DNA of 64,000 nt from Proteromonas lacertae. Taxonomy: Eukaryota. Below are positions 1 to 64,000 of this stretch, in pieces. Within the stretch, counting starts at the first letter, position 1, and the number at the start of each line of letters is the position of its first letter. The translations under genes and the position numbers were made by a program. The stretch lies in NCBI GenBank assembly GCA_002245135.1, contig NGBS01000018.1, positions 1 to 64,000 on the forward strand. The letters run 5' to 3'. The notes beneath the pieces were generated by a model, which was not told the DNA's origin, searched no databases, and worked only from the letters and a program-made list of their open reading frames with translations.

Positions 1-3000
1 GATCTATCAAAAAGAGTGAAATTGAAGAGATTAAAACTATGCCAAATCCACCAGAAATGATTAAATTAACCTTAGAAGCTGTTTGTTTGTTATTAGAGAT
101 AAAACCAAGAAGATTAAGAGATCCTGATCATCCTGGTGACTTTATGGTTGATTATTGGTTTAGTAGTATGACAGCCTGTGGTAAACCTGATGAATTCCTT
201 AATAAAGTATTAACTTTCAATAAAGATAAAGCACCTAAGAAAGCTATAATGGAAATAAAGAAAGATCGATTCTTAAAGAATCCTAATTTTACACCTGAAA
301 GAGTGAAAATGGCATCTACAGCTTGTGAAGGTTTGTGTAAATGGGTGAGAGTTGTATTGATTTATGATGAAGTGCAAAAGAAAATAAAACCAAAGTTAGA
401 AGAATTAGCTAAATTAGAAGAATATATAAGACAATTGAAAGAAAAAATAGATGAACATCGTAAAAGATATGAGGAATTGTTAGAAAAGAGTAAAAATATG
501 AACAACAATTAGAAGATTTAGAGAAAGAATTACAGACATTAAAAAGATGAATATGATCATCAAAAAGCTGAAATAGAGAGAGCCAGAGACTTAATACGTT
601 CAACAGATGATGAGATGAATAAATGGTTAATAAAATATAAGAAAATTAGCAATTCTAAGAACTCAAGTATTAGGAGATGCAATATTAGAAAGTGCATTAA
701 TTACATTTTTTAGTAATTTATCCATTAAAGAAAGAACAAAGATAGGTACAAACTGATAGATTTATTAAAGAGAATGATATAGCATTTAGTGAATGTAAAA
801 ATGGTGTATTATCAATTGGTGAAAGTGCAATTTCTGAGAAAGATAGTATATTATGGGAATCACATCAATTGCCAAATGTGTCAATATATAGACAGAATAC
901 TTTGATGTATTATATAATGAAGAAAGTAAAGATTCCTACTATTATTGTATATGATAAAGAAGGATTATCATTCAAATATATTGAAAAGATGGAGAATAGT
1001 AATATGGAGGAAAAGAATAAGGCTAAAAATAAAGAAAACAATAAACATCATCATCAGCATCATAAGAAGAAGAATATTAACGATTCTGTTATTACATTGT
1101 CACAAATTGATATGAATATATATCATAAAGGTCAAATATTATCTTGTGGAATTGATTTATCTAATTTATTATATCAATCAAGTCAAAATAGTGTTCCAAT
1201 AATAATCAATGAATTAGATAGTAGATTTAACCCAGTTGTAATGAATTTAATATTGGATAGATATAATACTGATTCATTAAGTTCATTGAATGATTACATG
1301 AAGTATTTAGCGAATGTTATTAAAGATGATATATTTGATGAAGATGATATAGTAGCAAATAATCATAGTGAAAAAGATAATGATAAGAGAAAGTAGATAA
1401 TGATGAAACAGGAGAATCAGTTATGACTAAAACAGTTACAGTAGAGAATGATGAAAATGAAGATGATGATGCTAGTAGTAGTGTTATACTTATAAAACTA
1501 AGAAAAGACAGCCAAAGAAAATCATCAAAATTGTTTCTTATGATGAAAGTGGAGATTTTCCATTATTTATATTAACTAAAAAACCAATTGATTTAGTAGA
1601 TGAAATAAGAATCAGAACTTCAACAATTTATTTTGAAATAACTGATGAGATTATTGACGATTCAATGAAAAGTTCATTTTTAGAAACACTTCGACCAACT
1701 GATTCACAATTAAATCATGAATTATCATTACAGAAGTATAACATATATTTGAAGCAACAAATTAATGATGATGTAATATTAAATATTCTATCGAATATCA
1801 GTGGAGATTTAATACATTCCGCTGCTTATGATATAATCAAAAGTAGTGCTCAACAATCAACACAATTTGAAAATGAATTAAAAGAGATTCAACAAAGAAA
1901 AATACAGGTTAAAGAATCTTTAGAATTATATTCACCAATCGCTGAAAGAGGTAAACTGTTTTACAACGTAATTAATTCAATGAATCGAATATCATCATCA
2001 CACTCATTGACACTAATTCAAATTATACAGATTATTATTGAATCAATAAAACATATGATTAATTTAGATCAAGGAATAGATGAATTAGTAAATTCAGTGA
2101 CTTTGTCAATTATTAAAGAGGTTTCACATCTATATAATGATAATGTATATATATAATTTCAATTATTATTTTATTTCATATAGGAATTACATATATTTCT
2201 ATTATTATTAAGTCTACAATATTCAAACGAATTAGATATAATCAATGAAACTGATTTGACTTATATTTATAAAGTATTAAGTTTATCTTGGGAAGATCCA
2301 GTAGAGAGTAATATTCAATTATTATTCGAATTCTCTAATGAAGAATATTACCAGCAATTAACCAGTTTACTTCAAATAGTTTACTCAACTAAAGATACTG
2401 AATGGTATGACTTTTTACATGGAGATTATGATAAAATCCCACCAAAATATAGAAAAATAACATTTGTACAGAAATTATGTATTTTATTAGCATATGGTAA
2501 GAGCGATTCTATTTATAGAATTATTCCTGAATTCTTAAAAGGTATTGTTTCTACTTCAGATGATAATTTGAAATTATCACTACAACCTCTCTCTTTATAT
2601 CAATATATCACTGATACTGATTGTACAATTCCAATAATTATATTACTACCAGATCACAATGGTGAATGTAGTGAATTACAAACTTATACATTCTTCAAAC
2701 AATACAAAATCAAAGTCTTTTCTTATATTAATGATTATGATGAAGTAATATCATTGGAAGGTTTTGAAGATTATTTCAAATATGGAGGAGTTATATTAAT
2801 TACAGATGTTACTACAGATTCTAATAATATTGTATCAATCATTGAGTATATGAAAACTAATAAAGTCAATGAAAATTTTAGATTGCTATTTGAGTTTTAT
2901 AATGATGATGAATTACCTCCTTATATATATAGTACTTCATCAATTTATCTATACCATCAAACTACAAGTGTTATGGGTAATTTGAAAGTTATATATGCAA

Positions 3001-3572
3001 ATATGTATGAGAAATATTACATCTATTTCCCAGGTTATTCTATATTATGTCAAAGATGGAAATCATTAATATTCTTATTAATAACGTTATATAATTCACT
3101 TTGTTATCGTAATTTCTTGTTACACTCTCCAATATTGTATGGATATTCTGACTTAATGGGATCTATTGAAGTTGGTTTTCAATTATTTCAATCTTATGAT
3201 AGTTCAATTTCATTAAAATGGTTAAGATATTATTGTGAATTAATATATGGAAGTGATATAACTGAATCAGAAGAATTGAATACTTTACAATCAATGATTG
3301 ATTTATATTTAAAAGAAAAGAATATAGTTGTTAATCCAAGTGGTTTACCAGATTTGAAACATTGTTTGTTTTATGTTTTACCTCAAAAGAAAACAATTAT
3401 TCCAACAGCTTTACCTAAAGAATATGCAGCATTTCTGCAAGGTATATCAGAACCATTACCTTTTAAGAACTTCTTAGTAACGAGTGAAGATTTTGAAAAA
3501 CACTATGTTAGTGATACTAAAGTACTGAAAGAGAATTTGAAGGATATATTGAAAATATTAACTAATCAATAG
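1..3572 (+). CDS. Dynein heavy chain, C-terminal half (stalk/MTBD, degenerate AAA5-AAA6), axonemal-type; 5' part lies outside the window
   Basis: MTBD motifs NPPEMIKLTLEAVC..KP, DYW, NPNFTPE..ASTACEGLCKWV, then coiled coil, VLGDAILESA, and DDVILNILSNISGDL..YSPIAERGKLFY (AAA5 extension). One GT-AG intron near 2144-2183. Several frameshifts between ~500 and ~1560. Confidence 0.85.
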
Positions 3573-4236
3573 AATTTTTATTATTTAGTGCTTATTAGTT
3601 TTGTTGTATATTCTATTTCATAGAAAATGATGAGATTCATCAATAAAAAACAATAAAAGTACAATCTTTTGGCTTGAAATTAATATTTCTTTTTATTTTT
3701 TAGACTCTTATAGGTATTTGCAGCTCATTAGACTAGTGAAAGTTTTTACTGAACAAACACAATTTTTATTTATTGATGTTATAAATATGAATTAGAGTAT
3801 ATCAATTAATCAATATCTGTGTCTAGCATTTATTAAATCAAGAAATGATATATACAAACATATATATTTAAATATAGGAATATATTATTTGTATTAAATA
3901 CATGAAGAAAACTACATTCATAAAAGCTCTGCATGCTCAATAAACACAGAAAATAATAATTGATATTCTTTAAATACACATCTTGATAATAATTGATAAA
4001 GAATTATAATGAAATACAATTTAAAGAATTAATTCATCAATTTTCCTCACATTCCTGTCTAAAAATAGCAGTATACGTTATATTGGTATATTATACTGTT
4101 TTTAATTAGTAGATGCCAATAAGTGGAGTATTTAAATAGATTTTCATGATAGTGAATGTTTTAATCATACATAAAATATCTGACATATATATGATGGCTA
4201 GTTGTTTTATATTACTGTAAATTTGCTGTTTAATAA

Positions 4237-6897
4237 ACACAAATATTCCGATGTGTTGATGATGGTCTTTATCAAGTTACATTAGGTCCAAATGTATATT
4301 CAGTTCCAGGTGAATATTGGGTTTATGGTGAAGGAACAAGTATTTACAGATATGGTAAATATATATTGAATGATAAAGTGAAAGGAAATGATGCTCCAGA
4401 AAATGTTGTAGTTCAATTTTCAGTTACTATTGGTTCTTCTTCATCACCTCAAATCGAATATCCAGATGGTGATGGTGGTGTTTATACTATTCAAAGAGGT
4501 ATTGGTGCTGTTATATCACCAATTATTAGTTACGCAGCTGATTACTGCTCAATTAATCCAGTTAATCTTCCTGATTTATTAGTATTTGATAATAAAACAG
4601 GAACAATCACTGGTAATTCAATGTATAACAATCCAGATGGTTTAACATTCACAGTAACATGTACAAATAAAGCAGGATCTGGAACAACTCAATTAACAAT
4701 CAAAACAGAACCATGTCCAGAAGGATCATTCCCTGCTCAAATTGCTGCTAGTTCAACAGGATCTAATGGTGCTGGTTGGTTTGCTTATGGTTACTTTTTC
4801 AGAGGATTAGAACCACCAGAGGATAAACAAGATTATATAGTTAATTGGGATTTTGGTATTTATCCATATACAACAACAAAAAGATCATTCTGTATGTATC
4901 CAGATAATTACACTTTAAGTCTTAGTGGAGGATGGGGTTCAAATGCTTTGACAATTTCTTTAGCTGATGGTGAGATAATTTATAATGGTAATGAAGTAAA
5001 AACTCAAGTATTTGATGTTGCTTATCTAAGTCCACCAAATGCAGCATGGGAATATAGTCCAACAACTAATAATAGAAATTGGTATAATAACTTCAAACCA
5101 GGTGAATGGGAATCTTATATTCCAGGAAGTTATCCAGATAGAGGTGATAGAGTTTATACAACTTATTATAGAACAACATTCACAATTCCTGATGATTTTG
5201 ATATTAGAAAGATAGCTGCTTTTGAAGCTGGTTTTAAATATGATGCTGGTATTGTTGCTTACTTAAACAACAAAGAATTCTACAGAAGAAATGTTCCAGC
5301 AAATCAACAAGCTAATACTTATGCCACAGAAATATACACAGGAAGTAATATAATGTTAAGAAGAACTGGTGCTTCAGCTGATATATTACAAAATGGTGTG
5401 AATTATATTGCTGCAGAAGTTCATAAACACAGAAATAGTGTAAATATCAATCCATTTGCTGCTTTCTTCAATTATATAGTTGCTGATTGTAACAGAAGAA
5501 GTGTAAGAAGTATGGAAGTAACAAACAACTTTGGAGCTGAATTTGTTTATCCAAGTGAACCATTAACTAACTGGGTTGATGGTAATAAGAATACAAAAGG
5601 TTATGTAAGAAGTGGTTGTAATCCAGTAGAAATTACATTCATGTGGCCAAATGGAAGATCAGAATTCTTCAACAAATATACTTTAACAACTGGTAATATG
5701 TTATATGCTGGTATATATCCATACAGAGTTCCATTCTCATGGGATGTATATGCAACAACAGATGGTGGTAAAACATGGAAATTATTAGATTCGCAAGATC
5801 AAATTATCTTCAGAGATCCAGATAATCTAAATGATGAAACAAACTGGCAAGCAAAACAAGTAACAAGAGAATTCTACATTTATGGTGTTTCTGAATCATT
5901 TGATGGTGTATTAATCAACTTCACAACAACTGGTATTCCTGGTTTAGCACCATGTAAACCAGATTCTGCTGATTTGGCTGGTTTAGAATTGATGGAAGTG
6001 ACATTTGATGCTTGTAACAATAAATTATGTGCTCCACAAGGAGAATGGACTGCAACAGTAGCTGGAAGTGAATGTGTAAGAGAATGTCCAGAAGGTTATA
6101 GTGGTAAACAAACTAGAATGTGTAATGATTTAGGTGGAAGTCCAACATGGGGACAAGAACCAGTATTCTCACTTGTTTGTTCATTAAAGATGATTAAAGA
6201 TTTCGTTATTAGTAATGGAACTTCAACAGTATATAAAGATTTTGATGTGGCTGGATTAGTTCCAACATTTAGTGTATATGGTGCTGAATTAGAATATGCA
6301 ATAACTCCATCTCTTGAAACAACAGTTCCAGGATTGAAATTCAATACATCAACTGGTGAAATAACAGGAATTCCCAAAGCAGAAATGGCTTTAACCACAT
6401 TCAGAGTAACAGTTAAAAATCCAGTTTCTGATGAATTATATGGAAATATTCACATTCGTGTAGATACAGTTAGATGTATGACTGATGGTTCATGGCCAGC
6501 AACTGAACAAGGTAAAACAGTAACAATTCAATGTACAGGATCAACAAGAACAATGACAAGAAGATGTACAGCTGGTATGAATCCTCATTGGGAGACTTTA
6601 GAAGATAATTGTTCAGCCGAAGAAATAGTGAGTAAGAAAACCTCAACAGCAGTAATAGTAGTTGCTTCAATAGCTGGTGTAATCTTCTTATTATTGATTG
6701 GATTCTGTGTATATGCTCGTGCTAGTTCTGCCAAGAAGAGAGCTACTAGAAGAGGAATGAGAACAGCTCAAGCACAAGCAGCTAAAGCTGCAATGGAAGC
6801 TAGAGAGAAAGCAGCAGCTGGTGGTGAACCAGCTCCAGAGAAAGCCACAGCTGCAGCTCCAAAAGAAGAGAAAGGATTAGCAGCTGAAAGTGAATAA
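4237..6897 (+). CDS. Type I membrane surface protein: Ig-like (He_PIG-type) repeats, galactose-binding/F5/8-like domains, Cys-rich HRM-like modules, C-terminal TM; 5' end not found
   Basis: LPDLLVFDNKTGTITG and PGLKFNTSTGEITGIP repeats; FKYDAGIVAYLNNKEFYRRNVP; C..DGSWPAT..C modules; TM AVIVVASIAGVIFLLLIGFCVY. Frame is open from 4237 with no ATG or signal peptide at its start. Confidence 0.75.
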   Translation, partial: TQIFRCVDDGLYQVTLGPNVYSVPGEYWVYGEGTSIYRYGKYILNDKVKGNDAPENVVVQFSVTIGSSSSPQIEYPDGDGGVYTIQRGIGAVISPIISYAADYCSINPVNLPDLLVFDNKTGTITGNSMYNNPDGLTFTVTCTNKAGSGTTQLTIKTEPCPEGSFPAQIAASSTGSNGAGWFAYGYFFRGLEPPEDKQDYIVNWDFGIYPYTTTKRSFCMYPDNYTLSLSGGWGSNALTISLADGEIIYNGNEVKTQVFDVAYLSPPNAAWEYSPTTNNRNWYNNFKPGEWESYIPGSYPDRGDRVYTTYYRTTFTIPDDFDIRKIAAFEAGFKYDAGIVAYLNNKEFYRRNVPANQQANTYATEIYTGSNIMLRRTGASADILQNGVNYIAAEVHKHRNSVNINPFAAFFNYIVADCNRRSVRSMEVTNNFGAEFVYPSEPLTNWVDGNKNTKGYVRSGCNPVEITFMWPNGRSEFFNKYTLTTGNMLYAGIYPYRVPFSWDVYATTDGGKTWKLLDSQDQIIFRDPDNLNDETNWQAKQVTREFYIYGVSESFDGVLINFTTTGIPGLAPCKPDSADLAGLELMEVTFDACNNKLCAPQGEWTATVAGSECVRECPEGYSGKQTRMCNDLGGSPTWGQEPVFSLVCSLKMIKDFVISNGTSTVYKDFDVAGLVPTFSVYGAELEYAITPSLETTVPGLKFNTSTGEITGIPKAEMALTTFRVTVKNPVSDELYGNIHIRVDTVRCMTDGSWPATEQGKTVTIQCTGSTRTMTRRCTAGMNPHWETLEDNCSAEEIVSKKTSTAVIVVASIAGVIFLLLIGFCVYARASSAKKRATRRGMRTAQAQAAKAAMEAREKAAAGGEPAPEKATAAAPKEEKGLAAESE

Positions 6898-7003
6898 ATG
6901 AATTTCATTTCATTTCGATTATTCATTCTCTGATATGAACTTTGTTGTTTTTGTTTTCTTTTAAAATAAACATAATAACAATATTTTAATATTAAAATGA
7001 TGA

Positions 7004-8493
7004 TTATAGTATTGAACTGTCAATTGATTCTAATAAATTCTTTACAAATTGTTTGGTTCTAGTTGTATATCCCATCATATCAGATCGAAATTGACGAAAT
7101 TCTTCATAAGGACGATTATAGGAAGTGAATGGATCTAATTTATTCTCCAACTGATATTGTAATTCTTCAGTTAGACCATTTAATATAGATCGATGTTCAT
7201 CGAATAGTTTATTTTGAGCATCTTTAGTTTGTAAATAATATCCATAAACATAACTCCAAGTTAATATTTGACGATTTTCTATCACTTGATCAACAGCATC
7301 TCTTAAAAATGATACTTCATCTCGACTATGTCCTCTGTTTATTAATAATTCAATATGTTTTTCTATCTGAGGTTTTAAAGAAACACCAAAATCTTTTGAT
7401 TTTTTATTGTTTATAAATCTGTCGAAATAATATTGATATATCTGTAATTCTGCTTTACAATTCTCCTTCTTTTGTTCTTCCTTACTTAATACTCCTTTCT
7501 TTTCCATTTCCTTGAATATTGTACATTCATAATATCCACCAGTTTTACTACCATGTTTACTCCAATCTCCCATACATAACCAACAAAATTCATGTCCACA
7601 TCCACCTACGGCTTTATTACATGTCATATGATTACAACCTTGATTCTTTTCTATATTTGTATGACATTTTGGACATTGTTTTGTATTAGCTGTTAACCAT
7701 TTTACATTTTCACCATCATCAATACTTTTCTGATTCCAAGCTTTCACCATTTCACAAGTTGCTGGTCTATGTGGTTCTTCTAAACATTTGAAACAAAATG
7801 TTGTTTTACATTTTGGACAAATCACATTTGATGAACCTCCACTTGGAAATCGACATATTAATGGACAATCTCTTCCTACACACCAATTATAATCAGGATT
7901 GTCATTTACAAATGATTTTATCATTAATCTTTCATATCTATCCCACATATTACTATCTAAAAATCTTTTAAAAACTTCATCAGGAATTCGTTGAGGACAT
8001 TTATCTTCAAAGCATTTACTGTTTATACAAGACATTCCTTTGTTAACTAACACGTTTAATTGCGTTTTCCAACAATTAACACAATATTCATGTCCACAAC
8101 AAAGAGCAAAGAAATTATCTTCACTATATTCATCACAACAAACAAAACACATATGAACACCTTTTTCTCTTTCAACTGGCTTTCCTTTATCAAAACCTAA
8201 CTCTTTCCTTACTTGATCGAATTGGGATAAATAAATATCTTGAGCACGAATTGTATCCCATCTATATGCTCTGATTAAGGACATGGACTCATTATAATCT
8301 AAACTCAATGTATCGCAAACCTTTTGAACTACATCTTTAATATCAGACAGAACTTGCATTTCATCAACAAAAGTGTAAACAGGTTTGGACTGAATTCTAT
8401 AATATTTTATTAATTTCATTGATACTCTATAACTGGAACATCCTCATCATCTGAATATTCATATTCATCATTATCATCATCATCTACTTCCAT
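7004..8493 (-). CDS. ARIH1: Ariadne-family RBR E3 ubiquitin ligase
   Basis: Acidic N-terminus (ATG 8493, short intron near 8397-8425), RING1 CFVC..CGHEYC..CW, IBR, RING2 KQCPKCHTNIEKNQGCNHMTC..HEFCWLCMGDW, Ariadne domain (RQILTWSYVYGYY). Confidence 0.93.
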
Positions 8494-8666
8494 TTTTATT
8501 CTATTTTTATTTTATCAGACAATAATAAAACTAAACTAAGATGATAAACAAAAAATAAGAATTAATTCTTAAAAATGGGTTATGAAAAGTTTCGAATAAA
8601 ATCGTTTCAAATATTATTTCTTCAAAAAAACAATAAAAATCCAATAATAATTTATCATTAACACAT

Positions 8667-10227
8667 CTAAACTTTTACACCATTTTCATCATTCTTTTTA
8701 CTTTTATCCTCTTCATCATTTTCTTCTAATCTCTTTTTCTGAGCATTTTTAAACTCATTCGGTTTATGATGAGAAGCTGTAACTACTTTTAATCTAACAT
8801 AAAACACTATTCCAACAGCTATTATTATTACTACCACAACAACACCACATGTTATTCCTACTATTACTCCTGTACTTGAACTTGATTCTATACAAGTATT
8901 TACTTCCATTCCCCATTCAACTTCATTATTACCTCTAAGCAAACAATCTCGATATATCACTCCTTCACCATCACATTTCATCGTCACTCTACCAATTTCA
9001 GATCTTGGCCATCTTCCATCTTTTTCACAATATAATGTTATTATCTCTAACTCTATAAATGTCTTATCTTCACCATAGTTGTTAGATACTGTTAATGTAT
9101 AGTTTTTCATCTCACTTAATTCACTTGGTTCACCACTTACCATTCCTCTTGTACTATCAAATTTTAAACCTCTTGGTAAATCAGGTGTTATTGAATATAC
9201 TAAATTATCTCCTTTTACTATCACTAATGCAATTGGAGTTGAGATTTCTACATTCATTATTAAACTCACTCTTGGATCTATTATGGACTTAATTATTGGT
9301 TTATTATTCATTAAGAATATAAATTCGATTTCTATTAATGTAGCTGCATTTACAGATGTTGAATTTGATCTGATTGAAAATGTAATTGTTTGGTTTAATA
9401 CAGATTCATATACTGTTCCACTCACACTTCCTTCATTTTCTAATTTAAACACTAAACCAGGTATTTGTTCTATCATATATATAAATATAAAGAATATATA
9501 TACTTGAACTTTCAAATATTAAGTCTTTTCCTACTACACTGTATAATTTCTCATTTACTGGTTCTTTGATTTTTATTATTACTTTATCTACTTTACTCAT
9601 TACAACTGGATATGGAGGAAGAGTTATTATGATAGTTATTGGAACTGTTATTGGTTTATTTCCTGTTGTTGATCTTATATTGATTTGAATTGGAATATTT
9701 TGGTCTTTTGAATCAGAAGTATAAACTATTTTACCTTTCATTTTTCCACTTGTTCTATCAAGAACTAAACCATTTGGTAATGTGTCACTCGTTGTATATT
9801 CAAGATTCTTTCCAGTCACTTCCATGAATTCTATCTCATTTTCTACTTCATAATAGAATGTGATATTATCAAATGAAGATAATAATATTGGATCATCACC
9901 AACTATTACAATTATTTCTACATCCATATAATAGGGTTCTTTTTCATCTTTATCTGTTACTACAAATCGATAAGATTCTTTACTTTCACCAAATACAGTT
10001 CCATATAAAAATCCTTCACTTCCATCGATATTTAATCCAGAAGGTAAACTAATTGATTCTTCACTTACATAATATTTCAAATTTTCACCAAATACTTTAC
10101 AGAATTCTAATCTTTCATATTTTACTCCAGAGGTTAAAGTGATTGTTTTATTATAAGAAGAAATTACTGGATGAGGAGCAAGAACTGTCTCAAATATCAA
10201 AAAATAATAACAGACTATAATATCCAT
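8667..10227 (-). CDS. Ig-like (He_PIG-type) repeat single-pass surface protein, apparently 5'-truncated
   Basis: Repeats LPSGLNIDGSEGFLYG / LPNGLVLDRTSGKMKG / LPRGLKFDSTRGMVSGEP, CEKDGRWP module, TM GVIVGITCGVVVVVIIIAVGIVFY. One intron near 9470-9503 joins the two ORFs. Confidence 0.75.
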
Positions 10228-10265
10228 TTACAATTTAGTTAATAAATCTCTTCAATTATATATGT

Positions 10266-10281
10266 GGTGCTAAAAATCACC
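10266..10281 (-). promoter_or_regulatory. Histone mRNA 3' stem-loop-like element
   Basis: Minus strand AAAACCA-GGTGAT-TTTT-AGCACC-ACA: 6 bp stem with one mismatch and a UUUU loop, 35 nt downstream of the H2B stop. Confidence 0.65.
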
Positions 10282-10316
10282 TGGTTTTAAACTTCTTTAA
10301 AAGTAAATTCATTTAT

Positions 10317-10729
10317 TTACTCTTTCTTTTCGGGAGCAGCTTTACCTGTAGCACTAGTAACTAAACTGTTGTATTTTGTTACAGATTTTGTACCTTCTGA
10401 TACAGCATGCTTCGCTAATTCACCTGGTAAAACTAATCTTACAGCACTTTGGATTTCACGACTACTTAAAGTGTGCTTCTTGTTGTATCGACATAATTGA
10501 CCTGCTTCACCACAGATTCTTTCGAATATATCACTTACAAAAGAATTCATTACAGACATTCCTTTCTTTGATATACCACATTCAGGATGAACTTGTTTCA
10601 ATACTTTGAAAATGTAAGAAGAATAGGTTTCTATTCTTCTGGCGTGTCTTTTTTACCATCTTTGTTTGTGGCGACTTTCTTTACATTCTTTACGGCTTTC
10701 TTTGATGCAGCTGCTGGTTCTTGACCCAT
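10317..10729 (-). CDS. H2B: Histone H2B with a C-terminal extension
   Basis: ATG 10729 [14 protein letters not shown]...; [41 protein letters not shown]...[32 protein letters not shown]. One-base frameshift in the T-run near 10649-10654. Confidence 0.97.
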
Positions 10730-11255
10730 GATTGAAGATTTTGAGAGATTGGATGAATAGATTAAAAATTCAAGAAATAATGGAATGAATGATTTTTAGA
10801 AATCATTGATTTGAAATATAATTGGATAAAAGCTGATGAAATTATTTTTGATCTTTGACATCTAACATGTGTTGAATGTTTGAAATAGATTTTTGAGTTT
10901 ATTTCATCACATAGAATTAATAAACGATTAAATTTACAATAGTTGAATTTATAATGTGATTTTTTCTGATAAACATGAAAATGAGGAATAGATTTGAATA
11001 ACTTACAGTCTTCATCTAAAAGTACAAATTACTCTTGGAGTGATGATAATATTATTCTATATTTCTATTTTTCTTTATCTAAATAACATTTGCTGGTGAT
11101 TATCAACCAATCACCTATACTTTCACATATATATTAGCACAAACTATTTGTTGTATGGAATAGCATTAAATTTATACATATAAGGTTCATACAGAAGAAT
11201 AAAAAGTTCAAAATCATTTTGAATTTTTTCATTTTTTCGTATCAATTTTGATCAA

Positions 11256-12611
11256 ATGGAAAGTATAACTATTAAACCAGCTTATAAACCTCGTACTCTA
11301 GCACAGTGTGTAAATTTGTTAGCGCAGGAAGTATAATTCATAATATATATTATGTTCTATAGATCATGGGATTAATAATGTTGACAATAGCAATATATAT
11401 GTTGATAAAAAGGAAAAGTTATGGTATTTTCTTTGTATTAATCATAGGTGATAAACTAATCGATAATGAGGAGTTAATCTCATTATTTATATCATCTGTA
11501 GTTATATTGAGTTTTATATTAGTAATTGCATGTATTTCAGAAGCATTTATATTGAAACTGAAGAAATATAACAAATTTTCTACTTTATATCCAATTGTTA
11601 TATCGTATACTCAATGATGTTCTTATGATTTATTAATTTAGATCTATTCCAGGATTATCTATGTTTATTATCAATTTATTCTTGCTCATCTTTGATAAAA
11701 CGAATATAAAACCATCATTTGATTTATGTTGTAATTCAGTAGGTGAATATGATAATAGTACAAACAGTAAATGCAGTTTCATCGATGAAAAATTTGAATG
11801 TCAATCATTCGAATACTTTCAAGCAAAAATATATAATTATTTAGATGTCTTTTATCAACTATGTACCATATTATGTTTAATTTACACAATTTTCTCTGTA
11901 TATTTTTCATTATTTTATTATAGTGTTTTTATTCTTATCTTACTTACAAACAACTTCTGAAAGAAAATAGAATTTATAAATATGATGAACTTATAGTTAT
12001 AAACGATATTGATGAATTAAAGAACAAACAAAAGATAATAAAAATTGCATTATTTGTATTATCAATTCTATTTATTGTAACAAATGGAATTGTATTTTTC
12101 AAACGAAATGGTAATGGTTTTGATATAATTCCAATTAGTTTATGTATATTTTGGCTATTTTATGGGTTGGTAATGATTATATGTTCATTTAGATACAAAG
12201 AAATTGTAAGTTTTTTGAAAAGAAAACTTAATGGATATATAGCAATTTTGATAATTTTTATTCATTCTATCATATTATCAGTTTATGTTTCTACGATTAG
12301 TTATGATTATAATTGTTCAAAAACATTTCAGAAGTGTTGTATTGATTCTGATAGAAACAGTAAAGTATCAATATAATATTATTTATTTATTTATTTATTT
12401 CAAATAGTGTGATTTTGTAGATAATGATGATTGTGTTGATATTTATAGTCTTTATAAGAATATTCATTTTTATTTTAGCGTATTTAGAATAATAGGATTT
12501 ATAATAATGTGTGCTTTTTCAGTTGTAGCAGTATATGGATATTTGACTAAAGAACCAGAAGAAGGAAGACTTGAAGATGATTCTGAAAAGAATAGTATAT
12601 TTCTAGATTAA
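11256..12611 (+). CDS. Multi-TM protein with two tandem tetraspanin-like units
   Basis: Multi-exon hydrophobic ORF. Two Cys-rich loops before TM4-like helices (DLCCNSVG..KCSFIDEKFEC and QKCCIDSD..CDFVDNDDC). Intron 11898-11923 joins the halves in frame. Confidence 0.5.
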
Positions 12612-12771
12612 TTTTGTTTTTCTGTAAATCTGTAATGTTATTTTTCTGTGTATATTATTAATAAAATTGATATGTAATCATCACAAAATTTGAATTTTCA
12701 TAATAGAATGTAATGAAACGACTATATATCTTTTAAAATTTAAAACACGATATTCAATTACAAAACATTAG

Positions 12772-15700
12772 ATGCAATTTACAGATACAGAATACGATTT
12801 AGAAAGATGCGATAAATTTTTATCACCACTTTATTGGAAGGATATCAACCTACAATCAATCATATACACAAACACTTCATCTGAGTTTTTAAAACTATAT
12901 GTATAACAATGTTTAAAATGAATATATTCTAGAGATGCACTAAAGATCACTCAACCTATCTTGATACCGAAGAACTTCATGTAGGTGACAAATTTGGACC
13001 ATCTTGGTCTCATCATTGGGTTCATGTTAAAATTGATGTATAATATAATATAGTAAATGCATTTAGATACCAAATGATGAAAAATGGGTGAATAAAGAAT
13101 TACACTTTGCTTGGAATAGTAATTCTGAAGTACTAATATTCAAAAACGGTGTTCCTGTGCAAGGTTTAACTGGTGGAGAAAAAGAAAATCATCGTCATAT
13201 TTACATATTAACAAAAAATAGTAAAGGAAATGAAAAATTCGAATTATATTTGGAAGTTAGTTGTAATGGTTTAAGTGGTATAGGAAATGAATATATGATA
13301 TCTGCACCAGATCCAGATAGATATTACCCACTTGAAATAGCTGAAATAAAAGTGTTTAATCCAAAAGGATATAAATTATATATGAATTTCTTAACTCTCT
13401 ACGAAATAGCTAAAAACAACTTAAGCACTTCAACAATAACAAAACAATCGTTAAATATATGTAATTATGTAATGAACAATATAATCATAAAAGAAAATGG
13501 TAATAATTATGATGAAATGATAGAAATAACGGATAAATTTTTACATAGAAATAGGATAGAGAATAAAGAATGTATTTATGCAGTAGGAAATTGTCATATT
13601 GATTCAGCTTGGTTATGGAGATTTTGTGAAACAATAAAGAAAGTAGCAAGAAGTTATTCAACAGCATTGGAACTAATGCAATATTATGAAGATTATAAAT
13701 TCACAGCATCACAAATTCAACATTTAGAATGGATGGAAGAATATTATCCTGAATTGTTTCAAAAAATAAAAGAAAAAATAAAGGAAGGCAAGTTTATAAT
13801 AGAAGGTGGCTTATGGACTGAAATGGATGGAAATATACCAAGTGGTGAATCATTTTGTAAACAGATTTTATATGGTCAAAAATATGTAGAAGATAAGTTT
13901 GGTATTAGATGTAAAGTTTGCTGGTTACCTGATACATTTGGTTATAGTCCTCAATTACCACAAATCATATTAAATGGAGAAATGAAATACTTTTTAACTC
14001 AGAAATTATCATGGTCTTTAATCAATAAATTTCCACATAATTCATTCTATTGGGATGGAATTGATGGAAGTGAAATATTAGTCCATTTCCCACCTGCTGA
14101 TACTTATTCATCACAATGCACAATATCTGATATAATGAAATCAACTACCAATAATAAAGATAATATTATCACTACTAATAGTATATTATTATATGGAAAT
14201 GGTGATGGTGGTGGTGGTCCAACTAGAGATATGTTGGAAAGAATAAATACAGTGAAAGGTATAAATGGTTTACCAATTGTTAAATATTCTACACCTTTTG
14301 AGTTTTTTACTGCTTTGAATGATGATTATCAGCGTAAAGATGTAGTTAATCCTTCTCATTGGAGAGGTGAGTTGTATTTGGAGTTACATCAAGGTACATT
14401 TACATCACAAGCGATGTGTAAAATGAATAATAGAAGAATAGAATATTTGTATAGAAATGTTGAATTCTTATCACTTTGGAAAATATTGCTTTTAAATAAT
14501 GTTAATGAATATCCACATGAAATGATTCATAAGAATATGAAGCAGTTTTTATTAACACAATTCCATGATGTTTTACCTGGGACTTGCATTCATGATGTAT
14601 ATGAAGATGTGAAAGAAATGCATGAAAAAATAATTGAAAATGGTAATAAAATGGTTGATAAATCAGTCAAAAGTATTTTAGAAAAACATCAAAAATCTGA
14701 TAATAATAATAATAAAACTGATATTATTGTGTTTAATTCAAATATAACTGAAGTTAATACAATATTAGAATTGAATAGTCAAAGATATAATAATAATTAT
14801 GATATTGAAGATATAGTAATCCTACAAAAGAGTCATATTAATGAAAATTTATTAATTCCAGTAGAATTGCAACCATTGTCATTCTCTTCGTTAAAGAAAA
14901 GTGTTATTCAGAATATTAATCATTCTCAATATATATCAATTCATCAAGAAGAAGATAATAATGTTATAGTTATAGAGAATGAATATTTAAAAGTGAAAAT
15001 ATCATCGAAAAATGGTAAATTCATTAGTGTTATAGATAAAGATGCCAAGAATAGAGAAATTGTAACGGATAGTATTGACCTTCACCATTTAGTGTTATAC
15101 AATGATATTCCCTTTTATTGGGATGCATGGGATATAATGCCTTATTATAAAGAAACTGGAGTTGAATGTAAAGTGAATTCAATAGAATTATTAGAAGAAG
15201 GTCCATTAAGAGTATGTATACAATTGATCTATGATATAATTGGTGAAAAATCAATGTTAATACAGAAAATGTATATGTACTATAATTCAAAGATAATTAA
15301 CTTTGAGAGTGACATTGATTGGAAAGAATCTCACAAACTATTGAAAGCAGAATTTACTACACCAATTCATTCATTTAATACAAAATATGATATTCCTTAT
15401 GGTTTTATTGAAAGACCAACACACACAAACACAAGCTGGGATCGAGCCAAATATGAAGTTTGTGGTCATAATTACATGTCAATAAGTGAAAGAGGTTATA
15501 GTATAAGTATATTGAATGATTGTAAGTATGGAATGGGTACTAGAGATAGAACAATGCATTTAGTATATATTAATATTTATATCTGTTTCAAAATATATAG
15601 TCGTTATTAAGATCTCCAAAATTGCCAGATCCTGAGTGTGATATGGGTAAACATCATTTCTGGTATGGAATTCTATTAGATAATACTGATGATATTGGAA

Positions 15701-16080
15701 AAGTAATAAAACAATCAGAGATATATAACAATATACCCAACATCTATTATAATTCACAATCTATAGGTAATTCTTATTCTTTTGTGAAATATAAGTATGA
15801 TGATAATATTTATCCACAAATCTCTTGTATTAAACTGTCTGAAGATTGTAAGTATATGATTATGAGAATTGCAGAGATTAGTGGTGGATCTGGTAATGTT
15901 TCTATCGAATTGGATAGTAAAATAGGAAATGTTTATGAATCGAATATATTAGAAGATATTAAAAAGCCAATTGAAAAAGAAAATGACAATATGTTTAATG
16001 TATGTTTGTTTCTTTATATTTCATAGATTTATTTGAATGCTTTTCAGTTAATAACTGTTGCTATAGAAATTTTACATTGA
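12772..16080 (+). CDS. MAN2C1: Cytosolic alpha-mannosidase, GH38 (MAN2C1/Ams1-like)
   Basis: GNCHIDSAWLW, WLPDTFGYSPQLPQI, FLTQKLSW, GNGDGGGGPT, WRGELYLELHQGT, QFHDVLPG, RPTHTNTSWDRAKYEVCGH. Confidence 0.95.
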
Positions 16081-16194
16081 TTTATTAATTTGTATTATGT
16101 TTATGATGATTTTTTATTTTTGTGGGGTTTATCGAAAATTTCCATAATTCCCATAAAAAAGCTTGTTTCTTTTGAATTTTGATTTTTTATTTAG

Positions 16195-17235
16195 ATGAGT
16201 GTTAATCGTCCTACATTTAGAATAACTTTAAATTTTGAAGAAGTCCCTGTTTCTGTTACATTTTTAGGAATTATCGCTTTATTCGGAGTAATAGGATTTT
16301 TTTCTGAAGGATTTACAAAAGGAATAGCATTTATACCAGCTTAGTATATTTTTATATATTACAATTTCAATAGTACTTTAATTATGGATGTGAAATTATG
16401 GAATATATTCACTGGCTCGTTTTTCAATAACTCACCAATAGGAGTATGAAATTATCTGTTTATTATATTAGCTAATCTTGAGTTTAATCACTCTAGCTTG
16501 CATAATGCCGCCAATTGAACTAGGATGGACTAAATACCCATTTTTATTTTATTGGATTGGAATGTCTGCTGGTATTAGTGCAGTGAACTTTTTTATTTGT
16601 GTAATATTCTATGGTCTTACAGAAAAAATGCCTTTCTTGTATATTTAATATATATCAATTTAGAACAACTCCAATAATCACAATGTATGGTATAATAGAA
16701 GCGCTATTAATGGGTTTAGCTGAATTGTTTCCAACTGCATATATTGCTTCCATAAAACAATTAAAATTTAGAGTATATATTCTTTCATATATAACCTATT
16801 AGTATTTACCATTATATTTCCACTTATTCTCCTATATAATTCCATTGTTATACTCTCAAAGTTGGATATATCCAATAATGACTGGATATACATTCTTTAT
16901 TAGTTGGATTATTCTTAGATATTATATTATATTGAAAGATGGAAGTCAAGGCGATCATTCAGAAGCTTTTGCTTTTATTCAATTATCTCCTGAATTATTG
17001 AAGTATTTATATTTCATATTATATATATATTATCAGACCTTTATTTGTATTAATGAGTAATGGTGCTTCATTTGTATTCAGGCCATTTATTGAAAGACAA
17101 AAACCCCAACAAAAACAGAGAATGATTAATTCTGAATATAATGATGATCCAATTACTACAAGGAGAAGAGAAAGAGCTTTAAAAGCTTTGGATGAGAAAT
17201 TAAAACAATTAGAAAATGGTCCTCCACCATCTTAA
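16195..17235 (+). CDS. TMEM115: TMEM115-like Golgi membrane protein (rhomboid-like)
   Basis: Multi-exon TM protein with SWIILRYY..GDHSEAFAF..PELL and C-terminal RRRERALKALDEKL. Confidence 0.8.
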
Positions 17236-17273
17236 TTATTTTTTTTATTATATTTTCTATTGAATGGATTTCC

Positions 17274-20261
17274 TTATGCAACTAATAATAATAATAGATA
17301 AAATAAAACAAAAGAGAATATAACCATCCAACGTTTTATTCCTTCATTCACTTTATCTACATTAATTGTTTTAATTGTAGAAAAGAAATTTCTAAATCTG
17401 TTTAATTCTAATTTATCTATATTCTCTTTCAATGATATTTTTAATTCTACTAAATCATAAAATATACCTTTGTTTTCTTTCATTAATCTTAATTCTTTTT
17501 CATCCGATATAATTCCTGATAAATTTATCTTATCTAATGGTTTATAATCTTTTAATCTATCTATTAACTTTTTTAACTTTTTTTTACTCATTCCAATATC
17601 TATTCAATTATAAATATCATTATATTTATAATGTACTTTCAAGATTCAATGATAAATTATCATTAATAAATATATCTAAATTTTCACATATTATTTCTAT
17701 TCCTTCATCTCCAATTGGATTATTACATATTGTAATACTACATTCATTTTTTGGTAAAGTATTAACTAGTTCTTTTAATCCTTTAGAAGTAATTTTATTA
17801 TTGGATAAGTCAATTTCATTATAATCAATCTGCTTTATATATAATACATGAGAATCCTTCACATTTAAACCTATTTCATTATAAAAATTAAATTTTATAC
17901 TTGAAAAATCATATTTTCTATAATCATTTCTTTTCTTTTTAATACAATATTTCAAATAATATTTCAATTCTTCATTTGTCCATAATAAACATTTCAGTTC
18001 TATAAATGGATATTTCTCATCTTCTAATGATTTTGAACAAATTGATTTTAATCCTTTCATTCTAATATTATTCTCATTTAAGTTTATTCTGCAAAGTTTT
18101 TCAAACGAAGATAAATGGTTAATCAATATTTCTGCACTTTTATCTGTAAGATTATTGTCTAAATGAATGAAAAATATCAAATTATACTACTCAAATCTAA
18201 ATACTCTATTGCTTTTAATTCATTAAGTCTTAATGAAATGAATGAATTGAAGAAATCGTCATCAATATTTATATTACTCAGATTAAATACATTGCCCTTT
18301 TTGATGTATTTTATTAATACAGGAATGTCTTTGTCAATCAGTAATTCTATATGTCTAGTAATATCAAAATCAAATTTAATATTGGAAATTGGAAATTTGG
18401 AAAATAATGATTTTAGTCCTTCTGAACAAATGAAATTGTTTTGTTTAATATCTATTCTCTCTAGATTTGGATATTTATATAATTTTGTTGTTAATATTTT
18501 AATTGATTCGTCATTTAATCTCATTTCTCTAAGATTCAATTCATTTCTTTTGTTAATTAATAGATGTAAATAAGGTAACATCAATTTCAATCCCTCATAA
18601 CCAATTCTATTATCTATTTCATAATATAAAAGTAATAAAATTAAAATACGTTGTAGATTTACAGATTTCAATTTCGTCATTGGAATTGATTCCACAAATG
18701 ATTCAAGAAATTTTGAAGCAATGTCAAGGTACGATAAATCTAATTCTTGCAGATTTGATAATTGATAAAAATATGATCCAAAAGATAATTGATTTTGATT
18801 TGGTATCGTTATTCCATAATTACTAAATCCTATTTTTGTTGGATTGATTAATTTTAATACTTCAAAGATATACTCAATTCCTTCTTCACATAGACATAGA
18901 TATTTTGAAGAAACATTTATTATTTCTTTATTATTTTTATCACTATAGATATTAAAGATCATTTCATCTAAATAACATTCTTCTCTTTCTTTACATTTAT
19001 TGGTTATTTGGATTCTTTTTAATAGTAAATTAATAATTCTATTTAATGATGGTAAAATAATCACTATATTTGATTTGAACAATATCCAATCATCTAATGA
19101 GAATGGCGGATTTTCTTGATTTATTGCAGGAAATAATATCTATTTTATTATATTATTAAATAACATATACCTTTCTATAATCTTCTTTCCAAAAACAATT
19201 AAACTCTTCATCATTCATCCCACATATTTCTTTTAGAGTTTTACTACCTATGTAACCACCTTTTAAATAGAAATTTACAGTAAGAGAATCATATTTGCTT
19301 CCTGTATTATAGTACATCCAACTACTTGTTGATGAATAATTATTACTTTTATAATTAACATTATCCAAAGAAGGTGCAAGAGTCTGTTGAGATAATTTCG
19401 TAGCTCTTTGTTGAGATAAGAATTCTACTATTCTTTCCGTTTGATATATGTTTATTCTTCGATCTGGATCTTTTTCTAACATTCTATTTATCAATTCCTC
19501 TATTTCAAATATTCTTTCACCATTAATTCTTTCAAAATCTAAATAAGTTGAATGAATTATCTTTTCTTTTACTTCTTCTGTAGTATTTCCTTCAAATGCC
19601 ATTCTTAATGTATAAAGTTCGTATAATATACAACCCAGCGAAAATATATCACTAGCTGTTGAATAAGGAGGAAGTTTTTCTTTCCATAATTCTGGAGCAA
19701 TATAATTAATAGTTCCATTCAATTCAATATCTATTCTATGTCTTAGTATTGCTAATCCAAAATCACTTACTTTTAATATCATTTTATCTTTATCTTTTTC
19801 TATTAATATATTTCCAGGTTTTAAATCTCGATGAATAATTCCTTTACTGTGAATATACTTCAAACCTTCCACTAAATCTTTCATAAAACTGAAAATTTCC
19901 TAGAGACTATATAATTAACAAAATATACATCAAGTGTAAAATCTTCATTCTTCTTTTTCTTCTCATATATGATTTTCCATAAATCACCTTTTTCATAATA
20001 TTTAGTATAAATATAAACTAGATATTTATCTTTATCAATATAGTAACCAATAAATTCAATGACATTTTTATGGTTTAAGTTGAGTAACATGTTTATTTCA
20101 TTAATTGCATCGTTAAACTTTCTCTCTGTATTGATATTGGGATTTAATATTTCTTTTCGAGCTACTAATTTGCCATTATGTTCTACTAAACACACTTTGC
20201 CAAAACCTCCTTTACCTTTTTCCCTACTAATGCAATTATTCTCATTATCACTTCTATTCAT
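17274..20261 (-). CDS. Ser/Thr protein kinase (NEK-like) fused to RNI-like leucine-rich repeats
   Basis: GKGGFGKV, VARK, HRDLKPGNIL, DFGLA, GTINYIAPE, DIFSLGC; downstream LRRs (LQELDLS, IDLSNNKITSKG, NNPIGDEG). Several short GT-AG introns. Confidence 0.88.
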
Positions 20262-20417
20262 TACTTCAAATTACATAAACAGAAATATTTATGTAAATAA
20301 TTCTTTTACATAGTAATTACAGTAATTTACATATCACAATTTACATAAATTTCTATGTAAAAGATTACATTTCATTTAACTGCAAAGAAATACAACTTCA
20401 TCTATCTGTGGATTTAC

Positions 20418-20762
20418 CTATGAATTGTTAATAATTTTCTCTTTATTCTTCATTATAATTCTCAGTATCAATAAATAATCTTTTAACTCAACTATATTTC
20501 TATTTTTTATGGTCTTTAGCAAATTAATTTTTAGTATTGTAGACTCTATCTTTGACACTGTAATATTGCTAGATCTAATTACTTTTTTAATTACTTCTTT
20601 ACCATCAGCTACTACATTCACTGTATCATAATTCACTTCTTTTCGAGCTAATAATTGGTATTCATGTTCAACTAAATACATTTTACCATATCCACACTCA
20701 CCAATACATTCAATAACTTCATCTAATCTAGGATGTACTCTTTCCATAATTTCATTAGACAT
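20418..20762 (-). pseudogene. Truncated kinase N-lobe paralogue of the downstream kinase-LRR gene
   Basis: IGECGYGKMYLVEHEYQLLARKEV..KNRNIVELKDY parallels GKGGFGKVCLVEHNGKLVARKEI..NHKNVIEFIGY; no catalytic loop follows. Confidence 0.6.
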
Positions 20763-20870
20763 AACAAGGAAGAAACAAAGAAATGAAAATGAAAATAGAT
20801 TTGATTATGATTTGGATTAAAAAAGTAATTTACATGTCATAATTACATAATTTTTTAAAATTTTGAGTTA

Positions 20871-23800
20871 ATGGCTTCAGAGTTTTCTATCATCTGTATA
20901 TTATCACAATTTGTAATATTTGTAGATTATGAAATAGAATTAGTGAATAAAGAATCAAAAGAGAAGCTTTTAAAGCCATATATGGTACTTTCTGTTCCTG
21001 GTTCTAAACCGATAAGAGAATCATATGACGAAAAAATAATGAACAAATATGAATGGAAGAAACAATACAAATTCCTCTATAAAGTGAAAAGCAAGAAACA
21101 GCTAATCGAAGATAACTGTTATATAGAAATCTATTCAGGTGATATATCAAATACAGAGAAGAGTATATTTTTAGGAGATATTGTGATGGATATGTTTAGT
21201 TTAACTCATGGACCAACAAAACATAAAATCGAGTTATTACACTCTTCTGAACATCTATATCTAAATTTCACGTTTGAATCAATTCAAAAATCCTATACTG
21301 AATTTCATCTAAGTAAAATAATAATCCCCAAAATCACTGATTCTTTGCCAATACTGACCTATTCTCTCTCTGGTAGGAAATTGAGTGAAACAGTGACAAG
21401 TTTTAATGAATATAGTGTAGATGAGTTAATAAGTGATGATGAAAAAATCCCCAAATTAAAAATTCCGTTAATGATGGCTGATGTAATAAATCCATCATTA
21501 ACATTAAATTTCGAATTAAAAACGAATGATAATAATGAGTTAGGATATTGTTCCTTTGGTATTTGTGCTTTATATAAACGAAATATCGATGAATGTGTAA
21601 TTCTTGAAGGAAATATAAAGAATATAAATAATGATAAAAAGTATAAGATTCAAGCTGAATTAATGATCAATAATTTCCCTCGGGCTTGTGTAACTCCAGG
21701 ATATCATATATATGAAAATAATTTAAACATATATAAAGATATAGTAATTCAAGAAGGCACAAATTCATTAAAAGATAAGATTGATATTCCCTTTTTAAAC
21801 AGTAATATTTATAGTAATCCTTGTAATGATAGTCAAGTATTAGAATATCCGATAATATATGAAATTAATATAAATTCAATTCATTGTCATTTGGTTAATA
21901 ATATTAATAATAGCCAAAATAGTTTGAATGATTTATTTATTCAGTTTTATAGTTCTTATGGAAGTTCAAGTTTGACTAAATTAATAAAACAAAAAAAATA
22001 TGAAAGATATAAACAGTTATATGTATAATACCAATATCTATTTACCTCCAATATCAACGAAAAGACCTTATCTATTTAGAAACCAATATTTGACAGTAGA
22101 AATGTACAAAGGTAATAATAACAAGAGAATGATTATTGGTAATTATAAGTTGAATATTCATACATTATTAAGTGGTGGTACAAAATATGAATTGAAGTTA
22201 GATATAAATAATAATAATAATAATTCAATCTGTAGGTTTGGAGTTTAATGTAAATTATAAAACTACTGAAAATATCAATGTCCAGTTGAATGATGTAATT
22301 ATTGATAATTATATATGTGATAATGATAATGAAGAATTATTGTATATATTATCTATATATATTTATATATTATTAGAATCTATTATAAGGATTTGAATGA
22401 TAAGACAATACATAATAATGATATAACAATTGAAGATACTCGAACAATATTTCATAATATTAAACCATTCAATATTACATTATCATCAACAGACAATAAA
22501 GATAATACATTTCTAACGTTTCTAATTAGAGAGAAAAGTATAACGAAATATACAAAATGTAAAATATCCATTCCAATTAATCGTTTTATTCCAATTGATA
22601 AACATAAAGAATTGACTATAGAGATGCAAGGAAGAGGAATAGAAATAACAAAACCAAGTATAAATTATATATATAATATATAATAGTCACTATTTATATA
22701 AATGCCATTTTATCCAATACAGTCAACAAAGGTATTGTGTACAGTTATATTCCATATATTCATGGAGTGATGATGAATTCTGGTTTATATTTAGATGATG
22801 ATAATTATGATTATAGTAATAGATTAAATATTCAACCATATTATCCATCTTCCTACGATGAAATTGAAAGATATAATAACGAAGAAAGAGACAATAATAA
22901 TAATAATGTTGAGGAATTATTATCAGATGATGATGGTTTATTAGTGACTGTAATATCTTCATCTATTGATATTCCTCATTTTGTTATTATTTATCTAAAG
23001 AGAGAAGAAATGGAGATATATAATGAAGAGAATAATAAAAGAATCAATTCAATTGAATATGGAAGTTTAGAGTGTTTGGAATATCATAATTTAGTGGAAA
23101 TATATTCATGTGATTTGAATTTAGTAATATTTTCTCCACTTAGTGGAAAGATTGAAAAAGGGTTAAAGAGAAGGATTAATAATAATAAAATAGGGAATAG
23201 TGAAGATTTATTTTCATCTAGAAGATTCGTATATATATATATATATATATCTTATATCGTATTTATTAATATATAGACATTGATGGAGAATAAAGAATCA
23301 GAAAAAGAAGATCGATTTGTTAATCGTTCAATTATGACTTCCATCATTGAAAGAAATGATAAAAGTAAATATTTACATGTAAGATCACTGAGTTATGAAA
23401 CATTAAACTTTTTAGATTCACAGAATTCTATTTTAGATTTAGAACCCAAAGGAAAAGACAAGAATAAATCAAATGAAGATAATGATGACGATGATTCTGA
23501 GAATATGAATATTCCATATTTAGTTTGTGAAGAATGTGGTAAATTCATCCAATTACAATGTCCATCCTGTAAACAAGTTATTAGTGATAATACAGTTTAT
23601 GATTGTGGAAAAATAAAGTGTTTAAAATGTAATAAAACCTCTAATATCACTAGAAAAGAAGGTGATAATGATATTGACTTGTTTTGTCTGTTTTGTAATA
23701 ACATTTTACATCCTAAAGATAGTGAGTTTGTTCCTGGTTATTATTGTTGTTGTGGACAGTATATTAATGGTAAATGTGATTGTGGTAAGACTCCTAGTAA

Positions 23801-23918
23801 TGTGTTCTATTTTAAAGCTAAATGTAAAGATTGTGGTAGTTTGAACTTGGTTGATGTTCAAGGATTGAAGTGTGCTAGTTGTGATGGTGATTTGTTAGAC
23901 TTTCATATACCAGAATAA
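20871..23918 (+). CDS. Hypothetical multi-exon protein with repeated C2-like domains and a C-terminal CxxC zinc-ribbon array
   Basis: Internally repeated module (YIEIYSG..FLGDIVMDMFSLTHGPTKHKIEL vs LTVEMYKG..IIGNYKLNIHTLLSGGTKYELKL); many CxxC pairs at 23520-23885. Confidence 0.5.
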
Positions 23919-24042
23919 TATATTTTTGTTTATAATTATATTAATGATTATATATTACTTTTATTCGTTGTTGTTTTATTCAAAAATATAATAATGTAGG
24001 CTCGAATTCTTATCAAATATTTTCTTTTCTTCTTTTGAATTT

Positions 24043-24826
24043 ATGAGTAACACAGTGAATATGTCAGAAAATGAAAAGCCTGAACCTATTCAATGGATTG
24101 AAAGTATCACATTGAAATATATTATTTCTCCATAGAGATATTACATTTAGTTAAAGAAGGATTAAAGCCCCACAAAGATGGTATTATAAATTTATTATAT
24201 GTTTGAATAATAGAATATATATTACCATGGGAAGACAGTCGTTTGGGAATATATCAAGAAGAATGTAAAGAGAAAATAATGAATTTATCGTATGTAGAAG
24301 ATAATTTTATAATGAATCCACCAGAAGGAGAGTTTCCAGATTTTGAACTCTCACAAGTAGTAGAAATTGCTACAAAGTTGTGTGAAGAAGATCCAAACCT
24401 CACAAATATGCAATTAAAGCTGATTAGACCATTTAGGCTGAAGGAATATCAATTCTGGAGGAATTATTTCTATAGAGTGAATTTATTAGTTGAAGCATAT
24501 GTTGAAAAAGCTGAAATGAGTAAGTATTGTGAAAATACTGGAGTTCCAGAGAATATACCAATTAAAATACTAACAAAAGAACAGATAAAAAGATAGAAAA
24601 ATCAATATCTGTATAAAATAGAGAATTATATTATTTTAGAAAGAATATGATATTGTAAATGAAATTAGTAAAATGATAGATGATAAAGAGGATAAAACAG
24701 AAGATAACTTCTTGACATTTTCCAATTCACAGTTCTGATGAAGAGATGGATGATGAAGAATTAAATAAACTATTAGAAGAGATTGATACAGATGATGAAG
24801 ACGATGGGAAGAATCAGAAAACGTAA
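24043..24826 (+). CDS. BSD-domain protein (SYAP1-like)
   Basis: LPWED..ECKEKIMNLS..NFIMNPP..DPNLTNMQLKLI..EYQFWRNYFYRV; acidic tail. Confidence 0.8.
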
Positions 24827-24978
24827 AACAAACAAAAATCTCATTTATAAGTTTAATTTATTATTTATATTGTTATATGGTATGTAGATAACTGTTGAAA
24901 TTAGGTCTTTTTAAAAAATAGAACATAATAATTAAAAATTAACAATAACACAAAATGAGAAAAATGATTGTCTGTCTA

Positions 24979-25537
24979 TTATTCATCCTCTTCCATAACA
25001 GCTTCTTTCTTTTCGAATTTTTGCTTAATCTTATCATGAATTGTCTTATAGTTTTTGCTTGAAGGTGGAGCAATAAGATCAATGTGTTGTTTAACTTCAA
25101 GTTCAATTTGTTGCTTTCTTCTGTTGTTTAGCAGCTTTCATTCTATTCTTCAAGTACCTCTGTTCTCTAGCTTGTCTAATTTGTTGGATTCTCTTCATAG
25201 CACGAATTGTCTTACCCATTAACTCTCTATTGTATTTTACAGGAGTATGTCGTATTTTTTCAAATTCATATGTGGAATCCTAGTGATTAAATAAAAAAAA
25301 GTTGAAATACAACCCTGAGATCTTTGCCATTAGCTTTACGGAAAGCTTTAGTCCATCTAACTTTTCGTGGATTACGTTTTAGATCAAAATTCTTCCTACA
25401 TTTACTTCTACAAAAATTAAATACCTAGATAAACGTTATAATATGTATAAATATACTTTACAATCATTTCTAACAAAAGTTATTCCATGTCCAGGGTAGA
25501 TTGGCCCTGAACAGAAGTAACATTTCTCAATTCTCAT
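24979..25537 (-). CDS. RSL24D1: Ribosome biogenesis protein RLP24
   Basis: [27 protein letters not shown]|..[21 protein letters not shown] (hand translation, two short introns; absent from the ORF track). Confidence 0.93.
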
Positions 25538-25662
25538 TTTGTGGTTATCGAAAACAAATAAATCTGGTCATCCAAACACAAATAGTTTGAATGATCAAAT
25601 CCTTTGATTTTTATTTTTAAAAATTAGTTCACTTATTCTACTGTAAAATAAATAAAAATAAT

Positions 25663-28600
25663 ATGAGTGGTGGATTAATTCCTTTAAATAGTGGAAAAGT
25701 ATATATAATGTGTATTAATACATTTTTAGAAAAATTCTGGTGGAGATAGTTATACAGATGATTTTTTAGATGAATTATTGTCTGCTGGTATGTATAAAAG
25801 ATTATATAATTGCGTATAGAACCTCCTCCTGTAACAAAAGAAAAGTATTTTCGTTATTTATTTATATTCTAGGTCTAAAAATAAGTATTATGTATTTTAT
25901 GTTTTTTTAGAAAGTCAAAATCACACAAATTAGGAGGTATAACTATAATAATTCAAAATTTGTATAATAGATTCAATGGGAAGTACAAAACATCATCATA
26001 AATCAAAACATAAAAATAGTTCAGTATAATTATTAACAATGTTATGTATAATAATATTAGAAATTCGATTCATCTGAAGATTCATATCCTGCACCACCAG
26101 TAAATAAACCCAAGAAATTTTCAATGCCAGGAGATGGTTTTGATGATGATTTATTTGGATCATTAGGAGCTGATAAACTATTACCAAAGAATAAAAAATC
26201 AATGTCAAATCAACAAGAAGAACCAAATACATACGTATAATATATAATCATAAATAATAATTGAATTTAGGGAGATATAAATCAAAATAAATCACCATTA
26301 GCAGCTACTAATAAGCAATTTAATCCTAAATCTAACAATATAATAGACAGTAGTACAGATTTTGATGATATTTATAAACCAAATCCAAAATCTTCTCCAA
26401 TTCCACAGAATATTCCTGTAAAAAATGAACCTAAAGCAGATTCAAACAGATAATAATAATAGAAATAGAAATGGTGAAGATTATGATAATGATGATGAAA
26501 ATAATAACAATAATCAGGATGAAGATGAGGATTCAGTGAATTTTGACGATGATGATGTAGATATATCATTTTGAATGTGTTATAATAATATTATCTATTG
26601 AAAATATCTTTAATTCATTATTTTTTACATATTAGAAAGTCCAAAGAAGCCAGAAAAACAACCAGAAAAGCCAAAACCAAGTGAAACTAATTCTAGAAAT
26701 AAGAGTAGTACAAAAAATAGTAAGAATAAAGAGTTTGATGATGATGAATTACCACTTTCTAATGATAATAATGAGAATGATGATGATGATGATGATGATG
26801 ATTTACAAATACCAACTATAGTGACAAAACCTCGAATTCAAGCAAGACAAAGCAAAGATAATGATAATAATGATGATAGTAAGAAAAGTACTACAATTAA
26901 TAATTATATTGTCAATAGATATAGATAAGAAGAAAAAGAAAGAAAAGTCAGATAGCATTTATTCAAATGAATCAGATGTATAAACTTATACATAATAATA
27001 ATTATTAGGGTGATATAAGTAAATCAATAGATGATTTATTTACAGAAAATAGACCAAAAAGAGGTGCAAAACCAGCTGGAAGACCAAAAGCTACTGGTAG
27101 AATAGTATGATATATCATTCCATTATATATATTAATTTATAGAAAATACCATCAGTTTTTGCTAATAATCCTTCTGCTGCTGCTCTTCCTTCACCATTTA
27201 CCAATAATCCATCTGCTACTCCTCTTCCTTCACCATTTATGCAACCACCAGCCACCAGCTACCAGCTCCTTCAACTTCACCATTTGCCAATAATCCATCT
27301 GCTACTCCTCTTCCTTCACCTTTTGCACAACCACCAGTACCAGCTCCTTCAGCTTCACCATTTGCCAAATAACCCTTCAGCTGCTTCTCTTCCTTCACCA
27401 TTTATGCAACCACCAGCACCAGCTCCAGCTCCTTCAGCTTCACCATTTGCCAATAATCCATCTGCTACTCCTCTTCCTTCACCATTTATGCACAACCACC
27501 AGTACCAGCTCCTTCAGCTTCTCCAGCACCAGCTCCATCATTAATACCCAATCCAAATCCACTACCAGCAAAAGATGCATCACCAAAGAAAAGAGAAAGA
27601 GAATTATTACAACAAGCAGTAGCAAAACAGAAGGCATTGGAAGAAGAATTAGAAAAGATTAAAGAAGAAAATGCTAAACTGAAGGAAGATTATGAAAATG
27701 TAGAGAAAGAAAGAGATGAATTGAAATCAAAATATGATAAATTAGATGAAAGTAATTCAAATCTTAAAGATGATATGAAAAAAGCAGTTGAAGAAAAAGA
27801 GGACATTGAATTGAAATATGAAACTCTGAGAAAACAAACATCAACTGATATAGAATTACAACTAACAACGCAAAAGAATAAATATGAATCACAACTAGAA
27901 ACAATAAGAGTAGAATGTGAAATGGAAAATAAGAAATTATTAGCTGAAAAAGATGATAAAATCATTGAATTATCAAGTGAATTAAAACAACTGAAGTTAG
28001 ATTTTGACTATTTGAAGAAAACAACAGGAAATACAGAAGATAAATACAAATCAGAAATTGATGAAAAAGAAAAGAAATATAAGAATCAAATCAAAGAATT
28101 AAGTGAGTCTTTAGAAAAGAATAAAGAAGATTATGATGATTATAAGAAGAGAACAGATTTAGAATTATCATTAATGAAAGAAAAACATTCAAAAGAAGTT
28201 CAAAAATTAACAAAAATGAAAGATGATGAAATAGAATCTTTGAGACAAAGACTTCAAGATGTTCAATCAATCGATAAAGTGTTGGAGAAATTACATGATA
28301 ATAGTTCATCCATAAAATCATTATATGAAAGAGTAAATGCAGATAGAGATGAATATGTAAATAAGGTATATATATATATATATATATATATTGTTTATAT
28401 TTTTATATAGCAAGAATTTACTTTAAATGTAAGAGAGAATCTAATCAAAGATTTAGAAACATCATCAATGACTCAAAGAGACAGAATGTTGAAAGAAGCA
28501 AATAGATTACAAGTATATATATTTTATTCATTTATTTATTATTAGGAATTATTGTCATATATGGAACAACGAAATGAAACAATTCAAGTAAAAGAATATG

Positions 28601-29498
28601 AAGATCTCAGAAGACTTCAACAAGAAAATGCAAAATTAACATCACTCCATTCATCTTTAAAAGAAGAATATGATATATTAAGAGAAAGTATAGCAGCAGA
28701 AAAAGGAAAAATAAAAGAAGATAGAATGTTATTCCAAAAAGAAAAAGTAGAACAAGAAGTGTTGATGGCTGATAGAAGAGAAGCATTAGCAGCAAAAGAG
28801 AGAGATTTGGAGTTTGAAAGAACAAATTTATTCAATAAAAAGAAACAATATGAAGAATTAATAGATCGAAATAGAAGATATAAAGATTCATTTGATTTGG
28901 AAATTGAACAAAGAAGAAATGAATTAAATGCAAGAGAAGATTCAGTATTAAGTCAAGAGCATCAGTTGAGATTGAAAATGAATGAAGTTATTAAGAAAGA
29001 GGGCGAAATAGCACGATTAAGGAAAGAATTAGATCATGACAGAAATGAATTTAAACTAACAGCTGAAACTTTTGAGAGAAGAAGTATATATATTGTTTTT
29101 TATATATGATATTAGTGACTGAGAAAGCAAAATGGATTAAATCTAAATCAGACGAAGCTGATAAGGAGAAAGAACAAGCATTGATGTTGAGAAAGAGTAT
29201 TGATGAAAGAGAATTGATGTTGAAAGAAAAAGAAAATGAACTTAGTATAATAACATTATTTATTGTTGTTGAATAGTTCAAAAGCAATATGAAATTTCTA
29301 ATCAATTAGCTCAGTTAGGTCAAGTAAAATATGATTATTATAAATCAAAATCACCCAAAATGATTAATATGGATTTAAATTCAGTAAAACAACAAACTCC
29401 AAAACTTAATTCTTTTCCACTTCCTTCAACCTGAACAACAACCATTTATGAATGATACTTTTAGTAATACTATATCTACTATAAATCCAAATCTTTCA

Positions 29499-29540
<42 letters not shown>

Positions 29541-29730
29541 GTATATTCTCAACCAGCATTTCAACCAATTGAAGTTGTTCAATCACCTCGTCAAAGAAGA
29601 AGAGAAAATGGTGTAGCAAGAAAAATGAGTATATATATTTGTTATTTATGAAATATTGATAGGTTTTCACGATGAATTAAATCTAGCCTTGGAATTAGCT
29701 AGAAATGAAGTAAATAATTACAAAAAATAA
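25663..29730 (+). CDS. Large coiled-coil protein, FBF1 (centriole distal appendage)-like
   Basis: Low-complexity many-exon N-terminus, Pro-rich repeats, and a long coiled coil (LEKLHDNSSSIKSLYERV..QEFTLNVRENLIKDLE..EANRLQELLSYMEQR..RLQQENAKL) resembling the FBF1 C-terminus by eye. Confidence 0.55.
26563..26628 (+). other. U12-type AT-AC intron (66 nt)
   Basis: GAT|ATATCATTT...TCTTTAAT(26607-26614)...TTTTTTAC|ATA TTA GAA restores ..DDVD-ILESPKKPE. The GT-AG alternative (26557-26635) is out of frame. Confidence 0.85.
27158..27540 (+). repeat. Coding tandem repeat encoding FANNPSATPLPSPF(M/A)QPP.PAPSASP
   Basis: About five copies of AATAATCC(A/T)TC(T/A)GCT(A/G)CTCCTCTTCCTTCACC(A/T)TTT with Pro-rich spacers. 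Confidence 0.85.
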
Positions 29731-29809
29731 ATTATAATATAATTAATTTCATTTATTCTTTAATTCAACAGAAACAATTCTAAAAAGTGATATACATATA
29801 ATTATATTT

Positions 29810-31341
29810 CTAACTAGCTGATCCATCCATACCAAATTCTCTTGTCCATTGTTCATATCTCAACAAATCATCTTTAGAGACAGTTCTCTTCGTTTTAGAA
29901 ATAACATACTCAATATCATTCTATATAAATAACATAATGACAATATACACAATTCACTAGATCATTAATCATTTCAACTTGATTCATCTGTTGTAGATCT
30001 TCATAAGTCTTTAAAATATTTCTTCTTCTCAAATCATTCTCTTCATTGATATTAGCTGGAGTATATGGTCTAAACATCTGATTTACATTATCATAACAGA
30101 AATATCTTGTTTGTTGAATTCTTTTCACAGGTTGCATTGATGCTTCTTTACACATTGTCGTAATATCAGAACCAGAAAATCCATCAGTTGCATCTAAGAA
30201 TCTATCATAACTTTGTGGATTATTTAATATTTCATTTGGTATTCCTTTTAATGAATTATTGAATAATACTCTTCTTGCCTCTTTATCTGGTAATGGAATG
30301 TAAATTCTTTTTTCAAATCTTCTTCTAGCTGCTTTATCTATTTCCCAAGGCTAATTAATATAATAATATATAAAATATAATATATACCATATTAGTTGCT
30401 CCTAATACCAATACTCTTTTACTAATATCACTATTGGATGTTACACCTTGCATTTCTATTAATAATTGAGTTTTAATACGTCTAGAAGCTTCATTTTCAC
30501 CCTATTAATATGAATTATATATATATAAATAGAAATACTTCAGTTCTTTCTGTTGCAATTGAATCAATTTCATCAATAAATATAACAGAAGGTGCTTTCT
30601 TCCTTGCTAATGAGAATAATGATCTAATCATCTTCTCAGATTCACCTTGCCATTTCGAGACTAAATCTGATGAACTAATTGAGAAGAATGAACCTTTAAT
30701 TTGACATGCAACTACTTTAGCTAAATATGACTTACCAGTACCAGGTGGCCCATACAGTAATATACCACTCCAAGGGTGTAAATCACCTGTAAACATGTGA
30801 CCAAATTTAGTTGGCAGTTCAATTGCATCTCTTAGTGCATCTTTAGCTTCTTTTAATCCTGCTACATTGTCCCATGTTAATCCTGATACACTAGCCATAG
30901 CATCTTCCAATTGTTTTTCAAAACCTTCCAATTCTGATGGTTCATTATTATTTCCTGATTGATTTAATGCATTACTACCTTGAGGATTATTAGAGTTAGG
31001 ATATTGTTGTTGTTGTTGTTGTTGTTGTTGGAGTAATTGCGGGGGTGGATCAGTAGGAAATTGGTTTGGATTTACAATATTTGGTATAACACCATTACTC
31101 TTTAGTCTTTCTGCCTTTTTAAGAAACACATCTAAATGTTGCAATGCTACCTCTCCCGATTTAGATTTATCAGCTATTTTAATAGAATAACATAAAATAT
31201 ACACTTTGCTACAATGGCTAGAATTTCACACACTGTAATGTAACAACCACAAGCTGTAGATGGATCACTGTTTACTAACGCATCACCCCATTTTTCTAAT
31301 TTCATAATATGATCCCATTGTCCCATAAACTGTTGTCCCAT
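29810..31341 (-). CDS. VPS4: VPS4-like AAA+ ATPase
   Basis: [75 protein letters not shown]-terminal QWTREFG; divergent MIT-like N-terminus and poly-Q linker. Confidence 0.88.
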
Positions 31342-31563
31342 TTCAGAAAGAATAAAAAAACAAAATAATCGGGTTTCGGTTATCGGAATATTTACACTAT
31401 ATTCTTTTTCTTTATAATAGCGATATAAAATTACAAAATAAAACCAGAAATAATATTTTGATGAAAATAGGATGAGTAATTCTCGTTTGAAACAATAATT
31501 TCATGTTTTTGGGGTATTTTTCGATAGTTTTTGCTAAAACGGTTATTTTTCTGTTTTTATTAA

Positions 31564-32512
31564 ATGCTTAGCAATAGAAAATTTGTTCAACATGAGGTTG
31601 CTCGACAACAACGAATTTATGAAGAATCTATCAGAAAAGCAAAGCCACATCCAGATATAGCATCATTGGATTTTAATGAACCAATAAAATGTCCAAAGAA
31701 TCGTAGAAAGGAGTTGATGATTGAAAGTATATCAATATATAATTATAGTATAGGAAGAAATAAAGAGATCGAGTTTGAGAATGAAGTGTTACAGAGACAT
31801 CTACTTGATATAAAGAAGCATGAAACTGCCAGAGTATTTATAAATTTGAATTTATTGTTAATAGCCACCAAAGTCACCTATTGGTTTTAAACCCAAGTCT
31901 ATGAATTATACAAGAAGAAAAGCGGAATATGAAAAGATAAACAAAGAGAACGCAATGTTCTTGAAAGAATTACAAAATATTAAACCACAGTATTCTTATA
32001 AAGAAGATATGAAGAATTTTGAATTAACAAAGAAATATTTAGAAGTGTCAAGCGCAAGAGGATATAATCCATATTTAGTAGTACATAAAAAACAACAACA
32101 ACCAAGTCCACGTTCATTACCTCCATTATCAGGAAGAAAAAATGAAAATAGTCAAAATCCTCAACAACCAAAGAAAGACAAATCAAAATCATATAAAAAG
32201 AAAGTGACGAATGGAATTAATACAAAGAAAGAAGAAGATATTAAAGAGAAGAATGAAGAAGTTAAGCAGGAAGAAAATGAAGTAAAAGAAAAAACAGAAA
32301 TAGAAGAAAATAAACAGGAAGAAAGTGAAGTGAATGAAGCTAATGAAAATCCAAATGAAAATAATGAACAAACATCAAAAGAAGAAGGTAAAAATGAAAA
32401 GCCAAGTGAATCTGTGAATGACGAATATAAGGAAGGTGAAAAGCCAGAAACTGATGAGAATGATAATTTTGATGATAAATTTAATGAAGTAAATAAGTTG
32501 CTAAATGAATAA
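31564..32512 (+). CDS. CFAP97/Hemingway-domain protein
   Basis: RNKEIEFENEVLQRHLLDIKK...SMNYTRRKAEYEKINKENAMFLKELQNIKPQYS pattern; two short introns; acidic tail. Confidence 0.7.
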
Positions 32513-32552
32513 TAGTGTTTATTTTTTATTTATTTTTATTTTAGGGGTTTTA

Positions 32553-32700
32553 GGGGACCAGCCATATTTCATCTACACAAAAGTAAGTAGTAGCACCAAA
32601 ATTAGGCCGTTCCATTTCCCACAGAAATTCATTTGTAACTTTGTACAATGCTCCTAGTCTCAATAGGGGCTTTAGTTTCCTTACTCATTAGTTTGAGGCT
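32553..32700 (-). ncRNA. RNU12: U12 small nuclear RNA (minor spliceosome)
   Basis: Minus strand begins AGCCTCAAACTAATGAGTAAGGAAA (cf. the conserved U12 5' end GCCTTAAACT(T/A)ATGAGTAAGGAAA). Branch-pairing GTAAGGA at 32684-32678, stem-loop GCCCCTA/TAGGAGC, Sm-like site AATTTCTG, 3' stem with apical TTACTTTT loop; ~148 nt. Confidence 0.9.
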
Positions 32701-33168
32701 AAAGAAAACAATAGATTACAATTTTAAATAACTTATTTTTTATATGAATTATTTTATGGGATATTGTGAGGCTAAATTTATATTTCTTTTCTAATTAATG
32801 TAGAGGTATGATTTTTTAAAGTATTTAAAACAATAATAAACAACACTTTTGAATAATAGTAAAAATAGTAAAAATAGTTGTATTATGATTCTGTAGAAAG
32901 ATGTGATAACTCATAAAAATGATTAATTAACAACATAATATTTTTCAATTATCATGCAATGCAGTTGTATTTACAAAATTTTACTTCTCATCTCTTTCTA
33001 CAACACATCAAAAATAGATTTAAAATTTATTATGATCAAGCCAAATGCTTGATGATCCTTTTTGATTGATTTGATTGGCTATTCTCACAATCATTTGAAT
33101 TAATCATAACTCGTTTATTTGGTATTTTCATCTTATTATTATAAATAATTTAGTTTATAGAAAGTGAT

Positions 33169-36146
33169 ATGGACTCATTTATAAGTTTGTTTAAGGGTGC
33201 TGATGTAAAAGTGAATTTACATTTTAGTGAAGGTGATGGTTTAAATTACCGTATATCAAACAAATGCATGGAAAAAAAAGTGTATTTTACTGAAGATGCA
33301 CCAGATGAAGTAGTTTGTTATGGTTGTTGTAAGAAGGTTGATAACATTAAGGATGATGATCCGAGAATTATTATTTCTAAAAGTGGTATTCAGTTTAAGG
33401 GGAATCCTACAGAAGCATCGAATGAAGTCTCAAAGATGTTTAAGAAAGATGACTATTATTATATCATATTTGATATGAAGAAGAGGGAAATATCAATTCA
33501 ACTGCATGATAAAGACAATATGTCATTAAAATTGTGTAGTGTTATATACAGTGGCATTCCAGAAGTAGTTTATCCTTTTACCAATTTGTTATTTAATACT
33601 GTTGAAGGTGACGATGATGATACTTCACAACAATTATCAAAAATATCAAGTGGTATGAGTAGTTATCTAGCTAGTTATAAAAGAATGAGAAAACCAAGTG
33701 TTGTGTTTGGTGGTGATAATAATAAAAGAATGAAGTTAGAAGAAGATAGTTTTGTGAAGATAATGAACAGTTTAGTAGAAGACACTGATGTAGATTTTTT
33801 AAGATTTAAAGATGATAGTGTTAAAGTTTTTCAATTTCCTAAAAGAATGATTTTAACGAGAGATTGTTATAAAGTTATGTATGAAGATATTATCAAAATA
33901 ATGAGATTCATCAGTTATCCAACAGTTGTTATAAGAGGACAACCTGGTATAGGTAAAACAAGTTTTTTGTATTACCTATTACATTGTTTAAAGACAAGAG
34001 ATGATTATAGATATCATGATAGAGATAAAACAATAGAAAGAAAAATAAAAGGTATATATATAGTAAAGGGAAAGAAGAATGGTAGTAAAACTGATAAAGT
34101 AGTATATGAACTTGACCAAAAAACCCAAAAAGTATCTATTAAGAAAAATCCAAACTTGAGTAATGTTACAGAATCAATAATAATAGTTGATACTTATAGT
34201 GGTGAATTTAATCCAAATAATATCGTAATTTCCATTAGTTCTCCAGATGAACATAATATTGAAGAATACACAAATAGAGATGATCCAATAAAATTATATT
34301 TTGAAACATTAAGTTATGAAGAATTAGAAAAATGGTTTGATAAATGTATAGATATTGACAGAGATAAAAAATTTAAAGATATTTGTGAAGCTTATGGTAA
34401 TATTCCAAGACAAATTTACTTTCATCATTTATATAAAAAGAATTATGGTAGAGATTATTGGAAATATTATGTGAAATTAATAGATAGTGTAGTTGGTACA
34501 ATTGGTTATAATAATTTTGTTGGTAATTATATGAAAGAAAGTCAATTAACCAAAAATAATGGATTATCGAATATAATATTAAGATATGATTATAAAAAAG
34601 AAATGAATGTGGTATTAGGTCATGAAGTATTAGTACCAAAAGATCATTTAAAATTCATATCTGAAAAAGTTGAAAAATACATAGTGTGTAAATTCTATCC
34701 TCCTAAAAATGAATCTGAATATGATGAAATATGTGATTATTATGAACAACTTAATAATGATATAAGAAGAAAAGAAAATGAGTTAAAAAGAATGAATAAT
34801 GTTAAAGAAAAGGAATTTACCCAAAAAGAAATAGCAAAAGATAAAGTAATGAAGAGAATTGCAATGAAGCAAATGATATCATATGAATTGAGTATGGAAA
34901 TAATAAAATTGAATGTAAAAGAAGATAAGAAATTTATGTTAAACTATGAAAAGCCAATCTCATTTAGTCATCCTGATGGTGGAAAACATTATGTTTATAT
35001 TATATTGGATGAAAATAATTATTTTGATTTAATAATGAATGGAATATTTATAAAGATATTCTTAGATGATGATGAATTATCAATTGATGAAAGAAGAATA
35101 ACAGAATCAATCAAAGTATAAATAATCTATATTTATATAATATAATATAATAGGAATATAATAAATGTAAAGAATGTCAAATTAAGTGTTGTTTTTTAAA
35201 TGAAAAGAGAACACAGATCTTTCCAAATAATGTAAAACCAAAACCAAAAGGTAAAACTAATGAAAATAGTAATGTTAAAAAAACAAAAAGTAATGATGAA
35301 GATGATGTATTTACTGATATAAATGATAAAAGTCTTTATTTAATGAGAAAATGTTTTTATTCAATTTTGAATCTTATTTGTCCTGAAGATATAGATATAT
35401 CTTATCCACATCAAAAGAACTATTTAATATTTGGACAAACTGGAATAGGAAAATCAATATTAGCGAATGTTATAAAAGAATATATTCATGAAAAAAGGAA
35501 TGGAGTAGTTAAAATAAAACATAAAAATAAAAATGGAAAGAGAATAGAAGGTTATAATGAAGATAAAATAGACAGAGATTATATAATAATTAGTGATGGA
35601 GGTGTAATTGGTGAAGATGATTATGGTGATGCAAAAATGATAATATTATTAGCTGATCCATCTGATGAAAAGTTTAAGACATTTGAGAGTAAGAGATGTC
35701 CTCTGGTGATGTATATACCTCCATTTACAAAAGAAGAAGTAGAAGACGTAATAATTCTAGAAAATCCTAAATATAATATACCTACAAAACATTTTTTAAA
35801 TAGATCTGAATTAAGAGAAGGTTTAACAGCATTATCTGGAGATATAAAGGGTTATGAAAAAAGAAAAGATTTATATAGAAAGAATTATGAATATTATGGA
35901 GGTGTAATTGGAAATATAGAATGTGATGAAGAAACAATAAAAAGTAAGCTTAATGAAATGAAGAAAGAAAATAAATTAGAAAATATAATTAATGGAATTA
36001 ATGTATGTTCTCTTTCAAAAGGTAAATATAACAAAGTATTAATATATGAAACATGTGAAGAAGATGTTACTGAATCTAATCATTTGATATTTATATCTGA
36101 AACAATTCAACAAATGGCAAAGAAAATCTTATTCAAAAATAATTGA
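33169..36146 (+). CDS. SPRY-like header + P-loop NTPase + REase-like segment + second P-loop NTPase (Crinkler/RHS-like), ~979 aa
   Basis: Intron 35116-35153 joins the two ORFs in frame. Walker A GQPGIGKT and GQTGIGKS; Walker B-like IIIVD / IIISD; ISISSPD / ILLADPS; YGNIPR / YGGVIG; ENNYFDLIMNGIFIKI. Confidence 0.7.
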
Positions 36147-36240
36147 AAAGAAGATTTCACTATATGAAAAATATAAATAATTGAATTGGTTATTTGAGTT
36201 AAGGTTTAAAAATTAAATCAAGCCAAATAATAAAATCATT

Positions 36241-36454
36241 TTAAAAAACTACTGTAAATACAGGCTGGTTCCATTTGCCAATATAACGTCTAAACACGTT
36301 TATAGATTTAGTTGGAGTTGCTATTACACTACAAATATAACTGATATTATATACCTCATCGATATTTTCGCATTTAAAGGTAATTTACTAACTTCACACA
36401 CATCTCTTGTTGGTGGGAATTTATGGTGTTTTTCGAATTTTGTTAAGTCAGATA
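36241..36454 (-). pseudogene. Duplicated 3' fragment of the RidA gene with an internal deletion
   Basis: SDLTKFE-KH-HKFPPTRDVCEVSKLPLNAKISM matches the RidA 3' exons; 62 nt (39584-39645, including one intron) replaced by 6 nt. Confidence 0.85.
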
Positions 36455-36816
36455 TTGTTCTTAATACCTTTATTGAGATATAGTCATGAAAGAGGTATAA
36501 ATGGTATAATTCGATGGATATTGAAAGATAAAAATGAACAAACAAACAAACAAGAAAGAGATAATTATTATAATAAGTATTATTTCTTTCCTTTTTGTAG
36601 AATCATTTGATAAAAACAACATAATATTATACTTCTCATCTCTTTCTACAACACATCAAAAATTGATTTAAAATTTATTATGATCAAGCCAAATGCTTGA
36701 TGATCCTTTTTGATTGATTTGATTGGCTATTCTCACAATCATTTGAATTATTCATAACTCCTTTATTTGGTATTTTTATATCGTTATTATAAATAATTTA
36801 GTTTATAGAAAGTGAT

Positions 36817-39304
36817 ATGAGTGTTGTTGTAACTAAAGATAAAATGATGAGAAAACCAAGTGTTGCGTTTGGTGGTGATAATAATAAAAGAATGAAGTTA
36901 GAAGAAGATAGTTTTGTGAAGATAATGAACAGTTTAGTAGAAGACACTGATGTAGATTTTTTAAGATTTAAAGATGATAGTGTTAAAGTTTTTCAATTTC
37001 CTAAAAGAATGATTTTAACGAGAGATTGTTATAAAGTTATGTATGAAGATATTATCAAAATAATGAGATTCATCAGTTATCCAACAGTTGTTATAAGAGG
37101 ACAACCTGGTATAGGTAAAACAAGTTTTTTGTATTACCTATTACATTGTTTAAAGACAAGAGATGATTATAGATATCATGATAGAGATAAAACAATAGAA
37201 AGAAAAATAAAAGGTATATATATAGTAAAGGGAAAGAAGAATGGTAGTAAAACTGATAAAGTAGTATATGAACTTGACCAAAAAACCCAAAAAGTATCTA
37301 TTAAGAAAAATCCAGACTTGAATGATGTTACAGAATCAATAATAATAGTTGATACTTATAGTGGTGAATTTAATCCAAATAATATCGTAATTTCCATTAG
37401 TTCACCAGATGAAGATAATATTGAAAAATACAAAGATAGAAAATATAAAACTGAATTATATTTCGAAACATTAAGTTATGAAGAATTAGAAAAATGGTTT
37501 GATAAATGTATAGATATTGACAGAGATAAAAAATTTAAAGATATTTGTGAAGCTTATGGTAATATTCCAAGACAAATTTACTTTCATCATTTATATAAAA
37601 AGAATTATGGTAGAGATTATTGGAAATATTATGTGAAATTAATAGATAGTGTAGTTGGTACAATTGGTTATAATAATTTTGTTGGTAATTATATGAAAGA
37701 AAGTCAATTAACCAAAAATAATGGATTATCGAATATAATATTAAGATATGATTATAAAAAAGAAATGAATGTGGTATTAGGTCATGAAGTATTAGTACCA
37801 AAAGATCATTTAAAATTCATATCTGAAAAAGTTGAAAAATACATAGTGTGTAAATTCTATCCTCCTAAAAATGAATCTGAATATGATGAAATATGTGATT
37901 ATTATGAACAACTTAATAATGATATAAGAAGAAAAGAAAATGAGTTAAAAAGAATGAATAATGTTAAAGAAAAGGAATTTACCCAAAAAGAAATAGCAAA
38001 AGATAAAGTAATGAAGAGAATTGCAATGAAGCAAATGATATCATATGAATTGAGTATGGAAATAATAAAATTGAATGTAAAAGAAGATAAGAAATTTATG
38101 TTAAACTATGAAAAGCCAATCTCATTTAGTCATCCTGATGGTGGAAAACATTATGTTTGTATTATATTGGATGAAAATAATTATTTTGATTTAATAATGA
38201 ATGGAATATTTATAAAGATATTCTTAGATGATGATGAATTATCAATTGATGAAAGAAGAATAACAGAATCAATCAAAGTATAAATAATCTATATTTATAT
38301 AATATAATATAATAGGAATATAATAAATGTAAAGAATGTCAAATTAAGTGTTGTTTTTTAAATGAAAAGAGAACACAGATCTTTCCAAATAATGTAAAAC
38401 CAAAACCAAAAGGTAAAACTAATGAAAATAGTAATGTTAAAAAAACAAAAAGTAATGATGAAGATGATGTATTTACTGATATAAATGATAAAAGTCTTTA
38501 TTTAATGAGAAAATGTTTTTATTCAATTTTGAATCTTATTTGTCCTGAAGATATAGATATATCTTATCCACACCAAAAGAACTATTTAATATTTGGACAA
38601 ACTGGAATAGGAAAATCAATATTAGCGAATGTTATAAAAGAATATATTCATGAAAAAAGGAATGGAGTAGTTAAAATAAAACATATAGTTGAAAATGGAG
38701 TTAGAAGAGGTCATAATGAAGATAAAATAGACAGAGATTATATAATAATTAGTGATGGAGGTGTAATTGGTGAAGATGATTATGGTGATGCAAAAATGAT
38801 AATATTATTAGCTGATCCATCTGATGAAAAGTTTAAGACATTTGAGAGTAAGAGATGTCCTCTGGTGATGTATATACCTCCATTTACAAAAGAAGAAGTA
38901 GAAGACGTAATAATTCTAGAAAATCCTAAATATAATATACCTACAAAACATTTTTTAAATAGATCTGAATTAAGAGAAGGTTTAACAGCATTATCTGGAG
39001 ATATAAAGGGTTATGAAAAAGAAAAGATTTATATAGAAAGAATTATGAATATTATGGAGGTGTAATTGGAAATATAGAATGTGATGAAGAAACAATAAAA
39101 AGTAAGCTTAATGAAATGAAGAAAGAAAATAAATTAGAAAATATAATTAATGGAATTAATGTATGTTCTCTTTCAAAAGGTAAATATAACAAAGTATTAA
39201 TATATGAAACATGTGAAGAAGATGTTACTGAATCTAATCATTTGATATTTATATCTGAAACAATTCAACAAATGGCAAAGAAAATCTTATTCAAAAATAA
39301 TTGA
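36817..39304 (+). CDS. Second copy of the double P-loop NTPase gene, lacking the SPRY-like header; one-base frameshift near 39016-39020
   Basis: Near-identical to copy 1 from MRKPS onward; intron 38278-38315; A5 here vs A6 in copy 1 (35857-35862). Confidence 0.7.
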
Positions 39305-39398
39305 AAAGAAGATTTCACTATATGAAAAATATAAATAATTGAATTGGTTATTTGAGTTAAGGTTTAAAAATTAAATCAAGCCAAATAATAAAATCATT

Positions 39399-40062
39399 TT
39401 AAAAAACTACTGTAAATACAGGCTGGTTCCATTTGCCAATATAACGTCTAAACACGTTTATAGATTTAGTTGGAGTTGCTATTACACTACAAATATAACT
39501 GATATTATATACCTCATCGATATTTTCGCATTTAAAGGTAATTTACTAACTTCACACACATCTCTTGTTGGTGGGAATTTATGAAAGTCTATATATTATA
39601 TGATTATTGCCAATTTATACATTTCTTATATATCTCATTAACTTCTTCGAATTTTGTTAAGTCTGATAGATATAGATTTGCTTTAATAACATCATCTACA
39701 CTACTATTTGCACTTTTTAATATTCCGCACACATTCTCTAGCATCTGCTTTGTCTGATCGGTGAGATTTTCACTAACTAATTCACCTTTTGTATCTACAC
39801 CTAAAATTGCTGATGTAAATATAAATGAACAATTTGGGGGAGTCTATGAAATTAAATGTTATTATATAATTACTATAACAGCTTGATTTCTAAAATAAAA
39901 AACCTAATAACTTATATACTTAGGCAAACCAACTTTATAATCAGGAGCACTATCACTTGATATAACTTCTATCTCTACTCTTCTTTTGAAAACACTTATT
40001 TGGTTAGAATTTATGAGTGAGCTTTTAAATATGATTGATCTTCTACATAATCTTCCAATCAT
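39399..40062 (-). CDS. ridA: RidA/YjgF/YER057c/UK114 family protein with a putative mitochondrial-type presequence
   Basis: Hand translation across four introns: MIGRLCRRSIIFKSS..SDSAP..NQAVI..IFTSAILG..QTKQMLENVCGILKSANSSVDDVIKANLYLSDLTKFEEVNEIYKKYFHKFPPTRDVCEVSKLPLNAKISMSVIA. Confidence 0.9.
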
Positions 40063-40189
40063 TTTAGAGATTGTTGATTTACAATAATATAAAAAGCAAA
40101 GAGTTAGATAAAAACAAAAGTATCTTCAATGAAACGATTATATTTTTGAAACAGAGATTAAAACATATAGAGGACTTACATATACTATA

Positions 40190-42129
40190 TTAATTACTTC
40201 TTAAACTATTTGAGCAAATTACATATATTAAATTCTCTAAACAAGATTTGACATGTTTGGATTTTACATTATTCATCATTTGAAGTAACATTCTTAGCTG
40301 CTCACCTTTAATATACTTATGAATATATTTACTATCCAATTCAAAGAAGAAATGTATTACATTGTTAAGCAATGAAGTTGAGACTTGTTTAATATCAGAA
40401 TATGGTTTTATCCATTTACTATTGAATAAAATAAATAAACAATTAAATATACATTAATATATCAGTTAAACCACATTCTAAATATTCTTCTACAAATGGT
40501 TTATTTTCTTCCAAATAATAATGAATAAGGGGAAACATCTTTTCTTTATTAACACATTCTTTCTCACACTTAAACAAACTATAATCTAATGTGTTCAAAT
40601 AATCCATATAAAGAATAAAATCTTTTGCATATATTGGTTGTTTTGTACAAGATATTTCATGTTTAATTTCATCCTTTGAATAATCGAATATTGATGAATA
40701 GTTTGATTTTTTTCTCCTTTTGTTTTTTGGTTTTACATTTTCATCATCATCTTCTTCTCCCTTATTCTTTGCAAAATCAAAACAATGTTTCCAAAAGTCT
40801 TTCTCTAAAGTTTCAGTAATGTATTTGTATTTATCAATATCTTCTGGAGATAAATATGAAATATCAACTGATTCTCTATGGATTATTATAAAATTATATA
40901 ACTGAAAATACTCTTTCAATTTTCTTTTTGACCTTTCTGACATTTCATGTGATTGAATTCTATTTCTTATAGAGTTTCTTGAACAAGTTGGACAATACCA
41001 ATTCCCCTATATATATTATATATATTATAATATACAGTTGGTATGTACTGCAATCCTAAACAATAAGTATGATATCCATTATTACAATTATCACATAATA
41101 ACAAACAATACTCATTATCTCCTTTTCTACAAACTTCACATATCATTTCTTCACTATAAAAATAACAATAATAAATGAAAAAGTCTTGTTTAGATACATT
41201 TTTGGAACAACAGTCCTAGTTTTCAAATTTTCAATCCTAAATAAAGAATATAATTTAAGAAATAATAGAAATACGATATAATATGATGATTTGATTTGTA
41301 TAAAGAGTAAGTTGCTTGTTTACACAATGGACATGTATTACTAATTTTACACCATTGTTTTATACATTGAAAATGAAATATATGTGGACATAATTGAAAC
41401 ATCCCTATTTCATTATCATCTATATTTAAAGGACTTAAACATATTGAACATTCTTTATTATCCACATTTTGAGAGTAATGTAATGAATGATCAAATTTAT
41501 CATCATATTTTACAATCCACAACAATCTATGAGGTAAATAAAGAAGTGATTCTAATATTAAATTATCTGGTAATCTTATTTTTTCATCACATTTGTATCT
41601 CGTTAAATGAAACTCTTTCTTCTTTGTGTCAATTTCCAACAGAAAAACTACACATTTTAGAGTATCACAGAAACATTGAATAATCATTTTATCACCTTCA
41701 CATATACCATCTTTTACCGATTTATAATAATCAGGAGTCAGCTTCATATTTGGCATTATCTTACCATAATAAGCTGAATTTAATTTCAAAGTATCTGTTA
41801 TTAGATTTCTTAGATATATTTGTGGTACAAATTGCTTAAACTCTATTTGATCATAAATTTGATCTGCTAAAACATGTAAACACATCAGATTTTTTAAAAC
41901 TGTTCAATTTCAGTAAGTGATCTTTTAAAACATCTTTTATCTTCTTTTCTTTGCATGAGTAACACATATTCTCTATTTTTTCAAACCAGTTTACTTGAAA
42001 TCTAAATATAAAAACAAAAGAATTGTACAAAGATAGCATAGAGTGTAGTATATGCTTATCTTCTATTCCATCAGATGGAATCGCTATTTTATCTATCTGC
42101 TTCTCTTTTAAACCAAAACTTCTATTCAT
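40190..42129 (-). CDS. OTU-like + RING-H2 + PHD finger protein
   Basis: KSD.CLHVLADQIY...HY (OTU-like, frameshift near 41884); CSICLSPL..CPHIFHFQCIKQWCKISNTCPLCK; CEVCRKGDNEYCLLLCDNCNNGYHTYCL..GNWYCPTC at ~40985-41145. Confidence 0.75.
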
Positions 42130-42170
42130 TTATATTTTTTCAAAATAGATTTGAATTGTTGTTAATTTAA

Positions 42171-42916
42171 ATGCAAGACTCACCGTTAAACCAATTGTTA
42201 CAAGCAATAGAATTATCTTTGAGACGTGTTGAAGAAAATGTAAATAAAATTAATACTATTCATACCTCAGTTAAACAAAGTATTTGATTATTGATTATAT
42301 AAATCATATAAAGACAATAATGTAATATACAACTCTTCTACTAGGCTACATGAACTGTATACAATGCAAATGGCTTTTGATTCAGCAGTATGTGAATTTG
42401 TGGATTTAGCCCTTGCAAAACTTGATAATATTACTTGTATGATATTGATGATAAAGATTTTATAATTATACATAGCTGTTGAAAGTCCTGTTAGAAATAG
42501 ATCTTTAGAACACGTTGAAATTGGTACAGCTATAATATTTCCTACACAAGAATGTTGGGTTGAAGGAACTGTGATAGATTATTTTCAAGAGGATGATATT
42601 TACATTGTTGAAGATTCAGATAAATACCAATTTAAAGCTAGACGAAGACAAATCATTGTAAAACCAAAAATAAGAAGGCAATTACCAGTTCAATCATTTG
42701 TATTGGCTCATTTTCCAGATACAACTGCATTTTATGAAGGAACAATAGTAACTGCAAGTGGTGTATATATTAGTTTTTGATATATTATAGAGAGATGAGA
42801 TTGATATTAATAGCCAACCTGTTCAATTTAAAGAAGATATGGATGAATATGGTAACTTAATTAATTATCGTGCAATTGATATGTTGATGATAGTTCCTAA
42901 TCCAGGACCTTGCTAG
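42171..42916 (+). CDS. SGF29-like tandem Tudor protein
   Basis: WVEGTVIDY..YIVEDSD..VLAHFPDTTAFYEGTIV..VQFKED; 5' region has apparent micro-exons. Confidence 0.7.
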
Positions 42917-43028
42917 TGCAGTTGAAGAATTCAACGGAATGCAATCTTTGTAATGTAATTTGTTTTTTTAATAATATTTTGATTTCAAATAACAAATTAA
43001 TACAAATAAATTATAGTAATAAATGAAT

Positions 43029-43379
43029 TTAAGATTTCCATAACAGTATATAGATGCTAGGCACAACTGAGAAATATACATAACTAATTATCATAATAAA
43101 CAGGTTTAAAATATACCATTTTGTTCTATGTGTTACAAATGATCCAAAACTTCTACCTATTACACAATTCCAACATCTACCATATTCAGCATCAAAAGTT
43201 GTTCTAATTTTTGTTGCCTACAGCTGGTAATCTATAATTAATATAATTAATATTTTATACGTTTTTATTCCTTGGTGGTTTTCAGCAAAAGCTTCTTGTG
43301 CTATAGTGATTGCTCTGTTTACTTGTTCTTCTTCCATATCTTCTGCATATACTTGTGACTTATATGATAGTGTCGCCAT
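43029..43379 (-). CDS. Dynein light chain, LC8 family
   Basis: Hand translation: AEDMEEEQVNRAITIAQEAF..ATKIRTTFDAEY..WNCVIGRSFGSFVTH..YVYFS..ILLWKS*; two introns and small frameshifts. Confidence 0.85.
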
Positions 43380-43632
43380 TATCTAAATAATATAGATGAA
43401 TATATTCTATACAACTCTAAAACAAAGAAAATAAAATTCAAAACGGTTTAAATCAAGCCAAACTTTTTCAAAACTCTAAAGTATTAAAATAAGACAATAT
43501 GACAAAGGAACATTGGTCTATCAGCCTTTATGCGGCTCTTACATTCTTTTATGATGGAATCATAAAAGAATATACATAACATTACAAATACAAACATGTT
43601 AAACATAAAATATTTATTTATTTATTATCTAA

Positions 43633-45890
43633 TTAGCCTAACGAAGGAGGTTGATAGACTTCTTGGACTATTATAAATAAATTTATGAATTTATACGTTC
43701 TGTTTCTGTTGTATTACCAGAATACCATCCAAAGTTCAATTGCTTGTATTGATTATGGATAGCTTCACTAAATATTGCTTCATATACATCATTATGTTTT
43801 GCTACTTTAGATATCTTCCATTCTTCTATTGTAGTATAAAAATATATTACTATACTCAAATTGAAGCTATTAGCTTTAGCAGTTTCTTTGATTTTAATCC
43901 ACCACCCTTCTTCACCTCCAGATTCTTCTTTCTTCATTACCTGTTTCTCATACATCACTGAAAATGATTCTAATAGGAAAGCTAATACAACATTCATTAC
44001 TAAATAAACTGATAATAAATTCCAAACAATAAAATATATTCTAGAATAACTATTTGTTCCAGCTACAACTCCTTCCATTACTATTGGCCAATTATTGACA
44101 ATCTGTTGCTCCCATAACGTAACCATTGAATTTGGTAAATTATCAAAGTTATTATGATAATAATTCAATACTCCATAACTACAATTTGCTATTTTATCAT
44201 TGTTTCTAGGTAATTTTCCTGCAAATAATTCCATTCCAATAATTGAATATGAATAATAAACACATAATAATAATACAATATATCTACCTAATGCTGGTAC
44301 AATAATTTTGAGAGAATTAATCATAGCATCAAACCTTCTCACAAGCCTTAATAATCTCAATAAACGAAGCATTCTGAGTATTAATAACACTTGTGTAATT
44401 TCTTGACTATTGTTTAAACCAACATAACTTAAGACTGTACCAAATAAAGAACCAACTACAGCGACAAAATCAATCTGTTTTATATAATAATAATTATTAT
44501 AAATACATCATTAAAAATAGACATTGTAAAATAAGTTACTAAACCAAATCCAATCATTTTAAGTATTAATTCAATTGAAAATAAAACTACCATTATTGTT
44601 TGAATATATGTAAATTTTGATAATCCACTAGTTGATGTTTCTGCTTGAATCATCTATTAATATAAATAAATACATAAATATGTTAATAATACTTCAATGA
44701 TAATAATAATAGAATTAGCTAATACTAATAAATCAAAGAAATAAATAACAAATTTGTTATGAGAAAATAAATTCTCCAAATGAGCTTGAATTTTTTGAAA
44801 CTTAGTGCTACCATCAGAACTACCATAGAAGATTGAAACATTTGACTTTATCTTTTTAGCTTTCAACTAATACAAATACATAAATACATAATACAATAAT
44901 ACATTTGTATAAGTGTATATAATTTTACAGAAATCATTTCTATTTACTTCTCCATATCGATGTACATCAACTGTATCAAAACATAAACCAACTATTTCAC
45001 TTGGAATGTTCTTTTGAAAACATATCATAAACTCTATTTTGAATAATTATTATTATAAATTATACTGATAAAATCTTGTCTTGTTACTACTTTACCATCT
45101 TCTCCTTTTATTCCATATTCTTTCAGTCTTGCTGATTGCGTTTTCAATGAATTGAATGCCATATTTAAACCATCTACTAATTTACCATAATGAGTTCTAT
45201 ATAAATAATAAATAATATAATATTCATATGTTTTATATACAATAATTTACTCTTTGTTCTTGCTTCATAATTTGAATAAATCAAAGCCAACACTAAATTG
45301 AATAGACAATACATTCCTATTGATTGATAAACAACGAAGAATAATGAAAACCATCTGTTACATCTATATACAGGCATCATAATATCAGGATAATTAGCAT
45401 TACAAACACAATAATTAAAGAAAACATTAATACAAAATACAATATATATATATATATATATGATATGTTGTTAATAGAATATAAAGCTGAACCATTGAAT
45501 TAACTAACGAGTTAAAATAATCCGTACAATCACCAGGTTTATAGGTTGAACAATAAGCAGCAGTGCGAGTTGGATCTCTCTATTAAAAAATTATAAAAAG
45601 AAAAAAAACATTACAAATATACATCACAGTGATTATTATCCATTCCACTGAAGAAAACAAAGCCAAATATTGAGAATACAAGTAAAGTAACAAAAATTAA
45701 TAGCAATATATTTACAATTTCAGGTATAACAGTTAGAATACCTGAGAATATTCTTCTTATATTTCTTTTTCGTTTAATCAGTAGAAATGGTCTGAAATAT
45801 TCTGAAAACTTGAGGGATTTTTGGGATAAATATGAGTAAAACCCAATTAGCAGTCATACATATTAATAATACAACTATTACCACACTCCA

Positions 45891-45925
<35 letters not shown>

Positions 45926-46386
45926 AAAATAATATGTATAAATTCAATAGATTAATCATACTTTGCTTTTAAAAATGGTTTTGTTAAACATAAAATATCC
46001 ATATATGTATCAAACCAGAAAAATGCTAGAATAAGACCTTGTATTAAGCATTGGATCCAAGGCGTTAGAGGAACTGTTATATTTGATCCATTAATAGAGG
46101 AAGGCCTTTCATAGAATGAAAAAAACATATAAAATACACACATCATCATGTGTAATACATTCCATTGTTTACTGTGATATAAGATATAGAAGAATCTAAA
46201 TAATAAATGTAAAATATACCTTTTATTACTTGACATATTGCGTAGGATAGTACGACCAGCTAGAGCATCTTGTGCATATCTAGCTGCATCTTCGTATTTG
46301 TTAGAAGTAGCTCCGAATCTATATATTAATATGAATACCTAATTAGATTACTGGACGTATTGGAAACCTGAGTTTAACAACGACAT
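43633..46386 (-). CDS. TPC: Two-pore calcium channel
   Basis: Two 6-TM repeats; pore 1 LYILLTTANYPDIMMPVY; pore 2 NNFDNLPNSMVTLWEQQIVNNWPIVMEG; S4 LRMLRLLRLLRL; EF-hand-like linker. Confidence 0.9.
45400..45466 (-). other. U12-type AT-AA intron (67 nt) in TPC pore loop 1
   Basis: AC|ATATCATAT...TTTTCTTTAAT...TTTGTAA|T GCT AAT TAT CCT restores LLTTANYPD. There is no AG in the interval and read-through hits a stop. Confidence 0.85.
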
Positions 46387-46530
46387 ATATAAATAATTTG
46401 ATGATTAATTCAACTTTTAAAAAATCAGATACCAAGCCTTAGTCGAGCTGAGATCTTTGTTCTATATCACTTTTCTCATTAAGAAGTGAATTAAAAAATA
46501 AAAGGCTTTGTATAAAGGAAAAACAGATAT

Positions 46531-49400
46531 ATGGGTAATCAAGCTAGTGTAAATTATGTAAGAATTCTTTTTTTAACTATATCTTATAGTTTAGTTCAGA
46601 TCTCGGTTATGTACCTTATTCAAATCCAAATGAACAATCTTCAAGAGAACAAACTGTTGATGATAGACCAAAGATCAACCCTTCAGTAGAATATAACTTC
46701 AGGTATTGTTTTTATCATAATAAATAGTCATGATGAAGTCGGAGAAGAATTATCAGAGTTATGGACTAACTTTGAATGTTCAGATGAAAATGTATCACTA
46801 TTATCTCATTCTTTTATAGCCTGATGATCTTTTGAAGTTTTTAAACCGTTTTATTGAAGTATATGAAGATTGGGAGCCTAAAAATTCAGCAGATCCAATG
46901 GTAGAACAACCCAAAAGCAATCCAAGTGATCCAACTTCAATACCAACATCAGAATCAATTCAACATGAACATTTAAGTCACAAAATTCCACATACCTCAT
47001 TAGAAGCAGCAGGACATCCAATGAGATTAGTTAAAGGAGTTGTAGCAGCAATTGTTCATGCGACACAATCAAATTCAGAAAGTGAAGCAGTTTTAGTTTA
47101 TCTTCATTTTATGCAGATTATTTCAAGATCAAAACATAATAGAATATTATTAAATTTAGCTGGATTTGTAACACCCTTTTTATCCTATTTAAAATATCAA
47201 TCAGCAAGAATTCAAGAGTTATTAGAAGATCCAGTATTGAAAGATAACAAATGGCATGAGTATATATTGATTTTAATATTTAAATAGAAGTTTAAATGAT
47301 GTATTAAAGAAATTTCAATTATGTTTATCCATCACACGTAGTTTCAATGGTGTAACAGTCGACTGGTTAGATATCCCACTCATTGCAGAAACATCAGATG
47401 ATACAACTACAATTAAAGAATTCTTAGTTACAACCTTGAAAATATCCAATGAGAAGTCAGAAGCAGGTTGTCCAGAATTGGCTATTAATTGTGTGAATGA
47501 ATTATTATCATGTTCATATATCGTATATATATATATTATTATTTATTTATTTATTTATTAGTTTCATCGTTTCTTAAGTAGATTATATACAGAAGATAGT
47601 GGAAAATGTAGTCAAATCTCACCCGAGTATCAAGAACTGTATTATACACTATTACCAATGGAATCAAAGTGCGTTTTAGGTGCAGGTGAGATGATAACTG
47701 CTATACCTGATAAGACTCAAGATATATTGAGAGAAACTGGAAGATTAGATTATATATTGAGATTAATATCACCACCACATATGTGTCATTTTGGAGATAG
47801 TGGAGTTTGTACTTGCGAATCTGAAACTTTGAAGTTTTATACAGCATTTCAGTTTGTTTGTATTATATTGTTGAAACAAGCCATTAGTTTCAATACTTTA
47901 TCTGTTCAATATTTGGATAATGATAATAGAACTAGATCGATAAGAGACTTTATGATTTGGCTTGCTGCTGAAAGTTTGGTGAAAGATCAAGCAAAGCTTG
48001 GTCCAAGTATTGGTGAAAGTTGGTCAGTTTCAAATGTATATTGATTATTATATTCATTTATGTATTGTTTGTATAGTTATTAGTCAATACTGAAGTTAAA
48101 TTAAGAATACCAAACAAATATATCTTTCATGAAAAAGGAATATGTAAAACTGACGAAGTTTACAATGACATGGTCAAATTAAAAGAATTTGAGCCATTTA
48201 ATAAATTTGGTTATGTTGAATTTGATTGGCTATCAGATGATTTCAATCACAGTCTATTAATGATGGGATTATCTATCATTATTACCTGTTCAATATCCAA
48301 AGATAAAGATGGTAAAGAATCAATCAATAAGCCAGTTCTTATTGAATTAATTAGTTTACTATCACCTCAATCAAGTGATTCATCTGTTACTCAAACCTTA
48401 TTCAATCTTATTTCAGAATATCCATTCTTGCATTTGATCTTATTAGAATGTCATAAGTTTATATGTTCAACAATGCCTGTAGTGAAATATACATATAAAC
48501 AGGAGAATATTATCAATAGATTATTTACAGATGAGTTTTATTATTATAATAAATGTAGTGATCTGGATAAATTCTATCAATTTACAACTTCTGAAGAGAA
48601 TGATTATATTGTATATGATTTAGAACATAAGAATGAAATTAATATGAAAGATTTAATCATCATATATTCAAGTATATATATTTATATATTAAAATAGTTC
48701 GTAAAATCTCAATGGATTTATTCACAATCCTATGTGATACAGATCAAACCAATTCCTCTGGCAATATTCAATTAGATGAATTAAAATCACTATTTATAGT
48801 AATAGACCAACATAAAACTGATATTCCTTCCATGTTTCAAATATTCTGTGTTTTAAGATATATGTTATTACAAAATACTACTATGATTGCTAAAATTATT
48901 GAACAATGTAATGGATTTGATACTTTATCACTATACATGTCAAATGAGTATTGATTATTATATGTTTTAATGTTTGTATAGTTATTCTGATAAAGTTGAA
49001 TATTGGCCTGTATTATATATCTTAAGTCAGATTGTTGATCTATTAATTGGAAGTGGTAATGAATATTTAGTGAAAATTTTCGCAAACCCAAAACAATCTC
49101 AAGAAAAATTCATTGATTCTTTATATAGATTGTTGTTAATACCAAAAACACAAGATTTAGCATTTAAAGTGATTAGTTTATTAATGAATTTCCTTATTAA
49201 GAGTATATTCAAATATTATTATTATATTTATATATAGATGTTAAATTACCACTTGGTAGAGTAGATGTAACTACATTATTACAACAGAATTCATTATATA
49301 TTTATAAACAATATGTTCAAACAATTTCACAAATCAGTGATTTATGTAAAGATGAGAATTTAATCCATGTTTCAAGAATCAAACTATTATCAGCAGTATA

Positions 49401-49437
<37 letters not shown>

Positions 49438-52400
49438 TGAATAGATTGAAACTATTATTCATGAACCATTAGCTCCTCGTAATATCAAACAACAGATCTT
49501 CTCATCACTCAATATATTTATCCATCTCAGTAATATGATTACAGCTTATGCCGATTCTGGTAGTGAAAAACATAAAGAATTAGTATCAGCAACATTAGAA
49601 GCAATCTATGTATTATTAGAAGGAAATGATATAACAAAAATACAGTTTAAAGATGAAATAGGTTATTCACAATTATATGATATATTATTAGTAATCGAAC
49701 CAGAAATTACTTCAACAATAATTATGAATAAAATATTACAATTGATGTTAGAAACTACTGATGATAAATATACAAATTTAGTGATTAAATCACCAGCTGT
49801 ATTAATGGTTTATATTAAATTATTACCTCACTGTTCTGCTGAAAATCAATTATATTATTTGAATATATTGCACTTATTATTATCATCCGAAAAAAGCACA
49901 TTGAACTTATCATTAACTGGATCAAACCTCGAACCTCCACTGTTAGATTTATTATTAGATATATTAAACCAAATAGATGAAAGTGTAATGGAATTATTTA
50001 TTTTAGTAATTACAATAGTAGGAAGTCATGGATTAACTATTAGACAATTAAAAAGAATATTTTCTTTAATGAAAAACACTGGAAATGAAAGACCATATTG
50101 TGCTATGAAGTTCTTAACTGTATTGCAGAATATACTGAGAAATAATGTTAAAGGTGTGGTATATGGTTCAAGTAGATACTTTTTATTTGATGGAATAAAT
50201 AGTGGAATGATAATGAATAGTAATTATTTAGTAAATAACACTTTAACAATGAGAAAAGAATTGCCAGTATTTCCATATACTGGATATACTCTAAGTATAT
50301 GGTATAATTGTGTTTCTTTACAATGTCCTTGGTTACAAGATAGTTCAAACCGATGTTTGACTGGTTGTACTTATATTCCCTATTTATTCACAATTAGAGA
50401 TAAAGCTGGTAATGGTATAGAATGTTATATTAAAGATAGTGAAATAATGGTTGATATGTATGAAAGAAAGATGTGTGTATCAAATCAACCAACAGGAATT
50501 CGTGTAAATTGTAATGTATGGGAACAAATTGTGATAACACATAGTAATGGTGGTTTTATGAAACAACCAGGTATTAGTATTTATATCAACGGAACTATAA
50601 AATACAAAAGTCCAATGGCGTTGTGTAGTATTAACAGAACCATTTGTCGCCTTTGCTACAGGTGGTCCATTTGAAAGAGGTGTTTTACAAACAGATCATA
50701 CATCATTCAATGGAAAATTAGGACCAATCTATTTATTGAATAAAGTGATAAATGATGAACAAGTTAGTAGTTGGTATCATCTAGGTCCTGATTATATGTT
50801 TACCTTTCAATCATCTCAATTAGATCATCGACAGTTAAACTGTATTCCTCCTGCTTGTTTATTTGATGGATCTTTAACTAATTCTATTGTATTTACATTT
50901 AATGCATTTAATTATAAAGATGATTTATTGTTGAATAATGCACCAAATGAGAATTTCAATCAAATGTTTGGAAGTGGTAGAAACTATAAATTGTTAGAAG
51001 GAATCTATTGTCAATTACTAACTGGTAGTAGATGTTGTTATACTCGTACTGTATTAGATATATTAGATTCATTGAATGGAATTACTGTGTTTTTACCAAT
51101 ATTTGCTGAAGCTGATTTAAAGAATGGAAAAACTAAAGATTATACTCCTGAGTTGAACTTTATACCTACTTTAATTAATATATTCTATTATTGCTTATAT
51201 AATAATAAGAGTAACACTGATTCTTTAATTAGTAATAATGGTGTACAAGTGATTTCTTATTTATTAAATTCAATTTCTCCAGTTCATAAATCAACAGAAT
51301 TAATTACAACTTTTTATGATATTATTTCTAGTGATAATATCTCCACTGAGATTAGAGATCAAATATATTATTATATTATATTAAATATAAAGTTATGGAT
51401 ATTTAGTCCATTTTCAGTACATCAAAGAATATTTGATATTTTAACTGAATTATCTGAAAGTAATATTGAGAAGTTTGTAGAGATATGTAATATACCATAT
51501 TTACTTGATATTATGCAAAGATATTATTATTATGAATTAGATGTTCCAAATGAAGAACATTTAACTATATATCATGTATAATAATTATTAATATATATAT
51601 ATATTATTATTATAAATAGAAGAAAGAAAAGACTTTAGCTGATTATGAACAAGAACAAACTCAACAACAAGATAATAGTAATACTCATAAGAATGAAGAA
51701 AATGAAGTAGATAAAGAGGTTATTGATATTAAAGACTATATTACAATTGAGAATGAATATATTGATCCAAATACAAAGGAAGTAGTTGGTAGAAGAATTA
51801 CTGTATTAATTCTTATATATATATATTATGTTTATAGAAAGATGAAACAAAGATTATTAGAGGAGAAATCTGGAAATTAATGAAAATAATAGCTAATCAC
51901 GGTGAAGGATTAAAAGAAGATGATATTGTTATATTATATGCCAATTTAATAAGAAAATATGTTGAACATTCACATGATATTGATCACATAATTGAAATAA
52001 TTGATTTTATCATTTCCATATTAGAAACAGTATATTCTATTTAGATATTTGTAATATTATAGAACGAGCCAAATCAAATCAAGTCATGGTGTATATTTAC
52101 AACACAAGAATTTACATTAGATATCCAACAAAAGAATGGAGATATTGATACAGTAACAATGAAATTCTCAGGAACTCAAGCTTTACTCAAGCTTTTAGAA
52201 AGTGATAATCCAATTATCAGAGAGAAGATATTACATATTATATTAATGATCATAAACTGTGCAAGAATAAATGCACATGAAAGTGCTCCAAGAGGTAATA
52301 AAACTGGTTCAATGTGTGATTTTATTGGTATTCCATTCTCTTTATTCTCATCTTATTTACATGATATGACTGAAGTATTAATGAGAAATCCAATTACTAA

Positions 52401-55400
52401 GGAAATATATGAAGTAATCTTAAAGAACTTTTTAAATGGAAAAATCATAGATCATCAAACTAAAACTAATACTATTCAGTTTAATATGTTATTAGATGTT
52501 TTATTCAAAGTATGTGGTAAATCTCCATTAGATATATTGCTAAGATTTATGAGTGATTTAAAAGAATTAATAACAGTTGATTCAGAAGCTGCCAATAATA
52601 GAAAAGCAATATTTACAGTCTTTGGTTGGCAAAAACAGTTTTTAGATTTCTTCCATTTGTTATATGAAAGAAGAAGTGAATTTGAAGCAACAGGAAAGAT
52701 AACAATCAATCAAGTAGCTTTATTAATCTGTGAATTAATGAATTTCATTCATTTAGATTGTTTACATCGTGAAAACTTAACACCAGAAGTGAGATTAAAT
52801 GCATTTGAAGAATCAATGTTATTATTAAGTCATTTACCATTAGAAGAATGTTCATTATTATATATTAATACAATATGGGGATTAATGCAAAGATTATTCT
52901 TAGAAGAAATGAATAGAGAACAATCAAAACCATGTGAGAAACCATTACATATAATTACCTTTGAGAAATTGTATTTATTAATAGAAGAATATATTGAAGC
53001 TCCTCCACAATTAATTCCAAAATATGATGAGAATTCAAGATGGAAATTATCTGATCAATTGTACAAACTAATCACAAAATCCTCACCTTATATTCTACAA
53101 AGTTATGAAGCTAAGAATAGACCAGTTGTTGAAGATAAAATAATGTGTTTAGAATTGAGAGTTTGTTTAAGTTTAATGAAAGAAACAGGTACTTGGATAA
53201 CACCAGATCGATTAGATACAAAAGGAATTCCATTTGCATCAGAAGCCATAAAAAGATTCATGTCAACAACCACGCATTATTCAGCTACTTTACCTAAGAA
53301 TCAAGGATTAATGTATTTATTAATGACTGAAGTTAATAATATAATAACTCAAAGTAAGTTATCGCCCAATGATGCTTGGTTAAAAACAATGACTGAACTT
53401 CGAACAAAATTAACAGAAAGTCATAAAAACACATTACAAGATCTTATACAAGAAGCTAATAAAGCCATGCCAAAAGGATTCTTCAAGAAACCAAGTGAAG
53501 AAGATATAAAGAGATCAAGAGCAATCATTGAGAATGCTATGAAAATGTATATGATGACATCTACTAATATACAATACACTGAATGGTTCCACTGTATGCA
53601 AATAATATTACAAACTTTAAATATAAATGCTGAAAGTATTATTACCTTACAATTACCTGAGATTATTATATCCAGAAGATTGAATCAATATAAAGAATTA
53701 CAGTGTAATGATGTTTATAGTAGAATTGAGAATTATAATGTGAATGATTCAATTAATGCAATAATACAATATGAATGGAATAGAATAATTAGTAATATTC
53801 AAGGCCTGCATTCGAGCCAAACAACATAACTTGTACAATTGGGAGAAAATCCTTAGAACATTAACACACGAAAGAGGACCTTGGGGAAATGCAACAGAAA
53901 AGAAAATACCAAAATATTGGAAATTACAAAACAAATTAAATGAATTCAGTACAAGACATAAATTAAAGATCAATATACATGGTATAAATCACGAAATGTC
54001 AAGTGTATTTACTGATACTGAAGGTGATAATAGCGTAAAAAGAACAAGAGCACAGTCTCAAATAGAAATGGATAATCAGTTATTAAAAGATATAGTCGCA
54101 GCAGCTTCCAAAAGAGCAAAGAAGAATACAACTGGTGGTAATAATTTGACTAGAAATAGAACATCCAGTACGAATGAACCACAGTTATTACATCATTTAA
54201 TAACTCAATACGAAGTTGAATTAATCACTCCATTATTACCAGTAAAAGGTGTTTTACAAATAACTAAAGACAAATTGATATTCACAAGAGATTCAATATA
54301 TGATACTGAATTATACAGTGGAGTACCTATTGCTGGTAAGAAAGGAGTAAAGAAAGAATCATTATTAAAAGCACCACATAATATCCAAGTTCCATTCTCA
54401 ATGATTACTTCAATAGAGAATAGAAGATATCAATTAAGACAAGTTGCCTTTGAAATCTTTACAATTGGTCATAGAACACTCTTCTTTAATATGAAGAATA
54501 AATCATCAAGAGATGAAGTAACTAATATGATTGGAAATATCCATTTACCCAATATGGCACCATTTGTTGGTAATTTATCTACTCAAGAAGTGTTAGGTAG
54601 ATCAGGAATATGTCAGAAATGGTGTAGAAGAGAAATATCTAACTTTGAATATTTAATGGAATTGAATCGTTTGGCTGGTAGAACTTATAACGATTTAGCT
54701 CAATATCCAGTAATGCCTTGGATATTGAAAGATTATAAAAGTGAAACTTTAGATCTAAATGATCCAGAAATATACAGAGATTTCACAAAACCAATGGGAG
54801 CTCAATTACCAGAAAGAAGAGAAGAAATAGCAGAGAAATATCAATTAATGAAAGAAGAATATCAACGAATGAAATCAACTACATCACCTGAAGATGATAA
54901 TAATGATGATTTAGGTATTATGTGTCCTCCACCTCGTCATTATGCTGTACATTATAGTAATCCAGCTTCCGTGTTATGGTATTTCATTAGATTAGAACCA
55001 TTTACAACAGGTCATATTTACTTACAAGATGGTGTATTTGATAAGACAGATAGACAGTTCTTTAGTGTAGAAGAAGCTTATGTTAGTGCAACAACCAATG
55101 ATACTGATGTGAAAGAATTAACACCAGAATGGTTCTTATTACCAGAGTTTTTAGTGAATAACAACAATCTGAATTTAGGTACAAAACAGACTGGTGAATC
55201 AATAGGTAATGTGGTATTACCAAAATGGGCATCTTCTCCTGAAGATTTCATTATAAAACATAGAATGGCATTAGAAAGTGAATATGTATCAGAACATTTA
55301 CCTGATTGGATTGATCTAATATTCGGTTATAAACAAAGAGGTATTGCGGCAGAAGAAGCATTTAATTGTTATAATCATTTAACTTATGAAGGAAGTGTGA

Positions 55401-56945
55401 AATTAGATTCATTATATGAAAAGGATAAAGCTACGTTTGAAAGGGCTTGTAGTATGATTGACAATTTTGGTCAAACACCTTCACAATTGTTTACATTGCC
55501 ACATCCACATCGTGAGAGTAATACAACAAGAATTTATAACATCTTGCCAATGATATCTCAGAATAATTACTATTGTAACAGATGTTGTAAATGTATTGGA
55601 TTATATAATTTGAAGATTGAAAGAATACCAATGATAATGTATAAAGGTCAAGTTTCACAAGATGCAATACTGTTTATAGGTCATAATGAACAGAATAATA
55701 AAATAATAACAATAGATCCAAATAGATCAATTGGTTTACATTCATGGAAATTGAATCTAAAGACAAATACTATGGAGTTTTTACAAGATGTTTCAATGGT
55801 TCAACCTGCTACATCTACTAAGGTGGGTTATCCATATGCTATTAATATTCATATTAATGACATGTCTTTATTAACACAGCAATTATATGCTATTTCAAGT
55901 GATATATCTTTTTTTAATTCGTTTATATATATGTAAATTATAGTTTCTTTAATTTATATGTAAGGTTCAAAGTTATTCACCTGTGGCCATTGGGATTTAT
56001 CATTCAAAATCACTTCTACAGTGAATGGTTCATTATTATACAGTTATGCCACACATAAAGACATTGTTACTTGTATTGCTGTATCTGAAGATGATCAAAC
56101 TATTGTTACTGGTTCAATTGATAATAATGTTCATATATACTTAAATGCACCTGGTTTTGGATTAGTTTTAAGAAAAATATTGTATATTATATTTTATTAT
56201 TTATTATTTATAGAACTGGTCATGATGACGTAGTAAGATGTGTAGCTGTTAATACAATGTTAGATTGTTTAGTAAGTGGTAGTGCTGATGGTACTGCTAT
56301 TATATTCACAGTAATGAAAGGTGCTTATGTTTGTACAATTAACTTGGCAGAATCAAGCCTAGATGATTTGAGAGAGAATCAGAAGATTAAACCATCGTGG
56401 ATAGCAATCTCTCCAATTGGTTATATTATCATTTATAGTGAAGATGATTTTACATTGAGATTATTTAGGTATGATTATATTTTTAAGTTGTAAATAGTTT
56501 GAATGGAAAATTGATAAATAGAATTGAAATAAAAGAAAGACTTTATTGTTTAAGATTAAGTGAAGATGGTGAGTTTTTAATATCAGGCGGAGATAGTAAG
56601 AGAATTGTAGTTAGAGAAATAAGAACACTTAAAGAAATAACAAGTGAATATAATAATTGTAATGGTTTAAATAAATCTAGAATGATATTATTCAATCAAG
56701 TATTATATATATATATATATATTGATTATTATATTATATAGTTACCACCATTTGAATCAATAATACGTTATATCGGTTATACAAAACATGAATCACAATT
56801 AGTTATTGGTTTACAAAATGGACAGATTCTCATTATTGGTTCTTCTATTAGACAAATTCAATCAGCTCCTATTATGTCTGCAAGTCTACCAATCCCACCT
56901 AATGATGCTGTTGATGAAAGTCAAGAAAATCCTCAATTACCATAA
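46531..56945 (+). CDS. BEACH-domain protein (neurobeachin/LvsA-like): ConA-like, PH-BEACH, BEACH, WD40
   Basis: W.RREISNFEYLMELNRLAGRTYNDLAQYPVMPWIL, HYS, DVKELTPEWF, VVLPKWA, LESEYVSEHLPDWIDLIFGYKQRG, NFGQTPSQLF; many introns; starts MGNQAS. Confidence 0.95.
55904..55963 (+). other. U12-type AT-AA intron (60 nt) in the BEACH WD40 region
   Basis: GAT|ATATCTTTT...TTTCTTTAAT(55944-55953)...TGTAA|GGT TCA AAG restores SDGSKLFTCGHWD, the conserved DG..LF..GHWD spacing. Confidence 0.75.
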
Positions 56946-57139
56946 ATATTTTATTATTATTATTTTAAATTCACATATATTGTTCTTATTGTTGTTATGT
57001 ATGTTTTTTTTCAAAAATGAAAATAAAATCAATACTTAATAACTACTTAACAATATTTACACTTATATATATAAAACTAAAGTCAATAACAATGATACTT
57101 CTAACTAACTAATGTAGATACAAACGAATATAATATCCT

Positions 57140-57733
57140 CTAAACTAAAGGAGGTGGTTTTGGAAGAGTATTTGATTCATCTTTAGGAACAGTTGGAATT
57201 TGAGGTTCACTTTGTCTCTCTGCAGTACGAGGATGTTTTATTATTGGAGAAGATGACCGGCTTTTCTTACCTTCTTCATCTTCTTCGATATAATATAGAT
57301 CAATACATTCCAACAGTGATGCTAATGATCCAGCATAGGATCTTTTCTATTGAAAATAGTCAAAACAAAATATACTTCTTGTATGATAGGTCCACCATCG
57401 TCCATTGACTCTAAACTGCTAACTGAAGCAGAATCTAAATTAAATAAATAATAAATATACTAGCTGATGACATGGATATAGTTCTTTGATTCTTTTTTTC
57501 TTTAAGCTTTCTTTTTTCACAAGAATTACACACAAGTCTTCTCTTATACCTACAAAATAATTATATAAACAATACCTCTTCCTCAGACATTGTTTACCTT
57601 GTGGATGATCGCACGTACCATAACCAAGACACTGACAATGGTTACATGAGTCTGAAGAACACCATATACACATATTCCGAGGTGGACCAGGTTTGGAGTT
57701 ATGGACAACTTCATTTTTAGTAATTTGAAACAT
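57140..57733 (-). CDS. Small Cys/His-rich putative zinc-binding protein
   Basis: CIWC..CNHCQC..CDHPQGKQC..RY|KRRLVCNSCEKRK; three short GT-AG introns; ends PKPPPLV*. Confidence 0.55.
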
Positions 57734-58224
57734 TTATCGACTGAAACACAATTCGAAAAACAAGAGAAACGTAGTATCTTTTTCGAAATGATCAGATCTT
57801 GATCAAAACGAAATTTATTTTAATTTCATCAAGGAAAATAGTTAGTAACTATATGTTTAATTTTTATTATAAATTATATAAAAAAGTTAGAGGTAATGTA
57901 GTTTTTATAGATGCTATTAATGAATATGACGTATTTTAACAGATACACTTAAGTTGCATGAATTATGTTGTTATAATTCGATTACTGATAATTATCCATT
58001 GTTATTGAGAATGATATTCAATAAATGATAGTTAATCTAAATTAGTGTAATAGTTTATTTCTTTTAACATAATTGATTTGTAGTACAGTGTTGTATTGAC
58101 AGTCAATGTAAAGTGTTAATTTGATAGTATAAGTTATATTTTATTCATCAAATTTTGGATAATTCTTCAACTCAAGCAAATCTGATTAAAATAATGAAAT
58201 TAAACAAACATAAAAATTAAAAAT

Positions 58225-59305
58225 TTAAGGAAACATTGAATCAAAGTATTGATCCATTTTTTCTTCTTCAGTAACAACTTTATGTGATTCATTATTCCAA
58301 TGTTCATCAGCACTTGGGCCTATTTCATCCTCACTTTCACTGCTGCTGCTACTACTACTACTACTACTACTTTCACTCTCACTACTTGAGTCTTCACTTG
58401 ATGATTCAGAAGAAGAAGAAGATTCTTTATTTATACGTTTTCTTTTCATTGGTTTCTCGTTTCCTTTTTTTATTTCACAATTGTTATTATCAACTGGAGA
58501 CACTGGTGGTGGTGGTGGTTCAACAGTAGGTATTTTAGATTTCTTAATATTTGTTTTATTATCATCTATATTTTTATCATTTTTATTTTCACTTTCTTGT
58601 TTATTCTTTAGTTTTTCGTATTCTTTATTTATATATTTCAGATATTTATGTGAATGTTCTATTATTTGAAAATATAAATATATATATATTATACTATTTT
58701 CTTCATCCATTTCAACTTTATTCTTCTTATTCTTCTTCTTTTTCTGTTTCTTCTTTTCTAATTCATGTTCAACAGCTTTCATCTTCTTATAAAACAGTTT
58801 ATAAACGCATTCAGGACATACTCTTATTTTAACCAAAGCATTTTGTTTGACACCATGCTCTATATATCCAAAATTAACTTCATAACTCTTTAATTCTGCT
58901 ATTTCATCACATGCTAAATTTGCACAAATGAATTGACCTTTTCCTTTTATTACTTCTTTTTCTGTTCTCCATCTCATTCCTATTTTACCCTCTTTATACT
59001 TAGTCATATCACATAGTGCATATTCCTTAAACAATCTATCATAATATTTCTTACAAAGCCTTGATTCCCAAGAAGTATTTTTCTTATCTTCTTCATCATT
59101 TCTAACAAATTTAAAATTCTCTTTAATTACATCTATATCTTTCTTTATATTCTTATGTGAATCCTAACATAATCAAATTCTTAAAATACTTTGTATATCT
59201 TAATATACTCATCGATCAATTGTTTATGCTGTTCATATCTTATTTCTGCTTTTGTTTTCTTCTAAAATACATTACATAGCCGATAAAACATACTTTTTCA
59301 TTCAT
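58225..59305 (-). CDS. FRA10AC1: FRA10AC1 homologue
   Basis: YYDRLFKEYALCDMTKYKEGKIGMRWRTEKEVIKGKGQFICAN..LKSYEVNFGYIEHGVKQNALVKIRVCPEC; ends DQYFDSMFP. Confidence 0.93.
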
Positions 59306-59332
59306 CAAGCCAAGTTTTTAAAATATATTGAA

Positions 59333-60365
59333 ATGAAAGAAAACTCATTTATAACCCAAGAAAATGCTATGTTATTCACTGATAGATCTTTGTTGAAAGC
59401 ATCATCCAGGTATTTGGATTTTTATTATTGTAGAGTAACTATAATCACATTAATATATAACTACATATTATTAATGGTTGGATTTAGATTATTTTCAAAG
59501 ATTCCAGATTTTGTATATTGTTCATACAACAATAATAAAATGGGAGACTTAGTTTGCACAAAAGTATCACTAAATTCATTATATATATAGAATTCATATG
59601 TACAAAGATATTTACTTGAATTAATTGTTTTGTTTTGTTTATTTGCACTTCTATCAAGTATATATTTTCAATTAATTTATACCTAATAGGCTTAATCGCT
59701 TATAATGGAGACAGGTTGTATGTACCATCTTCAAATATATGGACAGCTAGTAAACTAATAAAATTGACGCTATTAAGATTATTACATTATATTCAAATCA
59801 TTTATCAAATCGTTTTATATTATCTTGTTACATCATTCAAGAATCAAATAAAACACTCAATCCTTATATCATTTTTTGTGTATATAAATGTATGAATTAT
59901 GACTTCCTTAACATATTATTTACTGTCAGGAAGAAATTAACAAAAGAACAGAATGTGAAATAGAATTCACCAACAATTACAATTTCTATATCATTTTATT
60001 TTTGATTGTTATTCTAACAATTCTCTTTCTAATGTCATTTATTATAAAAGATAAGTATATTTATTATGTGCTTATATTATTATAGTTCTGAGATTATTGA
60101 TTCTTTATCACCTGTTCATATAAATAAAAATCATTTATCAACAACTTACATTGATCAACATCATCTGTTTTTTACTATCTTTTATTTTGACCCAAATGTA
60201 TAATATTATATATAATGATAATATTGTATTGTGTATTAGGATATACGATTATTTTTAGAAACTAGAACAGCTTTCCATTATGCTATTAATTTGAAGAATA
60301 AGTATCTTAGACATGTATTGAGAGGAGTAATACTCTGTCATGTTTTTATGTTATTTATTCTCTAA
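59333..60365 (+). CDS. Hypothetical multi-TM membrane protein containing a U12-type intron
   Basis: Hydrophobic exons separated by short GT-AG introns and one AT-AC intron; the frame stays open from 59924 through two GT-AG introns to TAA 60363-60365. Confidence 0.6.
59866..59923 (+). other. U12-type AT-AC intron (58 nt)
   Basis: CTT|ATATCATTT...TTCCTTAAC(59904-59912, exact U12 branch consensus)...TTTAC|TGT CAG GAA. Confidence 0.88.
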
Positions 60366-60379
60366 TTAATATAATTTAT

Positions 60380-61538
60380 CAGGGTTGTATAAATAGGTAA
60401 CCTATAGGTTATAGGTAAAACCTATAATCTAGCTTTGACCGTTGGTCGGTCAAACCTCAAGCATTATTTTGTTAAAATCTATTTTAATTACATACTGAGT
60501 AACATTTGTTTAATACAAACTATCATACTATATAAAATATTATTCCTGCTTCTTGTTTTACTTTAATTACCATAGTTAGTATAAGATTGGTTGAAATTGT
60601 ATAAATATCTATACTAGAATATTAAAATTCATCTACAAACTACTCAATAGTGATATTTAACATATTTATAAACAACTTGTTATTTTGATGATTAATTTAT
60701 ATTGATTACTATCTCTAAAAAACAAATATTAATGTAATTATAATAATAAATCTCTATTTCTGGATATTAATGATTTGTCTTCAATAAGTCTCTTACTTTT
60801 TCAGTTTCTGAAAATAAATAAGCATTATAAAACTCTCTTAGAGGTATAATATATCCTAGTTTGAAGCAAAACCTTCTAAATTCTGGTGAGTCTAATATTG
60901 TGGTACTGACTGCATTGAAGGTTATTAATTTACATAGATCTTTGTTGACAGAATCTGAATTGACTTTGGCTTTTAGCATATGTAATAATCTGAATATTTT
61001 ATTTTAATCACGTTTTCCAAAACATTTTGAAGTAGTTAAAATGTTACTTCTCTAACATACAGCAATTGAATAAATGCACAACTCTATTGATGCGATAGGG
61101 GGTAATGTGATATCCCTATAGTTTCATATATTATAAAGTCTTATAAATATTGAGTAATTATACATCTAAATGATCTAAATCTTAAAAAATAAAGATTTAC
61201 TTAGTCAAATCATCAAGCTTGATGTTTTTTTCTTTTATTTTTTTATTCTATAATTAATTTAATATTATGTTAATAATATGTTATTGTGAGTCATCATTGA
61301 GAAATAGATCAAAATAATAGTAATATAAAAAGTGCATCGACCGACTGTCAAATTTGATATTTGAAAGATGATGTATAAAACATTAATTTTGTATATATGG
61401 TTAGATTATATGCTTCTTAACTCATGTTCAATAGGAGGTCAACTAATAGTTAGTACAAGGAAGGTAAAGGTCAAGCTAAAGATATAGGTTTTGACCTATA
61501 GGTAAACCTATATTTTTTGACCGAAAAATACAACACTG
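60380..61538. mobile_element. Non-autonomous hAT-superfamily DNA transposon (1159 bp)
   Basis: TIRs CAGGGTTGTAT / ATACAACACTG (10/11), 8 bp TSD TAATTTAT at 60372-60379 and 61539-61546, subterminal ATAGGT/ACCTAT and TTGACC/GGTCAA repeats at both ends. Confidence 0.92.
60767..60979 (-). pseudogene. hAT transposase remnant
   Basis: DLCKLITFNAVSTTILDSPEFRRFCFKLGYIIPLREFYNAYLFSETEKVRDLL resembles the segment preceding the hAT catalytic domain; lies inside the TIR/TSD-bounded element. Confidence 0.65.
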
Positions 61539-61587
61539 TAATTTATAGAAGTAGAAATAAACAATAAACAATTGTATATAATATTAT

Positions 61588-63506
61588 TTATAAGCACATT
61601 TTGAAATTTTGTATTTCTTTACTTAAAACATAAGATACTACTACAAACTGATTCTAAAGAATAATATAATAGAATTAATACCAACACCATTTTCATATCT
61701 TCATTTATTTCACTTTTACCATAAAGATTCTGTAATTCTTCAATACGATATTTTTCACAGTGAGCTAATAATAATTTAATTTCAATATCATTTTTTGAAT
61801 CTTTATCAGCATAATTTGATGCTTCTTTCAATGCTTTCAACGCTTCATCATATATTTTCTAGCTCAAAATTATAAAAGTAAATACAAGTTCTATATAATT
61901 CATTCCCAATATTTTATATAATTCGCATTTATCATATTCATCACAATTATCAGTGTGTTTTTTTGCTTCATTAAGCGCCTCAGTTGCTTGTATGTATTGA
62001 TCTAAATAGTAATAACATAATCCAATTCCTCTAAATATTGAGTAAACTCCTGAATCACTAATACCATTATTAATAGAATCTTTTGCTAAGAGTAATGGTG
62101 GTAATGCTTCTTTATACTGATTCTATTGACAAATAGCTTAATATGATACTTGATAAAGATAAGCCATGCCAATTAATCTATTAGCTTCACATATTTCTTC
62201 ATCAGTCTCAGCTAATTTCTTTGCTATATTCAATTCTTTAATTCCTTCTTCAAGTTTTAGCTATATCTTCTATAAAATAAAATATACTAAACCTAGCAGT
62301 GAATGGCCTTTCATCAAATGAACTTTACTCTTTTGATTATCACTTGAACTATCTGCCACTTTCAATGCTTTTTCACTTGCATCTAATGCGGAACTATAGT
62401 TATGCTATTGTAATAATGTGATTTAAAAACAATATATACTTGTATTAGATATGAAAAAGATATAAAAGTATGACTTAAACATACATCTTCATCATCATTT
62501 GTGTATTGTAGCGATTTCTCCAAATATTCTCTTCCCATTTCAAATTGTTTCTATTAATAATAGTGTTAGAGAAATATAAATACAAGAAACATATATAATT
62601 GTCCCATATATCGATTTACTAAATACAATTCAGAATCATCAACACCATCTATATGAGTTAGTGCTTTTCCGTAAGATTTGATGGAATCTTCATAATTTGA
62701 CTATTATTGTTACACAAATCAAATCATATTTGAATATTATATTATACTACATCATAATATATCCTTCCCATTGATTTATATATGTCAAACACTACAGCAT
62801 CATCAAAACCTTCAGTATATTTTAATGATTCTGTATATGCTTCTAATGCTTCATTATTTTTATCCTATATTATTTAATATATCTATAATAATACTTCATT
62901 ATAACATATATTTCCTAACAGCATATATACTTTCAGCTTGAATACATTTTTATAATTTGTGATAAATTTGACTAATTCTCTTAATAAAACTAAAGCTTCT
63001 TCATTACAATCCTATAAATATAAGTTGACATTCATACTAATTGATGTTTACATAAGGCTTTCATATATTTTATTTGAATTTTATCATCATCATTATCAGA
63101 ATATTTCAATGCTTCATCTAAATGAGCTAGAGCTTCTTCTCTTTTATTCTAATAAACTTTAAATCAACTAATATACCATAGCAATTTTACAGTTACTTAA
63201 ACAATAGAAGTAATTACTTTTTTCCGATTCACTTTTCATAATTTTCTTCATTTCCCCTAAATATTTCAAAGCTTCTTCAAAATTCTCCAATTTTAAATAG
63301 CACAACTGTATTAAGTTAAAAACTCCATATTTTTCTGATTTGCATGTGCAATTAGGCAAAGATCTTTCGCATAGCGATATTGCTTCTTCATATTCACCGC
63401 TGGAGTATGATTTATCTGCTTCAGTCGTCAATATTTCATATGTCTAAACACAATAATTTTTGAAAATATATGTAATTACCTCATTTGCACTTTGAGTACA
63501 TCCCAT
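61588..63506 (-). CDS. Multi-exon TPR-repeat protein with N-terminal MGCTQS
   Basis: Repeated TPR-like units (YEEAISLCERSL, FEEALKYL, EALEAYTESL, GICYYYLDQY-like); about ten short introns. Confidence 0.8.
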
Positions 63507-63598
63507 TCTTAGTGTAAAATCAGAAAAACGGTATTTGGTGTGTGAAAATATTTTTCATTAACCAATTCCAAAAATATAAAAAATGTAAAAAATAATAT

Positions 63599-64000
63599 TT
63601 ATTGAGTATTACTACTACCACCACTTCCAGCACCAGCACCTGCTCCACCATTATTCTGTCCATTCAACATACCTCCCATCATATTTAAGAATTCTGGATT
63701 TTGCATTGCACTAGTAGCCATATTCATTAAATCTGGGTTTTGCATAAGATTCTGAGCAACTGATCTTATAGCAGGGTTGTTCAATAAATCACCTAAACCT
63801 CCTAATCCACCTAATCCACCTAAATTATCTAAATTTGGAATATTAGGGATTCCACCACCTGTAGCTCCACCATTTTCACTTTTTCTTTTGTCTTTTACTT
63901 CATTCAATAAATTCTTCACCTCATTATTCTCAGAATCTAATCTTTTAGCTCTTTCAAGGCACTCTTCAGCATCTGCATATTTCTTTTCATACATGTAAGC
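63599..64000 (-). CDS. SGTA/Sgt2-like co-chaperone C-terminus (TPR + STI1-like); 5' part outside the window
   Basis: YADAEECLERAKRLDSENNEVKNLL, then GGL repeats and LLNNPAIRSVAQNLMQNPDLMNMATSAMQNP. Confidence 0.75.
   Translation of the reverse strand, partial: AYMYEKKYADAEECLERAKRLDSENNEVKNLLNEVKDKRKSENGGATGGGIPNIPNLDNLGGLGGLGGLGDLLNNPAIRSVAQNLMQNPDLMNMATSAMQNPEFLNMMGGMLNGQNNGGAGAGAGSGGSSNTQ

What the first reader, a model, noticed from the sequence alone, without database searches (positions are those of the whole stretch)
26563..59923. A variant minor-intron code: four AT-starting introns with an ATATC(A/T)T donor instead of ATATCCTT
Seen: introns 26563-26628 (+), 45400-45466 (-), 55904-55963 (+) and 59866-59923 (+) begin ATATCATTT, ATATCATAT, ATATCTTTT and ATATCATTT. 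They carry TCTTTAAT (three) or TCCTTAAC (one) 10-14 nt before the 3' end and are 58-67 nt long, about twice the local GT-AG introns. None has the canonical +6 C. Inference: TCTTTAAT still pairs with U12 GUAAGGA via G.U wobbles, and the shifted donor predicts compensatory changes in U11 and U6atac. Four in 64 kb suggests a high minor-intron density that gene finders would miss.
Basis: partly seen in the sequence, partly recalled or inferred. Interest (0 to 1): 0.85.

Follow-up and report, generated by a model that had tools for sequence, protein, structure and literature searches.

The report
Minor introns with shifted start signal
Four introns in this AT-rich protist start with ATATCA or ATATCT instead of the textbook ATATCC, and are likely cut out by the rare "minor" splicing machine, whose U12 RNA lies in the same stretch unchanged in its branch-pairing part, so the RNA that reads the intron start would have relaxed or changed.

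Summary
Homologue profiles, given no motif, rank the claimed AT-AA junctions first of 1543 (neurobeachin-like gene) and joint first of 3122 (two-pore channel) open alternatives. A 91%-identical relative has an insert at the neurobeachin site with compatible signals and a diverged interior. A U12 snRNA gene lies in the window (32552-32701) with the Rfam-consensus branch-pairing sequence, so TCTTTAAT pairs through two G.U wobbles. None of 105 modelled GT-AG introns has that motif. The organism looks Blastocystis-like (inferred, unconfirmed). Abundant AT-starting minor introns are already described in Blastocystis ST1, but there 336 of 340 begin ATATCC and none ATATCA; here 0 of 4 have +6 C. Loss of one C by sequencing error is very unlikely. 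U11 and U6atac are not in the window, so compensation is untested; published U6atac 'CC variants' weaken the U6atac half. Density 3.7% (CI 1-9%) is not clearly above ST1's 1%. No RNA evidence. The scan noted a different variant donor in another genome (e1-9916214, unchecked). Verdict: likely real U12-type introns with a lineage-specific donor; new variant.

The parts
26563..26628 (+). Intron 1, AT-AC, 66 nt, phase 0, donor ATATCATT, in an FBF1-like coiled-coil gene
   Evidence: Retention gives stops, removal opens the frame; the only open GT/GC-AG alternatives are 90-147 nt with AAG acceptors. Low-complexity flanks, so no homology test. A donor-only gene model picks these exact ends at penalties -2 and -4, not at 0.
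26607..26614 (+). Branch-site motif TCTTTAAT of intron 1
   Evidence: 6 Watson-Crick pairs, 2 G.U and 1 mismatch with U12 nt 18-26
32552..32701 (-). U12 snRNA gene (Rfam RF00007)
   Evidence: 56.9 bits, gathering 53, E 1.9e-8, full model length; Sm-like site and the stem-loop III UACUUU loop are present
32676..32684 (-). U12 branch-recognition sequence GUAAGGAAA, equal to the Rfam consensus
45400..45466 (-). Intron 2, AT-AA, 67 nt, phase 2, donor ATATCATA, in the first pore region of a two-pore channel gene
   Evidence: Joint rank 1 of 3122 open junctions (tie is a 1-nt slide, TA-AT, giving the same peptide); best GT-AG alternative rank 2042, 37 bits lower
45414..45421 (-). Branch-site motif TCTTTAAT of intron 2
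   Evidence: 7 Watson-Crick pairs and 2 G.U
55904..55963 (+). Intron 3, AT-AA, 60 nt, phase 0, donor ATATCTTT, in the WD40 part of a neurobeachin-like (BEACH) gene
   Evidence: Rank 1 of 1543 open junctions (the next is 0.7 bits lower); best GT-AG alternative rank 98, 9.5 bits lower; exact ends also chosen by a motif-blind gene model; 64-nt insert at the same site in relative P0001
55946..55953 (+). Branch-site motif TCTTTAAT of intron 3
   Evidence: the read-through of P0001 requires TCNTT(A/G)AT at the matching place
59866..59923 (+). Intron 4, AT-AC, 58 nt, phase 0, donor ATATCATT, in a gene for an unidentified membrane protein
   Evidence: Retention gives stops; carries the canonical branch motif. 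Weakest of the four: three in-frame GT-AG alternatives exist, the best 59890-59929, and no homologue was found
59905..59912 (+). Canonical branch-site motif TCCTTAAC of intron 4
   Evidence: 8 Watson-Crick pairs and 1 mismatch

Best explanation
These four AT-starting stretches interrupt reading frames and are likely U12-type introns, removed by a minor spliceosome whose donor consensus in this lineage would be ATATC(A/T)T rather than ATATCCT. Shown: the motifs, the frame interruptions, homology-defined ends for introns 2 and 3, and a U12 gene with a consensus branch-pairing sequence. Inferred: U12 pairs with TCTTTAAT through two G.U wobbles, which lets C drift to T under strong AT pressure (intron interiors about 5% C). 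At the branch site, where the partner G is known to be unchanged, all 6 lost C's became T; at donor +6, 3 of 4 became A, which cannot pair with G. So +6 is probably no longer read by a G. The likeliest cause is a change in U11 at the base opposite +6 (about 50%), with U6atac possibly not pairing there at all; otherwise the pair is simply dispensable. The +1 A and +5 C, plus the branch motif, are then what separates these donors from the local major donor GTAT(A/T)(T/A).
For: Homology ranks. Relative P0001 with conserved signal positions and diverged interior, 64 versus 60 nt. U12 gene in the window. Branch motif in 4 of 4 versus 0 of 105 GT-AG introns; +5 C in 4 of 4 versus 6 of 105. ST1 contrast 336 of 340 (Fisher test). 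Branch-site versus donor substitution contrast 6T/0A versus 1T/3A (hypergeometric 4/120 = 0.033, computed by hand). Donor C5/C6 pair with U11 G6/G7 and U6atac G14/G15 (PMC4980772 passages). The published tolerance rule allows only C to T at +5 or +6 (PMC2846911 passages). 899 CC runs in 24.7 kb of open frames show no C loss.
Against: Only four introns, so the consensus is rough; 3 A + 1 T fits a free position (0.11) almost as well as an A-preferring one (0.31). Intron 4 has in-frame GT-AG alternatives and intron 1 has no homology test. P0001 cannot show +6, which is the third base of a Ser codon, so ATATCC is not excluded in the relative. The assembly has many apparent 1-nt indels, including in three host genes. 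Free duplex energies of introns 2 and 3 (-5.0) do not stand out from the best 5% of major introns (-5.3). The motif-blind gene model gave exact ends for 1 of 4 and nearby AT introns for 2 more. In one search the homologue segments were cut with the claimed peptide as query, a mild circularity. ST1 is the right comparison only if the Blastocystis affiliation holds.
Confidence: 0.72

Rival explanations
1. Real U12-type introns with fully canonical U11 and U6atac: +6 is merely tolerated as a mismatch under AT pressure, with no co-evolution of any snRNA.
For: U12 is unchanged in its branch-pairing part. The major donor has also drifted to AT (+5 G in 6 of 105). +6 T is common in Physarum (bioRxiv 2020.10.12.336362 passages). 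The +6 data fit a free position.
Against: ST1 keeps +6 C in 336 of 340 while relaxing +7 and +8 (284 and 183 of 340). Branch-site changes are all wobble-compatible, donor changes mostly not. This overlaps the best explanation and differs only in the cause.
Confidence: 0.4
2. AT-starting introns spliced by the major spliceosome (U2-type AT-AC/AT-AA), since the local major donor GTAT(A/T)T differs from these only at +1 and +5.
For: The two donors are similar in this genome; at least one long GT-AG intron exists.
Against: +5 C in 4 of 4 versus 6 of 105 and the branch motif in 4 of 4 versus 0 of 105; a full-length U12 gene is present.
Confidence: 0.06
3. Sequencing artefact: loss of one C from CC in an indel-rich assembly turns ATATCCA/ATATCCT into ATATCA/ATATCT.
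For: Apparent frameshifts are scattered through the window; ST1 has ATATCC followed by non-T in 52 of 336.
Against: 0 losses among 899 CC runs and 150 ATCC sites in open frames, and ATATCC occurs 55 times in the window. Those stretches were chosen for being open, which biases the rate low, but even a 2% rate gives about 1e-7 for 4 of 4. The branch changes are substitutions, and P0001 shares the final T.
Confidence: 0.04
4. The set is mixed: introns 2 and 3 are real, but intron 4 (and perhaps 1) is removed as a GT-AG intron, leaving too few cases to call a consensus.
For: A 40-nt GTATGA...CAG intron at 59890-59929 keeps the frame; no homologue decides it.
Against: Intron 4 has the canonical branch motif 11 nt before an AC, a motif absent from 105 major introns; CAG acceptors are 2 of 105. 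Intron 1's alternatives are at least 90 nt with AAG acceptors.
Confidence: 0.15

Closest known systems
Blastocystis ST1 U12-type introns (Gentekaki 2017, PMC5608401; Larue and Roy 2023, PMC10639083)
   Same: AT-starting minor introns longer than ~30-nt GT-AG introns; about 1% of introns (346 of 35412); phase 0 common (49% there, 3 of 4 here); U12 machinery present.
   Different: ST1 donors are ATATCC in 336 of 340 and never ATATCA; displayed ST1 introns are mostly 37-50 nt with the branch motif closer to the end; AT-AA was 1 of 60 displayed rows (counted by eye) versus 2 of 4 here.
Physarum polycephalum transformed minor system (bioRxiv 2020.10.12.336362)
   Same: Lineage-specific change of minor splice signals; +6 T donors; AT-AA is 27% of non-canonical ends.
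   Different: There the branch site changed (TTTGA) with compensating changes in U12; here U12 is unchanged and the donor +6 is mostly A. No sign here of a massive expansion.
Canonical U12-type introns (RTATCCTT donor, TCCTTAAC branch; PMC2846911, PMC4980772)
   Same: RTATC core, branch motif near the 3' end, pairing with U12 nt 18-26.
   Different: +6 is A or T; the stated rule allows only C to T at +5 or +6; the branch motif is mostly TCTTTAAT.
U6atac 'CC variant' (Davila Lopez 2008, PMC2396436)
   Same: A precedent, in oomycete stramenopiles among others, for U6atac not pairing with the donor beyond +4/+5 (register inferred).
   Different: Introns of those species were reported as canonical; the U6atac of this organism is unknown.

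Membership tests
U12-type (minor) introns | 5' splice site RTATCCTT (C to T tolerated at +5 or +6) | tested here: not met
   ATATC core in 4 of 4; +6 is A in 3 and T in 1, so only intron 3 obeys the rule
U12-type (minor) introns | Branch site complementary to U12 near the 3' end | tested here: met
   6-8 Watson-Crick pairs plus up to 2 G.U with the window's own U12; motif ends 10-14 nt from the 3' end; 0 of 105 major introns
U12-type (minor) introns | Termini AT-AC, GT-AG or known non-canonical (AT-AA) | tested here: met
   2 AT-AC and 2 AT-AA; the AT-AA ends are fixed by homology; AT-AA is the commonest non-canonical type in animals and plants
U12-type (minor) introns | U12 snRNA in the genome | tested here: met
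   RF00007 above gathering score
U12-type (minor) introns | U11, U4atac, U6atac and U11/U12 proteins in the genome, with donor complementarity | not testable with these tools
   None in the window at E up to 5; no genome held
U12-type (minor) introns | Actually excised from RNA, by the minor spliceosome | not testable with these tools
   No RNA run could be laid; support is indirect
U12-type (minor) introns | Position conserved as a minor intron in other species | tested here: inconclusive
   Intron 3 site shared with one close relative at protein level only; the three distant loci hold no RTATCCTT
U2-type introns of this genome | Donor GTAT(A/T), TAG acceptor, about 32 nt, no branch consensus | tested here: not met
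Blastocystis (organism) | Named close homologues or phylogenetic placement | tested here: inconclusive
For: ~30-nt introns, AT-starting minor introns, He_PIG membrane proteins (their link to Blastocystis is recalled, from no call), DNA-encoded stops and low GC as in basal isolates. Against: dynein heavy chain and FBF1-like genes in a genus said to have lost nearly all cilia genes

The most novel reading that the evidence does not exclude
This lineage has rewritten the minor 5' splice-site code: U11 carries U in place of G opposite +6, so ATATCAT is the new consensus for several hundred to a thousand AT-starting introns (about half ending AA), invisible to standard annotation. It would be a natural case of donor-snRNA co-evolution within a genus whose other members are strictly canonical.
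Probability: 0.3. Interest if true: 0.75.

Novelty: new variant of a known kind. Interest (0 to 1): 0.52.

Why it matters
The minor donor is among the most conserved splice signals, and its +6 C is nearly invariant even in Blastocystis ST1. A lineage that dropped it, with U12 unchanged, gives a natural test of which snRNA enforces +6 and bears on the unexplained U6atac CC variant. It also means human-trained classifiers and GT-AG gene finders would probably miss or mis-splice these genes; my own GT-AG-only model mis-spliced or broke the genes at these sites. One search of the genome for U11 and U6atac would settle the mechanism.

Tried and rejected
No whole genome is held. No RNA holder was listed for 54000-62000; that is no evidence either way. 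Rfam at E up to 5 found no U11, U4atac or U6atac in the window. The metagenome scan gave 3 distant loci (39-43% identity), of no use. The cluster look-up of 10 proteins gave no names. The representative search with the first exon of gene 4 gave one repeat protein, judged spurious. The protein atlas did not complete. GT-starting minor introns: the 4 GTATC+branch matches are antisense to genes, and none of 6 GTATC-starting modelled introns has the branch motif. A fifth candidate at 59988-60050 was set aside (poor U12 pairing, would leave a 4-7 nt exon). Whole-molecule folding of U12 was uninformative (z -0.63). TGTTTGTT is not tied to gene ends. The CC-loss artefact was tested and rejected (the last part of that script, a comparison of tandem copies, crashed and was not repeated). 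The first major-intron filter left one overlapping call in; one search has the corrected counts. A search for a known minor intron in two-pore channel or NBEAL genes listed nothing relevant among 10 of 282.
Full report
Observation. The four stretches exist as described: 66, 67, 60 and 58 nt, ends AT-AC, AT-AA, AT-AA, AT-AC, branch-like motif ending 14, 14, 10 and 11 nt before the 3' end. The window is about 26% GC and gene-dense. A gene model I trained on the window called 107 GT-AG introns; 2 overlapped the claimed introns and were dropped, leaving 105 with median 32 nt, donor GTAT in 97, TAG acceptor in 99, +5 C in 6 and the branch motif in 0. The model under-calls long introns: it missed a 70-nt GT-AG intron.

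Chance. A strict pattern written after seeing the four matched 5 sites against 0.57 in shuffles; the extra one is antisense. A looser pattern is only modestly enriched (18 versus 9.5). The stronger test is homology. For intron 2 (two-pore channel; 29 of 37 homologues span the site) and intron 3 (neurobeachin-like; 117 of 119), I scored every stop-free junction within about 45-60 nt of the claimed ends against a profile of homologues. The claimed ends ranked joint first of 3122 and first of 1543; the best GT-AG alternatives were 37 and 9.5 bits lower. For intron 3 several 60-nt slides score within 2 bits, so homology fixes the length and the approximate place, and the motif fixes the base. The chance that such an insert has ATATC at its start and the branch motif near its end is about 6e-6.

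A relative. P0001, from an unnamed contig, is 91% identical and reads through the intron 3 site for 22 codons before running on in the wrong frame. Its codons require ATHTCNTTY at the start, TCNTT(A/G)AT 11 nt from the end, and a last base A or C; the insert is 64 nt with a diverged interior. This supports the intron and the final T of the branch motif. It cannot show +6. It also lacks a frameshift that the window has near 53803, which shows that the assembly carries indel errors.

Introns 1 and 4 are weaker. Retention gives stops in both. Intron 1 lies in low-complexity sequence of an FBF1-like gene (Pfam E 1e-5, below cut-off). Intron 4 has three in-frame GT-AG alternatives and no homologue, but it has the canonical branch motif.

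The machine. Its branch-pairing nt 18-26 equal the consensus. In the canonical register introns 2 and 3 form 7 Watson-Crick and 2 G.U pairs, intron 4 forms 8 with one mismatch, and intron 1 forms 6 plus 2 G.U with one mismatch. Free duplex energies separate only intron 4 clearly from major introns. U11, U4atac and U6atac are not in the window.

Comparison. The organism is probably a Blastocystis-like stramenopile (my inference, about 70%; no named hit confirms it). Gentekaki 2017 (PMC5608401; passages, section 8, S1 Table, part 1 of S11 Data and searches in it) reports 346 U12 introns in ST1. In S11 Data, which is cut at 4 million characters so that part of the ST7 sheet was not searched, 340 introns start ATAT: 336 ATATCC, 3 ATATCT, 0 ATATCA. 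Larue and Roy 2023 (PMC10639083, passages) count 253, 77% AT-AC. Lind 2025 (PMC12129017, passages and section 5; preprint PMC10690189, passages) describes AT-rich isolates; the words U12 and minor do not occur in its main text, and I did not read its supplements. So abundant AT-starting minor introns are known for the genus; the +6 change is what is new. Five searches (4, 20, 20, 15 and 15 papers listed of 4, 40, 71, 18 and 380) listed no title or abstract describing an ATATCA consensus; the library lacks most subscription journals.

Mechanism. Donor C5/C6 pair with U11 G6/G7 and U6atac G14/G15 (PMC4980772, passages). The tolerance rule in PMC2846911 (passages) allows C to T only. Physarum shows +6 T and a U12-compensated branch change (bioRxiv 2020.10.12.336362, passages). 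PMC2396436 (passages) reports a U6atac variant in oomycetes and others that pairs poorly with canonical donors; by my register it keeps only the +4 and +5 pairs, the positions retained here. I reached that paper through scan note e1-9916214. Internal control: opposite the unchanged U12 G's, 6 of 6 lost C's became T; at +6, 3 of 4 became A (4/120 = 0.033 by hand). I conclude that +6 is probably not read by a G, most simply through a change in U11; this is inferred and untested. PMC7367187 and PMC7644725 (passages) added single +6 T examples and nothing decisive.

Artefact. Loss of one C from CC would mimic all four donors. None of 899 CC runs in 24.7 kb of open frames shows it, and ATATCC occurs 55 times in the window. 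The stretches were selected as open, but even a 2% rate leaves about 1e-7.

Density. 4 of 109 is 3.7% (CI 1.0-9.1%), P 0.023 against ST1's rate, in a window picked for this feature: suggestive only.

Verdict. Likely real U12-type introns (about 0.9 for introns 2 and 3, 0.8 for 1 and 4) with a lineage-specific loss of the +6 C. They work like minor introns but fail the textbook donor rule in 3 of 4 cases, so I file them as a new variant. Interest 0.52; about 0.75 if U11 proves to have co-evolved.

Noticed in passing
window 32552-32701 (-) and 32694-32777: U12 snRNA gene directly downstream of and convergent with a protein gene ending at 32512. Its 5' end differs from the Rfam consensus at two bases of the U6atac-pairing region (UAGCCUC versus aUGCCUu). 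A 10-nt stretch at its 5' start recurs about 70 nt upstream, next to a possible promoter element.
   Followed up: partly
whole window: The major donor is GTAT(A/T)(T/A) with +3 A in 105 of 105 and +5 G in only 6 of 105, so U1/U6 pairing may also be shifted.
   Followed up: partly
window 1-3572, 25976-29730, 31564-32512: Divergent dynein heavy chain (stalk and AAA_9 hits), an FBF1-like gene and a gene resembling CFAP97 (recalled, no Pfam hit): cilia-linked genes, unexpected if this is a non-flagellated Blastocystis.
   Followed up: no
window about 544-1483, 26442, 27250-27490, 39024, 45800, 53803: Apparent 1-nt frameshifts in coding sequence, probably assembly errors; the one near 53803 is absent in P0001.
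   Followed up: partly
window 33154-36146 and 36802-39304: Two near-identical tandem copies of a gene for a P-loop-like protein with weak Pfam hits; the second is shorter at the start and has a frameshift.
   Followed up: no
window 4237-6897, 8667-10227: He_PIG-domain single-pass membrane proteins; the only long match is an unnamed metagenome protein, P0186, at 24% identity.
   Followed up: partly
window 59988-60050 (+): A second ATATCATTTT donor-like site in gene 4, in frame (60 or 63 nt), with a poor branch match; set aside but not excluded.
   Followed up: partly
window 45892-45961 (-): 70-nt GT-AG intron lengthened by a TA repeat, in the same channel gene as intron 2, which also has a TA run.
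   Followed up: partly

What the first reader, a model, noticed from the sequence alone, without database searches (positions are those of the whole stretch)
45400..45466. AT-AA intron interrupting the two-pore channel filter motif LLTTANYPD
Seen: the conserved TPC motif LLTT-ANYPD is split by 67 nt containing an in-frame stop and no AG dinucleotide. The natural frame-restoring excision is AC|ATATCAT...TTTCTTTAAT...TGTAA|T. Known: AT-AA is a rare U12 terminus class, and voltage-gated channel superfamily genes are classic minor-intron hosts. This is the clearest proof-of-principle junction in the window.
Basis: partly seen in the sequence, partly recalled or inferred. Interest (0 to 1): 0.7.

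Follow-up and report, generated by a model that had tools for sequence, protein, structure and literature searches.

The report
Minor AT-AA intron with altered donor
A 67-base stretch that begins AT and ends AA splits the pore motif of a calcium-channel-type gene and is likely an intron removed by the rare minor spliceosome; such ends are already known, but this and three sibling predicted introns lack a donor-site letter that is normally almost fixed.

Summary
Observation confirmed. 45466-45400 (minus strand) is 67 nt with no AG and an in-frame stop. Removing it as ATATCAT...TGTAA gives LLTTANYPD, gap-free against homologues; every frame-keeping GT/GC-AG alternative destroys the filter. It is most likely a U12-type intron: its branch site TTTCTTTAAT can pair at 9 of 9 positions with a U12 snRNA gene found in this same window (32552-32701), and the branch A lies 15 nt from the AA. 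Three sibling AT-initiated introns (AT-AA, AT-AC, AT-AC; 58-66 nt) share the anatomy; 98 curated GT-AG introns do not. No RNA evidence was obtained, and the assembly has indel errors, so a lost C or G is not excluded. AT-AA itself is known (human, plants, Physarum; 4 of 146 Blastocystis ST1 rows read). The position is not shared with the channel relatives that could be checked, so the channel-heritage remark adds nothing. The unexpected part is the donor: 0 of 4 have the +6 C (ATATCA x3, ATATCT), against 336 of 339 in ST1. This suggests a relaxed or shifted minor 5' splice site in this low-GC, Blastocystis-like protist.

The parts
45400..45466 (-). 67-nt AT-AA intron, phase 2 inside the second Thr codon (AC|T) of the domain-I filter motif LLTTANYPD; contains an (AT)n tract
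45459..45466 (-). 5' splice site ATATCATA (minor-type ATATC; +6 is A instead of the canonical C)
   Evidence: sequence; comparison
45414..45423 (-). predicted branch site TTTCTTTAAT; predicted branch A at 45415, 15 nt from the 3' end; 9 of 9 possible pairs with U12 (7 Watson-Crick, 2 G-U)
45400..45401 (-). 3' terminal AA; first frame-keeping A-N dinucleotide after the branch A (next in-frame AA is 6 nt on and would delete Ala-Asn; first in-frame AG is 51 nt from the branch A)
45467..45579 (-). upstream exon ending ...MVQLYILLT-AC
45241..45399 (-). downstream exon beginning T-ANYPDIMMPVY
43683..46386 (-). two-pore channel gene model, about 749 aa, 10 GT-AG introns plus the AT-AA intron; one 1-nt frame break near 45808-45823 read as X; 30% identical to P0003 over residues 12-732
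32552..32701 (-). U12 snRNA gene with canonical branch-site-binding GUAAGGA
   Evidence: Rfam RF00007, 56.9 bits vs gathering 53, E 1.9e-08
55904..55963 (+). sibling 60-nt AT-AA intron in the neurobeachin-like gene (ATATCTTT ... TTTCTTTAAT ... ATGTAA; SSD|GSKLFTCGHWD)
   Evidence: (spacing matches 45 of 49 homologues with the motif)
26563..26628 (+). sibling 66-nt AT-AC intron with in-frame stops in a low-complexity coiled-coil gene (ATATCATT ... TATCTTTAAT ... TTTTAC); no homology check
59866..59923 (+). sibling 58-nt AT-AC intron in an unknown membrane-protein gene (ATATCATT ... TTCCTTAAC ... ATTTAC); a 40-nt GT-AG alternative also keeps the frame
59988..60050 (+). possible fifth member, 63-nt AT-AG (ATATCATT; weak branch site, 7 of 9 pairs); 3n without a stop, may instead be a coding hydrophobic segment; not counted

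Best explanation
The 67-nt stretch interrupts the channel's filter codons and is likely a U12-type (minor) spliceosomal intron with genuine AT-AA ends, predicted to be excised as AC|ATATCAT...TGTAA|T so that the mRNA reads LLTTANYPD. Shown: the insert must be removed at this place and length to give the conserved filter; it starts ATATC; a U12 gene with the canonical GUAAGGA lies in the window and can pair with TTTCTTTAAT. Inferred: U11 and then U6atac read the donor ATATCAT; U12 pairs with the branch site and bulges A45415; the 3' end is then chosen mainly by distance from the branch A, so the AA 15 nt away is used because no AC or AG is in reach. It belongs to a small class in this genome (4 of about 110 parsed introns in the window) with donor ATATC[A/T]T, length 58-67 nt and branch A 11-15 nt from the end. 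The +6 C is missing in all four, which implies relaxed or compensated donor pairing in this lineage (inferred; U11 and U6atac are not in the window).
For: Homology requires this exact excision. All 6 frame-keeping GT/GC-AG alternatives within 60 nt delete ANYPD. U12 snRNA gene present with intact pairing segment; 9 of 9 pairs. Branch core C[C/T]TTAA[C/T] at 9-20 nt from the end in 4 of 4 AT introns and 0 of 98 curated GT-AG introns. +5 C in 4 of 4 vs 7 of 98 (p 8e-5); length of 58 or more in 4 of 4 vs 1 of 98 (p 1e-6). A parser blind to branch sites and homology recovered the same four introns with the same ends. AT-AA minor introns are documented: human RASGRP4 and others (PMC1557818 Tables 2-3), Physarum, Blastocystis ST1. 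Relatives at about 94% identity keep the domain-II exon intact (P0174 cluster, 13 members), so the gene looks alive.
Against: No transcript spans the junction in anything I could reach. The assembly has indel errors: 27 frame breaks called in 55.8 kb of parsed genes, some spurious, including one in histone H2B and one in this gene. The donor is not the canonical ATATCC, and U11, U6atac, U4atac and minor proteins could not be looked for. A first self-trained parser with a length penalty put the 3' end at an earlier AA (45415, 52 nt). By free-energy duplex with U12 the site is not unique: 2 of 98 GT-AG introns score as well or better, and 2 of 98 pair fully over the 7-nt core. Major donors here are GTAT[A/T], close to ATAT, which keeps a U2 route conceivable.
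Confidence: 0.85

Rival explanations
1. It is an ordinary AT-AC or AT-AG minor intron, and the assembly dropped or miscalled the last base.
For: Frame breaks occur at up to about 1 per 2 kb of genes (27 in 55.8 kb); an A-run differs by one base between tandem paralogues; H2B lacks a base in an A-run. AC plus AG make up 136 of 143 ST1 ATATCC rows read. The neurobeachin AT-AA is followed by GG, so loss of one G of a GGG run would mimic it.
Against: The breaks inspected lie in or beside homopolymer runs, whereas here a lone C or G would have to be lost. Rough odds by hand: AA prior about 0.03 vs at most about 5e-4 per base for an indel, i.e. tens to one for a real AA. A second AT-AA with the same TGTAA end and branch site exists.
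Confidence: 0.06
2. The intron is real but is removed by the major (U2) spliceosome, like the U2-type AT-AC introns of sodium-channel genes.
For: U2-type AT-AC introns exist and cluster in voltage-gated sodium channel genes (PMC1557818). Major donors here are GTAT (91 of 98), one letter from ATAT. The +6 C is missing.
Against: +5 C, branch core and length separate the four AT introns sharply from the 98 GT-AG introns. A U12 gene is retained.
Confidence: 0.04
3. The insert is not removed accurately (broken allele or pseudogene), or is spliced to another acceptor such as the AA 6 nt downstream, giving a filter-less channel.
For: The gene model has a further 1-nt frame break near 45820. An in-frame AA lies 21 nt from the branch A.
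Against: The rest of the reading frame is intact over about 749 aa with 10 normal introns. Similar 1-nt breaks hit essential genes such as H2B, which points to assembly noise. Close relatives conserve the domain-II exon.
Confidence: 0.04

Closest known systems
U12-type introns of Blastocystis ST1 (Gentekaki et al. 2017, PMC5608401; section 8 and S11 Data rows read)
   Same: AT-initiated minor introns longer than the roughly 30-nt major introns; mixed 3' ends (143 of 336 ATATCC rows read: AC 83, AG 53, AT 4, AA 3; the 3 ATATCT rows end AC, AA, AG); CTTAAC-type branch sites near the 3' end.
   Different: ST1 donors are ATATCC in 336 of 339 and never ATATCA; here 0 of 4 have +6 C. ST1 minor introns read are mostly 37-50 nt with the branch site closer to the end; here 58-67 nt and 11-15 nt.
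Non-canonical AT-AA minor introns of animals and plants (Sheth 2006 PMC1557818; Larue and Roy 2023 PMC10639083)
   Same: AT-AA termini with a U12-type branch site; AT-AA is the commonest non-canonical terminus.
   Different: There non-canonical termini are about 4% of conserved minor introns and the consensus donor is RTATCCTT; here 2 of 4 end in AA and the donor is ATATC[A/T]T.
Transformed minor introns of Physarum polycephalum (bioRxiv 2020.10.12.336362, passages read)
   Same: A lineage whose minor splice signals have drifted (donor RTATCYTT; AT-AA is 27% of non-canonical U12 introns).
   Different: Physarum changed the branch site (TTTGA) with a compensatory U12 and has over 20,000 minor introns; here U12 is canonical, the change is at donor +6 (mostly A), and minor introns are a few percent.
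Two-pore channels (TPC1/2/3)
   Same: Two Ion_trans domains; filter I TTANYPD and filter II VNNW; TPC structures are matched at E 4e-28 to 8e-24.
   Different: No related locus checked has an intron at this position; two animal-like loci have a GT-AG intron 6 nt downstream.

Membership tests
U12-type spliceosomal intron | Sequence must be removed to restore a conserved reading frame | tested here: met
U12-type spliceosomal intron | 5' splice site RTATCCTT | tested here: inconclusive
   ATATCATA: +1 to +5 and +7 match, +6 and +8 do not; +5 C separates it from 91 of 98 major donors
U12-type spliceosomal intron | Branch site complementary to U12 (TTCCTTRAC type) close to the 3' end | tested here: met
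   TTTCTTTAAT, 9 of 9 pairs incl. 2 G-U, 15 nt from the end; core motif in 0 of 98 GT-AG introns
U12-type spliceosomal intron | Terminal dinucleotides AT-AC/GT-AG or a documented one-letter variant | tested here: met
   AT-AA is a documented variant; rests on one assembly
U12-type spliceosomal intron | Host encodes the minor spliceosome: U12 snRNA | tested here: met
   RF00007 at 32552-32701 above gathering score
U12-type spliceosomal intron | Host encodes U11, U4atac, U6atac and minor-specific proteins | not testable with these tools
   not in the window; no whole genome is held
U12-type spliceosomal intron | Spliced in vivo at these ends, dependent on the minor spliceosome | not testable with these tools
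   no reads could be laid; needs RNA-seq or RT-PCR and knock-down
Ancient minor intron of the voltage-gated channel superfamily | Same position and phase in distant orthologues | tested here: not met
   49 of 80 related loci are contiguous over TT|AN; L048 and L036 have a GT-AG intron 6 nt downstream and L077 shows its acceptor side; the other 28 did not show the site. Weak test: many loci are intron-poor or may be transcripts
U2-type AT-AC (type II) intron | U2-type donor apart from +1 and no U12 branch site | tested here: not met
   +5 C and U12-type branch core present
Two-pore channel (host gene) | Two tandem 6-TM Ion_trans domains with TTANxPD and VNNW filters | tested here: met
Blastocystis (host lineage) | Phylogenetic placement in the genus | not tested
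   resemblance only: two He_PIG genes (Blastocystis has an expanded IPR008009 family; that He_PIG is IPR008009 is recalled), median 32-nt TAG-ending introns, about 24-32% GC; no named close homologue returned

The most novel reading that the evidence does not exclude
This low-GC, Blastocystis-like protist runs a minor spliceosome whose donor consensus has shifted from ATATCCTT to ATATC[A/T]TT, losing the +6 C that pairs with U11 and U6atac, with matching changes in those snRNAs, and whose 3' end is set by distance alone so that AA serves as well as AC. It would be a second natural case, after Physarum, of minor-intron signals co-evolving with snRNAs, this time at the donor and probably driven by AT pressure.
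Probability: 0.3. Interest if true: 0.65.

Novelty: new variant of a known kind. Interest (0 to 1): 0.4.

Why it matters
The AT-AA intron alone is one more example of a known class. Its practical point is that gene finders and U12 classifiers keyed on RTATCC and AC/AG would miss it and truncate the channel at its filter. The donor pattern matters more. The C at +6 is part of the standard minor donor consensus, and holds in 336 of 339 ST1 introns, yet it is absent from all four here. If that holds genome-wide, the U11 and U6atac genes of this organism give a direct natural test of how much donor pairing the minor spliceosome needs and whether snRNAs follow base-composition drift.

Tried and rejected
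Whole genome: none held. RNA runs: no RNA holder listed for 41000-50900; this is no evidence either way, and no reads were laid. Homologue search with the downstream exon found no candidate. The representative search found a 94%-identical exon-level protein but no spliced product over the junction. Loose motif scan: near chance by itself (33 vs 13-30) and missed the 26563 intron. Self-trained parser over-called introns (196 GT-AG) and misplaced the 3' end of this intron; replaced by a fixed-model parser, which was trained on my curated introns and allowed AT introns only with an ATATC start. Of 104 hand-listed GT-AG introns, 6 were dropped for coordinate slips, leaving 98. First gene-model script had a wrong start and gave nonsense, corrected. 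TA-AT sliding (45465-45399) rejected: same protein, but no known intron class and it loses the ATATC donor. GT/GC-AG alternatives rejected. Excess of AT-AA ends over ST1 is not established: 2 of 4 vs 4 of 146 gives p 0.008, but 1 of 3 without the intron that prompted the study gives p 0.10. Paper search for two-pore channel with U12, minor intron and TPCN1 found 0 papers; search for ATATCA with minor intron found 4 unrelated papers. Earlier scan findings: none. The protein atlas gave no result.

Full report
1. Observation. The minus strand carries a two-pore channel gene from 46386 to 43683. Pfam Ion_trans matches three of its exon frames and solved TPC1/2/3 chains match its largest exon at E 4e-28 to 8e-24. 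Between 45466 and 45400 lie 67 nt that start ATATCAT, end TGTAA, hold no AG and run into a stop. tblastn with homologue P0003 stops at residue 314 on one side and resumes at 315 on the other, and the spliced model aligns LLTTANYPDIMMPVY without a gap. Of the 61-73 nt excisions listed, only AT-AA and a one-base slide (TA-AT) give the exact motif. All 6 frame-keeping GT/GC-AG alternatives within 60 nt delete ANYPD.

2. The intron background. I hand-listed 104 GT-AG introns and kept 98 after dropping 6 with coordinate slips. They have a median of 32 nt (24-70), begin GTAT in 91 of 98, have C at +5 in 7 of 98, and end TAG in 96 of 98. The finding differs in length, in +5 C and in carrying TTTCTTTAAT near its 3' end.

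3. A class, not a single case. A scan of 139 sense-strand RTATC[A/C/T] sites for low GC and a branch-like motif returned 6; four have the motif 40-46 nt in and sit at frame breaks or stops, and the other two have it about 90 nt away inside coding sequence. The four are this intron, a 60-nt AT-AA in a neurobeachin-like gene (55904-55963), a 66-nt AT-AC (26563-26628) and a 58-nt AT-AC (59866-59923). For neurobeachin, the spliced spacing D...GHWD matches 45 of 49 homologues that show the motif; its GT-AG alternative removes the DG. The other two have no homology check, and 59866 has a plausible 40-nt GT-AG alternative. A parser that knew neither branch sites nor homology called 106 GT-AG introns, the same four AT introns with the same ends, one further AT-AG candidate (59988-60050, in frame, not counted) and 27 frame breaks. 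An earlier self-trained version over-called introns and chose an earlier AA for this intron. The branch core lies 11-15 nt from the end in 4 of 4 AT introns and in 0 of 98 GT-AG introns. A loose motif scan alone is near chance.

4. The machinery. Rfam finds a U12 snRNA gene in the window at 32552-32701 (56.9 bits, gathering 53) with the canonical GUAAGGA. In the standard register the finding's site pairs at 9 of 9 positions, two of them G-U, with A45415 bulged. The same test gives full 7-nt core pairing in 2 of 98 GT-AG introns, and by duplex energy 2 of 98 do as well or better, so pairing is supportive, not unique. U11, U4atac and U6atac are not in the window.

5. Mechanism. Shown: place, length, motifs, U12 gene. 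Inferred from established minor-spliceosome biology (recalled, with the consensus as quoted): U11 then U6atac read the donor, U12 presents the branch A, and the acceptor is picked at a short distance from it. After the branch A the A-N dinucleotides are AT at 4 nt, AA at 15, AT at 16 and AA at 21; the first in-frame AG is at 51. The AA at 15 nt is the first that keeps the frame and the only one that keeps the filter.

6. Could AA be an error? The assembly has indels: a base is missing in an A-run of histone H2B, an A-run differs between tandem paralogues, and this gene has a 1-nt break near 45820. Loss of a C or G after the AA would mimic AT-AA. By hand, a prior of about 0.03 for AA (ST1 rows) against at most about 5e-4 per base gives tens to one for a real AA here, since no run of C or G is involved. 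The neurobeachin case is weaker because GG follows.

7. Is the position ancient? Of 80 related channel loci from metagenome contigs, 49 are contiguous across TT|AN. L048 and L036 have a GT-AG intron in the Asn codon, 6 nt downstream, and L077 shows the acceptor side of it. The other 28 did not show the site. None has this intron. The test is weak because many loci are intron-poor or may be transcripts, but it gives no support for inheritance from channel-family minor introns.

8. Comparison with print. Larue and Roy (PMC10639083; passages and section 30 read): AT-AA is the commonest non-canonical minor terminus; non-canonical termini are about 4% of conserved minor introns; Blastocystis ST1 has 253 minor introns by their count. 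Sheth et al. (PMC1557818; passages and Tables 2-3): 8 AT-AA among 66 non-canonical U12 introns; U2-type AT-AC introns cluster in sodium-channel genes. Physarum preprint (passages; supplements not seen): AT-AA is 27% of non-canonical U12 introns; branch site and U12 co-evolved. Gentekaki et al. (PMC5608401; passages, section 8 and rows of S11 Data): 346 U12 introns in ST1. In the intron table as held (cut when stored), 336 rows begin ATATCC, 3 ATATCT and 0 ATATCA. I read 143 of the 336 (AC 83, AG 53, AT 4, AA 3, counted by eye) and all 3 ATATCT rows (AC, AA, AG); every row seen is ST1. So AT-AA is already known in Blastocystis. PMC12129017 (term searches of the main text; supplements not read) describes low-GC Blastocystis with longer introns and canonical stops, and has no occurrence of 'U12' or 'minor splic'. 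PMC11347168 and PMC3129679 were read as passages. Nine paper searches were answered; none showed an ATATCA minor donor class, but subscription papers and unread supplements may hold one.

9. What is new. The donors here are ATATCATA, ATATCTTT, ATATCATT and ATATCATT. None has C at +6, against 336 of 339 in ST1 (Fisher p 6e-8; 3e-6 without this intron). ATATCC is 55 of 359 ATATCN words in the window, so 0 of 4 is what a free position would give: the data show loss of the requirement for C, not necessarily selection for A. The sample is four introns, two without homology support. An excess of AA ends is not established (p 0.10 without this intron). The organism resembles Blastocystis (He_PIG genes, 32-nt introns, AT-only minor introns) but was not placed on a tree.

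10. Verdict. A real, most likely U12-type AT-AA intron (0.85). The terminus is a known kind; the donor without +6 C, shared by its siblings, makes it a modest new variant that snRNA sequences and RNA-seq could test at once. Interest 0.4.

Noticed in passing
window 32552-32701 (-): U12 snRNA gene between two protein genes, Sm-like site AAUUUCUG; an ATATCCCATAAAA element lies about 60 nt upstream and may be a snRNA promoter element (untested).
   Followed up: partly
window 10317-10690 (-): Histone H2B with a 1-nt frame break in an A-run (assembly indel likely) and a weak histone 3' stem-loop match at 10241-10286 (20.5 bits, below gathering 34).
   Followed up: partly
window 1-1500, 24568, 24721, 27256-27488, 29425, 39028, 45808-45823, 50620, 53805: Many 1-2 nt frame breaks without a spliceable gap in dynein, BSD, coiled-coil, P-loop, channel and neurobeachin genes; read as assembly noise.
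   Followed up: partly
window 33154-39560 (+): Tandem near-identical pair of large genes with two P-loop motifs each (31 substitutions in 2.7 kb aligned); only weak Pfam matches.
   Followed up: no
window 4237-6897 (+) and 8667-10227 (-): Two He_PIG (putative Ig) surface-protein genes, a family expanded in Blastocystis.
   Followed up: partly
window 60370-61530: An intronless frame at 60767-61003 (-) lies between two inverted, partly palindromic repeats (TAGGTAACCTATAGGTTATAGGTAAAACCTATA-like, about 60390-60440 and 61470-61530); it looks like a small DNA-transposon remnant. Seen by eye only.
   Followed up: no
window 46549-46589 (+): GT-AG intron (GTAAAT donor) with TTTTTTTAAC 13 nt from its end, pairing 9 of 9 with U12: chance or a converted minor intron.
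   Followed up: no
L048 3829-3904, L036 about 3844-3910: GT-AG intron inside the Asn codon of LLTTAN in animal-like TPC1 loci, 6 nt from the position of the finding.
   Followed up: partly
P0174 cluster (13 members): Close relatives of the channel's domain-II exon run into the last intron at the same place and differ in (AT)n length there (IHYIYIL, IHYIYIYIL, IHYIYIYIYIL).
   Followed up: partly
whole window: TGTTTGTT, the Blastocystis polyadenylation motif, occurs 18 times on both strands, about three times a by-hand expectation from base composition; gene models nevertheless end in normal stop codons.
   Followed up: no
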